Part shown: in pieces, positions 1 to 64,000 of the stretch | How positions within the stretch are numbered: the first letter of the stretch is position 1 | Layout: each line of letters starts with the position of its first letter | DNA from: Scenedesmus sp. PABB004 | Taxonomy: Eukaryota | Direction: 5' to 3' | Assembly (NCBI GenBank): GCA_014905635.1 | Contig: CM026548.1 | Coordinates: 1,054,001-1,118,000, forward strand | Length of the DNA: 64,000 nucleotides | Position numbers and translations under genes: made by a program | The notes under the pieces: generated by a model | What the model was told of the DNA's origin: nothing | The model's database searches: none | What the model saw: only the letters and a program-made list of their open reading frames with translations

Positions 1-573
1 CAGCTGCAGGAGGTGCAGGCGTTGGAGCAGACGCTGCAGCACCAGGCGCTGGGGCAGCACGTCTGGCAGCAGCGCCAGCCGCCGGCGCTCGCGCTGCAGC
101 AGGCGCAGCAGCAGCTGCTGCAGGCGCAGTACCTCACGCAGCAGGGCCTGCTGCTGCAGCCCGGCGGCGAGGGCTGGCAGCAGCAGCAGCACCAGCACCA
201 GCACCAGCAGCTCTCCGCGTTGGCGCCGCTGCCGCAGCCGTTGCCGCTGCCGCAGCTGCTCGGGGGCGGCCCGGTGGTGCTGCAGGCGGGGGGCTTTGCG
301 TCGCCGCAGCCCGGCGGCGCGTCCGGCCCGCTCTGCTACGCCGCGCCGCCGCCGCCCCACGGCGCCGGCGGCGGGGCGCCGCCCACGGCGGGCCTGGACG
401 CGGCGGCTCTCCCCGGCATGCTGTCGTCGCTGGCGCTGCAGGCGGCCGAGGCGAGCGAGGAGGCCAGCGCGGCGGCGGCGCGGGCCGACGCGGCGCGGCG
501 GCAGCTCGAGGAGTGCGTCGCCACGCTGGGCCTGGGGCAGCAGGGCGCCGCGCCCGGCAGCGACGGGCGCTGA
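1..573 (+). CDS. 3' end of a gene encoding a Gln/Ala/Gly-rich low-complexity C-terminus with a short coiled coil; product unknown, starts before the window
   Basis: Open frame with strong GC3 codon bias (CAG/CTG/GCG) from the window start to TGA at 571-573. Confidence 0.6.
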   Translation, partial: QLQEVQALEQTLQHQALGQHVWQQRQPPALALQQAQQQLLQAQYLTQQGLLLQPGGEGWQQQQHQHQHQQLSALAPLPQPLPLPQLLGGGPVVLQAGGFASPQPGGASGPLCYAAPPPPHGAGGGAPPTAGLDAAALPGMLSSLALQAAEASEEASAAAARADAARRQLEECVATLGLGQQGAAPGSDGR

Positions 574-1510
574 GGGCGCGCCGCGCCGCATCGGTCGTGT
601 GTGTCTACATCTATCTATCGATCTGGGCAGATCAGGCCGGTCGGGATCACCGTTGATTGCCTCTGCGTGCGGGCGCTGCGCGGCTCTGTGACGCGCCGCG
701 CGGACGCGCGCGGCGGCCGAGGACTGCCGCAGCGCGGCGGGCGGCGGCGTGCTTACGCGCGCGCATGCCTCGCGCGCCAGGTGGCACTTGTGCTTGAGCC
801 CGTCATCATTCTGTCATCCTATTCCATCTGTGTCCCTGCCCGACGCGCTGCGGCGGCGCACGCGCGAGGGAGCACTTGCTCAGAGGGCGCGGCGGCCTGC
901 ACAACACACCTGGGAGGCCCGCGCCGGCGCCGGCGCGGCGCGCGTCTGTGCTGCGCGCGGCCCGCCCTTGCTCTCGGAGGTGTTTGCTCTTCGGGTGTTA
1001 CCTTGTTAGTTCAACGCGCTGCGGCGACAACGGCCGGGGGGGGGGGGGTCCCGTGCGCGCGCGCGCTGCGCCTCGAGTGTGGCGGCGCAGCAGCAGGGCG
1101 CGCAGCACTTGGCGGCGTGGGAATGCGTGTCCTTCCTGCGAGCAGCAGATCACGCACGCTCTGCTCATCCGTTGCACCGCCGGACGGCCAGCTCGCTGGC
1201 CGGCGGGCCTGGCTGCTGCATGACTTGGGGCTGCCGCCTTGGCGCCCACACAGAGACGCACTTGCTTGCGCGGAGCCGCCGCGGTCACATTGGGCCGCGC
1301 CACGTGGGGAGCACTGTCATCTTGGCGGCGGCAGTGGTGGGTGCCCTTTCACGCCCGTGGGCGCTCCCTCTTGGCCAGCCGGTGCATAAGGAAACGGGAA
1401 ACGGGAGCGGGCCGGACTCGGCGCGCGCCGCTGATCGACAGCTGTGAAGCTGCGCTGGCGGCGTCTCGTGGTGGCTCGTGGTGGCTCGTGGTGGGCCCGG
1501 GTCTCGGCCG

Positions 1511-1515
1511 TTACA
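1511..1515 (-). promoter_or_regulatory. TGTAA polyadenylation signal of eIF3d
   Basis: TTACA on the + strand about 65 nt downstream of the eIF3d stop. TGTAA is the established chlorophyte poly(A) signal. Confidence 0.65.
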
Positions 1516-1580
1516 CGCAACGCCGCCAGTGCGCGCACCCCGCCCGCCCGCCCCCCGCTCGCCCGCGCCGCCGTCGCTGT

Positions 1581-4500
1581 TCACTCGTCGGCGGCCTCGT
1601 CCGCCGCGGCCGGCGCCTCGGCGGGCACCTCGTCCGCGTCGGCGAGCGGCTCCTCAACGTAGTTGGTCTCAAACGCGTCCTGCGCGCCGCGGCAGGGCGC
1701 GGGGCGCGGGGCGGGCGGGCGAGCGGGCGGGCGGCGCGGGCCCGTCAGCCCCGCGGCGCCGCGGCAAGCGCGGCGCCGAGAGCAGCGCGGCGCCGAGAGC
1801 AGCGCGGCGCCGAGAGCAGCGCGCGGGCGGGCCAGACGCGCGCGGTGGCGAGAGCAGCGCGCGGGCGGGCCGGGCGCGTGTGGCGTCGCGGCGCGCGGCG
1901 CGGCGCCGGGGCGCGGCGCGGCGTCGGCGGTCACCTCTGGCACCGCGTAGAGTCGCAGCAGCTCCTTGTTGGGGTCCTTGACCAGCAGGTAGCGGCCCTC
2001 CGGCTGGGCGAGCAGCATGTCGACGAGCGCGCGCACGACGCCCCAGCAGTGGTCGGGCGAGAGGCTCATCTGGGCCGCGAGGTCGCGCGGCTTGGACGTC
2101 TGCGCGGGCGCGCGTGAGGGCGCGGCGCGGGGGCGGGTGCGTGAGGGCGCGGCGCGGGGGCGGCGTGAGGGGGCGCGCGTGGGAGGGAGGGGGAGGCCCG
2201 GCGGCGGCCGCGCGGCCGAGGGGCAGCCGAGCGGCGGGCAGCGCGCGCGCGCGTGCCGCCGCCGGCGCGCCTGCGTGCCGAGGATGACGTGGTTGGCGTT
2301 GTCCTTGGGCCCCGCGCGGCTCACGTAGCCGAGCTTGATCAGCTCCGCGCCGCCGAGCAGCGCGGCCATCGTCCACCTGCGCGGCGCGGCGCGCGCAGTC
2401 AGCGCCCGGCTCCCATTTGCACCGCGCCGGCGACGACGGGGCGGCGCGCGCGCGCCCCTCCCCGCGGGCGCCGCTGAGCTCAACCCCGCCCGCGCCGCGC
2501 CCCGGCCCCGCCCCTGACCCCCGCCGCTGCCGGCCTCACTTGGCGATCTTGGTGAGGTTGTTCTTCGTCTCAAACGCGAGCACCGCGCCGCGCTGGCTCT
2601 CCAGCTTCTTGCGCCAGTCCGTGGCGCGCAGGTCAAACTCGTTCAGCGCCTGCGGCGCCGCCACGCCGCACCCAGGGCGACAGGCGTGTCGTGTGTTGGT
2701 GTGCGTGTTGTGTGGGTGGGTGGGGGGGGGGGGGGCACGGCGCGGGCGCGCGCCGCGGGGCGCGCGGGGCACGCGGCAGCGCGTCGCCGCGCGGCGCGGC
2801 GCGCCCCGGCCGCCCGCCGCGCGGCGCGACGGGGTCTGTCCCCTCCCCTGCCGGCGCGCGCACGGCGCACACCTTGATTGCGAGCAGCTGGTCCTCGCCC
2901 TTGTTGTTGATGACCGCGTCGACCTCGCACCGCACCACGATGTCCACGCCCGCCTCGGGGTTGAGCGACCAGCGGCGGTACCTGCGCGCACGCGCGGGCG
3001 TGGGCGGGCGCAGGAGCGGGGGGCGTGAGCGCGCGGGCGTCGCGTCGGCGGGCGCAGCAGGGAGGGGAGATCAGCGGCGCGCGGCCGGGCGGCCAAGTGG
3101 CGTGGCACGGCGAGCAGAGCGGCGCTCACTTGTAGCCGACGCTCGCGAGCTCCTCGCCCTGCCCGGCAAAGGGGTTGGGGTTGCCCAGGCTGAACCTGGC
3201 CGGGCGGGGGCGGTGGGGCGGCGGAGAGACGCGGGCGGTCGGGGCCGCACCGCGCCGGCGCCCGGCTCGCCCGGGCCGTGGCGTGGCGGCGGCGGCGGCG
3301 GCACGGCGGCGGCGGCGCGCACTTGTTGCCGTCGTGCGCGAGGAGCTGCTGGCTGAGGTGGCGGTTGACCGCGGTCGCCTCGAGGCTGAGCTGCTGCACG
3401 CCGTTGATGTTGTCCTTGTCCTCGGGCACCTGCGCGGCGCGCAGTGTGTGGTGTGGTGTGGTGTGTGAGTGTGAGTGTGCGTGCGTGTATGGGCGAGCGT
3501 GGGCCCCGGCCGACCGCGGGCGCCGGCCCTCCGCCCGCCCTCCTCCCTCCGTGCCGCCCCTCCCTCCCTCCCGCGCCCCGCCGCGCGCCGCCGCGCGCCC
3601 CGCCCCGCCCCGCGCCGCGCCGCGCACACACCTGCTCCGGCGCGGTCTCGTTCACGGTGAGCTGGTCGAGGCTGCCGCCCTCGCGCTTGTCGAAGAAGAG
3701 CTTGTCCCCCACGCGCGTGACGACGACGTCCCAGCTGTACACGCTCTTGCCGGCGCACATGATGGTCGTGAGGATCGCGTCCGTCGCAAACACGCGCGCC
3801 GCGTCCTCGCTCGCGAGCGACCTGCGGGCAGGGGGGAGGGGCGGCGCGGCGCGGCGCGGCGGCGCGGCGCGTGAGGCGTGAGGCGGAAAGGGCGTGAGGG
3901 GCGTGGGGCGCGGGGCGCGCTGGACGCGCGGCTGCCCCGGCCGGGCGCGGCTGCTCCCCCGCCACACAGCGTCGTCGCTGCGCCGGCCGGCGCCGCTGCC
4001 CCCGCAGGCGGGCGGGCGGGCGGGCGGGCGGGCGGGCGGGCTCACCGGATGATGGGGTCGTCGCTGGTTGAGACGCTGCGGAAGACACGCTTGCTGCGCA
4101 CCAGGGGCTTCTCCTGGCGCGTGGTGAGCTTGTCGTACGCCCTGCGCGGGGAGGCGGCGGCGGCGCGTGGTGCGGGGCGTGGGCGGGTGCGGGCGCGGGC
4201 GCCGCCGCCGCCGCCGCGCGGCGCGCGAAACAAACACAAACAACAGTGACAACATGACAGACGGCGGCGCTCACTTGTCGTAGTACTCGAGCGACCCCGC
4301 GGCGTGCAGGTCCTCGGGCGCGCCGACGGAGCAGTTGAGCTTGGCGAGGTTCTGGAAGGGGATCTGCTCCTTGACCGCCCACTCGGGGCGGATGTCCACG
4401 CTGCTGCTGTACTGCAGCTGCTGCTGCGGGTGTTCCGGGCGGGCGTGTGCAGGGGCGGGCGCGGGGGCGGGCGGGGCGGGGGCGGGCGGGTGAGCGCGGG

Positions 4501-5568
4501 CGTGTGCGCGCGTGCGGGCGCGGCGGCGCGGCGCGCGGCGGCGCCGCCTGCGCACCCGCTGCTGCTCGCGCCAGTGCATGTTCTGCCACGGGTTGCGCTT
4601 CTGCTGCTTCTGCGGCGCCGCCGCGCCCTCGCGGCGCTCGCGCTCGGCGCGCGCGGCCTCGCGCTCGCGGCGCTGCTGCGCGAAGCGGTTGGCCGGGAAG
4701 CGCCGCGCGCCGAAGCGCGTCGCCTTGGCGGGGCGGTTGTCGACGAGGTGGAACGAGTCCTCCTGCGAGGCAGCAGCAGCGGCGACGGCAGCAGCAGCGG
4801 CGGCGGCGGCCGCGGGGTGTGTTTGCAGCGCGTGTGCGCGTGCGTGCGCGGGCTGTGCGCGCGGCGACGAGCCGAGGCGGCGGGCGCCCGCCGCCACCGC
4901 CGGCGCCGGCTGCTGCTGCAGGGTCGGCTGCGCCCCTGGGCCCCCGCCCTGGGCCCCTAAGCCCCACCCCCCGCCCCTCCCGCGCACCTCCTCTGTGTGG
5001 AAGAACTGGAACACCGCGTTGACCGCGCCCGGCTGCTGCCCGTAGCGCCCCTGGTTGCGCTGGTACGCCTGCTGCGTCCAGTCGGCGGCCTTGCCGAGCT
5101 TGTCGCTCTTGCTGAACGGCGCGAACGGCACGTCCTTGAGGTGCTCCGGCACGCTGCAGGGGCCCCAGCCGTCGGGGTTGTCCTGGATGTCGGGCACGCT
5201 GCGGCGCGGGCGCGGCACGCGGGCGCACCGCGGCGGCGGCGCGTGAGCGCCGCGTGAGAGCGGTTGCGGCGCGGCAGCTGCGTGTGTGGAGCGTGGGGCC
5301 CCAGACCGCTGCTGCGGCCGCGGCGTGCGCGCTGCGGCCGCCGGCCGGCGCGCCGCCCGGCAGCGGCGCGGCGCAGCAGCGGCGGCGGCCGGCGGCCGCG
5401 CGCGCCGCCCGGCAGCGGCGCGCGGAGCGAGCGCGTCGCCGCCCTGCGTGCCGCCGCCTGGGCTGTAGGTCCGTCACGCGCGCCCGGGCGCGGCCGGCGC
5501 AGGCGCGGGCGGCGCAGGGGCGGCCCATCAGCACCCGGCCCCACGCCGCACCTGTATGGCAGCGCCAT
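1581..5568 (-). CDS. EIF3D: Eukaryotic translation initiation factor 3 subunit D (about 13 exons)
   Basis: Spliced peptides [102 protein letters not shown] and [11 protein letters not shown] are eIF3d hallmarks. ATG at 5568, stop at 1581-1583. Confidence 0.95.
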
Positions 5569-5884
5569 GTTCACCACCTCCCAATCGTCCAGTTTGCCGG
5601 CGGTCCTGCCGCACTGGGCGACGCGCGGGAGTCGGCGGGGACGCCTGGCAGCGGCGGGCGCTGGTGATGGGAGGGCCGCCGGCGGGCGCGGGCGGGGCGG
5701 GCGGATCGACGGCCGCGGGCGCGCAGGGGCTGAGCGATGCGAGCGCGTGGGCGTCACCCAGCCCGCCACGGCGCGCGCCTGCAGCGAGCTTGAACCGCCG
5801 CACGCGCGCGCTCGAGCTCCGCTGCGCGCCCCGGGCGCCGGTCAGATCCCGCGCCGCCGCCACACCGCCAGCGCACTCACGCGC

Positions 5885-5888
<4 letters not shown>

Positions 5889-5936
<48 letters not shown>
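5889..5936 (+). repeat. (CAG)16 microsatellite between the divergent eIF3d and Maf start codons
   Basis: Perfect CAG run read directly. Confidence 0.95.
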
Positions 5937-5938
<2 letters not shown>

Positions 5939-6175
5939 CTGCCCGGCGCGCTGGCGCCGCCGCTGCGCGCGCCCCCCGGCGGCGCGGCGCCGCGCCGGCT
6001 GCACCCCCGGCGGGCCGGGACCGGCAGCAGCTGCGCGTCCTCCCAGCAGCTCGGCAGCGCGCCGCCGCGGCGCCAGGGGGCGCCCGCGCGCGGCGCCGGC
6101 GCAGCGGCGCGCCCGAGCGGCGCGGCCCCGGCCGCGGCGACGCAGCAGCAGCCGCAGCTCGCCCAGGCGCCCGGC

Positions 6176-7296
6176 ATGATCCTGGCGCACGTGGCCGCGC
6201 TCAACGCGAAGCGCGTCGTGCTCGCGAGCGCGTCGCCGCGGCGCCGCGAGCTGCTGGGCAACCTGGGGCTCACGTTTGAGGCGCGGCGCCGCGCTCGGGC
6301 CGTGCTCGGCGGGCGGCGCCCGCGCCACCCGCCCGGCTGCGGCGAGCCCTGCACGCGCAAGTGCCGGGGCTCGCGCCGAGGCCTGCGTGCGCCGCCCGCG
6401 CCGCGCCGGCGCCGGCGCAGGTCGTGGTGTCGTCGTTTGAGGAGACGCTGCCGCACGAGCGCTTTGACCACGCCGCCGACTATGCGGTCGAGACGGCGCG
6501 CCACAAGGCGCTCGACGTCGCGGCGCTCTGCGCGGCCGACGGGCGGCCGCCGCCAGACCTCATCATCTCGGCCGACACCGTGCGCGCGCCGCGCCGCGCT
6601 GCGCCCGGCACGCCGGCGCGCGCGGCCGCCGCCGGCCGGGAGCTGCTGGCTCAGCGCGACGCGCCCCACGCGCGCAGATCGTGGAGCACGGCGGCTACAT
6701 CCTGGAAAAGCCCGACGACGCCGACCACGCGCGCCGCGTGCTCGCGAGGTGTGCGCCGCCGCGGCGACTGCCGCGCCGCGCCGCCGGGTGCCGCGCACCA
6801 ACCCGCCCCGCACCCGCCCCGCCCCGCGCCCGCCCCGCCCCGCGCAGCCTGAGCGGCTCGAGCCACCACGTGCACACGGGCGTCGCGCTCGTGCTGCCGC
6901 GTGCGCCGGCGGGCCCCGACGGCGGCCCGCTCTGCCGCACGTTCAGTGAGACCACCAACGTGCTGTTCAGCGACCTCCCGCCGCAGCTGATCGACGCCTA
7001 CATCGCCACGGGTGCGGCGCGGCAGCAGCGGCAGCGGCGGTGGCGGCGGCAGCAGCAGCACGCACGCGCGACTGCGCCGCACGCCCGCCCGGCACGCCGC
7101 CGCGCTCACCCCGCCGCCGCCGCCGCTGCCGGCAGGCGAGCCGTTTGGCAAGGCGGGCAGCTACGGCATCCAGGGCGCCGCGGCGGCGTTTGTGCGCGGC
7201 GTGGAGGGGTGCTACTTCAACGTCGTGGGCTTCCCGCTGCACGCGTTCAGCGCGCAGGTCATGGCGCTGATTGACGAGGGCCTGCTCACGCTCTGA
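6176..7296 (+). CDS. Maf-family nucleoside triphosphate pyrophosphatase (YhdE/ASMTL-Maf type), 5 exons
   Basis: [49 protein letters not shown] and NVVGFPL motifs. ATG at 6176, TGA at 7294-7296. Confidence 0.93.
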
Positions 7297-7369
7297 CCAG
7301 ACCAGCGGCGGGCGCCCGCCTGAGCCCTGAGCGCTGAGCCCTCCGCCGCCCCGCCGCCGCGGCGCGGCG

Positions 7370-7374
7370 TGTAA
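7370..7374 (+). promoter_or_regulatory. TGTAA polyadenylation signal of the Maf gene
   Basis: TGTAA about 75 nt after the stop codon. Confidence 0.65.
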
Positions 7375-7698
7375 TGCCGGCGCGGCCCCCGACCCCTGGC
7401 CAGCCGCTCGCGCATGGGCCCCCGTCGGACGGCCACCGCGCCGCGGAGCGCGCCAGCGCGCCCGGCGCACAGCAGCCGCCGCTGCTCGCAGCAGCTGCGG
7501 CGTGCGCTGTGAAGGACGCGAACAGCGCAGCTCGGGGCTCGTGATCTCCGCCGGCAGCATGGATTTCAGGCGAGCCGGCGGCGCGGGGCGCCGCCATCAG
7601 CAGCAGCGCGGGTGCCGCCCCGCCCTCTCAGCGGGGCAGGGGCCGCCCGCCGCCGCGGCTGCGTGCTGGACTTAGGCAGCTCGGTCATTGAGCGAGCA

Positions 7699-10696
7699 AT
7701 GCGCGCCAGCAGCCGCCCGCCGGAGGCGCCCCCGCTGCGCAGCAGTGCTGCCCGCCGCAGCGGCGCCAACCGCCGCCGCCGCTGCATCGCCGCCGCCGCC
7801 GGCGGAGTCCACAGGCTCAAGAACCTGGCGCTGGGCTTTGCCGTGGGCGCGGGCATCGGCGCGGGCGGCTGCTACGCCTACCTGAGCCGCCTGCCCGCCG
7901 CGCAGCCGTCGACGCTCGCGCGCGCGCCGTCGCTCGACGCGCTGCCGGGTGCGGCGGCGCGCGGCGCGGCGCGGCGCGGCGCGGCGCAGCGGCGGCCGCA
8001 CGTCGCGCGCCGCGCCGTGCGACCCCGGGCGCGCCGCGCCACAGGGCCCAAGCCGAGTGACGAGGCCTCGGTCTTCCGCATGCACTCCGCGTTCAAATAC
8101 GGTGCGCGCCGGCGGGCGGCCTCCGACACGAACACGCGCCGGCGCTGCCCGCGGCCGCGCGCGCGGCCGCCGCCCCGCGCCAGCCCCGCCGGGCCTGCCC
8201 CGCCCCGGCCCTTGTCCCCCTGCAACCAACAACCACAACAAAACACACAGCAACACAACGCCCAAACACACACAACAATACACACACCCGACAGGCGTGC
8301 CGCAGGGCGAGGCGCTGCGCTTCTACGAGGGCTACGTCGCCTCCGTCGACGGGCGCACGCGCAACCCCAAGTGGGTGCTCGAGCACGTCACCAAGGACTC
8401 CCTGCGCGGCGACGGCACGCGGTGCGCGCGCACGGAGGAGCGCCGCGCGCCGCACCCCGCCGCGCGCCGCGCACCGCCACAAAGCGCCGAGCCGCCGCGC
8501 CCGCGCGCCCCGCGCCACCCGCAGGGACAGCAGCTCTTTCTTTGAGGACCCCGGCCTGGAGCCGGCGCTGCGGGCCAAGCTGGACGACTATGCCGGCAGC
8601 GGCTACGACCGCGGGCACCTGGTGCGCCGCCGAACCGGCGGCGGCGCCGCGCAGCCGCAGCTGCAGCCGCGGCACGGCGGCGGCGCGGGCGCCCGCGTGC
8701 GGCGGCCTGCGGCCGCGCGCGCGCGCGCGGCGCGGCGCGAGCCGCGGCGCGCCGCCGCGCGGGCGCTCGCAGGCGCCGGCGGCCAACCACCGCGCGAGCC
8801 AGAAGGCGATGAACGACACCTTCTCCCTCTCAAACATCAGCCCCCAGGTCCGGCCACGGCACAGCCAGCTGGCGCCCGCCGCGCCGCGCGCGCGCCGCCC
8901 CCCGCCCCGCGCCGCGCCGCCAGCCCCGCGCCGCGCTCCCCGTCGCTGGGCCCGCCGCGGCGTCCCGTGCGGCGGCGGCGCCGGCCCTAAACCTCTTGTT
9001 CTCTCGTGCGCGCTGTTCCTGAACAGGTGGGCCCGGGGTTCAACCGAGACTACTGGGCGCGCTTTGAAAAGTTTGTCAAGGACGCCGCCAAGGCGCGCGG
9101 CGCGGCGCGGCGCGGCGGGTTGTGGCTTTTGTGCCTGCGCGCCCAGCCTGCTGCCTGCGCGGCCAGTGCCAGCTGCCGGCCGTGCCGACGCCCCGTCTCC
9201 TCCCCGTCTCCTCCCCATCCCTCCGCCCCAGGTGTCAGACGGCGTGTTCATTGTGACGGGGCCCCTCTGGCTCCCGCAGCCCGACGGCCGCAGCGGCGGC
9301 GGCTGGGAGATGCGGCACCCCATGATCGGTGCGCGCCCGCCGCGCCGCGGGGCGGAGCCCGCCAGGGCGCGGCGCACCACGCCGCCGCCGCCGCCGCCGC
9401 CGCGCGCAGGCAAGCCGCCGCAGCTGGTCGCGGTGCCGACGCACTTTTACAAGGCGCGCGCATGCGCGCCGCGCCGCCCTCTCCCCGCCCCCGCCGCCCG
9501 CGCCGCCCGCCCCACGCGCGCCCTGCCCCGCCCCGCCCCGCCGCCGGCTCCCCGCCCGTGCCGCTCGCCTCACGCGCGCCCTGCCCCGCCCGTCCCGCCC
9601 GCGCCCCTGGCCAGGTGGTGCTCGCAGACAACCCGAGCGGCAAGCACGGCGGCCACGCCGCCGCGGTCGGTGCCTGGGTCATGCCCAACGCGCCCATCGA
9701 CCCCGCGACGCCGCTCACCGCGTTCACCGTGCCGCTCGACGCGCTCGAGAGCGTCGCGGGTGCGGCGGCGCGTGCGCGCGCGCGCCGCCACGGCGCCGCC
9801 GGCGCGGGACGCTGCCGCGGCGGACCGCCGCGCCCCGCAGCGCCAGCGCAGCGCCGCGCGCGCTCAGACCTCCACGGGCCGTGGCCCGCGCCGCGCCGCG
9901 TCACACCGCCGTGCCGTAGGGGCGCGCTTCTTCCCCGGGTTTGTCAACGCCCGCCGCCGCGCGGCGCTCGACGACGCGGCGCTGGGCTGGCAGGCGGAGG
10001 GCCGCGCCGCGCTGCGCGTGCTTGACCGGCTCAGCCTCGCGCAGGACCAGGCGGCCATCCTGCCGCGCCAGGCGGCGGGTGCGAGACGCGCGGCATGCCC
10101 CACAGGGCGGGGGCTCGCGACGCCCTGGCCGTTGGCCGCGCCCCACGCGCGCGCCTCACCCGCTGGCGCCGCCCGCCGCCGCCCGCGCTTGCCGCCGCAG
10201 ACCCGCTCGCGCTCGCCGCAGGCGGCGGCGGCGCCGCGGCGCCAGAGCAAAAGCAGAAGCAGAAGCCGGGGGGCAGCAGCAGCAGCAGCAGCTGCAGCAG
10301 CAGCAGCAGCAGCAGGGCGGCGCGGTGCAGCGGCAGCCCAAGACGGGTGCGGCGCGCGCGCCCCGCGCCCCGCGCCCCTCGGCCGCCCTGACCAACGCGC
10401 CCCGCCCTCGCGCGCGGGCGCTGCCGCCGCCAGTTGATGGCCAGGGCGCGGTCCACCTCTGTGACATCGTCTCATGCTCACTGCCGCCGGAGAAATGGTG
10501 GGAGGCGGGCGGCGGCGCCGGCCAGCGCGGCGGCGGCCGCGGGCGCGGCCGCGGCGGCGGCCCCGCGTGGCAGGGCAGCCGCGGCGGCGGCGGCGGGCGC
10601 GGCGCCGCGCAGGAGGCGGCGGTCGTGGCCGCAGCCGACGGGGGCGGCGTGGACGCGGGCGAGCAGGCTGGCTCGGCTGCGAGCGCTGACAGCTGA
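7699..10696 (+). CDS. ENDOG: Endonuclease G / Nuc1-like DNA/RNA non-specific nuclease, probably organellar
   Basis: YVASVDGRTRNPKWVLEH, DYAGSGYDRGHL (DRGH active site), APAANH, DTFSLSNISPQ, GFNRDYWARFE, IVTGPLWLP, VAVPTHFYKVV and HLCDIVSCSLP. The N-terminus is Arg-rich with a hydrophobic segment. The start codon is inferred. Confidence 0.9.
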
Positions 10697-11269
10697 GCTG
10701 AGCTGCGGAGGGCCCGAGGGCGGCACACCCGTCCTGGCGCGACGTCGCGCCAGCCTCGTCGACGAGGCTCCCCAGTTGCAATCGAGCGCCGCCCCTGGCC
10801 GCACGTGCGCTGCAATGCGCAGCAGCAGCAGCAAAATCAGCGGGCCGCAGCCCCACTGGCACGCCGCGGCCGGCCCTACGTGGCGCGGCCGCAGCGGCAT
10901 GCGCCGTACGCTGTGTGGTGTGATGTGTGATGATGCTCAACTCGCAAAATCGCCACCGCCAGACGCACACGCCGGCCCCCTGTCAAAAGTGCGGCGGCGC
11001 GGTGCGGCGCGCCATGCAGCGCGCCACCCGGCCGCCGGTCGCCCCCGCATTGGCTCACCACCCCCGCCCTGCAAGGGCCGCGCACGTGCGCCGCCGCCGC
11101 CCGCCATCAGTCCTGCGCGCACACACCGAGTGGCGGGACGCACGCACGCACGCACGCGTGCCGCCATAACTGTACAGTGTGGGTGAGGCCAGCAAGCGCC
11201 AGTTTCCAGCCACAGCCTAGCATACTACTCCTGCGCTAGGCAGCAGGCAGCGCCCGCCGCCGCCGCGGC

Positions 11270-11468
11270 TCAGTCGCGCATGCGCGCGCCCGCGGGCCCC
11301 AGGCCGCCGCCCCGCTGCGCGGCGCCGCCGCGGCCCTCCGGCGGCGGCGGGCTCGCCGCCGGCGCCCAGCCGCCGCCGGCGGCGGCGCCCGCGCCCGCGC
11401 CGCCGGCCGGCCCCGCCGCGCCGCCCGGGCTGGCGCGCGACGCGCTGTGCGCCGCGGGCACGGTGCGC

Positions 11469-11544
<76 letters not shown>

Positions 11545-12448
11545 TGCTGCCGCTGCCGCCGCCGCCGGTGGCGTCAAAGGGGCGGGGGAAGTAGCTGAAC
11601 GCGCTGCTCAGCCGCTCATAGGTCAGCTCGTCGAGGTGCATGGACACGCTGCAGGCCATCTGGCAGAGCTGCGCGCGGGCGGGGCGGGGATTTGGGGGGT
11701 CAGCGGAGCCGGCTGGTGCGCGCCGCCGCAGCCGCCGCGAGGGCGGAGGGGCGGAGAGGGGCGGCCTGGTGCGCTGCGCGCTGCGCGGCGTGCCTTTGAG
11801 ACCGACGCGAGCGCGCCGTGCGCCTCTGCGATGCGGAGAAGTTCGTTAAAAGCAGGCAACGGCGGGGCGCTCTGCGTCGCCACGCAGTGCTGCGTGAGGG
11901 TGTCGACGATCTCGTGGAGCTTCTCGGGGCTCGCCTTGGCGGCGCCCAGCACCTGCGGCGGCGCGGCGCGGCGCGCGCATGGTCGGAGGCGCAGCAGCGG
12001 CGTGCGCCGCGCCACTGCGCTTCCGCCGCCGCGCCGCTGCGCGGCGTGGCGCGCGCACGGTCGGCGGCGCAAGCAGCGGCGTGCGCCGCTGCCACTGCGC
12101 TGCCGCCGCCGCGCCGCTGCCGCCCGGCCTGGCCAGGCCGCCACCATCGCTGGGGCTTCGCTGGCGCGAGTCGCCGACGGGCGGCGCGGCCGGCCCCCGG
12201 ACAGGCCAATGCACGTGTGCCGCATGCTGCTGCTGCCGCCCCGCGCTGCCGGCGCCCCGGTGCCCGCTCGCAGCCCGCCACGGCCACGCGGTCCGCAAGG
12301 CGCAACCACGGCCCGCGCACCTGGTCCCACAGCACGTCGCTGCGCGCCCCGGCGGAGCCGGCCTGCGCGCCGCTGCTGGCGAAGGCGCGCAGCGCCGCAG
12401 GGCCCCCCCGCTCGCCGCCAGCACGCGCCGGCCGACGCCCTGCAGCAT
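11270..12448 (-). CDS. Small putative mitochondrial protein with a PPR-like helical motif and a poly-Gly tail
   Basis: Spliced exons give PAFNELLRIAEAHGALASVSK|LCQMACSVSMHLDELTYERLSSAF. The presequence-like start MLQGVGRRVLAAS..ALRAFASS needs one extra base in a homopolymer near 12393-12399. Confidence 0.55.
11470..11543 (+). repeat. (GCC)n microsatellite, encoding poly-Gly on the minus strand
   Basis: Long perfect CCG run. Confidence 0.9.
11965..12122. repeat. Tandem duplication of about 79 bp (two copies) in the PPR-like gene
   Basis: ggcgcgcgca(t/c)ggtcgg..agcagcggcgtgcgccgc..gccactgcgct..ccgccgccgcgccgctgc occurs twice in a row. Confidence 0.75.
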
Positions 12449-12734
12449 GGCGGCGCCTGGCGTGGCACGCTCGCCCAGGCGCGCGGCTGGGGGGCCGGCC
12501 CGAGGTGGCCGCGAGCGGTGGACGCCTGGCGCCGCGCAATCAGGACCCCTGGCGATCGCGGGCGAGCGCTCACGCGCGCATTCACGGGTGTGGCTCCACG
12601 GAGGGCAGGCGCGGAGAGGCGACGGGCGGCGGTGCAGGGCGCAGCAGAGCCCGAAAAGCAGCTTGCTGCTGCCGCGCGCGCTCCGCGCCTGCAGTCGCCC
12701 AGATGCGCCGCTCAACGCCTCCAGGCCGATCACC

Positions 12735-15700
12735 ATGAGCTCCAGCGGCGGCCCCGAGCGGGCGCGCGCTGGGCGCGGCAAGGTAGGCGCGGGCCGGCGG
12801 CAGCAGGCGGCCTGGCACGCCTCTGGGGGCGCCCCAGGGGCTGCGGAACGCACGGGCGTGGCGCTCCGGGCGCGCCCCAGCCCCCGGCCAAGCGGCAGCG
12901 CGTGCGGCGGCCGCCGCGGCGCGGCGCGTGCGGCAGCGCGCCCGCTGCTCGGCGCGGCGCGGCGCCGCCGGCGTGGGGCCCGGCGCCGCCGGCGCGGCCG
13001 CCCAGGCGCCCCCGCCCGCCGCGCCCGCCGGCCCGGCGCGCCGCCGCCGCCCGCGGCGGCCACGCGGGCGCGCGCCGCCGGCGCGCGCCCCGCACCGCTC
13101 GCCGCGCGGCCGCCAACCGCCGCCGGCGCCCGCCCGCCGCCTCGCCGCGCGCTGCGCCGGCGCCTCACGACACCCGCCGCCGCCGGCGCTGCTGCTGCTG
13201 CTGTCCCTGTGCAGGGGCTGCTGAAGGAGAAGCTCGAGCTCGAGCGCGTCAAGGGCAAGGACGGGCGCGTGCGCGTGACGCTGAAGCCGATCGAGGAGCA
13301 GCTGACCTTTGACAAGGCGCGGCGCCGCGCGGGGTGGCGAGTGTTGCGGGCAAGCACAACAGCGAGCGGCTGGCCGGCGAGCGGCTGGCCGGCGGTGGCG
13401 GCCGTACGGCCGCCCCCCGGCGGGCCAGCTCCCCTCCCCCTGCTCCCCCCCCCTCCCTCAACCCACCCTGCTCGCCTCCCTCCCCGTCCGCCCCTCTCGT
13501 CCCCTAAACCCTGTCCCCGCGCACCCCTCCTAAACCCTGGCAGGGCTTCTACGTCTTCATCCGCGCCCTGCAGCTCCTCCGCTCCCAAAACGAGGGCGTC
13601 GTGCTCGTCGGCCTCGGCGGCGCGAGCGGGAGCGGCAAGACCGCGTTCAGCGAAAAGGCGCGCCGCGGCGGCGGCGGCAGGGCGGTGGCAGGGCCCCGCG
13701 GCAGGGGCCCCGCGGCGGCGGGGGCGCGGGCGGCGGCCGGCGTGCGCGTCCGCGGGCGCCCGGCCGCGCCCGGCGCGCCGCGCCCGCTAAACCCTCCCGC
13801 CCGCCCGCCCTCAAAACCCCAAACCCCCGTCGTCACCAGGTCAAGGACTTTATGCCCGGCATCGCGGTCATCTCCATGGACAACTACAACGACGGCAGCA
13901 AGGTCGTCGACTCCAACTACGACGGTGAATGGCTGTGCGCGCGGGCTGTGCGGCGGCCCGCCCGCCGCCGCGCGCGCGCGCGCACAGCCCCCGCCCGCCC
14001 GCCCACGCGCGTCTGACACACACACACACACACACACACACCGCCACACGCCACACACACGCCACACACACGCCACACCGCACACCAAACACGCCCCCCG
14101 CCAGACCCCCGCCTGACCGACTACGACCTGCTGCTCACCAACCTGCGAGACCTCAAGGCCGGCCGCCCCGCAGAGGCGCGGCGCACCGCCGCGCCGCGCG
14201 GCGCGCCCGGGCGCGCGCCGCGATATCGCGCGCGCCGCCGCGCGCCCGAGCCCCCGCCGCTCTTGGGCTCCCGCCGGCGCCGCCGACCGAACAGCAAGCC
14301 CGCCGTCCCGAAGCCCTGGCGCGCCCGCGCGCAAAGCCCCGCCGCCGCCGCACGCGCCGCTAAACCGCGCCGCACACGCGCAGGTCCCGATCTACGACTT
14401 CAAGTCGTCGTCGCGCGTCGGCTGCGTGCCGCTGCCCGTCCCGCCCGCGCGCGTGGTCGTGATCGAGGGCATCTACGCCCTCAGCGACCGCCTGCGACCC
14501 CTGCTCGACCTGCGCGTGTCCATCACGGGTGCGGCGCGTGCGGCGCGTGCGGCGCGTGAGCGGCGGGTGTGCGCGGGTGCCTGCGGCGCGGCGGCCGCGA
14601 CCGCCCCCGGGCCCTCCGCGGCTCGGACGGGCGTGCATGTGCGTGCGCGGCGCGAGACGCACACGCCTCCTCCCCCGTCCAACGCTTCCACACACACGCC
14701 CCTCTTGCAGGCGGCGTGCACTTTGACCTTATCAAGCGCGTCCTGCGTGACATCCACCGCAGCGGGCAGGGGCCTGAGGAGATCATCCAGCAGGCGCGGC
14801 GGGGCGGCGGCGCGGCAGCGGGTCGGCTGGGCCTTGGGGCGCGCTGCAGCCAGCGCGCGCGCGCGCGCGCCGCAGCCCCGCCACACAGCGTGGCGGCCCA
14901 CCTCCCGCTGCGCCTGCCCCCCCCCCCCCACACACACACGCACGCGCAGATCACGGACACCGTGTTTCCAATGTACAAGGTGCGCCGCGCCCCGCCCAAA
15001 CACCGCCGCCCCGCCCAAACACCGCGCGCCGCCCAGCACCGCGCACCGCCTCACACCCCCGCCGAGTTAACGGGGTAACACCCCCCCCTCCCCCGCCTCC
15101 CCCGCCTCCCCCGCCTCCCCAGATCTACATCGAGCCCGACCTCGCCGGCGCGCAGCTGCGCATCGCCAACGCGTTCAACCCCTTCACGGGGTTTATGAAC
15201 GCGACCTACATCCTCAAGGCCCGCCGCGACGACGGCGGCGGCGCCGACGTCGGGCCCACGCAGGACGCCGCGCTGTCGGTGCTCGGGGTGGGTGCGCGCG
15301 CGCGCGCCGCCGCCCGCGCTGCCGCCCGCACTCGCTCGCCGCTCGCACTCGCCCGCCGCTCGCACTCGCCCGCCGCTCGCACCCGCCCGCCGCCGCCTCG
15401 GACGTCACAAGTCACAAAAGAAACACATGATAACAAACATAGCACGCCCGCGCCGCCCGCCGCCCGCAGGCGGGCGCGGCCGTGAGCACCGAGGCCGACA
15501 TCTACGACATCCACCTCCTCCCGCCCGACGAGGACCCCGAGACGTGCGCGAGCTGGCTGCGCATGCGCAACCGGGACGGGCGCTACACGCTGATGTTTGA
15601 GGAGTGGGTCACGGAGGGCGACTTCATCATCTCGCCGCGGTGCGCCGCGCTGAGCGTTTGTTTTGATATCGAACAGCTTGAAATTGGGTTGAGTTTTTGA

Positions 15701-16794
15701 GCACCGAGGACGCGAGCCTGCCCGCGGCGCGGGGCGAGCCCCCTCTCGCCGCGCGCCCGGCCCTGGCGTCGCCCCAACGCCGCCGCCGCCGCTGCCGACG
15801 CCGCACCCGCGCCGGCGCGCCGCGCCCGCGCCCGCGCAGCATCCAGTTTGAGGTCAGCGTGCGCGTGCTGGGCGGGCTGATGTCGCTCGGCTACGCGGTC
15901 GGCACGGTCATGCGCCGCACCTCCACGCTCGTGCGCGCGCCGGGCGGCGGCGGCGAGGAGCTGGCGGTCAAGTTTGACGACGTGGAGGGCCTCGGGCGCT
16001 TCGTGCAGGCGCGCGCGGCGGCGGCGCGCGGCGGAGCGAGATGCGGGCGGGGCGCGCGCGCGCGCGCAGGGGCGGGGCGGCCGCCGCGCCCACGCCGCCG
16101 CCGCGCCGCACCGCCACCACCAACACCGCCACCGCCGCCGCCGCCACCGCCACCGCCACCAACACAGGTGCAGGGCAAGGACCGGGACCGCGTCGCGGCG
16201 GCCGCGGCGGCGCTGGGTCTGACCGAGTTCATTCCCCGCAGCTACATCGAGCAGGTGCAGCTGGCCAAGCTCACACAGAGCTTTGCCGCGTTCACCGACG
16301 ACGTGCGGCGGCGGTTCAGCCTGTCGACAAACCCCGCGCACGGCGGCGGCGGCGGGGACGAGACGCCGCTCGGCGGCGCGTCGCCGGCGCGGGCGCCGCC
16401 GTTTGGCAGCAGCCCGCTGGGCTTTGGCGGCAGCCCGCTGCCGCTGCGCGGCGGCGGGGGCCGCGGCGCGCGCGGCGGCTGCGCGCCGGGCGGGCGGGGC
16501 CGCCCGGGCTCGGCGGCTGGGCGGCCGGCGGCGCCAGCGACGACGACGACGAGGCGCTGCTGTCGAGCAGCGCCCCGGTGCGGGGGTCGCAGCCGATCGC
16601 GATCCACGGCGGCAGCGCCGGCGCGCGCAAGCGCAACGGAGGCGGCGCCTCGCCGTCCGCGGCCAGCCCCAGCCCCGGCGCGGCGACGGGCGCTGCGGCG
16701 GCGGCGGCGGTCGCCGGCAGCGCCAGCAGCGCCGCGAGCGGCGGCCCCGACGGCAGCCCGCCCGCGCCCTGGGACGGCGGCGGCGGCGGCGGCG

Positions 16795-16830
<36 letters not shown>

Positions 16831-17445
16831 CGCGCGGGCGTGCCGCCGTCGGGCGCCGGCAGCGGCGGCGGCACGGCGGCGGGGCTGCTGGGGCAGCAGC
16901 TGCGCCGCGCAAGCCGCAACGGCAGCGCGAGCAGCCTCGGCGGCGGCGCGGACGGCGGCGAGCCGCCCGCCGCGCCGCAGGCCGGCGCCGCCGCCGGCTC
17001 CGGCGGCGGCCGCGCCGCCGGCGCCGGCGCCGGCGAGCGCGACGCGGGCGCCGCCGCCGGCGGCGCGCCTGCGCCGTCGGCCGCCGCGCAGCAGCTCGGC
17101 GGCGAGGCGGGGCTCGCGGCGCTGCGGCGGCTCGGGGAGCAGATGGCGGTCGTGGCGGAGGGCTTCCGCCGGCACTCGGGCATGCAGCTCCATCTCGACG
17201 CGCTCACGCACCAATACAAGCATGTCAACGAGAGCCTCGCAGGCCTCGCCGCCGCGACGGCGCGCCTGGGCGACGCGCTCGCGCGCCTGCAGGACGCGCA
17301 GGCCGGGCCGGGCGCGGCGCGCGCGGCGCACGGCGGCGCCGCCGCGCTCCTCGGCGGCGGCGGCGGGCTGGCGCTGCTGGGCGCGGGTGCGCTGCTCGGC
17401 GCGGCGGCGGCGGGGGTCGCGCTCGCGGCGGCGCGGCGGCGGTAG
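12735..17445 (+). CDS. TTM: Triphosphate tunnel metalloenzyme TTM1/TTM2-like protein (uridine kinase-like P-loop + CYTH domain + coiled coil + C-terminal tail anchor)
   Basis: LTFDKGFYVFIRA, VLVGLGGASGSGKT, ISMDNYND, DPRLTDYDLL, VPIYDFKSSSRVG, IEGIYALS, GGVHFDLIKRVLRDI, DIHLLPPDEDPETCASWLRMRNRDGRY, FIISPRIQFEVSVRVLGGLMSLGY and FIPRSYIEQVQL. The hydrophobic C-terminus ends in RRR. Confidence 0.92.
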
Positions 17446-17703
17446 CGGCGGCGCGGGCAGGCGGCGGCGGGACGCGTGCCACGCGCCCGCGCCTGCTTTT
17501 TGTGACGCGTCACGTGCGCCCCGCTGACGGCCGCCTGACCTGCTGCCGCCGCGGCCGGGCGCCACCAGCCGCGTCGTGTGCCCGCCCGCCGATCGCCCAG
17601 CGACGCCGCCGGACCGGGGGAGCACCGCACGCTCCGACTGCGGCGCGCGCTGCCGTCGCTGCTGCCCCGGTGCGCCGCCGCTCCGCCGAGGGCTCCGGGC
17701 GCC

Positions 17704-19269
17704 ATGGTTGACCGCACTGTGCTCGTCTGGATCGTCGGCGCCAACGTGCTGGCGGCGGGCATGCTCTATCAGCGCCTGGACTCGCTGGGCTACGGCATGC
17801 CGCTCATCAAGCACCACGTGGAGGGCGTCCTGGAGCGCTTCGGCCTCGCGCACGCGGCCTACCCGCAGTGCGGCATGCTGGAGGTGCGCAGACGCGCCGG
17901 CGCGCCCCGGCGGCGGCGGCGCCGGCGGTTGCGGCGGGCGGCGCTGCCCGCGGCAGCGCCGCCGCGGCGCGGCGGGCGCGGCCACACCCCCGCCCCTCCC
18001 CCGCGCAGGACACGATGTACATCCTCACCAGCAGTCGCGTGGTGCACCCGGACGGCGTGCGCCCGGGCGCGAGTGAGAGCCCGCTCCGCGGGCGCCCGGG
18101 CGCGCGCCGCGCCCGCCGCCGCGTCCCCCGCCCCCAACCCTCGCCGCCGCGCGGCCGCGCCGCAGTCACGGTGCGGGGCGGCAAGATCGCGGCGGTCGAC
18201 GCCGCGGTGCCGGCGCGGAGCCGGTACCGCGTGATTGACTACGGCTACGCCGCGATCTCCCCGGGCGTCATCGACGTGCACGTGCACCTCAACGAGCCCG
18301 GCCGCGAGCACTGGGAGGGTGCGCGGCGCCCCCGTGGCCCCGCCGCGGCCGCGGCGCCAGGGGCGGCGGGGGCCGCAGGCGGCGGCGGGGCCTGTCGGCC
18401 GCGGCGGCGGCGGCCGCGCGCGGTCAGCGCCGCCGCCGCGGCCGCAACCGCCGGTGCCGCAGGCATGGAGACGGGCACCGCCGCGGCGGCGGCGGGCGGG
18501 AGCACGACGGTGGTGGACATGCCGCTGAACTCGTTCCCCTGCACCACCAACGCGAGCCTGCTGGCCGACAAGATGCGCATCGCAGAGGTGCGGCGGCAGC
18601 TGAACCCTGGGCGCCGGCCTGCCGGCCGGCCGGCCTCCCTGCCAGGCCACACAGACCGCCGGCCTCCCTCGCCGCGCGCGACCCCCGCCGCGCCCCTCGC
18701 CCCGCGCGCGCGCCCGCCGCGCGCAGGCCAAGGCCAAGGTCAACGTGGGCTTCTGGGGCGGGCTCACGCCCGCCAACGCGGACCGCCCCGACGTGCTGTG
18801 GGGCATGCTGCGCGGCGGGGCGTTCGGGCTCAAGGCCTTTGTCGCCCCGAGCGGCATCGATGACTTTCCAAACGTCTCCCGGTGCGCGCCGCGCCCGGCG
18901 CGCTCGGCGCCGCCAGCCGCTGGCCCCACCCGGCCCCACCCGTCCCGCCGCGCTCCCTGTCTGGACCGAGCGTGTGCACGCACACACGCGCGCTCACGCC
19001 CTCCCTCCCCCGCCGTCACCTCCCCTGCCCTCCCCACCCCGTGGCAGGAGCGACGTCGCGGCGGCGATGCACTTCCTGCTGAGCAAGGGCGCGCCGCTCT
19101 TCGTGCACGCCGAGCTCGTCACGCCCGTGGAGCCGCCCGAGGCGCGCCGCGCCGCCGCGCCGCCCCCCCCCCCCTCGCGGCCCCCCTCCGCATGCGGAGC
19201 CCGTCCCCGCCGCCGCGACGCCCCGCCGCCGCCGCCGCCCCACGCCCCGCCGCCGCCGCCGCCCCACGC

Positions 19270-19300
<31 letters not shown>

Positions 19301-20576
19301 GGCGCCGCGCGTGCGCAGGCGTCGCCCGACCCGCGGGCGTACGCGACTTACCTCGCCACGCGGCCGCCGCGCTTTGAGAGCGACGCGGCGCACATGCTGC
19401 TGGACGTGCTGCTCGACGAGCACATCCCGCCCACGCGCGGCTTCTTCCTGCATATCGCCCACCTCGGAGACGCGAGCAGCATCGACGCGTTCCGCGTGCG
19501 TGGGCGCGCGCTGGCGCGCGCGCCGGCGCGGCGGCCGGGAGGCGGGCAGGGAGGGGCGGGGCGCAGCGCGCCGGGCGCGGGGGGCGCGCGCCTCACCCCC
19601 CGCGCCGCGCGCAGGCGGTCAAGCGGCGGCTGCCCGTGAGCGTGGAGACGTGCCCCCACTACCTGCTGTTTGCGGCGGAGGACGTGGCGGACGGCGACAC
19701 GCGGTTCAAGTGCGCGCCGCCGATCCGGGGCGCGGCCAACCGCGACGCGCTGCGCGCGGCCGTGGCTGCGGGCGACATCGAGATCATCTCCAGCGACCAC
19801 TCGCCCGCGCCGCCGGACATGAAGGAGACGGAGAGCGGCGACTTCCTCAAAGCCTGGGGCGGCATCTCGGGTGTGTGTTTGCGCGCGCGTGTGTGTGTGG
19901 GGGGGGGGGCGTGCGGGGCCCATGCAGGGCCCAGCCAGCGCACGCGCAGCGCCGCGCGGGGTCGGTGCGGGGGCCAGCCGCCGGGGCTCCCGGCGGGCCG
20001 CCTGCCGACCGCCGCGCGCCGCGGCCGCGCGCCCGGCGCCGCAGGCCTGCAGTACCTGCTGCCCGCGGCGTGGACGGCGCTGCGCGAGGCTGGCGTGGAC
20101 CTGGTGCGGCTGAGCCACCTGCTCAGCACCAACCCGGCGCACCTCGCGGGCCTGCCGCGCAAGGGGCTCATCGCGCCCGGCATGGACGCAGACCTGGTGG
20201 TGCGCGGCGCGGGGCGGCGCGGGGCGCGGGCGCCGCCGCGCGCCGGCGGCTCTGCCAGGGCCGCGGCGCGGGCGCCCCGCCGAGGAGAAAAGGCTCGGCG
20301 CGGCGGCGCAGACGCGGCGCCGCGCGCGCCGCCGCGCAGGTGTGGGACCCGGAGGGCGCCGCCGACACGAGCGCGGGGCACAACCGGCACCAGCACAAGC
20401 TGTCGCCCTACACTGACATGCAGCTCAAGGGCCGCGTGCTCGGGACGTTCGTCGGCGGGCACCAGGTCTTTGACGCCGCGGCCGGCGTCCACGAGGGCGC
20501 GTGCGGGAGCGTGCTGCGGCGCAAGTGGCTCGACATCGCGCGCGAGCGCCCGGACAAGGCCGCGGCGGCGACGTGA
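17704..20576 (+). CDS. ALN: Allantoinase (amidohydrolase superfamily) with an N-terminal signal/anchor
   Basis: PGVIDVHVHLNEPGREHWEG, AAAAGGSTTVVDMPLNS, VNVGFWGG, LFVHAE, YLATRP, LHIAHL, VETCPHYL, RFKCAPPIR, SSDHSP, AWGGISGLQ, KGLIAPGMDADLVVWDP. Confidence 0.95.
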
Positions 20577-20861
20577 GGGAGGCGGCAGCGTGAGGGAGGC
20601 GGCGGCGGGCGGGTCGGTGGCGGCGGGCGCCGGGCTCCGCGCCGCGGCGCAGCGCGTGCGGCGCGCCAGTGCGCGTCGTGATTCCCGATTCTGGGGCGGC
20701 CGGAGCGCCCAGCCGGGCGCGGGCTCGGGGCGCGGGGCCTGTGCCCGTTGTGCCCGCGGGCCGCGGCCCCGCGCGCGGTGTGACGCGGGCTGCCCCAGCG
20801 TGGCTACGCAGCTCCGGAGCTGTTCCCCGTGCAGACCGAGCTCCTCGGCGCCCGCACGGCC

Positions 20862-23800
20862 ATGGCGGACCTCCCTGGCAGCCCCGCAGTAGGGCCGCGC
20901 TCCGCGACCGACAGCCCACGCTCGTTCCTGCACTGCGACTCCAGCATCTTCGATGGCGAGTCGGAGAGCGTCTGCGGCGTCGTTTACATCCGCAGCGAGG
21001 GCGGCGCGGGGCCGCCGCCGGGCGGCGCCGCGGGCGGCCTGCCGCGCGGCAAGAGCGCGGCCAGCCTGTCCTCCCTGCGCTTCGGCACCTCCCTCACGCG
21101 CAACTGGGCGGCCGAGGAGGAGGAGGAGGCGCGGCGCCGGCGCGGGCGGCGGCTGCTCGCGCTCTCGCTGGTCGGGGTCCTCGTGCTCGCCGCGGTCGTG
21201 ACCGGCGCGGCCGTGGGTGCGCACGCGCGCTGCGCGCGGCGGCGACCGCAGTGGAAGCAGCAGGAGACAAGCGGCAGGGGCAGCAGCCAGCGCTGAGGCA
21301 CGCCCCCGCCCCGCCGCGCGCCCGCGCCCGCGCCCCACGCACCACGCAGGCGCGCGCAGGCGGCACGCGCCCGGCGCGCAGCAGCAGCAGCAGGGCGGCG
21401 GCGGCGCGGTGCCGGCGCCGCCGAGCCTGCCGGCGGCGCGCGCGACGGCGGCCGTCCACACGGAGGTGCCGTTCTCGCTGCGCGCGGCGGTGGCGGCGGC
21501 GGCGGGCTCGGAGCAGGCGCTCCGGTGCGACTCCATCTTTGCCACGGACGAGGTGAGCGGGCGCCCCTAGCTCACAGTCGACCCTGCCCCCTCTGGCTCT
21601 CTCTGGGCCAGCAGCACCGCGCGCGCGCCGCGCCTGCAGCAGCCGCAGCCGCGGGCGCCGGCCCAGCCTCCGCGCCGCCGTGGCTGCCGCCCGCAGGCCG
21701 TCGCGGCGTACACGCGGCAGCTGGAGGCGGCGTACCTGGCCGAGCTGCGCGGCCAGCAGCTCGCGGTCGACTCGGTCAATGTCACGCAGCTGACCTGCGG
21801 CGGCGCGGCCGTCGCGCTGCCCGGCGCCGGCGGCGCGCCGGCGCGCGAGTCGGCGCGCGCGGGCGCGCGCCGTCGGCTGCAGCAGCTCGCGCTCAGCCTT
21901 GGCGGCCTCTCGATCAGCATCGGCGGCGGCGGCGGCGCCGCGCCGGCCGCCGCGGCAGACGGGCCGGCGGGCGCCGCGCTGGAGATCACGACGCAGCTGG
22001 TCATGCACCGGCATGAGTATGTCACCGATGCGGCGGCGGCGGCCGCGGCCGCGGCGCCCTGGGTGGCCGCGGCGCGCGCGGCCGCCGCGGCCGCGGCGCC
22101 GCGCGTGCTGCCGCCGCTGCTGGCGGCGCTGCTCAAGGCGGTCGCGCTGCCCGACGGCCTGGCCGTCACGCAGCTGCCCGCGGTCGTGACGACGAGCGAC
22201 GTGGGCGGGAAGGTCACGCAGACGACCACAGCCCCGGCACCGGCAAGGTGATCGGCAGCCAGACCATGACCCCGCCGCCGGCGTCGCGGCCGAGCGGCCC
22301 CGCGCCGAGCGGCGGCGCGGGCGGCGCCGCCGCCTGCGCGCCCGGCTGCGCCCTGCCCAACGCGGTCGCGGCCTGTGCGGCCGGCGGCGGGTGCACCGTC
22401 GAGCGCTGCCTGCCCGGCTGGGAGGACTGCGACAACGTCGCGGCCAACGGATGCGAGGCGGACGCGCTGCTGTATTTCACCGACAGCGCCCACTGTGGCG
22501 GCTGCGGGCGCGTCTGCCTCGCGCCGCTCGTGTGCGGCGGCGGGCGCTGCGTGCTGCCGGCGGCCGGCCCCACCAACGCCAGCGCGCCGGCCGAGCAGCC
22601 GCCGCCACCGCCGCCCAAGGAGGAGGAGGAGCCCGCCGACGTGGCGCCCACGACCCCCGGCGGCGGCGAGGCGCCCGCAGCGCCGGCCGCCCTGCTGCCC
22701 GCGCCCACCGCCCAGGGTGCGCGGCGCGGCGCGGCGGCGCCCGCGCGCGCCGCCCGGGCCTGCCGCCGCGCGCGCGCTGGCCGCCCGGGCCTGCCCCCGC
22801 GCGCGCGCTGGGCTCAGCGGCGCGCCCCGTCCCACCCCACCCCGCCGCGTCCGCGCAGGCACGCCCGTGCCGCACGACGACGTGGTCCGCGCCGGCCCCG
22901 CCGACACGCGGCTGACCATCGACGCCCTCGCCAACGACGACCTCGCCGGCCACGCGCCGTCCGCCGTCACGCCCCGCCTCGTCGCGGCGCCCGCGCTGGG
23001 GGCCGCGAGCGTCGCGCCACACGACGGCGCGCCGGGCGGGCGGCCGTGGATCGTGCTGGAGCTGCCGCGGGCGCTGGCCCCCGGGGAGGAGGTGCAGCTC
23101 TGGTACGAGCTCGTCCTCCCCGGCGCCCTCGCCGCGGCGCCAGCAAGTGTGACCGTCATCGGCGCGGGTGCGCTGCACGCGCTGCGCCGCGCGCGCGCAG
23201 TCCTCGGAGAGCGCCGCGCGCGCGCGCGCGCTGGCCAGCGCGCGCGCGCGCGCTGGCCAGCGCGGCGCGCCCGCCGCGCCCCCGCGCGCGCCCGCCGCTC
23301 ACCCCGCCCTTTCACGCCGCGCGCGCCGCGCCGCGCAGCCGCGCCGGCGTCGGCGGCGCTGCTCGACTGCAGCCCCTCGGCGCGCGAGGCCGAGGGCACG
23401 CCGCTGCCGGGCCTCGCGCGCGCCGACGACGCGGCGGCCGTGGTGGAGCTGCCCTTCTCTGTCCCTCTGTACGGCCAGCGCTACAGCACGGTCACCGTGT
23501 CGTCCAACGGCTGGATCTCATTCGGCGCGCCCGCGGCCACGGGCGCGGCGGAGCCGTGCGCGATGCCCACGCAGTGGCCCGGCGCGCCCTGCCTCGGCAC
23601 CGGCCCCGTGCTCGCCGCGTTCTGGGGTGCGGCGCGCGCGCGCGGGTCCATCGCCACCGGCTTGCTTGGCGCCGCCGCGCGGACACCGCATGCCGGGCCC
23701 GCTGACGCCCCGCCCCCGCCCGCCCCCGCCAGACGACCTTGTGCCCGACTCTGTCCTCACCTACCACGACAAGCGCTCCGCGTCGTTCGTGGTCCAGTGG

Positions 23801-24941
23801 ACCAACGTCGCCTTCCCCGCGGCCACGTCGCCGCTGGGGACCTTCCAGGCTCACCTCTTCCAGAACGGCAGCATCGGCCTCGCCTATCGGGACCTCTACG
23901 GCACAGACCAGGCCCTCGGCGCGCACGCCGTCGTCGGTGGGTGGCCCACCGCCGCGCAGGGGCGGCGGGGCGGGGCTGCCAGCAGGCGCGCGCGCAGGAG
24001 CCCCCGCGGCGGGCTCACCCGCCCCCGCCGCCGGCGCCGCCGCCGGCGCGCGCCGCCGCCGCCGTCTTGCAGGCCTGCGCGGCCCCGCCGCCGCCGCGGC
24101 GCCGCTGGACGCGCTGCTGGGGAGCGCGGCGTTTGAGGCGTCTGGCGCGGGCGACGACGCGCACGGCACCTGGCTCTATGCGGGGGGCGCCGACGCGCCG
24201 GGCTACATCACCCCCCTGGGCGCCCAGGCCCGCTTCCTCGCGCCCGGCACGGCGCTCATCAGCCACCCCGAGCGCCGCGGCGCCGCCGCGGCGCCGGGGC
24301 GCTTCGCGCCGTGGGCCGAGGGCGCCGCGGGCGGGCCGCAGGGCAGCCAGCTGCGCCTGCTGATCGACCCCGCCGCGCCGCCGCGGCCGCTGCTCAACGC
24401 GCCCGCGGGCGCCGCGCCGGGCGGCAGCCGCGTGCTCGCGCTCAGCTGGGAGCAGCCGCCGGGGGCGGCGGTGGACAACTATCGGCTGTACGTGGCAGCG
24501 GACGCGGCGCTCGGCGAGCTGCTGCGCCAGCCCGGGAGCAACGCCTTTGGGCTGGACATCCCCGGCAGCACGCGCAGCGCGGACGTCGTGCTCGGCACGG
24601 GCTTTGGCCCCGCGGCGCCCGCGCTGCACGTGCTGCTGCTCGCGTGCGGCGCCGCGGGCTGCAGCCGCGCGTGCCCCGGGCGCTTTGAGCTCGCCTATGC
24701 GCCGGCGCCGGCGGCGGCAGTCGCGCCGGACGCAAAGCCTGCGGCGGCGCCGCCAGCTGCCGAGCCAGCGGCGGCGGCCAAGCCCGCGGCGGCTGTGGCG
24801 GCGGAGGAGCAGCCAGCGGCGCCAGCTGCGCCGGCGGCGGCGGCCGAGCCGGCGGCGAAGCCAGCGCTCGCCGCAGAGGCGGCGCCCGCGGCGGCAGCGG
24901 CGCGGCCGGAGGCGCCCGAGGCGCCCAAGCCCAGCCGGTGA
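20862..24941 (+). CDS. Type II membrane / cell-surface modular protein (TM, RRRL motif, Cys-rich repeat, Ig-like, NIDO-like and FN3-like segments, Ala/Pro/Glu-rich tail)
   Basis: TM LLALSLVGVLVLAAVVTGAAVG; CLPGWEDCDNVAANGCEAD..HCGGCGRVC; PVPHDD..IDALANDD; LPFSVPLYGQRYSTVTVSSNGWISFG..AFWDDL..FVVQW..TFQAHLFQNGSI; LSWEQPPGAAVDNYRLYV. One frameshift is needed near 22225. Confidence 0.7.
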
Positions 24942-25511
24942 ATGAAGCTGATCGCGCGGCCCTCCGGCGGCTCCGACGACGCAGACAGACGCGGCAGGTA
25001 GTTTGCCTATGGCAGAGGGGGCGGAGCACTGAGCGCAGCTTGATCAGGCGGGTGGCGTGTTGTGTAGAGTTGGACGCGTGCATTTGACCAGCGTCGGCGC
25101 GGCTGTGCAGATTGCAGGCGGCCGCGCATCGGCGCCTGTCGCACTCTCGGGGGCGGTGGCTTGACCAGGTCGAAAGGCGGCGGGCTGGGCGCCCGGATCG
25201 GCGGCGTGCGCGTTTTTGGGCAGCCAGCGCTGCTCTGGCTGTGCAACAGGGTCCACCTCCACGGCGCGCGCGCCGTTCGTGAGCCGCGCGTCCGTCGCGT
25301 GGCAGCGGTTTCGCCGCCGTGCCCTGATCGGCGCCGCGAGGGGTGCGCGGCGCCGATTAGCCCCGTGCGCGCACACCGCTCCTTGCCACTTTCGCTGCCA
25401 GGTCGTGAGCAGCAGCGCCGCAGGGCTCGCCGACGCCTGCTCCCAAGCACCCTCGCCACCTCTCGCCCCGTGCCCGCCCCGCCCCGCGGCCCGGACGCTC
25501 GCACAGGCGTC

Positions 25512-26658
25512 ATGGGCAACCTGGTCAGCGGGCCGCCCAAGAACAGCAGGCACGGACGGCGCGGCAGCGGCGCCGGCGCCGCAGCGCGGCCGGCCCTGAC
25601 GCCTCACAACCCCCCACCCGGCCCCTCAGGGCGACCATCACCGACCATGATCGCGCCGTGCTGTCCCTCAAGGCGCAGCGCAAGAAGCTGGAGGACCAGG
25701 GCAAGCTGGTGCGCGCCGCCGCTCCGCGCCGCGCCGCTGCGCCCGCGCGGCGCCGGCGCCCGACAGCGCCGGCGCCGCCCCGCAGCTGGAGAAGCGCGCG
25801 GAGCAAAACCTCGCGGCGGCGCGGGAGCTGCTGGCGGGCAAGAAGAAGGAGCGCGCGCTGCTCGCGCTGCGGCGCAAGCGGCTCGCCGACAACCAGCTGG
25901 CCAGCATCCAGGCGTACCTGATGAACCTGGAGGACATGGTGTGCCCCGCCGCCGCCGCAGCTGGGCCGCCGCCGCTGCCGGGCCGCAACAGGGGGCCCAG
26001 GGCGGGCGGCGGGCGGCGCCCGACCGGCAGCGCGCACGACTGCCGCCGCCGCCCGCCGGTGCGCGCAGCTGTCCAACATGGAGCTCACGAAGCAGCAGTC
26101 GGGCGTGGTCGCGGCGCTGGCGCAGGGCAACGAGGCGCTGAAAAAGGCGCAGCAGGAGGTGCGGCGGCGGCCGCGCGCGCGCGCCGGGGCGGGGCCGCGG
26201 CGCGCCCGCCGAGCCGCCGCGCCCGACCGCCGCCGCGCCCGCCGCGACTCGCCCCAGCTGCCGCTGGACGACATCCAAAAGCTCATGGATGACACTGCCG
26301 AGGCAAAGGAGTACCAGGCGCGGCGCGCGGCGGCGCCGCGCGCGCCGGCGCGCAGCAGCGGCCGGGCCCGCGCGCGGCGCCCGCTCACAGCCCCGCCGCC
26401 CGCGCCGCGCAGGACAAGGTCCAGGAGGCGCTCAGCCAGCGGCTGAACGCGGAGGACGACGCGGCAGTCGAGGCGGAGCTCGCGGCGCTCGAGGCGGCCG
26501 CGGCGGACGAGGAGGCGGCGAAGCTCGCTGCGGCGCTGCCGACCGCGCCGGCCGTGCCGGAGGCGGCGGAGGAGGCGCTGCCGTCGGTGCCGAGCGGGCA
26601 GGCAGCGGGCGCGGCGGCGGCGGAGCGCGAGCTGGAGCAGCCGCTCGCGGCGTCGTGA
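25512..26658 (+). CDS. VPS20: ESCRT-III subunit VPS20/CHMP6 (Snf7 family)
   Basis: Myristoylation-type start MGNLVS, ITDHDRAVLSLKAQRKKL, KKERALLALRRKR, ALAQGNEALK, LDDIQKLMDDTAEAKEYQ and an acidic tail with LPSVP. Confidence 0.92.
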
Positions 26659-26986
26659 GGGGGCGGCGTGTGCGGCTGCGAATTGCAGCCTGCTGCGGGC
26701 CCTTGTACAGTACACGCGGAGGCGCCGAGCTCGGGCCGCGGCGGCGGTCGTCGTGAAACGCGGCGGCGCAAGCGCGCTTGTGCCGCCGCCGCACTCTGGC
26801 CGCGCAGGTCTCCCCCTGGGCCGCTTGCCGCTTGCCGCCCACCCCCGTGCCCACACCGCGCTCAGCCGACCCCAGCAGCAGCAGCAGCGCGCTCGTCGCC
26901 AACAGCAGCAGCAGCGCTGCGCCCCCGCCGCCGCCAGCCGCCCCCGCGCGCCACCCGCCTTTCTCCAGCGACGACGGCGAGCAGCC

Positions 26987-28849
26987 ATGGGGAAGGGCGG
27001 CACCAAGTTCGTGGCGGAGGCCATCGCGCACCGCGGGAGCAAGCCGAAGGCGTCGTACACGAACAAGGAGCTCAAGAAGAACATGGACAAATACCTCGAG
27101 ACGGGCGCCCACCCCGACCTCATGCGGGCGCTCGAGAAGGTGCGGCCGGGCGCGGCGGCGGCGGCGCTGCGAGCCGCGCCCGCGCGCCGGCGGCGCGCGC
27201 CGCCGCCGCTGCTGCCGCCGACGCGCGCCGCGCGGCGCCGCGCAGCCCAGCGCCGTCCTGGTGGCGCTGCCGGACGCCGACCCGCTGCGCCCGCACGTCT
27301 TCCTGGACCTCACGCTCGACAACCGGCCGCTCGGTGCGCTCGCGCCGGCGCGGCGAGCACTGCGCGGCAGCGCCCGGCCGGCCGCGGCGGGGCCAGCCAC
27401 ACGCGTGGGCGCACCGGCTCACCCGGCTCGCGCCGCAGGGCGGCTCGTGGTGGAGCTGTTTGAGGACCTCGTGCCGGCGGCGGCGCGGCACCTGCAGAAC
27501 CGCTGCATGCCCGGCGCGAGCGCGTCGCTGAGCGGCGCGACCTTCACCAAGCTGCTGCCCCGCTACGCCATGTTTGGCGGCAAGAGGTGCGCGGCGAGCA
27601 GGCGGGAGCAGGCCGCGCGAGGGGAGCGCGAGGGGCGCGCGCCCCTCGCGCTCCCCTCGCGCGCCGGCGGCGAGCGCTCCGGCGACCCGCGCGCCGCCGC
27701 CCGCGCGCCGCCGCAGCGCGACCGCGGCGCTGCCGCCGGGCGCGGTGCTGTCGCGCAACCCGCGCGTGCAGGCCAACGTGCGCGGCGCGGTCGCGGTGTC
27801 GCACGACGGCGCGGAGGTCGCGATCGCGCTCGGCAAGTCGCTCACCCTCGACGAGACGCACCAGGTCGGCGGCGGGGCTGTGCTCGCGCGGCGCCGGCGG
27901 CGGCGGCCGCGCGCGGACGCCCGCCCTCCCTCTCCCCCGCCCCCGCCCCGCGCACGCCCCGGCGCCGAACCGCGCCCCGCGCCGCCCCTGCGCCGCGCGT
28001 GCAGACTGTCGGCATCGTGCGGCGCGGCCTGGAGCACCTGGACCTGGTCGACGACGTGCCGCGCAGCCCCGACGACGCGCCGCTGATGCGCCTGCGCGTC
28101 GCAAAGTGCGGCGCGACAAACGCGCAGGTGCGGCGGCGGGCACGCGCGGCAGCGGCGGGCACGCGCGGCAGCGGCGGCGGCGGCGGCGGCACGGGGCGGC
28201 CGGCGCGCACGCGGAGGGCGGGGCGGCCGGCGCGGGCGCGCCGCGGGCCCGGCGTGCGGGAGTGGGCGTGAGCGTGAGCGGCGCCGCCGCCGCAGGGCGA
28301 CCACGAGTCCCTGGTCGAGGCCCTGGCCAAGGAGACGCCCGCCGAGGCGGCGGCGCGGCTGCAGCAGCAGAGCGCCGACACGCGCAACGCGGTCATGTGC
28401 GGCGCGGGGCGCGGGGCGCGGCGCGCGGGGCGCGGGGCGCGGGGCGCGGGGCGCGGCCCCGCGCGCCAGCCGCCGCCGCCCGCCGCTGTGCACGCGCCTG
28501 CTCACGCACGCGCGGCCGCCGCCGCGTCGACACGCGCCGCCGCAGGGACGCGCTGCAGGCGGGCATGAGCCAAAAGCGCTCCGCCGACGACGCGGGCCTC
28601 GGCCCCGGCAGCAGCGCGGCGGCTGCGGCAGGCGGCGGCGGCGGCACGGCGCCGGCGGGGCGGCAGCAGGCGGCCGGCGGCGCGGCCGGCGGCAGCGGCA
28701 GCGCGGCTGGCGGCGGCCCGGGCCCCAGCAGCAAGCGCACGAAGCTGCTGGACAGCCTGCTGGACGACCTGAGCGACGAGGGCAGCAGCGGCAGCGGCAG
28801 CGGCGACGGCGACGGCAGCAGCCAGGGCGGCGGCGAGGACGACGGCTGA
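26987..28849 (+). CDS. Divergent cyclophilin-like protein, probably PPIase-inactive and nuclear
   Basis: PHVFLDLTLDNRPLGRLVVELFEDLVPAAARHLQNRC and LDETHQTVGIVRRGLEHLDLV..LRVAKCG follow the cyclophilin fold ends. Basic N-terminus and an SKRTK/acidic tail. Confidence 0.75.
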
Positions 28850-28858
28850 CGCGCGTGG

Positions 28859-28863
28859 TTACA
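28859..28863 (-). promoter_or_regulatory. TGTAA poly(A) signal of the convergent kinase gene
   Basis: TTACA on the + strand about 220 nt downstream of the kinase stop. Confidence 0.55.
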
Positions 28864-28893
28864 AGAGCTCAAGTTCGGTCCCGCAGGCCCGGG

Positions 28894-28898
28894 TGTAA
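28894..28898 (+). promoter_or_regulatory. TGTAA poly(A) signal of the cyclophilin-like gene
   Basis: TGTAA 45 nt after the stop codon. Confidence 0.6.
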
Positions 28899-29081
28899 CC
28901 CCTCTCCCCTTTGAATTTTCAGTGCCGTGCGCGGCGTGGTGCCGCGCGGCAAAAAGCCGACGAGCTGCGCAGGAAGTAGTTTGGTGCTGGCAACAACAGG
29001 CACGCGGCCCCATTCTTCAGCTGACCAAGAGCAGTTCCAGAGTTGGTGCCGCGCGGCCACGGACCTGCTGCCGCTGCTGGC

Positions 29082-31774
29082 TCACCTGCGCGCCGCCGCG
29101 GGCGCGCCGCCGTCGGCGAGGAATGGGTGCGCGAGCAGCTGCGCCGCGGTCGGCCGCGCCGCGGGGTCGCGCGTGAGCGCCGCCGACAGGAAGTCGACCG
29201 CGGCGGGGCTGAGGTGGCCCGGGTACACGAGCGTGCGGTGCAGGATGGCCTGCAGCACGCCCGCGGCGGTGTCGGCGGCAAACGGCGCGCGGCCGGTGAG
29301 CAGCTCAAAGCACACCACGCCCGCGCTCCACACGTCGACCTTGGCGTCGTAGCCCGGCCGCGCCGCCGCCTCGGCCGGCGACTTGCCCTCAAACGGACTC
29401 GCCTGCGCGCCGCGGCGTGAGGTGAGGCGGTCGGCCGGCCGATCCCACGTGGCCGGCGCGGCTCGGCACCGCCGTGCCCCCGGCGCCGGCCCTCCCAACC
29501 GCGGCGCCACGTTGACCGCCCCGTCCCTCTCCCTCAAGACGCGCCCCGGGCGCGGAGGCCGCACCTTGAGCGGGAGCGCGAGCACCTCCGGCGCAAAGTA
29601 TCCCGCGGTGCCGAGGCGCGTGTTGGCGGGCTCGGCCGCCGCGTCGATCGCGAGCCCAAAGTCAGCGAGCTTCACGCCGCCGCAGCGCCCGAGCAGCACG
29701 TTCTCCAGCTTGATGTCCCTGCGGGGCGGGGGGCGGGGGGGGGGGGCGGTGTGAGGCGGGGCGGGGCGTGCCGGGTGAGTGGAAATGGACCGCGATGGGG
29801 GGCACGCGGGCGCGCGTGACGAGGGACGTGGCGCGGGCGCGGGCGCGGGCGCGGGTGCGGGCCGTCTCGCGGCGCACCGGTGGATGATGCCCTGGCTGTG
29901 CAGGTAGGCCAGCGCGCCGACGAGCGGCCGGATCACGCGCGCCGCGGCGGCGGCCTCGTCCAGGCGGCGCGGCGTGCCCTGCGCCCGGCCGGCCGCGGCG
30001 GCGGGCGCGCTCGGTCAGTCGCGCGCGCGCCGGCGCGCGTCGGGCATCGCTCAAGGTCAAAGTAAAAGTCAAACATCAAGTCAAACATCAAGGCAAACAT
30101 CAAGTCAAAAAGTCAGCCGCGCGCACCGCGGGCACGGCGGGCAGGGACATGAGCATCTGGTAGAGGTTGCCCGACGGCGCCAGCTCCATCAGCAGGTACA
30201 CGTGACCCCCGTCCTTGTAGGCGCCGTACAGCTCCGCGATCGCGGGGTGCCGCGCGCGCATGTGCAGCGACACCTCGCGTGCGAGCTGGCGGGCGGGCGG
30301 GCGGCGGCGGAGCGGCGCGGGGGCAGGTGAGGCGCGGGCCGGGGCGCGCCCCGAGGCGCAGCGGCGGCCGCGCCGGCGAGCGAGCGGCCCGTGACGCGGT
30401 GCGGCGCCGCGCGCGCCTGCCCCCAGGTGCGCAGCGCGGCGGTCACGGCACGCGCACCTGGAATCGCTCCATGACGCCGAGCGCTGCGCGGGTGTAGACC
30501 TTGAGCGCGAGCGGCCGCCCGCTCGGCGCGTGGGCGCCCGCGGCGACGAGCGCGACGCGGCCCTCGTACACCACGCGCGCGCGCGCAAACAGCGACGGCT
30601 GCCTGGGGTGCGCCGGGCGGCGGGGCAGAGCGGGTCGCGGCCGTGGCGGCGGCGGCGGCGGTGGGCGGCGGCGTCAGTGTGTTGACGGGGCAGAGGGCGG
30701 CAGGGGACGAGGGCTGCGGCGCGGCGGCGGCGCCATGGCGGCGGCGCACCAGTTGCGCGCGTCGATGTCTGGCGGGCAGTGCCGCGCCACGGCGATGGGC
30801 GTCACGAGCTGCTGGGCGGCCGCGCCCGGGGCCGCGGCCGCACGTTGCGGCGGCGGCGGCGCCGCGGCGGCAGGCGGCGGCGGCTCGCGCAGCTGCGGGG
30901 GCGTCGCCGGCGCGGCGGGCGCGCCCGGCGGCTGCTTCGCGGCGGCGGGGCTGCTCGCCCTCGGGCCGGCCGCAAGCGCGCCGCCCGCGAGGCCGGCCGG
31001 CGCGCACAGGCTGCCCACGGACAGCGCGGACAGCGAGTGCCGCAGCACGCCCGGCCGCGCGCGCTGCGGCGACGAGCCGCCCGCCGGCGGCCGCGGCCGG
31101 AAGGGGCTGCTGCTGCTGGCGCTGGAGCTGGCGCTGCCGCAGCTGGTGAAGCTGGTCGTGTCCTGCTGGCCGCCCCGCGGCCACTTCGCGGCCGCCGCCG
31201 GCGCCTGCTGGCCGTGCGCCACGCGCTGCTGCAGCTCCGCCCACGCCGCCGAGAGCTGCATCATCGGCGTGCACGCGCCAGAGCCGCCCGCCTGCTGCTC
31301 GGCGGCCGGCGCCGCGCTGCGCTGCGCGCCCTTCTGCTTGCCGGCGCCGCCCGGCGCCGCCACGGCCGCCGCGCACGTCGCGTCTCCGGCCTCGGCGTGC
31401 CACTGCTCCACCGGCGGCAGCCCCGCGCCCTGCTGCTCGCCGTCTGCCAGCGCTGGCAGGCCATCCGCCGACGCCGCGCGCCGCGCCCAGCGCCGGCGCG
31501 GCGCGGGCGTGGCGGGTGCGGCGGCCGCCTGGGAGCCCTCGCACAGGATGCTGTGCGGCGGCGGCGGGGCGCCGGCCGCGCGGCGCAGGATGCGGGAGAG
31601 CACCGACGGCCGGCCGCCCCGTCCGCCGGCGGGCAGCGCGACGCAGCAGCCGCTGCTGCTGCTGCAGCAGCTCCCGCCGCAGCTGCCGCCGCCGCCGCCG
31701 GCGCCGACGGCGCTCGGCGGCCGCGGGCTGGGCGCGCCGCGGGGCGCGGCGTCGAGCGCGCCGGCCGCTGCCAT
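29082..31774 (-). CDS. Ser/Thr protein kinase, chlorophyte Aurora-like family, with a long low-complexity N-terminus
   Basis: LALKVY, AREVSLH, HPAIAELYGAYKD..YLLMELA, YLHSQGIIHRDIKLEN, LADFGLAID, TRLGTAGYFAPE, KVDVWSAGV, RPTAAQLLAHPF. The start codon is uncertain. Confidence 0.88.
30051..30114. repeat. AT-rich 12-bp tandem repeat (GTCAAACATCAA) in a kinase intron
   Basis: Three near-perfect units plus degenerate GTCAAA flanks. Confidence 0.85.
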
Positions 31775-32596
31775 CGTGGCGCCGCTCAGCGCATCGCTCT
31801 GCGGCACGCCAGGAGAGCGGTGTGAGCGTTTGGGGCAGCTCAGCGGCGCGCAGTAGCCGCCTGCAGCGGCCACGGCGTCGCGGTCGGCGGCGTCCCGCGC
31901 GCTCTCACCCGCTCGCCGCCCGCTGCGCGCCCGGCGGCCGTCGCGGCTGGCCACGCCTGCGCCTCCAGGGCGCAGGTGGACTGCGTGCACCCCAGCGCGG
32001 CGGGCGGGGGGGCCTGCTGCGGGCCCGCGAGCTCGGGCGGGGGAGTGCCGCGCTGCTGCTGGGCGGCGTTTGCGGCCCTGGGGGCCGTGAGCTGCGGCTG
32101 GCACGCTGGTCGGTCGCGCGTGAGCTCGAAGAGTGCGGTCGAACCACCGCGCCGGGGCGGGGGGCGAGCCCCGAGGCGAGCGCGGCCGCGGTAGGCCGCG
32201 CGCGGGCAGCACGCGGGCGGTGCGCTACCGGCGGTCCAGCTGGTGCGTGGGGTGAGCGCCAAGGCGAGAAAACCAACTCAACGCGGCAATGCACAGCCCG
32301 GCGCAGGCGCGCCGAGCACGGCGTGCGGCGCGCTGGCCGCCGCGCTGACCGGCCGCCGCCGGCGGCACCTGTCGTCGATCTAAAGCCTCGCATGCCTGGG
32401 TGGCGTTGATCGCACGCACCTCACTTCGTGAGCAGTGGACGCGTGGACGCTGCGCACGGGCGCGCGGCCGCGGTTTGAGGAGGGCCAGCGCGTCTGCTGA
32501 GCAGCACACCGCCCGCCGCTCGGCGGTCTGCGATCGCTGTGCTGCCGTCTCCTCGCTCGCTCCTCCCGCACGCCGCGCACCGCCCGGCAGCTCGCG

Positions 32597-34060
32597 ATGG
32601 CCTGCAGCAGCGCCCTCCGCGCCCGCGCCGGGGCCGGGGCCGGCCTGGGCGCGCCTCGCGCGACCGCGCCGGCCAGGTGGGCCTGCCGGAGGCCACGCCG
32701 CGCGAGCAGGGACGGCGCATGGCGTGAGCGCCGCTCACCGCTGCTGCTGCTGCCGCCGCCGCCGCAGGCCCCAGCGGCGCGCCGTGGCCGCGCAGGCGCT
32801 GTTCGGCTGGTGCGCCGGGGGCGCGCGGGAGGGGCGCCGGCGCGCCGCGCCCGCGTGCCGCGCCGCGCGCGCCGCCCGAGCGGCGCTCTCGCAGACGCGC
32901 AGCTTTCGCCGCGCCGCGCCGCTCGCTCGCTCGCTCGCCGCTCAGGGGGAAGCCCAAGGAGCCCAAGGACGACTACCGTGCGTACGAGAAGGAGGAGATG
33001 TTCCGCGCGCAGCAGGAGCTGCTGGAGGCGCGGCGCGCGGGCAAGGCGCTGCAGGGCGCGAACGACCGCCGCCGCAAGGTCGCGGTGCGTGCGCGCGCGC
33101 ACGGGCGCACGCGGGCGCGCGAGGGGGGCGCGCCCTCGACGCGGCGCGCCGCGGCGCCGCGCGCGCGGCCGCAGGAGACGGTCGCGGAGCGCAAGGCGGC
33201 GCGCAAGGCAGAGCGCGACGCGCTCGCGCGCGGCGAGATGCCCGACACGCTCAAGAACTGGCGGGTGCGGCGACGCGGCGCGTGCGCGGGAGGGAGGGAG
33301 GCAGGGAGGCAGGGGCAGCGCGGCAGCGCCCGGCCGCCGCCGCTGCCGCGCGCGGGCGGGCCCGCCCAGCGCTCGCGCCGCGCCCGCGCCGCCCTGTCCC
33401 CCCCTCCTGGCGCTGGGCCGCACCGCAGAACTATAAGAAGGAGGACGAGAACGTCACCAGCGGGTGCGGCCCGCCCCCACGCACAACGCGCGCGCGCGTG
33501 CGGGTGGTCCGGGAGCGACCGCCGCACTGACTGCGCCGCGCCGCCGCGCCGCCGCGCCGCGCCGCGCAGCGTCGTCGTGCCGCTGCTGCCGTTTGGCATG
33601 CCCAAGTTTGACGCGGGCGAGCGCTTCGACCTGCGCAGCCCCTACGCCGACGACGGCTGGGTCGACCCCGACGAGACGGGTGCGCGCCGCGCCTGCCATG
33701 CCGCACCTGGCCGCGCGCCGCGCCCGGCCCTGCCGCACCTGCTGCGCCGCACCTGGCTGCGTGCCGCGCCTGCCGTGCCGCGCCTGGCTGCGCGCCGCGC
33801 GCCGCGCGCCGCGCCGCGCGCCGTGCTGCGCACCTCCTGTGCCGCCGTCGGCGCCTCGCGCGCCGCCGACGGATGCGCCGCGCCGCCCGCCCGGCCGCGC
33901 AGACGCGTGGGCGGGGTTTAAGAAGATCGGCGAGAAGCTGCTCAACTTCAGCGGCAAGACCAAGCCCCAGGAGGTCAAGCCGATCGTGTGGGCCAGCAAC
34001 TACAACAAGTGGGCCGCGGAGCAGCGCGCCGCGAAGCAGCAGCAGGGCAAGAAGCAGTGA
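32597..34060 (+). CDS. Probable plastid-targeted protein of unknown function
   Basis: Transit-peptide-like start, then ALFGW, YEKEEMFRAQQELLEARR and VVVPLLPFGMPKFDAGERFDLRSPYADDGWVDPDE. Exons are joined by GT-AG introns; TGA at 34058-34060. Confidence 0.75.
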
Positions 34061-34630
34061 GAGAAGAGCGGGAGTTTTGGCTTGCCCCCGGTGCCGAAAG
34101 GGGGCAGTTTTGTGGTCGGTCGGTCGTGACGCCGCGCGCGGCAGCGAGTGAGCTCGAGCGTGTCGACGCCGCCCGCGCACGTGTCAAGCGGCGCGCGCCG
34201 CCTGGCGCCCCGCTCGCGGCGCGCGCGCGGTCGACGAGTGAGTGCGGACATAGTGGTGTGGTCTGGCCTGGTGGTGCTGCCTGTGTTCAACGTTCGGTCT
34301 GGGCCCGAGTGCTGCGCTGGGTCGGCAGTCGCGGCGAGGGGTCGGCCGCGGCGGCGCCTGGCGTCGCGCGGGAGGTAACGGGCGCTCGTGGTCGCTCCTT
34401 GCCCACGAGCGACTCGAGCAGGGCGAGGGCGGCGAAGGCGGCCGGCGGACAGGGCTCTCCCGCGCTGCGCCCCGCCGCCGCCGCTCTGCTGCCGGCGCCG
34501 CCCTTCCCGGCGCCGCAGACCCGGCCGAGTCGAGCGCCCCCCGATCGCGAGGGCAGCCCACGCAGCCGGGCAGTGCGCCGGGCCGTTCCTCGCTGCTGCT
34601 GCGCCCGTGAGGCCGCCCCATCGCGCGGCC

Positions 34631-36641
34631 ATGGCGCTCCGGCAGGCCGGCGGCCTGCTGCAGCGCCTCGCCGCGGCGCCGCTCGCGGAGGGCCTGGGCA
34701 GCAGCGCGCTGCAGGCGGGCGGCCTGCTCGGGTGAGCCCCGGGGGCGCGCGCGGCGGGGGCGCGAGCTCTGTCGACGGGGCGCGGCGCTCCGCGTCCCAC
34801 GCGCGCCGCGGCGGGCGCTTGGGCGGGGGATCGGGCGGGGACGGCGCGGCCATCCCGATCTCGCTGCTGCCGCGCAGGAGCGAGGCCCTGGCGGGCGTGC
34901 GCCACGGCTCCAACCAAGCAGGTGCGGTGCTGAAGCTGCGGGGGAAGCCCCGGCCGGCGGCCGGGGGGCAGCGCTGGCGGCGGCGCCGGCGGCGCCGGGC
35001 GGGCGCGCGCCGCCGCCCCGGCAACGCCCGCCCGCCGCCGCCCGGCGCGAGCGCAGTCAAGCAGCGCATCAGGGCCATCAAGAACATCGGCAAGATCACC
35101 AAGGCCATGAAGATGGTTGCCGCGTCGAAGATGCGCAACGCGCAGGCGGCGGTCGAGAACAGCCGCGGCATGGTCGAGCCCTTTGTCCGCCTCTTCGGTG
35201 ACTATCCAGGTGTGCTTGGCCGCCCGCCGCGGCGGCAGCTGCCCTCCCCCCCCCCCCCCCGCACCCCAGCCTGGCGGCCGCCGATGCAGCAGCGGCAGCC
35301 GGCGGCGCGGCGGGAGCAGCAGCGGGCGCGGCGGCGGCCGCGAACCGCCCGCGCCCCGCGCGCGCGCCCGCAGGCGTCGACCCGCCGCGCACGGTCACGG
35401 TCGCGGTCACGTCGGACAAGGGCCTCTGCGGCGGCCTGAACAGCAACATCACCAAGTACACCAAGACGCTGCTCAAGATGTACAAGGGCGGTGCGTTGCA
35501 CATGCCCGCACGCGCCGGCGCGGCGCGGCGCGGGGCGGGAGGGGCGGGAGGAGCCGCCGCGGCGCCGCGGCGGCGCCGCGGCCGGGCGGCGGCGCCGAGC
35601 GGCCGCGCCGCGCCGCGCCGCAGAGGGCGCGGCCGAGGCGGACAAGCAGACGCTGTTCACGATCGGCGACAAGGGCCGCGCGCAGCTGCAGCGCGTCGCG
35701 CCGGAGCAGATCCGCGTGAGCGTGGCCGACACCTACAAGGACAAGGTCACCTTCAGCCAGGTGCGGCCGCGCAGCGCGGACGCCGCGCGCGCGGCACGGC
35801 ACGCCGTGCGCCGCCGCCCGCGCGCCGCGCCGCCGCGCCCGCGCCCCACGCGCCCCGCCCGCGCGCGGCGCCCTCCCGCCGCGCGCCAGGCGTCGCTGAT
35901 CGCGGAGGAGGTGCTGCGCCAGCAGGGCGACGTGACGCGCGTGCTGTTCAACAAGTTCCACTCCGCGATCAGCTTCAAGCCCACGATGGCCACCGTGCTC
36001 GGCGCCGAGGTGCGGCGCGCCCTCCGCCGCGCGCAGCTCCCCGCCTGGGGCCGCCCCGCGCGAACGCCCCCCCCCCCCCACCACACCCACCCACACACCC
36101 ACCCACCCACACACCGGCGCGGCGCTGCCCCGGCGCAGGCGATCGAGCGCCAGCTCGCGGGCGAGAGCGGGAGCAAGCTGGACGTGTATGAGCTCGAGGT
36201 CGCCAACGAGCGCGGCGACGCGCTGCAGGACCTCGCCGAGTTCCAGCTCGCCACGGTGCGGGGCGCGGGGCAAGACGCGCGCGCGCCGCGCCCGGGCGGC
36301 GCCGCGCGCTGCCGGGGCCGGCGGCGCCGCGCCCTCGGCGGCGCGCCTGGTCGGCCTGCACGCCCACGCCCGCCCGCGCGCACGCCCACGCCCGCCCGCG
36401 CGCCCACGCCCGCGCCCGCGCGCGCGCGCACGCTGCCGCGCAGACGCTGTACAACGCGATGCTGGAGAACAACTGCAGCGAGCACGCGAGCCGCATGTCG
36501 GCGATGGAGAACAGCAGCAAGAGCGCGGGCGAGATCCTCGACCGCCTCACGCTGCAGTACAACCGCGACCGCCAGTCGACGATCACCAACGAGCTCATCG
36601 AGATCATCTCCGGCGCCGCCGCGCTCGAGGAGAGCGGCTGA
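34631..36641 (+). CDS. ATP3: Mitochondrial F1-ATP synthase gamma subunit
   Basis: VKQRIRAIKNIGKITKAMKMVAASKM, VTSDKGLCGGLNS, IGDKGRAQL, FNKFHSAISF, SEHASRMSAMENSSKSAGEILDRLTLQYNRDRQSTITNELIEIISGAAAL. No plastid Cys-regulatory insert. Confidence 0.96.
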
Positions 36642-37072
36642 GCGCCGCCAGCGGCGGCGGCGCGCGCGCTGGGCGGCGGGCGCGGGGGAGTAGCGCAGGG
36701 GGCGGCGGCGCGCCGCGCGGGGCGCGGCGCCGCCGTGTGTTTAACAACCTTGGCCTCAGAGGGAGCCGCGCGCCGCCCCGCTGCGCACGGCGGCGGGCGC
36801 CCGCGCCGCCGCGGCGGTCGGGCGGCGCGCGCGGCGGTCACCGGCGGCGGCGCCGCCGGGCCCAGACTCCTGCCAGGAGGCCCTGAGATCGAAAAGGTCA
36901 GCGCGAGCACGCGCTGGCGCCGTTTGGGGCATGATCTGCCTGTGCCTGTTACACCGCCGTCGCCCCATGCTGCTTGCGTGCCCCAGCCCCCGCCACAACG
37001 CGCGCAGTCGCGGCATGCCCATCGGACGCTGCTGAGCGGGCACACGCGCGCAGTGCAGAGAGCGGCAGCAGC

Positions 37073-39371
37073 ATGCGGGGCCTGCTGGCGGGCGCCCCCG
37101 CGGGCGCGGGGCGCGCCCAATTGCAGCCGCGCCGCGGCCAGGCGTCCGGGCGCGGCGTCGCGGCGGGACCGCGCCTGCCGATCGGCCGGGCGGCCGCGCC
37201 CGCGCAGTCGCGCGGCAGCAGGCATGCCGCCCGCGCGGTGGCCTCGCCCGAGCAGCTGGCGGAGGCTGAGGCCCGCGCGGCGGCCGCGGCGGAGGCCATG
37301 AAGAGCGTGGAGAACGTGGGCTTCGACGTGCAGCGCTCCGCGCGCCTCTCGCGCGCGTTCCCGCTGACAGCAGTCGTCGGCCAGGACCTCATCAAGCAGG
37401 CGCTGCTCCTGGGCGCCGTGGACACCCAGCTCGGCGGCATTGCCATCGCCGGGCGCCGCGGCACGGCCAAGAGCATCATGGCGCGCGGCCTGCACGCGCT
37501 GCTGCCGCCGATCGAGGTGGTGGAGGGCTCGATCTGCAACGCCGACCCCGACGACCCGCGCGGCTGGGAGGTGCGCCTGGCCCCCCTGCGCGCCGGCCGC
37601 CCGCCCCGGGCGGGCGGGCGCGGCTCAGCGACTGGCCGCCGCGCCGCGGCCGCGCGACACCGCGCCGCGCCGCGCGCGCGCTCACGCCGCCGCCGCCGCC
37701 GCCGCCGCGCCCGCGACCGTGGCCGCGCAGGACGGCCTCGCGGAGAAGCTGGGCGCGGGCGACGTGCCGCGCCGCATCCGCGAGGCGCCGTTTGTGCAGA
37801 TCCCGCTCGGCGTCACGGAGGACCGCCTCGTCGGCACGGTGGACATCGAGGCCTCCATGAAGGTGCGGCCCGCGCCCGCGGCACGCCTCGGCACCGCGCC
37901 GCGCCGCGCGGGCGCTGCGGCGGGCTGCGGCGCTGCAGACGCAGGGGGCGGGCGCAGGGGGTCGCGCGCGGGCCGCTCGTGCGGGCCGCCGTCCCAGGCC
38001 GCCGCCGCTCACGCGCGCCCCTCCCCGCCCCGCCGCGCAGGAGGGCAAGACGGTGTTCCAGCCGGGCCTGCTGGCCGAGGCGCACCGCGGCATCCTCTAC
38101 GTCGACGAGGTGCGCCGGGGGGGGGGGGGGGGTCGGCTGGCTGCGCGCCGGGGGGCGGCTGGCTGTGCGCCGGGGGGCGGCTGGCTGTGCGCCGGGCGCG
38201 CCGGCGCGCCGGCCCTCACCGCGCGCCGCGCGCCGCGCCGCGGCCAGGTCAACCTGCTGGACGACGGCATCGCCAACCTGCTGCTCGGCATCCTCAGCGA
38301 CGGCATCAACACCGTGGAGCGCGAGGGCATCTCCATCAGCCACCCGTGAGCACGCCCCTCCCCCACGCGCGCCGCCGCCGCGCACGCCGCGGCCCTCGCG
38401 CCGCCGCGCCGAGCGCCGCCCCGCGCCGGCCCTGCCGCCGGTCCCGCTGCCGCGCCGCCGGGCCAGGTGCCGGCCGCTGCTGATCGCGACGTACAACCCC
38501 GAGGAGGGCCCGCTGCGCGAGCACCTGCTCGACCGCATCGCCGTCTGCCTCAGCGCCGACGTGCCGGGCACGAGCGACGAGCGCGTCGCCGCGATCGACG
38601 CCGCCGTGCGCTTCCAGGTGCGCGCGTGTGTTGGCGCGGCGCGCCGCGCGGCAGCGCGGGGGCGGCGGGGACGGCGCGGGGGAGGCGGCGGCGCCAAACC
38701 CGGCGGCCCCGCGCCCCGCGGCCGCCGCCGCGCGCAGGACACGCCGGAGCAGGTGTTTGCGGAGACGCAGGAGATGACCGACGGCCTCAACTCCTCGGTG
38801 CGCACCCACGCGCCCGCCGCGCCGCCGCCGCCGCCGGTCCCCTGCAAACGCGGGCCAGCGCGCGCCGCCGCGCAGCCAATGCGCGGCGCCGGTGCCGCCG
38901 CGCGCCGCCAATGCGCGGCGCCGCTGCAAATGCGCGCCGCGAATGCGCGCCCCGCCAACGCGCGGCGCCAATGCGCCCCCCGCCAATGCGCGGCGCCAAT
39001 GCGGCGCAGGTCATCCTGGCGCGCGAGTACCTCAAGGAGGTGGTCATCTCGCCCGACCAGGTCAAGTACCTCGTCGAGGAGGCGCGCCGCGGCGGCGTGC
39101 AGGTGCGCACTCGCTTAACCGCGGCGGCGGGGCGCAGCGGCGCTGTTTTTGCTGCGAGGGGTCGGGCCGGGCGGCGCCGCGCGCGCGCATGCCTGAGCGC
39201 GCCCCGCGCCCGCAGGGCCACCGCGCGGAGCTGTTTGCGGTGCGCGCCGCGATGGCCGCCGCCGCGCTGGAGGGGCGGGACAACGTGAACAAGGACGACC
39301 TGCGCCAGGCCGTCAACCTGGTCATCCTGCCGCGCGCCGTGCTGCTGGACCAGCCGCCGCCCGAGGACGAG

Positions 39372-39405
<34 letters not shown>

Positions 39406-41751
39406 AGGTGCGGCGCCGCGGCGCGCCGCGTGCTGCGCTCGGCCTTGGCCCCGCGCGGCCCGGCCACGGCCCCGCTGAGTGCCCCGCCGCGACCGCGACC
39501 GCGCCGCGCCCCGCAGGACAACATGGACGACCAGCAGGAGGAGCAGGACGAGGAGGAGAAGGACGAGGACAAGGAGGACGAGGAGGACAACAAGGACGTG
39601 CGTGCCGCGGCCGCCCGCCGCCTCCCGCGCCCTGCCCCGCCGCCGCCGCCGCCGCCTCCCGCGCAGCCGCGCCAGCTCACGCGCCGGCTCACGCGCCGCG
39701 CCCGCCGCGCCGCGCGCTTGCCCCGCGCCGCGCAGGAGCCGGACCAGGTGCCCGAGGAGTTTGTGTTTGAGGCGGAGGGGGTGATCCTGGACCCGAGCAT
39801 CCTCATGTTTGCGCAGCAGCAGCAGCGCGCGCAGGGGCGCAGCGGGCGCGCCAAGACCGTCATCTTCAGCGACGACCGCGGCCGGTGCGACGCGCGCGCG
39901 GCTGATGGGCCGGGGGCGGCGCCGCGCGCGCGGCGCTGCGCGGCAGCGCGCGGCGCGCGCGGCTGTTGGGCCGGGGGGCGGCGCCGCGCGCGCGGCGGCG
40001 CCCCGCGGCGGCTGGCTGCCGGGCCGGGGCTTGACAGAGCGACGCGGCGCGGCGCTGCAAACCGCCGCGCCGCGGTGCTGCAGGTACATCAAGCCGATGA
40101 TGCCCAAGGGCGAGCGCGTGAAGCGCCTCGCCGTCGACGCGACGCTGCGCGCGGCGGCGCCGTTCCAGCGCGTGCGTGCGCGCACGCGCGGCCGCGCCGC
40201 GCCGCGCCGCGCCGCGCGCGCCAGCAGCGGCCGCGTGCGAGCCCGCGCCGGGCGCGGCGCGGCCCCGACGCCGCGCGCCCCGCCCGGCCCCGTGCGCCGC
40301 GCAGATCCGGCGGCAGGAGGCGATCGACAAGGGCGCGACGCAGCGCCGCGTGTACGTGGAGCGGCCCGACATGCGCAGGTGCGGGGCCGCCCGGGCTGCC
40401 GCCGCCGCCGCCGCCGCCGCCGCCGCGCCGCCGCCGCCGCCGCCGCCGCCGCGTGGGCCCCGCCCGGGCTGCGCCCGCCCCGCGCGCGCTCACGCCGCCG
40501 CGCGGCGCGCCCCCGTTGCCGCTCCCGCGTCGCCGCTGCCGCGCAGCAAGAAGATGGCGCGGAAGGCGGGCGCGCTCGTGCTGTTTGTGGTGGACGCGTC
40601 GGGCAGCATGGCGCTGAACCGCATGGCCGCCGCCAAGGGCGCGTGCATGCGCCTGCTCACCGAGTCGTACACCAGCCGAGACCAGGCGCGCGCGGGGCGG
40701 GGGGCTTGCGCCGCGGGCGCCCCTCCCGCTGCCCGCGCGCCCCCGCCCGCGCCCCGCGCCGCCGCACACTGACTGGCCGCCGCCGGCTGGCTGCTCGCCG
40801 CCGCGCCCGCCCGCCCGCTCTCCCTCCCGCCACACAGGTCTGCCTCATTCCCTTCTATGGTGACAAGGCCGAGGTGCTGCTGCCGCCGAGCAAGTCCATC
40901 TCCATGGCGCGTCGCCGCCTCGACCAGCTCCCCTGCGGCGGCGGCAGCCCGCTCGCGCACGGGCTCTCGACCGCGGTGCGCACCGCGATCCAGGCGCAGA
41001 GCAGCGGCGACGTGGGGCGCGTGATGATGGTGCTGATCACCGGTGAGCGACGCGCCGCGGCGCGGGACGCAGGGCAGCGCGCCTGGGAACGCCGCCGGGG
41101 CCCGCGGCGGCGCGGCGCGCGGCGCGCCGCGCGGCGGTTGCTGGAGCGCGCCGCCGCGGCCGCGGCCGGCGCCGCGCCCCGCAGACGGCCGCGCCAACGT
41201 GAGCCTCGGCAAGTCCAACGAGGACCCCGCGGCGATGGACCCGGACGCGCCCAAGCCGACGGCCGAGGAGCTCAAGGTCAGCCCAGGGCCGACCCGCCCG
41301 CCCGCCGACCGCCGACCGACCGCCGCCCAGCGCGCCGCCGGCCGCGCAGGCCCGCAGGCCCGCGCGCGCGCGCGCTCACCTCGCCGCGCCCCGCGCCCCG
41401 CGCCCCGCGCCCCGCGCCCGCAGGACGAGGTGCGCGACATGGCCAAGAAGGCACTGGCCAACGGCATACAGATGCTCGTCATTGGTGCGCGCCGCGCCGC
41501 CCGCCCCCCGCTGCCCGCCCCCTGCCGCCCGCGCCGCGTCGCTCGCCGCCGGCGCGCCGCCGCTCACGCCCGCCGCCGCCGGCCGTGATGTGCCGCGCCG
41601 CGCAGACACGGAGAACAAGTTTGTGTCGACGGGCTTTGCCGAGGAGATTGCCAAGGCGGGCGGCGGCAAGTACTACTACCTGCCAAACGCCAGCGACGCC
41701 GCGATCGCGGCCGCCGCGTCGTCGGCGATGGCTGCCGCCAAGGCGATGTGA
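37073..41751 (+). CDS. CHLD: Magnesium chelatase subunit D (plastid)
   Basis: [52 protein letters not shown], poly-Pro/acidic linker, and a vWA domain with [36 protein letters not shown]. Confidence 0.97.
38875..39005 (+). repeat. Intronic minisatellite of about 8 (GC)CAATGCGC-like units in CHLD
   Basis: Repeated gccaatgcgc / gcaaatgcgc / gccaacgcgc up to the 3' splice site. Confidence 0.8.
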
Positions 41752-42000
41752 GGCGGCCGCGGGCGGGCGGGCGCGTCTGCGGCGTCTCGGGTCTCTCTCT
41801 CTCCTTCCCATGGGGCGGGGGTCGCGGCGGGGGGCCTCGGGTGTGCGCGGGCGCGTCTCTCTCTCCATCCTGGCCCCCGCGCGGGCCTCAGCAGCAGCGG
41901 CAGGAGTGCGCGGAGCGGCAGGCGCCCGCCGGATCGCGGGCGGGGCGTGTGCCGTGTGTTCGAGCAGGCGTGCATTGCGAGGAGAGGTCTGCGCGGCGCG

Positions 42001-42005
42001 TGTAA
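42001..42005 (+). promoter_or_regulatory. TGTAA poly(A) signal of CHLD
   Basis: TGTAA 250 nt after the stop codon. Confidence 0.6.
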
Positions 42006-42398
42006 TGCACGTGCTTGCGCTGCTGGCGCCGGGCGCGGCCGCGCGTGGCAGCGACGCAGCGGCAGCGGCGGCAGCGATGGCGGCAGCGCCAGCGCGCGGC
42101 CTGCGTGGCGCGGCCGCGCCGCTCATTGGCGCGCCAGGGTGAGGGGCGCGGGCTCGCCGTCGCGCACCGCGGTTGGGGGAGGGCGCGGTGCAGACCTGGT
42201 GCTCGTAACGACCCCGCGGCGCCCGGGCCGCGCGGTCGATCCGGGAGCGGCAAGCCTCAGCCTTCAGGACACCGCGGGCGCAGCCGCAGCTCCCTCCCCG
42301 GTCGCCAGGCCCACCAGCGGAGCGCGATCGGCCACGGCAGCAGCGCTCGCGCATGCGGCCCTGAGGCCGGCCGACGCCACAGCCACCGGCGCGCCGCG

Positions 42399-45300
42399 AT
42401 GCTGGCGCAGCGCAGCAGCGCCGGCCTGGGCCAGCGGGGCCTGGAGCGGGCGCGGCAAGCCCCCTTCAGCCGGGCGGTGCTGCTGCCCGCCCAGCAGCCG
42501 CGACCGGCCCCCCGCCGCCCACCCGCCAGCCCCTGGCCTGCCCCGCGGTGCACGGCGCGGGCGGCGCCGCAGCAGCGGCGCTGCCGTCGCGGCGGCCGGG
42601 CGAGCCGGCGCGGCGCGCGGGCGCCAGCGCGGCAGCGGCCGGCGGCGGCGCGCTCGCGGCGGCGGAGGAGCCGCGCTCGGAGCTGCAGAGCCTGATCCAC
42701 TCGGTGCCCTACAGGCGCCTGCTGCTCTGGGCGGCCGTGGGCGGCGTGGCGTGGCAAATGCACGAGTTCTTCGGGGTGCGGCGGCGCGCGCATGCGGCGG
42801 CGCGTGCATGCGGCGGCGCCTGCGCCCGGCGTCGCGCGCCCGCCCGCTGCGCCGGCAGCCCGCCAGACCCGCAGCAGCACGCGCCGCGCCGCGCCCGCCC
42901 CTGCCCCCTTCTGCCAGCGCGCCGCGCCGCGCCGTGCCGCCGGGCCCCGCCCTGCCGCGGCCCCACTCACCCACCCGTCATCACACACCACACACTGTGA
43001 CAGATTGTGATGGGCACCTTCATTGTGAGCTTCATCGGAAACTCGTTCATCACCAACACGTGAGCGAGGGAGGCACCGGCGGCCGCGCGGCGGCGCGCCG
43101 CCGCGCCGCCGCGCCGCAGCGCGCGCGCAAGGGCGGCCGCGCCGGGGCGCCATCGCCGCCCGCGCCCGCGCTCGCGCGCGCGCGCGCCCAGGCCACAACG
43201 CCCCCGCCCCGCCCCCGTGCCACAACGCCGCCGCCCCCGCCGCCGCCGCTCCGCGGCGCGCAGCATCGACGCGCAGCTGCTCGCGATGGTCACGCCCGAC
43301 CGCGGCGCGCGGCGGCGGGTGCTGGTGGTGGTGTACTTTGCGATCATCATCGCGTTCATTACGCTCTTTGGCGTCATGACCATCCCAGGCGCGCGCTTGA
43401 ACGGCCGTTAAAACGGCCGCGCAACGGCCGCTGCGCTCGAGCTCGGGCAGCCGGCGGAGCGCCGCCCGGCGGCGCGAGCAGCCGTGCACGGGCGCACACG
43501 GGCTAGCAGCCGCGCGCGCGCCGCAGCGGCCGCCGCCGCCGCCGCGCGGGCCGCCTACGCGCGCGCGCACGCCGCCGCCGCAGACATTGTGCGCGAGGGG
43601 GCGACTTCATTAAGCGGCTCAAGAGCGACAACGTGTGGGTCATCCTGGTCGAGAAGATGCGCCACGGCCTCGGGTGCGGCGCGCGGCGCGCGGCACCCAC
43701 ACTCGCCACCACCAGCGGCGGCAGCGGCGGCGGCGGCAGCGGCAGAAGCGGCGGCAGCGGCGGCAGCAGCAGGCGTGCACGCAGGCGCCGCGTCCGCGCG
43801 CGCTCACGCTGCGGCGCTCCCCCGTGCGCTGTGCCGCGCAGGGAGGTGGTGATGGAGAGCCTCGAGCGCTTCGTCATGCTCGCCACCAGCACCGACATCA
43901 CGCGCGCCGCGATCGACCACGGACACGTGCGCACCGCGCCGCGCAGGGCCCGCGCGCCGCGCCGCGCGGGGCCCGCGCGCCGCGCGCTACGCTGTCGCGC
44001 CGCCGCGCGCCGCGCCGCGCCCTGCTCACCCCGGCGCGCGCGGCGCCGCGCGGCGTGGTGCGCAGGTGTGGACGGCGGAGCGCAGCACGCAGCTGGGCAT
44101 GGCGGTGAGCAGCATGCTCAAGGGTTACACCACCACGGCGGCGCAGATCATCACGGCCATGCTCAAGAGCGTCACCAAGTTCACCATTCAGGCGCGGCGC
44201 GGCGCGGCGCGACGCGGCACGCGCAGCGCAGCGCGCGGCCGCGCCCCGGGGCCGCCCGCCTCTGCCCCAGCGCCGCGCCGCGCCGCGCCGCGCCGCGCCG
44301 CGCCGCGCCGCCCGGGGCGCCTCGTTCCTTGACCGGACGGCAGCCGTGGGTTGCGCGCGCGATCAGTGTCGTCACGCGCGCACCCGACGGCTGTCGTCCG
44401 GTCACGTCAACCGCCGCGCGCGCGCCCGGCGACGGCCGCGGCCCAACGGCCGCCGCCCGGCCGAGTGACGACGTGACGGTCAAACTAATGCCCCCCCCCC
44501 CCCCTCCCCGCACACGCGCCCCCGCACACGGCGCCGCGCAGGTCGGCGTGGCGATGATCTTTGGCTTTTTCATGCTCTGGGACCTGCCCACGATCAGCGC
44601 GGGCGTCAACAGCCTCACCAAGTCGCGCCTCGCGCCGCTGCACGCGGAGCTGAGCCCCGTGCTCAGCGTGTTTGGCAAGCTCTTTGGCCGCGCGCTCGAG
44701 GCGCAGGCGCGCATCGCGCTCGTCAACACCGCGCTGACCGCGCTCGGCATGTGGGCGCTCGCCATACCCGGCATCGGGTGCGCGCCGCGCCGCGCCGCGC
44801 CGCCCTCGCCGCGCCCTCTCGCCGCCCGCCCGCCCGCACCGTGCCGCCGCATCCCCCCACCCACCCACCCGCCCACACACACACACGCCACACCCACACC
44901 CACCCCGCGTCCCCCCCACGCTCGCCCCCGCCGCCCCGCGCGCGCCTGCCAGGCTGCTGTCCATGTTTGTCTTCATCTGCAGCTTCATCCCCATCGCCGG
45001 CGTGATCATCAGCACCACGCCCATCGGCTTTGTCGCGCTGACCGAGTACGGCTTCATCAAGCTCGCGCTCGTCATCCTCATGGTCACGGGCGTGCACTTT
45101 GTCGAGGCGCGCGCCGCCCGCGCTGCGCGCCCGCGCGCCGCGCGCCGCCCCCGCGCCGCGCGCCCGCGCCGCACGCCCGCGCCGCCCGCGCCGCGCGCTA
45201 CGCGCGCCGCCGCGCCCCCGCGCCGCGCCGCGTGGCCGCGCGCCCCCACGGCCCCCTCCTCCGGCGCATGACACCCCCTCGGCCGGAAACCCGCCGCCGC

Positions 45301-45890
45301 GCGCAGGCGTACATGCTCAACCCGGCGATCTACAGCGCGCACCTCAAGCTGCACCCGCTCATGGTGCTCGTGACGCTGGTGATCGCGGAGCACAGCCTCG
45401 GCGTGTGGGGCCTGCTGCTCGCGGTGCCGCTGACCGTGTTTGCGCTGGACTACCTCATACGCTACCCGGACTCCAGCGTCACAGAGGCGCGCGCGCGGCG
45501 CGGCGCGGCGCGGCGCGGCGCGGCGCGCGATAGTTTTTGGTCTGTCGTTGTGCTGCCCGCGTGCTGCCTGCGCGGGCTGCGCCGGGGCGTCGTGCGCTGG
45601 GCGACCGACCGGGCGCGCGTGCGCGCGTGCGTGCGCGTCTGCCTGCCGCGGCGCGCGCGAGCCGCGGGCCGACGCGCGCCGCTGCCGCTGCCGCGTCGCG
45701 CCGCGCCGCGCAGGTCGGCGCCAAGGAGCTCGAAAAGGTGATGCTCGCGACGCACGACGAGGGCGACCACGGCCCGCTGCCGGGCGCGCCGGGCGGCGGC
45801 GGCCCCGGCGGCGGCGGCGGCACGGGCGGCAGCAGCGGCGGCCCGGGCGGCAGCAGCAGCGGGGGCGAGGGGTACCCCCTCATCATCTGA
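42399..45890 (+). CDS. AI-2E (UPF0118/PerM) family membrane transporter
   Basis: Multiple TM segments; QARIALVNTALTALGMWAL, FICSFIPIAGVIIS, HFVEAYMLNPAIYSAHLKLHPLMVLVTLVIAEHSLGVWGLLLAVPL match the AI-2E C-terminal signature. The 5' structure is uncertain and a frameshift occurs near 43600. Confidence 0.85.
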
Positions 45891-46443
45891 GCAGCGGCGG
45901 CGCCGCTCGCGTGGCGGCCGCGCAGCGCGCCCCCGGGCCCGCTGGGCACGCGGCGCTGCTGGCGTGCCGCGCGCGGCGCTCGTGCGCCGCGCCGCGCCGG
46001 CTGTGTGTTTTGGAGCTGCCTGCCTGCTGCTGCTGGGTCTCTCGGCTCCGGAGGGGGCTGGCCGCGCACGCGGCGCGTGACCGGCTGGCGGCCGCCGCGG
46101 CGCGGGCAACCGATCGCCGCCGTGCGGCCTGCGCGGCAGCAATATCGCGGCGTCGGCCGCGCGTGGCGCACAGGGCCGGGCGCCTGCGGCTGCCGTTAAC
46201 CTCCAACACGCGCGGGCGCACGCGTCGCGACCGCTCGGCCCCCGCGCCCCGACGCGCCCGCCCGCGCCGGCGCGCCAGTGCGCTGCCCTCTGCCGCACTC
46301 CACGCAACCGGCACTCCGCCCGCCGACGTTCGCCACGCGACAAGCCGCCCCCGCCGGCGCTGCTCGCGAACAGCAGCCCTCCAACCCGGGCAATTCAGCG
46401 CCCGAGCTCCCGCGTGGCATCGGCCGCCGTCGCGCCCGACGCA

Positions 46444-47379
46444 ATGGCCGCCGCGCTGAGGCAGTGCGCGGGGTCGCGCGCCGGCTACAGCAGATCGTCG
46501 CAGCCCGCCCGGCCCAGCGCCGCGCAGGGGCAGCGCCTGGCCGCGGCGCGGTCGCTGAGCTGCGGCGGGCAGTTCCACCTGGCCTCCTGGGACGCGCCCC
46601 ACATGTGGGAGGCGCGCGCGCTGGCGCAGGCGGGCCCCGGCTTCGGCGCTGGCGCAGGTGCGGACCGCCGCGCCCCGCCGGCGCGCCCGTGTGGCGGATT
46701 TCGCGCCACGAGCACGCAGCCAGAGCAAGCGCCGCGGGGGGCAGCAGGGGGGCGGCGCAGCAGGGCGGTGCGCACGCGATGGCGCGCGCTGCTCCAGGCG
46801 GCAGCCCCGCGCGTGGGCGCCCAGCCTGCGACAGCGGGCCCAGGGCGGCCGCCAGGCTCGCCGGCGCGACGCAGCGCGACAGGGCGACAGGCGCAGCCGC
46901 AGGCGGTGTCGCCGCCGCCGCTGCTCCCCGCGGCACCGCGCCCACGCGCCGCGCCCGCCGCGCTGTGCCGCCGCTCGCAGCCGCGCCGCGCCGCCAGGTG
47001 GTGCGCATGGGCAACAAGGGCGCGGGCGGGCCGTTTGCGCCGCTCGTGGTCGTCGTGCGCAACGTGGTCGGCGAGAAGGACTTCAACAAGCTGCGCGGCA
47101 AGGCCATCTCGCTGCACTCGCAAAGTGCGCGCCGGCTGCGCCCGCGCGGGCAGGGCCGTGCCGCGCCGCGCCGCGCGGCCGTCAACGCCCGCGGGGGCCG
47201 GGCGGCCTCGCCGGCGTGCTCTCTCTCTCACGCCGCCCGCGCCGCCGCTCCCGCCGCCACGCGCCGTCCGCGCAGTCATCAAGGACTTTTGCAAGCAGCT
47301 GGGCGTCGACAACAAGCAGGTGCAGGGCGTCATCCGCCTGGCGAAGAAGAACGGCGAGAAGCTGGGCTTCCTGGCGTGA
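46444..47379 (+). CDS. PGR5: Proton gradient regulation 5 (cyclic electron flow)
   Basis: MGNKGAGGPFAPLVVVVRNVVGEKDFNKLRGKAISLHSQ..IKDFCKQLG..QGVIRLAKKNGEKLGFLA*, preceded by a transit-peptide exon. Confidence 0.96.
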   Translation: MAAALRQCAGSRAGYSRSSQPARPSAAQGQRLAAARSLSCGGQFHLASWDAPHMWEARALAQAGPGFGAGAGADRRAPPARPCGGFRATSTQPEQAPRGAAGGRRSRAVRTRWRALLQAAAPRVGAQPATAGPGRPPGSPARRSATGRQAQPQAVSPPPLLPAAPRPRAAPAALCRRSQPRRAARWCAWATRARAGRLRRSWSSCATWSARRTSTSCAARPSRCTRKVRAGCARAGRAVPRRAARPSTPAGAGRPRRRALSLTPPAPPLPPPRAVRAVIKDFCKQLGVDNKQVQGVIRLAKKNGEKLGFLA

Positions 47380-48271
47380 GGCGCTGGCGCGCCGCCGAGG
47401 GGGCGCGCCCGCCGGCGCCGCCGCGGCCGCGGGGCGCGGCGGCAGCCGGCGTGCGTGATTTTGGGGCGGCGCGCCACCGTGCCGGCCGGGCACGGCTGCC
47501 ACCGCCGGGGGCGGGCCGCAGCGGCCCCGCCCCCTCGCCTCTCTCGCTCTCTCTGTCGGTGCGCGGGGGCAGTCAGCAGCGGGGCGGGGCTGGAGCCGGC
47601 CGGGGATTATTCAGCGTCTCTTGGCGTGCGCAGCAGCGGCGGCTGGGCAGGGCGCGGCCCTGCAGCTGCAGGCTGCCGCCCGCGCCGCGTGCCCCGATAT
47701 CTTCGCGGCGCCGAGGGGCCTAGCTGCGCGCGAACGTGTGCCGGTCGAGAGGGGAGCCCTGTGCACGCGTGCATGACAGGCGTGTGCTGCGCCCGTACGT
47801 GTGCGGCGGCGGCGGCGGGGCGCGCCCTGCTGGGCAGCCGGCGGCGCGGGCCGCCATAGGAGGGGCGCCGCGCCCGCCGGCACTCCCGGCGGCCGCCCCG
47901 CCGCACGCGCCGATTGCTACACTTGCGAGAGCGGGAACTGAATCGGGGGTGCGGCGAGTGAGGAGAGGCGCCCTGGCCAGTGCCGGGCGGAGGCGAGCGG
48001 GTGGGCGGTCGACCAGTCGTCGCGGCAACAGGTCTTCTTGGTCGCGCTGAGCCCGCTGCCGCCGTCTCCTCCTCGCGCGGCAGCTGCTCGCCCAGGCGCG
48101 CTGCAGGCCCAGAACGATCAGCCCCGCCTCGCGCCGAGCTGCCGGCGCCGCGTCCGCCGCTGCTGCTGGCCGCGCTGCTCCGCTGCCGCCCCGCTGCTGC
48201 CGCGCCTGCTGCTCGCACCAGCTAACGCGACCGCTCCAGCGTGCCGCCCGCTCTGCCCTGCGACCGCGGGC

Positions 48272-49278
48272 ATGACGGTGCCGCCGGCGGCGTGGCGCAG
48301 CGTGTCGCTGTTCGGCGGCGCGATCGACGCCCGCCTGCCGGAGCGCTTCCAGGACGTGAGCGACTTCCGGCCCGTGCCCGACCACCAGGAGGTGCGGCCC
48401 GCCCGGCAGGAGCGCGCCGCGGCGGGCGGGAGCGCCGGCGCGACGCGGCCGCGGCGCCGCGCAGGTGTGGGCCGACGGCGCGACTGACCAGAGCGTGGTG
48501 ATCGAGATAGCGGTGGGGCCCGCGACGGCAGCCGCGGCCGCGGCAGTCGCCGCTGCCGCCGCTGCCGCGCCGAACAGCGGCGCCTCGCGGCCGCGGCGCC
48601 GCGCCCGCCAACGCGCTGCCGGCCTGGCCACGCGCGCAGGAGAGCGTCGACGCGTCAGACGCGAACGTGGGCCGCGTCGTGTTTGAGGACCTCGCGGCCG
48701 CCAACGACGCGAGCAGCAGCGCGGTCGACGACGTGCGGGAGCTGCGTGCGTGCCGCGGCGCGGCCGGGCCGCGCCGGGCGCCGCCGCCGTGCGCCCGCCG
48801 AGCCGCCGCCGCGCTCGCGCCGCGCCCGCCACCGCGCCCGCCAGCCTCTGCCGCGCTCACGCGCCGCGCCCCGCGCCCCGCGCCCCGCGCCCCGCGCCCC
48901 GCGGCCCGCGCCCCGCGCCCGCGCGCCGCCGCAGGGCCGGGCGAGGTGCCGCACCTGCCGCCCGGCGCGGCCGCGTGCCTCGTGTCGGGCAGCTTCGACG
49001 CGGCCAAGGCGCGCGACGGCCCCGGCGGCGCCAACAGCGTCGCGGTGCGGCTGGCGGTGCTGCGCCTGCCGGCGCAGGGCGCGGAGCTGCTGGTCAGCGT
49101 CAACGCGCCCACGCGCATCTCGCGCGCCAGCAGCGCGGCGGCGCACGTCGACGCGGTCGAGCCCGGCGCCGCGGCGGCGGCCGCGGCGGGCGAGGTCATG
49201 GCGGGCCTGCTGGTCAGCCTGCGCGTGCGTGACTGGGGGCTCTTCGGCGGCGCCGGCGGCGGCGCCGGCGACGGTTGA
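48272..49278 (+). CDS. MOG1: Ran guanine nucleotide release factor (Mog1/PsbP-like fold)
   Basis: LFGGAI..LPERFQDVSDFRPVPDHQEVW.D..TDQSVVIEI, FEDLA..ND, LAVLRL..AELLVSVNAP, SLRVRDWGLFG. Confidence 0.93.
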
Positions 49279-49918
49279 CCGCCGGCGCCCCCGCCCGGCC
49301 GCCGCGCCGCCCCCTGCCGCGCGTGGCCCGGCCGCCCGGGTTTCGCCGTTGTGACGTACATCCTGGTCGGGGGCGCGCCGGCCGGATCGGCGGCTGCTGG
49401 CAGTCACGCCGCGCAGGCGCCGCGGCGGTTAAGGAGGGTTTGCCCTTGTCTCCCGCCGCCCGGTCTCGCGTGCGCGCCCGCCGCTCCCGCCGAGCACACC
49501 AACCGCGAGCGCCTCGCGCGCCCGGCCACCGACACGCGGCCCCGGCCCTGCTGCTCTCGATCGCCTGCCGAGGATGCCGCGGGCGAGCGCCTGATCAGGT
49601 GCGCCGTCCGGCAGCCCCACCAGCCCGTGTCCGCGCGCGGGGGGGGCGGCCCCGGCGCCGCGCGGGGCAGCGGGCGCGGCCCCTGCGCGCCGGCGCGCAC
49701 GTTGTGGGGCCGGGCGGCCGCCTATTGGCGCTCCTGGCCCGCTCGCGACCGCCCCTGATCGCCCCCTGCCTGTGGCGCGCGCCGCAGGACCCGTCGCGGC
49801 CCGGCTGCGCCGTTGCGCCCAACAGCAGCAGCACCGGCCTCGGAGCGCGCCCTGCGCGCGACCGCCCGCCGCAGCCCGGGCCCCGCCCACGCGCCCTGGA
49901 GCTCGCCTGAGCCGAAAG

Positions 49919-52900
49919 ATGGACAGGCTAGGAGGCCTGCACAGCTCGCCATCCGCCCAGCTCTGCAGCCGGCGCCAGCAGCAGTCGTCGCTCGCCCCGC
50001 GCGCCCGGGGCCCCGCCCGCGCGCACGTGGTGGCGCTGCGCCCGGCGGCCGCGCCGACCGCGCCAGCAGCCGCCGCCGCGCCGCGCTGGCGGCCCGCGCC
50101 GGGCGGCAGGAAGGTATGCGCGGCGGCTGCGCGGCGCAGCGCGGCGCGGCGCGGCAGCACGCGCGCGCACGCACTCACACGCGCGCACTCACACACGCGC
50201 CCGGCGCCGCCGGCGCGGCAGGTGCGGCTGGCGCCGCCCCGCGCCGTCACGATGTCGGGCGCCGACAGCGTCGCGTCGAGCGAGCCGTCGGGCGTGCAGC
50301 CGCTGGAGATTGAGATTGACAACGAGAGCGAGAAGGACGTGACGCTCATCCGCGTCGAGGGCCGCGGCCAGGGCGCGGCGCTGCTCGGCGCGCTCAGCAG
50401 CGGGCTGCAGCAGTTTGGCGTCAACGTGCGCTCCGCCGCGCAGCAGAGCGAGGACGGCAAGGTCCTCAACGTCTTCAAGGTCACCTCCAGCGACGGCGGC
50501 AAGGTCCCCAAGGTGCGGGGCGGGCCCCGCGGGGCGTGCCCGGCGCGGGCCGTCGCCGGCGCGGGGCGTCGCCGGCCGCCGCCGCCGCGCGGCGCGGGCC
50601 GCCGAGCGCGCCCCGGCCGCGCGCGCGCCGCGGCCGCGCAGGACAAGTGGGAGGGCCTGCGCGACCTGGTCCAGAACATGGCGGCGACGACCAAGGTCTC
50701 CAACCAGCCCGCCATCTACGGCCAGCTCGCCGCGGCGGATGTGATGCGCCTCAAGGGCGAGGCGCCCGCCGGCCTCACCACGGGTGCGCCGCCGCCCGCC
50801 GCGCCGCGCCGGCACGGCGGCCCCCGCGCGCCGGCGCCGCGCAGGGGCGCGGCGCGGCCGGCGGCCGACCGCCGACGCGGCGCCGCGCCGCGCCGCGCTC
50901 CGCCCGCCGCGCGCAGGCGACGCGGTCGCGCTGGAGCTCGCGGCGGCGGAGATGGCGCAGGCGGCGGCCGAGTTTGTGGCGCTGGAGAAGGAGATGGACG
51001 TCCTGCGCGCCAAGGGCGCCGACGGCGGGCTCATTGCACTCAAGGACACCGCGCGGTGCGGGGCAGCGCAGCGCAGGGGCCGCCGCGCAGGGGCTGGGCA
51101 GGGCGGCGCGCCCTGGGCTGGCGGGGACGCGGCGGCCGGCGGCAGCGCGCAGCAGCGCGGCAGCAGCAGCGGCGGGCGGCTGAAGGCGCCGCCGCCGCCG
51201 CCGACCCCGCAGGCAGGAGGCGGCGGCGCTGCTGGAGCGGCGCATGGCGGCGATGGAGGCCTGCCTCGCGGCGCGGCGCGTGATCGTGGCGCCCGAGGCG
51301 CCCAAGACTGCGGCGGAGCTCATGGAGGAGCAGATGAAGGCTGCCGTGTCGGCGCCGCCGCCCGTCACGAGCACGGGCCCCGCGGCAGGCAACGGCTACG
51401 AGATCCTGCTGCAGGCGCGGCGGCGCGCGGGGACGCGCGGCGCGGGGGCGCCCGTCTCGCCCCGCCCGCCCGCGCCCCGCCTCCTCCTCTGCGGGGAACG
51501 CTCTCGCTCCCTCGCTCCCTCGCTCACCACGCGCGCGCCGCCGCCGCGGCCCCGCCGCCCCTGCGTCCCCGCCCCCGCCGCGGCCACAGGCGTTCAACTG
51601 GGAGAGCCACAAGAAGGGCTGGTACAAGTACTGCCTGCCCCAGGTCGCCGAGTGGGCGAAGCAGGGCTTCACCTCCATCTGGCTCCCGCCCCCGAGCGAC
51701 AGCGTCAGCCCCCAGGCGCGCCGCCGCGCACCGCACCGCGCGCCACGCCTGCCGCCCTCTCGCGCCGCCGCCCGCTCCCCCCGCCCGCGCGCTCACCGCC
51801 GCGCGCACGCCGCCGCCGCGCCGCGGCGGCCATGCGCAGGGCTACCTGCCGCGCGACCTGTACAACCTGGACAGCGAGTACGGGAGCGAGTCGGAGCTGC
51901 GCGCGCTCATCCAGGAGTGCCACGCGCACAACATCAAGGTCATTGCCGACATTGTGGTCAACCACCGGTGCGCGTGTGGCGCTGCTGGGGCTGCAGGGGC
52001 GTGGGCGGGCGGCGGGCGGGGGCGGGTGGGGGCGGGTGGGTGGTGGGCGGGCGGGGCGGAAGGGGCGCAGGGGGCGCGGGGCGCGTGCGTGGCCGGGGCG
52101 TCGTCCCGGCCGCCGGCGCGCGCGCGGGGCCGCCCCGCCCACGCCGCCCGCCGCCGCCGCTGCCGCATGCGGCGCGCGCCGCAGCTGCGCCACCTACCAG
52201 AGCCCCGACGGCAAGTGGAACAAGTTTGGCGGCCGCCTCGCGTGGGACAACAGCGCGATCTGCAACAACAACCCCGCCTGGGGCGGCAAGGGCGCGCACA
52301 AGACGGGCGACGACTACCCCGCGGCGCCCAACATCGACCACACGCAGGAGAGCATCCGCACGGACGTCATCGAGTGGCTCCGCTTCCTCAAGAACAGCAT
52401 CGGCTTTGACGGCTGGCGCTTTGACTTTGTGCGCGGCTACAACGGCCAGTTCTGCAAGATCTACACCGACGCCACGGTGCGGCGCTGGCGGCGCCGGCGC
52501 CGGCGGCGCCGGCGCCGGCGCGGGCGTCGCGCTCGCGCTTGCGGCGAGCGGGGGACACGCAGGCACGCGGCGCGGCGTGCCGACTCGTCCGCCGCCGCCG
52601 CGCGTCCGTGCGGCCGCCGCGGGCGCCCCGCAGGTGCCTGAGATGGCGTTTGGCGAGTACTGGGACACCTGCGAGTACACGGACGGCGTGCTCAACTACA
52701 ACCAGGCGCGGCGCGGCGCGGCGCGGCTCGCGCGTGCTGGGCGGCCGTGTGCGCCGAGAGGGGGGAGGGGAGCACGCTGGCCGCTGGCGCGCCGGCGGCC
52801 GCGCGCCCACACGCCGCCGCGCACGCTCGCGCGCGCAGGACGGGCACCGCCAGCGCACGGTGAACTGGGTCGACTCCACGGGCGGCACCAACGCCGCGTT

Positions 52901-53351
52901 TGACTTCACGACCAAGGGCATCCTGCAGGAGGCCCTCGGCCGCAGCGAGCTCTGGCGCCTCGTCGACGCGCAGGCGCGGCGCGCGCGCCGCCCCGCGCTG
53001 CCCACCCACGCGCCGCCGCCTGCTGCGCCCCAGCGCCGCCTGCAACTCCCCGCGCGCGCCCCTGACCCCCGGCCGCCGCCGCCGCCGCGTCCGCGCGCTC
53101 ACCGCGCAGGGCCGGCCGCCCGGCTTTGTGGGCATGTGGCCGAGCCGGGCGATCACGTTCATCGATAACCACGACACCGGCAGCACGCTCAACCACTGGC
53201 CCTTCCCCAGCAACCACCTGCAGGCGCGCGCGCCGCCGCGCCGCCCCGCGCCCGCGCGTCCCTCCAACCTCGCGCCCGCGCCGCCTCGCGCCCCTCCAAA
53301 CACAACACACAGACACACACACCCACACACACCCACACACACACCCACACA

Positions 53352-53431
<80 letters not shown>

Positions 53432-54006
53432 CTCTGCTCCCCTCCCTCTCCTTCCCTCCCCCCCCCCTCCCTCCCGCGCAGGAGGGGTACGCCTACATCC
53501 TGACCCACCCCGGCACGCCCTGCGTGTTCTACGACCACCTCTACGACTCCGGCGGCCTGCGCCAGGTGCGCACGCCCCGCGCCGGGCGCTGGGGCAGGGG
53601 CGGCGGAGAGCGCGGCGCGGCAGGGAGCGCGCGGCGCGGCAGGGAGAGCGGCAGAGCGCGCGGCGGCCCCGCGGCGCCGCGCCCTTTGCCGACCTGGCCG
53701 GCACAGCACGCTCACGCGCACACACTCACACACGCACGCTCGTCGCGCGCGCCCGCGCCGCAGTGCATCCTGGACCTGCTCGAGGTGCGCCAGCGCCACG
53801 CACTCGACTGCCGCGCCAAGGTGCTCGTACGCAAGGCCGCGGGTGACGTCTACGCGGCGACCGTTAATGACAAGATCGCGATCAAGATCGGCCGCGGCGA
53901 CTGGTCGCCCAACAGCGCCAAGATCGACGCCCCCGGCGGCAAGCAGTGGGTCAAGGCCTGCAGCGGGCACAACTGGGCGTGCTGGGAGGTCGGCGCGCGC
54001 GCGTGA
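49919..54006 (+). CDS. Plastid alpha-amylase (GH13, plant type) with an N-terminal ACT-like domain and coiled coil
   Basis: [110 protein letters not shown]. Confidence 0.94.
53300..53427 (+). repeat. (CA)n microsatellite in an amylase intron
   Basis: Long CA/CACC tract read directly. Confidence 0.95.
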
Positions 54007-54660
54007 ACCCGCCCACGCGGGGGCGGCGCGGCGGTGGGGCGTGGGGCGGCGCTGGGGAGGGGCGCCGCGGCGCCGGGGGTGGGGGCGGCGGCCGAGCGCG
54101 GCTGCGGCTGCAGCGGCGGCGGCGGCGGCGGGAGGGGCGGGCGCGGCGAGCGGGCCGCGCCCCGCGCCGGGCCGCGGCACTGGCGGCGATTGGCATTGCT
54201 AGGAGGCCTGGGCGGGGCGGACGCCCCAGGGGGCGCACGGAACCCAGTCGTGTGCGCACGGGCGCCGGAATTCGTGCCGTGCCGGCGAGTGCACGGCCAG
54301 CGCGCCGCGCGCGCGCGCGCTCACCTCACCGCCGGCACGCGCGGCCGCGCCCGCCGCGGCGGCGCGCCGGCAGCGGCGCCTGCAGCTGCGGCGGCGGCGC
54401 GCCGGCGCCCCGGCGGGCGCGCGGCACTTCTTTGCTGTGCAGTGCAGTTCATGTACTACCGCCGCGGCTCCCTGCATGTGTGTGTTGGCCGCCATGGCGT
54501 GGCAGGGGCGGGGGGCGGTGCGCTCGCGCAAGAGAGTAGATAGCGGCGCGCGTTGCGGGGGCGCGCCGGGCCGGCGGCACGCGCGCGGCGCGACGGCGGA
54601 CGGACGGATTCTTTGCAACCCACGCGGAGCCCCCGGCCGACCCTCCCCCCCCCCCCCCCA

Positions 54661-56673
54661 TCAGCAGCACATGAGCCGCCAGCGCTGCCACGTCACGGTG
54701 CAGCGCGGCATGCTGCGCTCCAGCGCGTCGCGCCAGCCCGGCTCGGGCGTGCGCCGGTAGTTGTAGACGACGTGCAGCGCGCGCAGCGCGCCCGCGCCGC
54801 GCAGCGCGTCGACCGCTGCGTCGGTCAGCAGGTCGAGCGGCAGGCGCAAGCTCGCGAGCGCGGGCAGTGCGGCGACCGCGAGCGGCACGAGCGCGCGCGG
54901 GAGGGGGCCGTCGGTCCAGTCACTGCGCACGCAGTCGAGGTGCGTGAGCGCCGGCAGGCCCGCCACGAGCGCGGCGGCCGTCGCGTCGCCGCCCGCGAGC
55001 TCGCACTGCTCCAGCGCCAGCCGCGTCAGGCGCGGCGCCGCGAGCGCGGCCGCGGCGTCGCCGTCGAGCGTCGACCACGACACCACGAGGCTGCGCAGCC
55101 GCGGCAGCGCCGACACGGCCGCGAGCACCGGCGCGAGCGAGCCGCCGTCCTCGTCCTCCTCGTCCTCGTCCGCCGCGCCGCCGCCGGGCGCGCTCGCGTC
55201 CGGGTCGCGCGGGGTCGTGACGTCCACGGCGCCGAGGTCGAGGTGCTCCAGCAGCGTGAGCGCGCTGAGCGCGGCGACGACCTCGGCCGCGCCGACGGAG
55301 GGGCACGCGACGCCGGTGCAGCTCAGGCGCGTCACGAGGCGCGCGCGCGCGAGGTGCGGCAGCAGCGACGGCGCGAGCGGCACGTCCGCGAGCGCGACGA
55401 CCGGCAGCGCCGCCCACGCCGGCGCGAGCGGCCCGAGCTCGCCCTCGCCCGCGCCGCGGCACTCGAGCTCGACGCGCCGCAGGCGCGGCAGCGCGGCGAG
55501 CGCGTGCAGCTCGCGCGGCGGCAGCGCCTCGTGGTCGGGGCTGACCGACAGCGCGGACAGCCGCGACAGGCCGAGCAGCGGCGCGAGCGTCGGCGCGTCG
55601 GCCACGTCGAGCTCCTCCACGCTGCGCCGGCGGCGGCGGCGGGCGGCGTGATCGCGGGCGCGGGCGCGGGCGTGCGCGGCGCGCGGGCGCGCCCCGCCGC
55701 CGCCGCCGCCGCCGCAGCCGCCGGCGACGCACCTGGGCGGCAGCGCGTCGCCGGCGCGCAGCTGCACGGTGAAGGTCGCGGCGTCGTAGTGCCGGAGCGA
55801 GGTGACGCCCGACAGGTGGCCCAGCTCCAGGCGCGCGCCGGGCCCCGGGTCGAGCGGGCGCGGCGACGCGACGGCGTGCCCGAGCGACAGCGCGCGCAGG
55901 CTCGTGGGCAGGCAGGCCAGGCCGTCGAGCGTGTTGAGCGCGAGCGCCGTGAGCGCCGACAGGCACGGCAGCGCGCGCCGCAGCTGGCGGCCCTCCTCGT
56001 CCGCCGCGGGCGGCACGCTCAGGCGCAGGCTGCGCAGCATCGTGAGCGCCGCGAGCGCCGGCGGCGCCTCGGGCCGCGGCGGCGGCGGCGCTGGGCGGGC
56101 CAGCGGCTCGCCGCTGAGCAGGAGCTGCTGCAGCGAGTACCGCGCCTGGCGCTGGTGCCAGCCAAACGCGAGCACCTCGCAGCCCGCCGCGCGGCGGCCG
56201 TGGCGGCAGGGCGCGCGCGGCTGCGCCGCGAGCAGCTCGCGCCGCGCGCACGCGTCCGCGACGGTCAGGCCGCGCAGCAGGTGCGCGTGCCGCGCGAGCC
56301 AGCACTGCACGAACGCCAGGCCCGCCTCCTGGAAGGCCGCGCGCAGCGGCAGCGGGGAGCGGTCGTACGCGGCGTGCCGCTCCCGCACCACCGCCTCCAG
56401 CCCGTGGCAGCGCGCGTCCACCGTGGCGCGCGTGGCGGCGCAGGCGACGAGCAGCTTGCACGCGACCTCCATGTCCGCCAGTGCCGGGTGCGCCAGCAGG
56501 ACCTGCCAGGCGCCGTGGTCGAGCAGCGACGGCGGGGGCTCGGCCCCTGTCGACGGCAGCAGCGGCGGCAGCAGTGGCGGCAGCAGCGGCGGTGCCGGGC
56601 GAGTTGCTGCCAATGCCCGCCCACGCGGTCCCCGCGGCAGGTGGCCGAGGGTGCGGTCCGCACCCGGCTCCAT
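54661..56673 (-). CDS. Leucine-rich-repeat (RNI-like) protein with one short intron at about 55622-55732
   Basis: Repeated LxxLxxLxxLxL units (LAALTMLRSLRLS, LSALTALAL, LSALTLLEHLDLG, VSALPRLRSLVVS, LPALTHLD). C-terminal LERSMPRCTV. Confidence 0.75.
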   Translation of the reverse strand: MEPGADRTLGHLPRGPRGRALAATRPAPPLLPPLLPPLLPSTGAEPPPSLLDHGAWQVLLAHPALADMEVACKLLVACAATRATVDARCHGLEAVVRERHAAYDRSPLPLRAAFQEAGLAFVQCWLARHAHLLRGLTVADACARRELLAAQPRAPCRHGRRAAGCEVLAFGWHQRQARYSLQQLLLSGEPLARPAPPPPRPEAPPALAALTMLRSLRLSVPPAADEEGRQLRRALPCLSALTALALNTLDGLACLPTSLRALSLGHAVASPRPLDPGPGARLELGHLSGVTSLRHYDAATFTVQLRAGDALPPRCVAGGCGGGGGGGARPRAAHARARARDHAARRRRRRSVEELDVADAPTLAPLLGLSRLSALSVSPDHEALPPRELHALAALPRLRRVELECRGAGEGELGPLAPAWAALPVVALADVPLAPSLLPHLARARLVTRLSCTGVACPSVGAAEVVAALSALTLLEHLDLGAVDVTTPRDPDASAPGGGAADEDEEDEDGGSLAPVLAAVSALPRLRSLVVSWSTLDGDAAAALAAPRLTRLALEQCELAGGDATAAALVAGLPALTHLDCVRSDWTDGPLPRALVPLAVAALPALASLRLPLDLLTDAAVDALRGAGALRALHVVYNYRRTPEPGWRDALERSMPRCTVTWQRWRLMCC

Positions 56674-57391
56674 GGCGCGAGGGCGTGGGCGGCGGGGAGG
56701 GCACCGCCGGTCACAGTGAATGTGAGCTGCTTGCAGAGCGCCCCGCGCGGCCGCTTGCCGCGCCTGGCGGGTGCTGCGGGAGCGATGGCGAGGCGAGCGC
56801 TGCCTCAGGGCACGCTGCGGCGAGCAGCGGAGCGCGGCACTGGCGGCGGAGCAGCGGCGGCGTTGCCTGCGGTGTGTGACTGCGCGCGGCGGCGGTGCGA
56901 GTGGCGAGTTCTGTTGGTGATGTGCCGGGCGGGAGGGGGCCACGGAGGCAAGCTCGACCGCCGCAGGCAAGCTCAACCGCCGCGGTCCGACGACCGCTCG
57001 AGCCCTGCCGCTCGGGGCGCACCCCGGCGAGCGGCGGCGCAGCGGCGTGGGCTGCCCGCGCGCACCGTCCGCGGCGGCGTGAGCTGACCCCGCGCGCTGG
57101 CGGCGGTGGCGCGCGCTGGAGCGCTGCAGGGCATCGGCGCTAGCAGCTGGCCGCTGCGAGCGACGACCGGCTGTCGGCGCCGCGCGGCGCTTTGTGGCCC
57201 GCTCTGGCCGCGCTGGCAGGTCGGTCGGGGGCCCGGCCGCGCTGGCGTCAAGTGCGCGGCCGAGGCGGGCCCGCCCGGCGGCTGCGCGCCGCTGTGCGCG
57301 CAGCGCGCGCGCGCTGCTGCCCGAAGCTGCCTGGCGGCCTGCCGCCGGCCCCGCCGGCCCCAGAACGACGCGTTGGGTGGCGGGGACCCCC

Positions 57392-57415
57392 AAAAACGAA
57401 GCGGGGCGACCAAAA
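57392..57415 (-). terminator. Pol III oligo-T terminators downstream of tRNA-Ala
   Basis: T4 (57412-57415) and T5 (57392-57396) on the minus strand. Confidence 0.6.
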
Positions 57416-57432
57416 GCTGCAAGGGCAGCGAG

Positions 57433-57505
57433 TGGAGTCGGAGGGTATCGATCCCCCTACCTCCCGCATGCTAAGCGGGCGCTCTACCATCTGAGCTACG
57501 ACCCC
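57433..57505 (-). tRNA. trnA-AGC: tRNA-Ala, anticodon AGC (IGC)
   Basis: GGGGTCG TAGCTCAGATGGTAGAGCG CCCGC-TTAGCAT-GCGGG AGGTA GGGGG-ATCGATA-CCCTC CGACTCC A. 73 nt, G3:U70 Ala identity pair, eukaryotic Ala ATCG T-loop. Confidence 0.97.
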
Positions 57506-58095
57506 GGGGTCAGAGTGCAATTCAACGCCACTGCAACGTTTATATTCAGGGAAATCAGAACTTCAAGACTCCCCAAAATGACCCTTTTTCGCCCGCCTGA
57601 AAACCGCTCTGTCAAGGCCCGACCCCGGGGTATTTAGCAAATTTTGATCCTTGCCCGAAAAATAACAGAAAACGGAGAAAGCACAAAGGACAGCAAAGGC
57701 GACTCCGACGCGCGGACACAGCGCCGGGCTGGCCCGCACAGGCCCGCTGAAACGCTCATCAACCTCGCAGGGGTGGGACGGGGCCGGGGCCTGCAGCAGA
57801 TAGGCAGGCGCGGCAGAGCCGAGGCGGGCGCGGCAGCGCGGACTCGTGGTGGGCGAGCATGCCGCGCACCTCGTGGGCACAGGTCGGGTGCGGCGCGACG
57901 GTCGGTCGCGGGCAGAGCGCGCACGGCTGTTGCGCGCGCTGACGCGAGCAACGGGAGCGATCCACGACCGTTTCGCCCAGCCGGCGCGCGCCCAACCAAC
58001 TGGCGCCGCCGCCGCCGCGCGAGCAGACCACACCGCGCCGCGCGCCGCCGCCCCGCGACGCCCCGGCCGCCGCCGCCGCCTGCTCCGGCGCGGCC

Positions 58096-59667
58096 TCACT
58101 TGCTGCCCGCGCGCTGCTTGAGGCGCAGCGCCTCGCCGACGCGCTGGATGCCGTTGCCTGTGTAGGGGTTGGGCTTGCGCACCGCGCGGATCGCGGCCGC
58201 CGCGTTTGTCACCGTCGCCTTGTCGGTGCCGTAGAGGTACATGAGCGTGGGCTTGACAAAGAACCCCAGCACGCCTGGCGGGAGCGGGAAGATGCACGCG
58301 CGCGTGTAGCCGACCTGCGCCAGTGCGCACGCGCGGGGGGGGGGGGGGGTGACGCCGGGGGCGCGTGACGCCGTGGGCGCGCGGCGCGCGCGTGCCGGCG
58401 GGCGTGCGTGCGTGCCACGCCGCGCCGCGCCGCGCCTTGAGCCGCACAGCGCGCGCGGGCGCCTTGTGGGGGTATGTGATGGTGCTCTTCTCGGCCTCCG
58501 CCTCCCAGATGATGCGCCGCTTGGGCGCGGCGGCGCCGCCCGCGGCGTCGGCGTCGCCGCGCCGCGCCGCGAGCGCCGCCGCGACGGTTGCGTCGGGGAC
58601 GGGCTCCATGCGGTACCCGACGCCCTGCACGGTCAGGCCCACCAGGTAGCCCTGCTGGGGTTTAGGGGTTCAGGGGTCCAGGAGGGGGGTGCGTGGCGCC
58701 GGCGTGAGCAACGGCGGCGGCCGCGGGGAGCTGCAGGCGCGGCAGCAGCTGCGGCGGCGCGCGGCGCGGCGCGGCCGCGGGCGGGGCGCGCCTGCGTGAC
58801 GCCGTGCACCGCGTTGTCTATGTGCGTCTGGATGCCGCGCCAGCAGCGCTTGCTGGGGCTGGCGAGCAGCAGCAGCGACCCCGTGCCCGGGCCCGCCGCG
58901 GCGTCGGCGGCCGACTGCGCGTGGCACTGCCACGCCACGAGGCCCGTGGGGTCCAGGAACGAGAGCGGCAGCGACGTGCTGCCAGCCTTGCCTGCGCGGC
59001 CCGCGGGCAGCGGTCGGCGCGCGCCGGCCGCCGCGCCGCGCCGCGCCGCGCGCCGCCGATCGCCCCGCCGCGCCGCGCGCCCCGCGCCGCGCGCCCGGGG
59101 CGCACCCGTGAGCGTGAGCGCGCCGCCCTGCAGCGCCACGTCCACCTGGGGCGGCACGCGGATGACCATGCGGTTGATGCGCCCGTCCCGGGCGGGCTTG
59201 CGGAAGCGCGGCAGCGGCCGCGGCGCGGCGCCGTGCGGGGCGAGCTGCCGCAGCCCCGCCGTCAGCTGCAGCTGCGCCGCCGCCGCGACCTCCGCCGCCG
59301 CGGGTAGCGGCGGCAGGCGCGCCGGCGCGCGCAGCGACTGCAGCACGCCCCCGGCCGCGCCGCGCAGCCACCACCCGGCGTGCTCGTGCCGCCCGGCTGC
59401 CGCCTGCGGCCAGCCCAGCTGCTGCTGCTGCTGCTGCTGCTGCTGAACCTGCTGCCCCTGCTGCTGCTGCTGCTGCTGCCCCTGCTGCTCCTGCTGCCGC
59501 TGCGGCCGCCGGGCGGCGGCGCTGATCTCCGCGCCGCCGCTGCCGCCGTCGCGCCCCGCGTGCGCGCCGGGCCCGCCCGCCAGGCAGCGCGCCAGGCAGC
59601 GGGCCACGAGGCAGGGCCCGCCAGCCGCCCAGGCGCGCTGGGCGCCGAGCGCTGCGCTCGGCAGCAT
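58096..59667 (-). CDS. MRPL6: Mitochondrial ribosomal protein uL6 with a long Gln-rich presequence
   Basis: IRVPPQVDV..LTLTGKAG, HIDNAVHGVTQGYLVGLTVQGVGYR, LKVGYT, LYLYGTDKATVTNAAAAIRAVRKPNPYTGNGI. Confidence 0.9.
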
Positions 59668-60034
59668 GCTGCTGCTGCTGCCGCCGCTGCCGCCGCTGCT
59701 GCTGCCGGTGCTGGTTGGGCGCTACTGGTGGCGCTGGTGCCGGTGGAGGCGCGCGCGTGCGCTCTCGCTGCCCTTGCGCGCACGCAAATGTCCGCCGCCC
59801 CTCCAGCTGCCCGCTCCGCGAACTCTGCGCCGCAATCCCGCCCGGGCGCACGACAACGCCCGTGAGCGAAGCACGGACCGCCAGCGCCGCCGGCCCGGTC
59901 CCTCGTGCCTCCAGGAGCGCCGAGACGCGCCCACCACCCGACCGGCAAGCGCAGCCCGCACGCTCGCGACGGCCGCGTTGGTGGCGATGTCCGGCCGCCG
60001 CGGGGACTGAGGCCGCGGCGGCAGCGTGGGCGGC

Positions 60035-60733
60035 ATGGACGAGAAGGAGGATGGTGCAGCCCCGGCCGCGCCCGCCGAGGCCAAGGACGCGCCCGCGGGG
60101 CTGCCCCAGAACTTCCCCAGCGGCCTGCGGGTGCGCTGAAGCGGCGCCCGGCCGGGGCGGCGCAGCGGCGCGGCGGCGCGCGCGCCGGCAGCGGCGGACC
60201 GCGCCGGCGGCCAATTCGCGCCGCGCGCCGTCGCGCGCGCCGCCGCGGCGCCGCCGGTGGCGCGCCGGCCCCGCGACCGTGCCCGGGGAGCGGCGGCGGC
60301 GCGGCGGCGCGGCGGCGCGCCGCGCCGCGCCCAGCGGCAGCGGCGGCAGCAGCGGCCGGCAGCAGCGCGCGCCGCCCGCCCGACCGCGCCGCCCACGCCC
60401 CGCGCCGCGCCACCCACGCCCCGCGCCGCCTCGGCGCGCCAGGTCATGGTCGTGGACGACGACCCGCTGTGCCTGAAGATCATCGATCAGATGCTGCGCC
60501 GCTGCAACTACGAGGTCTTCACGTGCGCGACCGCGGCCAAGGCGCTCGACGCGCTGCGCGACAAGACCAACAACTACGACCTCGTGCTCTCGGACGTCTA
60601 CATGCCGGGTGCGTGTGCGCGCGGCGCGGCCGCGGCCGCGGCGCGGCGGCGCCCGCGCCCCCGCCCGTCGCCGCGGGCGCGGCCGGCGCGCGCCGGGCGG
60701 GCGACGCGCAGCGGCGCGGCGGCCCACGCGCTC

Positions 60734-60783
<50 letters not shown>

Positions 60784-62826
60784 GACATGGACGGCTTCAA
60801 GCTGCTGGAGGCCATCGGCCTGGAGCTGGACCTGCCCGTCATCAGTGAGACGCCGCGGCGGCCGCAGCGGCAGCGGCGGCGGGGGGCCCCCGCCCCCGCG
60901 GCGCCCGCGCGCCGCCGCGCGCCGCCATGCGCCGCGCGCCCGGCCGCCAAGCAGCGAACGCCGCGCCGCCGCGCCGCAGTGATGTCGTCCAACGGCGAGC
61001 ACACGACGGTCATGCGCGGCGTGACGCACGGCGCGTGCGACTTTCTGATCAAGCCGGTGCGCATCGAGGAGCTGCGCAACATCTGGCAGCACGTGCTGCG
61101 CCGCACGAGCAAGCCGCCCAACGCAGCGGTGCGGCCGCGCGCGCAGAGCCGGCGGGGCCGGGGGGGGGGGGCTTGGCGCGGCGGCCGGGGGGCGGCGGCC
61201 GACGCGCGGCGCCCGCCGCGCGCAGCAGCAGCTGCGCGACGTGGAGAGCGAGGACGGCGGCGAGGAGGGCGGCGGCGAGGCGAGCCGCAAGCGCAAGGAC
61301 TGCAAGGACGGCAGCGGCGGCGGCGGCGGCGGCGACGCGCGCGACGACGAGGCGGGCGCGAGCAAGAAGCCGCGCGTCGTGTGGAGCGTGGAGATGCACC
61401 AGCAGTTTGTGCAGGCGGTCAACCAGCTGGGCATCGACAGTGCGTGCCCCCGCAGCGCCGCCACGCGGCCGCGGCGCACCGCGCCGCGCGGCCGCGGCGG
61501 CCGCGGCGGCCGCCCACGCGCCGCCGTCCGCCCTGCTGCCGCGCCTGCGCGCCCGCGCCGCCGCCGCCCGCCGCGCAGAGGCGGTGCCCAAGAAGATCCT
61601 GGAGATCATGAAGGTCGGGGGCCTGACGCGTGAGAACGTGGCGAGCCACCTGCAGAAGTACCGCCTCTACCTCAAGCGCCTGCAGACGAGCAGCCACGGC
61701 GGCGCGCCGCGCGGCGGGGCCAAGTCCGGCATCATGCAGGCGGTTGCGCAGGCCAACGCGGGTGGCGCCGCCGCCGGCGGCGCGGGCGCGGGCGACGGCG
61801 GCGCCGGCGCGCTCGCGGGCGGGCTCGGCGGCATGCAGGGCGACGGCATGGGCGCGCTGCTGGGCCTCATGGGCGGCGGTGGCGCGCCGGGCGGCATGGG
61901 CATGGGCATGCCCGCCGCGATGGCCGCCGCGGCGGGCGGGGCGATGCACCCGATGGCCGCCATGATGGCGGCGGGGCTCGGCCAGCCGCCGATGGGCATG
62001 GGCCTGCCGGGCATGCCGGGTGCGCCGGCCGCCGCGGCGCTGGGGGCGCCGAGGCCGAGCGCCCGGCGCGGCGCGGCGCCGCGGCAGGGCCGGCAGCAGC
62101 CCAGCGCCGCGCCGCTCACCCGCCCGCGTGCCGCCCGCCCGCCTGCGCGGCGCCGCCGCCCGCCGCGCAGGCCTGCCAGGCATGCCCGGCCTGCCCGGCG
62201 CGCCCGGCGCCGCGCCGGGGCAGCTGCTGGGCCACGGCGGGCTGCCGGGGATGCCGGGCCTACCGCCGATGGGCAGCCACGCCATGGGCATGCCGGGGCT
62301 GCCAGGCATGCAGGGGCTGGGCCTGCCAGGCATGGCTGGCATGCAAGGTGCGCCGGCCGCCGGCCGCCGCCGCCGCCGCTGGGGAGAGGGTGCGCGGCCG
62401 CCGCGTGCGTGCGTGCGTGCGCCGCCGCGTCGGCCGACGCCCGAGCCGCCGCCGCCGCCGCCGCCGGCGCTCGCTTTGCGCAGGCGACCCTGGCGGCATG
62501 CTAATGGGCAGCATGATGGCCAACATGCAGGCGCTCTTTCAGGCGCAGCAGCAGCACGCGCAGCAGGCCGTGCAGCAGCACGCTGGCGCTGCGGCGGGGC
62601 CGACGACCAGCGGCGGCGGCAGCAGCGGCGGCCCGGCCGCGCCGCCGGACGCCGCGCTCATCGCGGCGGGGCTGCACCCCGCGGCCGCGATGATGGCGGG
62701 CGGCCCGGCCGCCGCGGCAGCGGCCGCGGCGGCGCAGCAGCGCGCCAACGGCAGCGGCCGCATGTTTGACGACGTGTTTGGCGCTGGCGCCGCGCAGCAG
62801 CAGCAGCGCGGCGCCGGCGCGCTGGC

Positions 62827-62858
<32 letters not shown>

Positions 62859-63010
62859 GGCAGCAGCAGCAGCTGCTGCAGCTGCAGCAGCAGCAGGCGC
62901 GGCCGCCGCACGCGGGCGCCGCCGCCGGCATCGCGGCGGGCGGGCGCGCCGCGGCCGGCGCCGACACGGCTGGGATGGAGGAGTTTTTAGATTACTTCCT
63001 CAAGAGCTGA
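60035..63010 (+). CDS. Type-B response regulator (receiver + GARP/Myb SHAQKYF-type DNA-binding domain, G/M/P/Q-rich tail)
   Basis: [36 protein letters not shown] (phospho-Asp intact), [53 protein letters not shown]. Confidence 0.95.
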
Positions 63011-64000
63011 GCTGAGGCGCCCAGCAGCCCGGCAGCAGCGGTCGACGGGCTGGCGCGGCCGGGCAGCAGCGGCGGCCGCGCTCGCCGGCGCCGCGCTCGT
63101 CGGGCGGGCGGGCGGGCGGGCAGCCGCGAGAGGGGTGTGTGTGGGTGGGGGGGTGGGCATTCGTGCGCGCGCGGGCGACGGAACAGCCTAGCAGGGCAAG
63201 GCGGCGCCGCAGGCGTGCGGGGCACGCCTGGGGGAGGGCCCGCCCTCCCGCGGAGGCGGCGCCCACCCTCCCCATGCGCCGCGGCCGGGGGCTGTGACTG
63301 CGCCCGAGCACCCACAGGGCACACTTGCATCAAGCAACCGGCCGCCGCCCCAGCGAGGGCCCGCCCCAGCGCCGCGCGCGCGGGCGGGCCCCGGCGGCGC
63401 CGGCCGCGCGGGCAGGCCGTGTGGGCGCACGCGCGGCGAGCGGGTCGGCGGCGGCCCGATGATGAAAATGAATGTGCGTGTGTCAACGGGCGCACTGCTG
63501 GCATGTTGTGGGTGCACTGCAGCGGCCGCAGCGCGCGCCCCGCACCGGCCGCCGGGCGCAGGCGCGCGACTGGGCGTCGTGCCATGGCGTGGCGTGGTGA
63601 TGGGGCCCCCTCTCTGCACTCTGTGAACGCACCCGGGGCGCGAGGCTAGGCGGCTGCTCAGTCGCGGGAGTGTGAGCCAGGGCACCCCGCGCGCGTCGTG
63701 TTGGTCGTCGACGAGACGGTCGCCCGCAGCCCGGCATCGCTTCGGTTTTGGTCGTGGCGTGGCGAGTGTTGCCAGTTCTGCTGCCCGGCGCGGGAAATCG
63801 GCACCTTTTTCCTGTCCAGCTCAGCTCAACCGCAGAGCGTCAGAGCGGCGGCCGCCGCCACAACCACCCGCCCCGCGCCGCTCAGCCGCCCAATTGATTG
63901 AATTTGTGCCGCGCGCGCGCCAACGCGACCCGCGCCGCCGCCCCGGCCTCCCCGGTGCTTGCGACAGGCGCTCGGCAGCATCGACAGCGCCCCCGCCGCG

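Follow-up and report, generated by a model that had tools for sequence, protein, structure and literature searches.

Frequent GC-AG introns with a strict exonic AG context in a 64-kb nuclear window of a very GC-rich Scenedesmus alga

The 64-kb stretch of DNA analysed here (hereafter the window) comes from the nuclear genome of a green alga of the family Scenedesmaceae. Its GC content is 79% (77–81% across all 4-kb bins), third codon positions of the gene models are 96% GC and 4% A/T, and C/(C+T) is 0.88 within intron interiors. To our knowledge, this alga has one of the most GC-rich genomes recorded for a eukaryote. A GC content of 78.5% has been given for the genome of the strain whose protein is identical to our amylase model (PMC12571836). 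The question raised by this locus is whether many of its introns begin with GC instead of GT, as the first-pass annotation had proposed at 25 coordinates. At all 25, exonic AG precedes GCGCG (23 sites) or GCACG (two sites, 11793 on the minus strand and 25550). The 7-mer AGGC[GA]CG occurs 86 times on both strands of the window and is unspecific; hence, the decisive test is whether the exons truly join at these positions. In what follows a slash marks the exon-intron boundary.

A homology scan was performed in which the AG acceptor was fixed, any donor dinucleotide was allowed and each junction was rated by the mean BLOSUM62 score against 10–16 homologous proteins per gene. It covered 46 informative junctions in the uridine kinase/CYTH, Mg-chelatase subunit D, AI-2E transporter and alpha-amylase genes. 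The best donor was GT at 31 junctions, GC at 14 and another dinucleotide at one (site 43389); GT made up 3.0% and GC 21.8% of the positions in the scanned zones. The 14 GC donors (13317, 13658, 14176, 14794, 16009, 40686, 44192, 45107, 45487, 51415, 51716, 52706, 52974 and 53224) coincided exactly with proposed sites, and no GC donors beyond the earlier list appeared in the four scanned genes. These results bear on the possibility that the exons had been mis-joined, the mRNAs using a nearby GT or the stretches being no introns at all, with the GC donors arising as artefacts of reading GC-rich DNA. In favour of mis-joining, a gene model without splice signals heavily over-calls GC donors (80/158), and the 86 copies of the 7-mer point the same way. 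However, the best GT alternative lay 10 to 46 BLOSUM62 units below the GC site or did not exist. Moreover, an in-phase GT within 60 nt that scored like a verified GT donor (at least 2.6) was present at only 3 of the 25 sites, where its use would remove conserved residues.

Profile and structure coordinates gave additional support. Pfam profile coordinates ran without gaps over 17 of the 25 testable junctions, including four of the five testable GC junctions (2270 on the minus strand, 6281, 26318 and 45107). In the mitochondrial-type ribosomal protein uL6 gene, the Polytomella uL6m chain 8a22_Ae aligned the exon upstream of 58435 (...AVRLK) to residue 174 and the downstream exon (VGYT...) from residue 175. 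The second junction of this gene (58791) yields HGVTQ/GY, which fits the motif GV[ST]xG[FY] of solved L6 chains; its residue numbering is not decisive, since alignment of the upstream exon was confined to residues 66–93. At site 43389 the homologues (TIP/DIVREG.DF) fit a phase-1 donor CCCAG/GCGCGC that supplies the G of the Asp codon, and the downstream frame is disturbed because the G run at 43597–43601 appears to be one base short. Taken together, the homology scan (14 sites, plus 43389 with this caveat), Pfam (three more sites) and the solved mitoribosome (one exact and one loose match) provide outside support, at the level of predicted proteins, for 20 of the 25 sites, where the introns start with GC and end with AG at the exon junctions, as expected of U2-type GC-AG introns. 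Excision of these introns from the mRNA is the probable reading of this protein homology: proteins of relatives encoded on contigs too short for introns (e.g. P0004, 642 aa on a 3192-nt contig) read straight over the junctions. The Pfam and PDB coordinates, continuous over four sites beyond the 14 of the scan, also count against mis-joining, which is refuted at about 20 sites and very improbable as a general account.

Table 1. Positions of the supported, probable and doubtful GC-AG introns in the window, with the evidence at each donor
Intron	Gene	Coordinates	Strand	Donor and evidence
GC-AG	eIF3 subunit D	2100..2270	-	CAG/GCGCGC; Pfam eIF-3_zeta 480/481 continuous
GC-AG	Maf-like	6281..6420	+	GAG/GCGCGG; Pfam Maf 23/24 continuous
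Probable GC-AG	endonuclease G-like	9093..9231	+	AAG/GCGCGC; frame and splice-signal model only
Probable GC-AG	endonuclease G-like	9454..9614	+	AAG/GCGCGC; frame and splice-signal model only
Doubtful GC-AG	unknown family	11669..11793	-	AAG/GCACGC; without homologue
GC-AG	uridine kinase/CYTH	13317..13543	+	homology scan 83.2, best GT 73.4
GC-AG	uridine kinase/CYTH	13658..13839	+	homology scan 145.4, best GT 129.6
GC-AG	uridine kinase/CYTH	14176..14383	+	homology scan 150.4, no GT candidates
GC-AG	uridine kinase/CYTH	14794..14949	+	homology scan 147.1, best GT 106.6
GC-AG	uridine kinase/CYTH	16009..16167	+	homology scan 94.3, best GT 78.6
Probable GC-AG	allantoinase-like	19142..19318	+	GAG/GCGCGC; model only
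Probable GC-AG	Vps20/CHMP6-like (Snf7), after exon 1	25550..25629	+	CAG/GCACGG
GC-AG	Vps20/CHMP6-like	26318..26412	+	Pfam Snf7 120/121 continuous
GC-AG	Mg-chelatase subunit D	40686..40837	+	homology scan 241.1, no GT candidates
GC-AG	AI-2E-family transporter	43389..43597	+	acceptor 43583 or 43597; homologue reading
GC-AG	AI-2E transporter	44192..44541	+	homology scan 192.8, best GT 147.5
GC-AG	AI-2E transporter	45107..45306	+	homology scan 224.3, best GT 204.0; Pfam 273/274
GC-AG	AI-2E transporter	45487..45713	+	homology scan 161.6, best GT 135.7
GC-AG	alpha-amylase	51415..51589	+	homology scan 176.5, best GT 153.5
GC-AG	alpha-amylase	51716..51839	+	homology scan 209.8, best GT 177.4
GC-AG	alpha-amylase	52706..52838	+	homology scan 254.8, best GT 211.8
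GC-AG	alpha-amylase	52974..53109	+	homology scan 254.6, best GT 223.5
GC-AG	alpha-amylase	53224..53481	+	homology scan 255.3, no GT candidates
GC-AG	mitochondrial-type ribosomal protein uL6	58315..58435	-	PDB chain 8a22_Ae
GC-AG	uL6	58652..58791	-	tandem CAGCAG acceptor (58655 or 58652); conserved motif only

The five sites without outside support are those at which mis-joining retains some force. Four of them (9093, 9454, 19142 and 25550) are probable GC-AG introns, judged by reading frame and motif and by the lack of a usable in-phase GT. At 9093 a single in-phase GT lies within 60 nt, with a score of -4.8, and PDB searches with the short exons around this site gave no match. The exon 3' of the 9454 intron matched solved EndoG chains in an alignment that begins 16 residues inside the exon. 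The 19142 intron is 177 nt long, a multiple of three without an in-frame stop, so that its retention would also keep the frame; a PDB search with this allantoinase-like gene found no match. At 25550, an ATG exon reading MGNLVSGPPKNS is joined in frame to the Snf7-family body and no in-phase GT lies within 60 nt; this donor receives a low signal score (1.6), a consequence of training the score matrix on GCGCG donors. The fifth site, 11793 on the minus strand, looks wrong: among the final 22 codons of the predicted exon, 7 have A/T in third position, where the overall share is 4%, and the model was forced to insert an implausible 45-nt intron in this region.

The window-wide tally, obtained with a splice-signal HMM followed by curation, comprised 25 GC donors among 127 introns (19.7% in this 64-kb window), and the gene model in which GC donors were permitted outscored a GT-only model by 388 nats. 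The first-pass estimate had been 25 GC donors among about 140 introns (roughly one in six), as compared with about one in five here; either figure is far above the usual ~1%. Since the GC-donor matrix of the HMM was trained on AG/GCGCG sites, the tally would miss GC donors of a different shape; none of other shapes was seen among the 46 junctions of the free-donor scan.

The sequence context of the GC donors was strict. Exonic AG at -2/-1 preceded 15 of 15 GC donors, whereas it preceded 11 of the 31 homology-placed GT donors (Fisher p=1.7e-5) and 35 of the 102 GT donors of the window model; by this measure the rest of the donor is nearer the consensus in GC than in GT introns. GCG occupied +3 to +5 in 15/15 GC donors. 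Without exonic AG no donor was GC (0/20 homology-placed, 0/67 in the model), whereas in the AG/G_GCG context the +2 base was C in 15 of the 25 homology-placed donors and in 24 of the 52 donors of the model. The general donor consensus, G/GTGCG, deviates from GTAAGT at +4 (C in 25/31) and +6. All supported sites read AG/GCGCG, in line with the first-pass description, which had also allowed GCACG, the form of the two least supported sites; its statement that most GT donors read GTGCG and can follow other exon ends was borne out. A U12-type assignment was rejected: with GCGCG at 23/25 sites and GCACG at 2/25 there is no ATCC-like donor motif, and neither /(A or G)TATCCTT nor GCATCC was found. U12-type introns (AT-AC, GT-AG and rarely GC-AG with GCATCC) share with ours only the possibility of a non-GT donor.

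The same counts bear on a technical explanation, namely that a true T at +2 was systematically misread as C. The assembly may be imperfect, as the probable one-base homopolymer error at 43597–43601 indicates. Nevertheless, 28 model donors of the AG/GTGCG context retain T at +2, and no cause is known for an error that would strike a single intron position at half of these sites. A like pattern occurs in other GC-rich algae and has been confirmed by RT-PCR in Emiliania (PMC4028052). We consider this explanation even less probable than mis-joining.

Similar shares of GC-AG introns have been reported from algae that likewise have very GC-rich nuclear genomes: 39.6% in Aureococcus anophagefferens, 22.2% in Micromonas pusilla and 7.7% in a Chlorella (PMC3033335), 14–17% in pelagophytes (bioRxiv 10.1101/2024.10.30.620910) and 56% of 241 curated junctions, part of them RT-PCR-confirmed, in Emiliania huxleyi (PMC4028052). 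The ~20% of this one window falls within that range of 7.7–56%, the acceptor being AG in both cases, and every 4-kb bin of the window exceeds the nuclear GC content of about 65% associated with GC-AG enrichment in such algae. Our alga differs in belonging to the Scenedesmaceae (Chlorophyceae) and in having a still higher GC content; literature searches found no paper describing abundant GC-AG introns in this lineage. The all-or-none dependence on exonic AG seen here was not found stated in the accessible parts of the papers on those algae. Compared with the U2-type GC-AG introns of animals and plants (~1%; PMC1557818, PMC2490688, PMC6310983), those of the window share the GC start, the AG acceptor, a tighter donor and the absence of a U12 motif, but they are about 20 times commoner and their consensus is AG/GCGCG, not AG/GCAAGT.

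The most plausible explanation, which we hold with good confidence, is that these are ordinary U2-type GC-AG introns that accumulated under GC pressure, with the known compensation, in an extremely GC-rich nuclear genome. GC pressure, through mutation bias and/or biased gene conversion, would drive T to C at intron position +2, that is from GT to GC. The C would survive only at a full-strength 5' splice site (exon end AG, intron G-GCG), where a standard U1 snRNA, and subsequently U6, would still pair well enough despite the mismatch, and elsewhere selection would maintain GT. The papers on GC-rich algae also attribute GC-AG abundance to GC content (Iwata and Gotoh 2011; PMC3033335), and the tighter consensus of GC donors has been read as compensation for the +2 mismatch (PMC2490688, PMC1557818). 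The pressure-plus-compensation idea of the first-pass annotation fits both the intron composition and the donor context; its claim that GT is converted wherever AG compensates goes too far, since about half of such sites keep GT. GC-donor use also varies between genes even in the permissive context (permutation p=0.003), and uniform mutation pressure does not explain these differences. Of the 16 introns tested in the Mg-chelatase subunit D gene, 40686 alone was GC-AG.

The canonical U1 5' end is AUACUUACCUG and the canonical U6 box is ACAGAGA. The very high frequency of GC donors and a consensus that departs from GTAAGT could instead reflect a changed 5' splice-site code, in which a variant U1 5' arm, U6 ACAGAGA box, U5 loop or U1C accepts C at +2 (and +4). 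We regard such a change as unlikely, and we give as little credence to GC donors being fully fit, not merely tolerated, or to G/G(U/C)GCG being the true optimum of a spliceosome shifted in its U1 5' arm, U6 ACAGAGA box, U5 loop 1 or U1C. Full acceptance of +2C predicts GC outside AG/G_GCG and a frequency near the neutral 88%, yet none of the 67 model donors lacking exonic AG is GC and +2C reaches 46–60% in the best context. A variant U1 or U6 would be without known precedent. In the GC-AG-rich algae described before, the U1 5' end is canonical, its first 11 nt matching the consensus in Aureococcus and two Micromonas strains (PMC3033335). No snRNA genes were found in the 64-kb window, and the unchanged spliceosome of the GC-pressure explanation is assumed by analogy with these algae. 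Were the spliceosome shifted, GC donors would be selected or neutral, and the differences between genes would be regulated GC-donor use.

Under GC pressure with compensation, the window may be regarded as a natural experiment in which 5' splice-site strength is cleanly titrated: the absence of +2C without exonic AG and its presence in about half of the AG/G_GCG sites would show where U1/U6 recognition, presumably of the standard kind, has its tolerance threshold. Extended to the whole genome and compared with relatives of lower GC content (e.g. Tetradesmus), the analysis could measure this threshold and the selection against GC donors. For annotation, gene finders restricted to GT-AG would, at the share seen in this window, break about one in five introns in the genome of this Scenedesmus alga, and nearly half in some genes, such as the amylase gene (5/11). 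The alpha-amylase model contains 11 introns, five of them with GC donors, and its protein matches P0001 (NCBI: AMY2 [Scenedesmus sp. PABB004]) without a difference over 645 aa; in the matching strain these introns are already part of the public annotation. As GC-AG abundance has also been published for other GC-rich algae, our results are a confirmation and extension, not a discovery. A CA-rich microsatellite lies inside the last of the amylase GC-AG introns (53224..53481).

The window has a G+C content of 77–81% in every 4-kb bin, with N absent, and long open frames are present in all six frames, as expected at this composition. Coding sequence showed a strong three-base periodicity, G+C reaching 96% at third codon positions and 52.5% at second positions in the final gene model. 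For the whole genome of Scenedesmus sp. PABB004, PMC12571836 gives 39.8 Mb and 78.5% GC. Translation of the model exons revealed some 20 densely packed green-alga genes, among them those for eIF3 subunit D, a Maf-like protein, an endonuclease G (EndoG)-like nuclease, a uridine kinase/CYTH protein, an allantoinase-like amidohydrolase, a Vps20/CHMP6-like Snf7 protein, a cyclophilin-like protein, a protein kinase, a DUF6823 protein, ATP synthase gamma, Mg-chelatase subunit D (ChlD), an AI-2E-family transporter, Mog1, an ACT-domain alpha-amylase, an LRR protein, a mitochondrial-type ribosomal protein uL6 and a type-B response regulator. PGR5 was recognised by eye, without a Pfam match.

Each of the 25 candidate GC donors proposed in the first-pass annotation consists of an exonic AG followed by GCGCG (23 sites) or GCACG (two sites). 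The window contains AGGC[GA]CG 86 times over both strands, so the motif alone says little; what matters is the position of the exon junctions. Homologues of the amylase, the AI-2E transporter, ChlD and the uridine kinase/CYTH protein were fetched with single-exon queries; many of them lie on contigs too short for introns, so these proteins are probably transcript-derived. All donor positions from about -45 to +75 nt, with any dinucleotide, were paired with each AG acceptor that left the two flanking exons with open frames, and the joined peptide was scored against 10–16 homologues per gene (BLOSUM62, semi-global). Over 46 informative junctions the best donor was GT in 31, GC in 14 and another dinucleotide in one, the shares of these classes in the scanned zones being 3.0%, 21.8% and about 75%, respectively. 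By gene, the best donors were 6 GT and 5 GC in the amylase, 15 GT and 1 GC in ChlD, 5 GT and 5 GC in the uridine kinase/CYTH gene, and 5 GT and 3 GC plus the odd case in the AI-2E gene. All 14 GC optima coincided with proposed sites, the top GT alternative being 10–46 units lower or nonexistent, and no further GC donor appeared at the junctions of the four genes. In the odd case (donor 43389) the relatives read TIP|DIVREG.DF; the DIVRE-encoding sequence lies directly after the AG at 43583, and the Asp codon takes its first base from a phase-1 GC donor. A run of five G then puts the frame out by one base. Either the assembly contains a homopolymer error here, or one base has really been lost and splicing to acceptor 43597 bypasses the loss at the cost of five residues; the GC donor is the same under both readings. 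The top database match of an amylase exon was 100% identical and carries the NCBI name 'AMY2 [Scenedesmus sp. PABB004]'. The 11-intron amylase model, with five GC donors, is identical end to end to this 645-aa public protein; in the public annotation these GC donors are already used to join the amylase exons.

Pfam profile coordinates were compared across the 25 junctions flanked by exons matching the same family. Profile positions were continuous, with no gap or overlap, at 17 of these (13 GT and four GC donors); the other eight showed gaps or overlaps and were uninformative, and many short exons had no Pfam match when searched singly. For the uL6 gene, chain 8a22_Ae of the Polytomella mitoribosome aligns with the upstream exon (...AVRLK) up to residue 174 and with the downstream exon (VGYT...) from residue 175; the contiguity of these residues establishes 58435(-) as the GC donor. 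The other uL6 GC junction yields HGVTQ|GY, corresponding to GV[ST]xG[FY] of solved L6 chains; the alignment of its upstream exon lay far from this junction. The intron at this junction ends in a tandem CAGCAG acceptor whose two choices differ by one Gln, and comparison with the solved L6 chains favours the distal one.

In total, 20 of the 25 sites have outside support, and the observation of frequent GC-AG introns in this window is real and was read well. Wrong joining of the exons, which would make the GC donors illusory, is excluded for about 20 sites, and we regard it as very improbable. For four of the remaining sites the basis is the frame, the motif and the lack of a usable in-phase GT. 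The two EndoG-like junctions presumably fit human EndoG well. A PDB search with three short EndoG exons gave no match at E≤10, and the fourth exon matched solved EndoG chains in an alignment that stopped short of the junction; the allantoinase stretch gave no PDB match at E≤0.01. The fifth donor, 11793(-), is doubtful, because the end of its proposed exon may be intronic: 7 of the last 22 codons end in A/T, versus 4% overall. No homologue or family match was found for this gene. Both GCACG sites fall among these five.

Coordinates of individual donors and other features of the window
Feature	Position	Strand	Observation
Compositional Rfam matches	163-254; 62816-62910		CAG/Gln-repeat coding; sub-threshold matches to unrelated miRNA/sRNA families, not genes
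GC donor	2270	-	Pfam continuous; intron 2100-2270, 171 nt
GC donor	6281	+	Pfam continuous
Rejected GC donor	7570	+	Within artificial gene merge
GC donors, EndoG-like gene	9093; 9454	+	Frame and motif
GC donor	11793	-	GCACG
End of proposed exon	11794-11860	-	Many A/T-ending codons (CCT GCT TTT AAC GAA CTT ... GCA ... TCA)
GC donor	14794	+	Intron 14794-14949, 156 nt
GC donor, allantoinase-like gene	19142	+	Frame and motif; intron 19142-19318, 177 nt
GC donor, first Vps20-like intron	25550	+	GCACG; frame and motif
GC donor	26318	+	Pfam continuous
GC donor	40686	+	Pfam coordinates at -2, uninformative
GC donor, AI-2E gene	43389	+	Phase 1
Frame anomaly, AI-2E gene	43584-43602	+	Five-G run 43597-43601
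GC donor	45107	+	Pfam continuous
Amylase intron	53224-53481	+	Contains the microsatellite below
CA-rich microsatellite	53290-53430	+	Long; CACACC/CA repeats
Rejected GC donor	56763	-	Within artificial gene merge
tRNA-Ala (anticodon AGC)	57432-57505	-	Between LRR and uL6 genes; Rfam, gathering threshold
GC donor, uL6 gene	58435	-	Fixed by 8a22_Ae
Tandem acceptor, uL6 gene	58652-58657	-	Intron starting at 58791
GC donor, uL6 gene	58791	-	L6 motif

The frequency of GC donors over the whole window was estimated with a two-strand gene model. A signal-free hidden Markov model was rejected for the tally, as it fused neighbouring genes and called far too many GC donors (80/158), the excess usually lying a few codons ahead of a good GT; it was kept only to seed exon frames. 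Donor and acceptor matrices were then trained on the homology-placed junctions and the model was rerun. This splice-signal model gave 149 introns, 36 of them with GC donors, at a likelihood 388 nats above that of the same model limited to GT, and recovered 24 of the 25 proposed sites; 25550 was lost inside an artificial gene merge. All 12 extra GC calls were rejected, ten for low signal scores or improbable lengths (17–53 nt, or >400 nt) and the other two for lying within artificial merges, one spanning the tRNA gene. The filtered tally was 25 GC donors in 127 introns (19.7%), or about 16% with the 20 supported sites alone; some weak-signal GT introns were filtered out as well, which brings the true denominator closer to 135. 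The tally is partly circular, the GC matrix having been trained only on AG|GCGCG, the only kind of GC donor found by the free-donor homology scan. The proposed frequency of roughly one GC donor in six introns is borne out.

The sequence context of the two donor classes differed. Among homology-placed donors, the exon ended in AG at 15/15 GC sites versus 11/31 GT sites (Fisher p=1.7e-5), and GCG occupied +3 to +5 in all 15 GC donors; GT donors had G at +3 in 30/31, C at +4 in 25/31 and G at +5 in 30/31. These counts show that the GC donors match the local G|GTGCG consensus except for C in place of T, and are confined to the strongest exon ends. Where exonic AG was lacking, none of 20 homology-placed and none of 67 model donors was GC. 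The contrast drawn by the first-pass annotation, in which GC donors always follow exonic AG and GT donors are mostly GTGCG and tolerate other exon ends, thus holds. Phase 0 was found in 14/15 homology-placed GC donors and in 24/27 of a model list that then included two artefacts. This bias follows from the AG rule and the rarity of A at third codon positions (1.6%), since most exon ends in AG are then whole CAG, AAG or GAG codons.

In the permissive context AG|G_GCG, with +2 left free, C occupied +2 in 15/25 homology-placed and 24/52 model donors, versus a C/(C+T) of 0.88 inside introns. T at +2 is therefore still favoured in the best context, and outside it T is apparently indispensable. A base-calling artefact at +2 would need to strike a single position of the intron, and to do so in half of a set of sites that do not otherwise differ, and 28 AG|GTGCG donors retain T; we consider it very improbable. 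A changed U1, U6 or U1C that accepts GC donors would fit poorly with the strict context dependence and with a share of C at +2 well short of the neutral 88%, and is unlikely. No snRNA gene was found in the window (Rfam, E≤1), the gathering threshold yielding only a tRNA. The pattern is that of known U2-type GC-AG introns, in which, according to PMC1557818 and PMC2490688, C at +2 mismatches U1 snRNA and other donor positions lie nearer the consensus, apparently in compensation. The reading that we consider best, and probable, is that GC-biased mutation or gene conversion would push +2 from T to C, while selection would let C stand only where the remaining splice site is at full strength, on a standard spliceosome; we infer both that T changed to C and that the spliceosome is standard.

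Frequent GC-AG introns are already known from other genomes. The mean share of GC-AG introns is 1.2% across 121 plant genomes (PMC6310983), but GC-rich algae lie far above this: Aureococcus has 39.6%, Micromonas pusilla 22.2% and a Chlorella 7.7%, which the authors tie to GC content, the first 11 nt of U1 being identical to the consensus in Aureococcus and two Micromonas strains (PMC3033335). Values of 56% of 241 curated junctions, with RT-PCR checks, are given for Emiliania huxleyi (PMC4028052) and of 14–17% for pelagophytes (bioRxiv 10.1101/2024.10.30.620910). Among the matches listed for literature naming the strain no title concerned splicing, and among those listed for GC-AG with genus names no paper combined them; the words 'splice', 'intron' and 'GC-AG' are absent from the accessible part of PMC12571836. 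The window is a further, very GC-rich case, in a lineage for which our literature searches found no description, and the public annotation already uses its GC-AG introns. A search of metagenome contigs with the amylase alignment returned 80 loci (top segment identity 68%). Most belonged to marine or sediment relatives poor in introns, and none was close enough for a comparison of orthologous introns. A sequencing-run search listed no RNA runs; its two entries were contig runs of freshwater-metagenome DNA (shares 0.06–0.08).

GC donors were unevenly distributed over the genes (permutation p=0.015), also within the permissive context (p=0.003). They made up 5/11 introns in the amylase, 5/10 in the uridine kinase/CYTH gene, 4/9 in the AI-2E gene and 2/3 in uL6, versus 1/16 in ChlD, 1/12 in eIF3d and 0/6 each in ATP synthase gamma and the response regulator. 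Among permissive introns alone the fractions were 4/4 (AI-2E), 5/6 (uridine kinase/CYTH), 5/7 (amylase), 1/8 (ChlD) and 0/3 (ATP synthase gamma). Coming from one window, this unevenness is a hint; it could reflect expression level, with highly expressed genes under stronger selection for GT, or local differences in GC pressure. Three of the introns starting at GC donors, at 2270(-), 14794 and 19142, have lengths divisible by three; at least the last contains no in-frame stop, so that its retention would preserve the reading frame.
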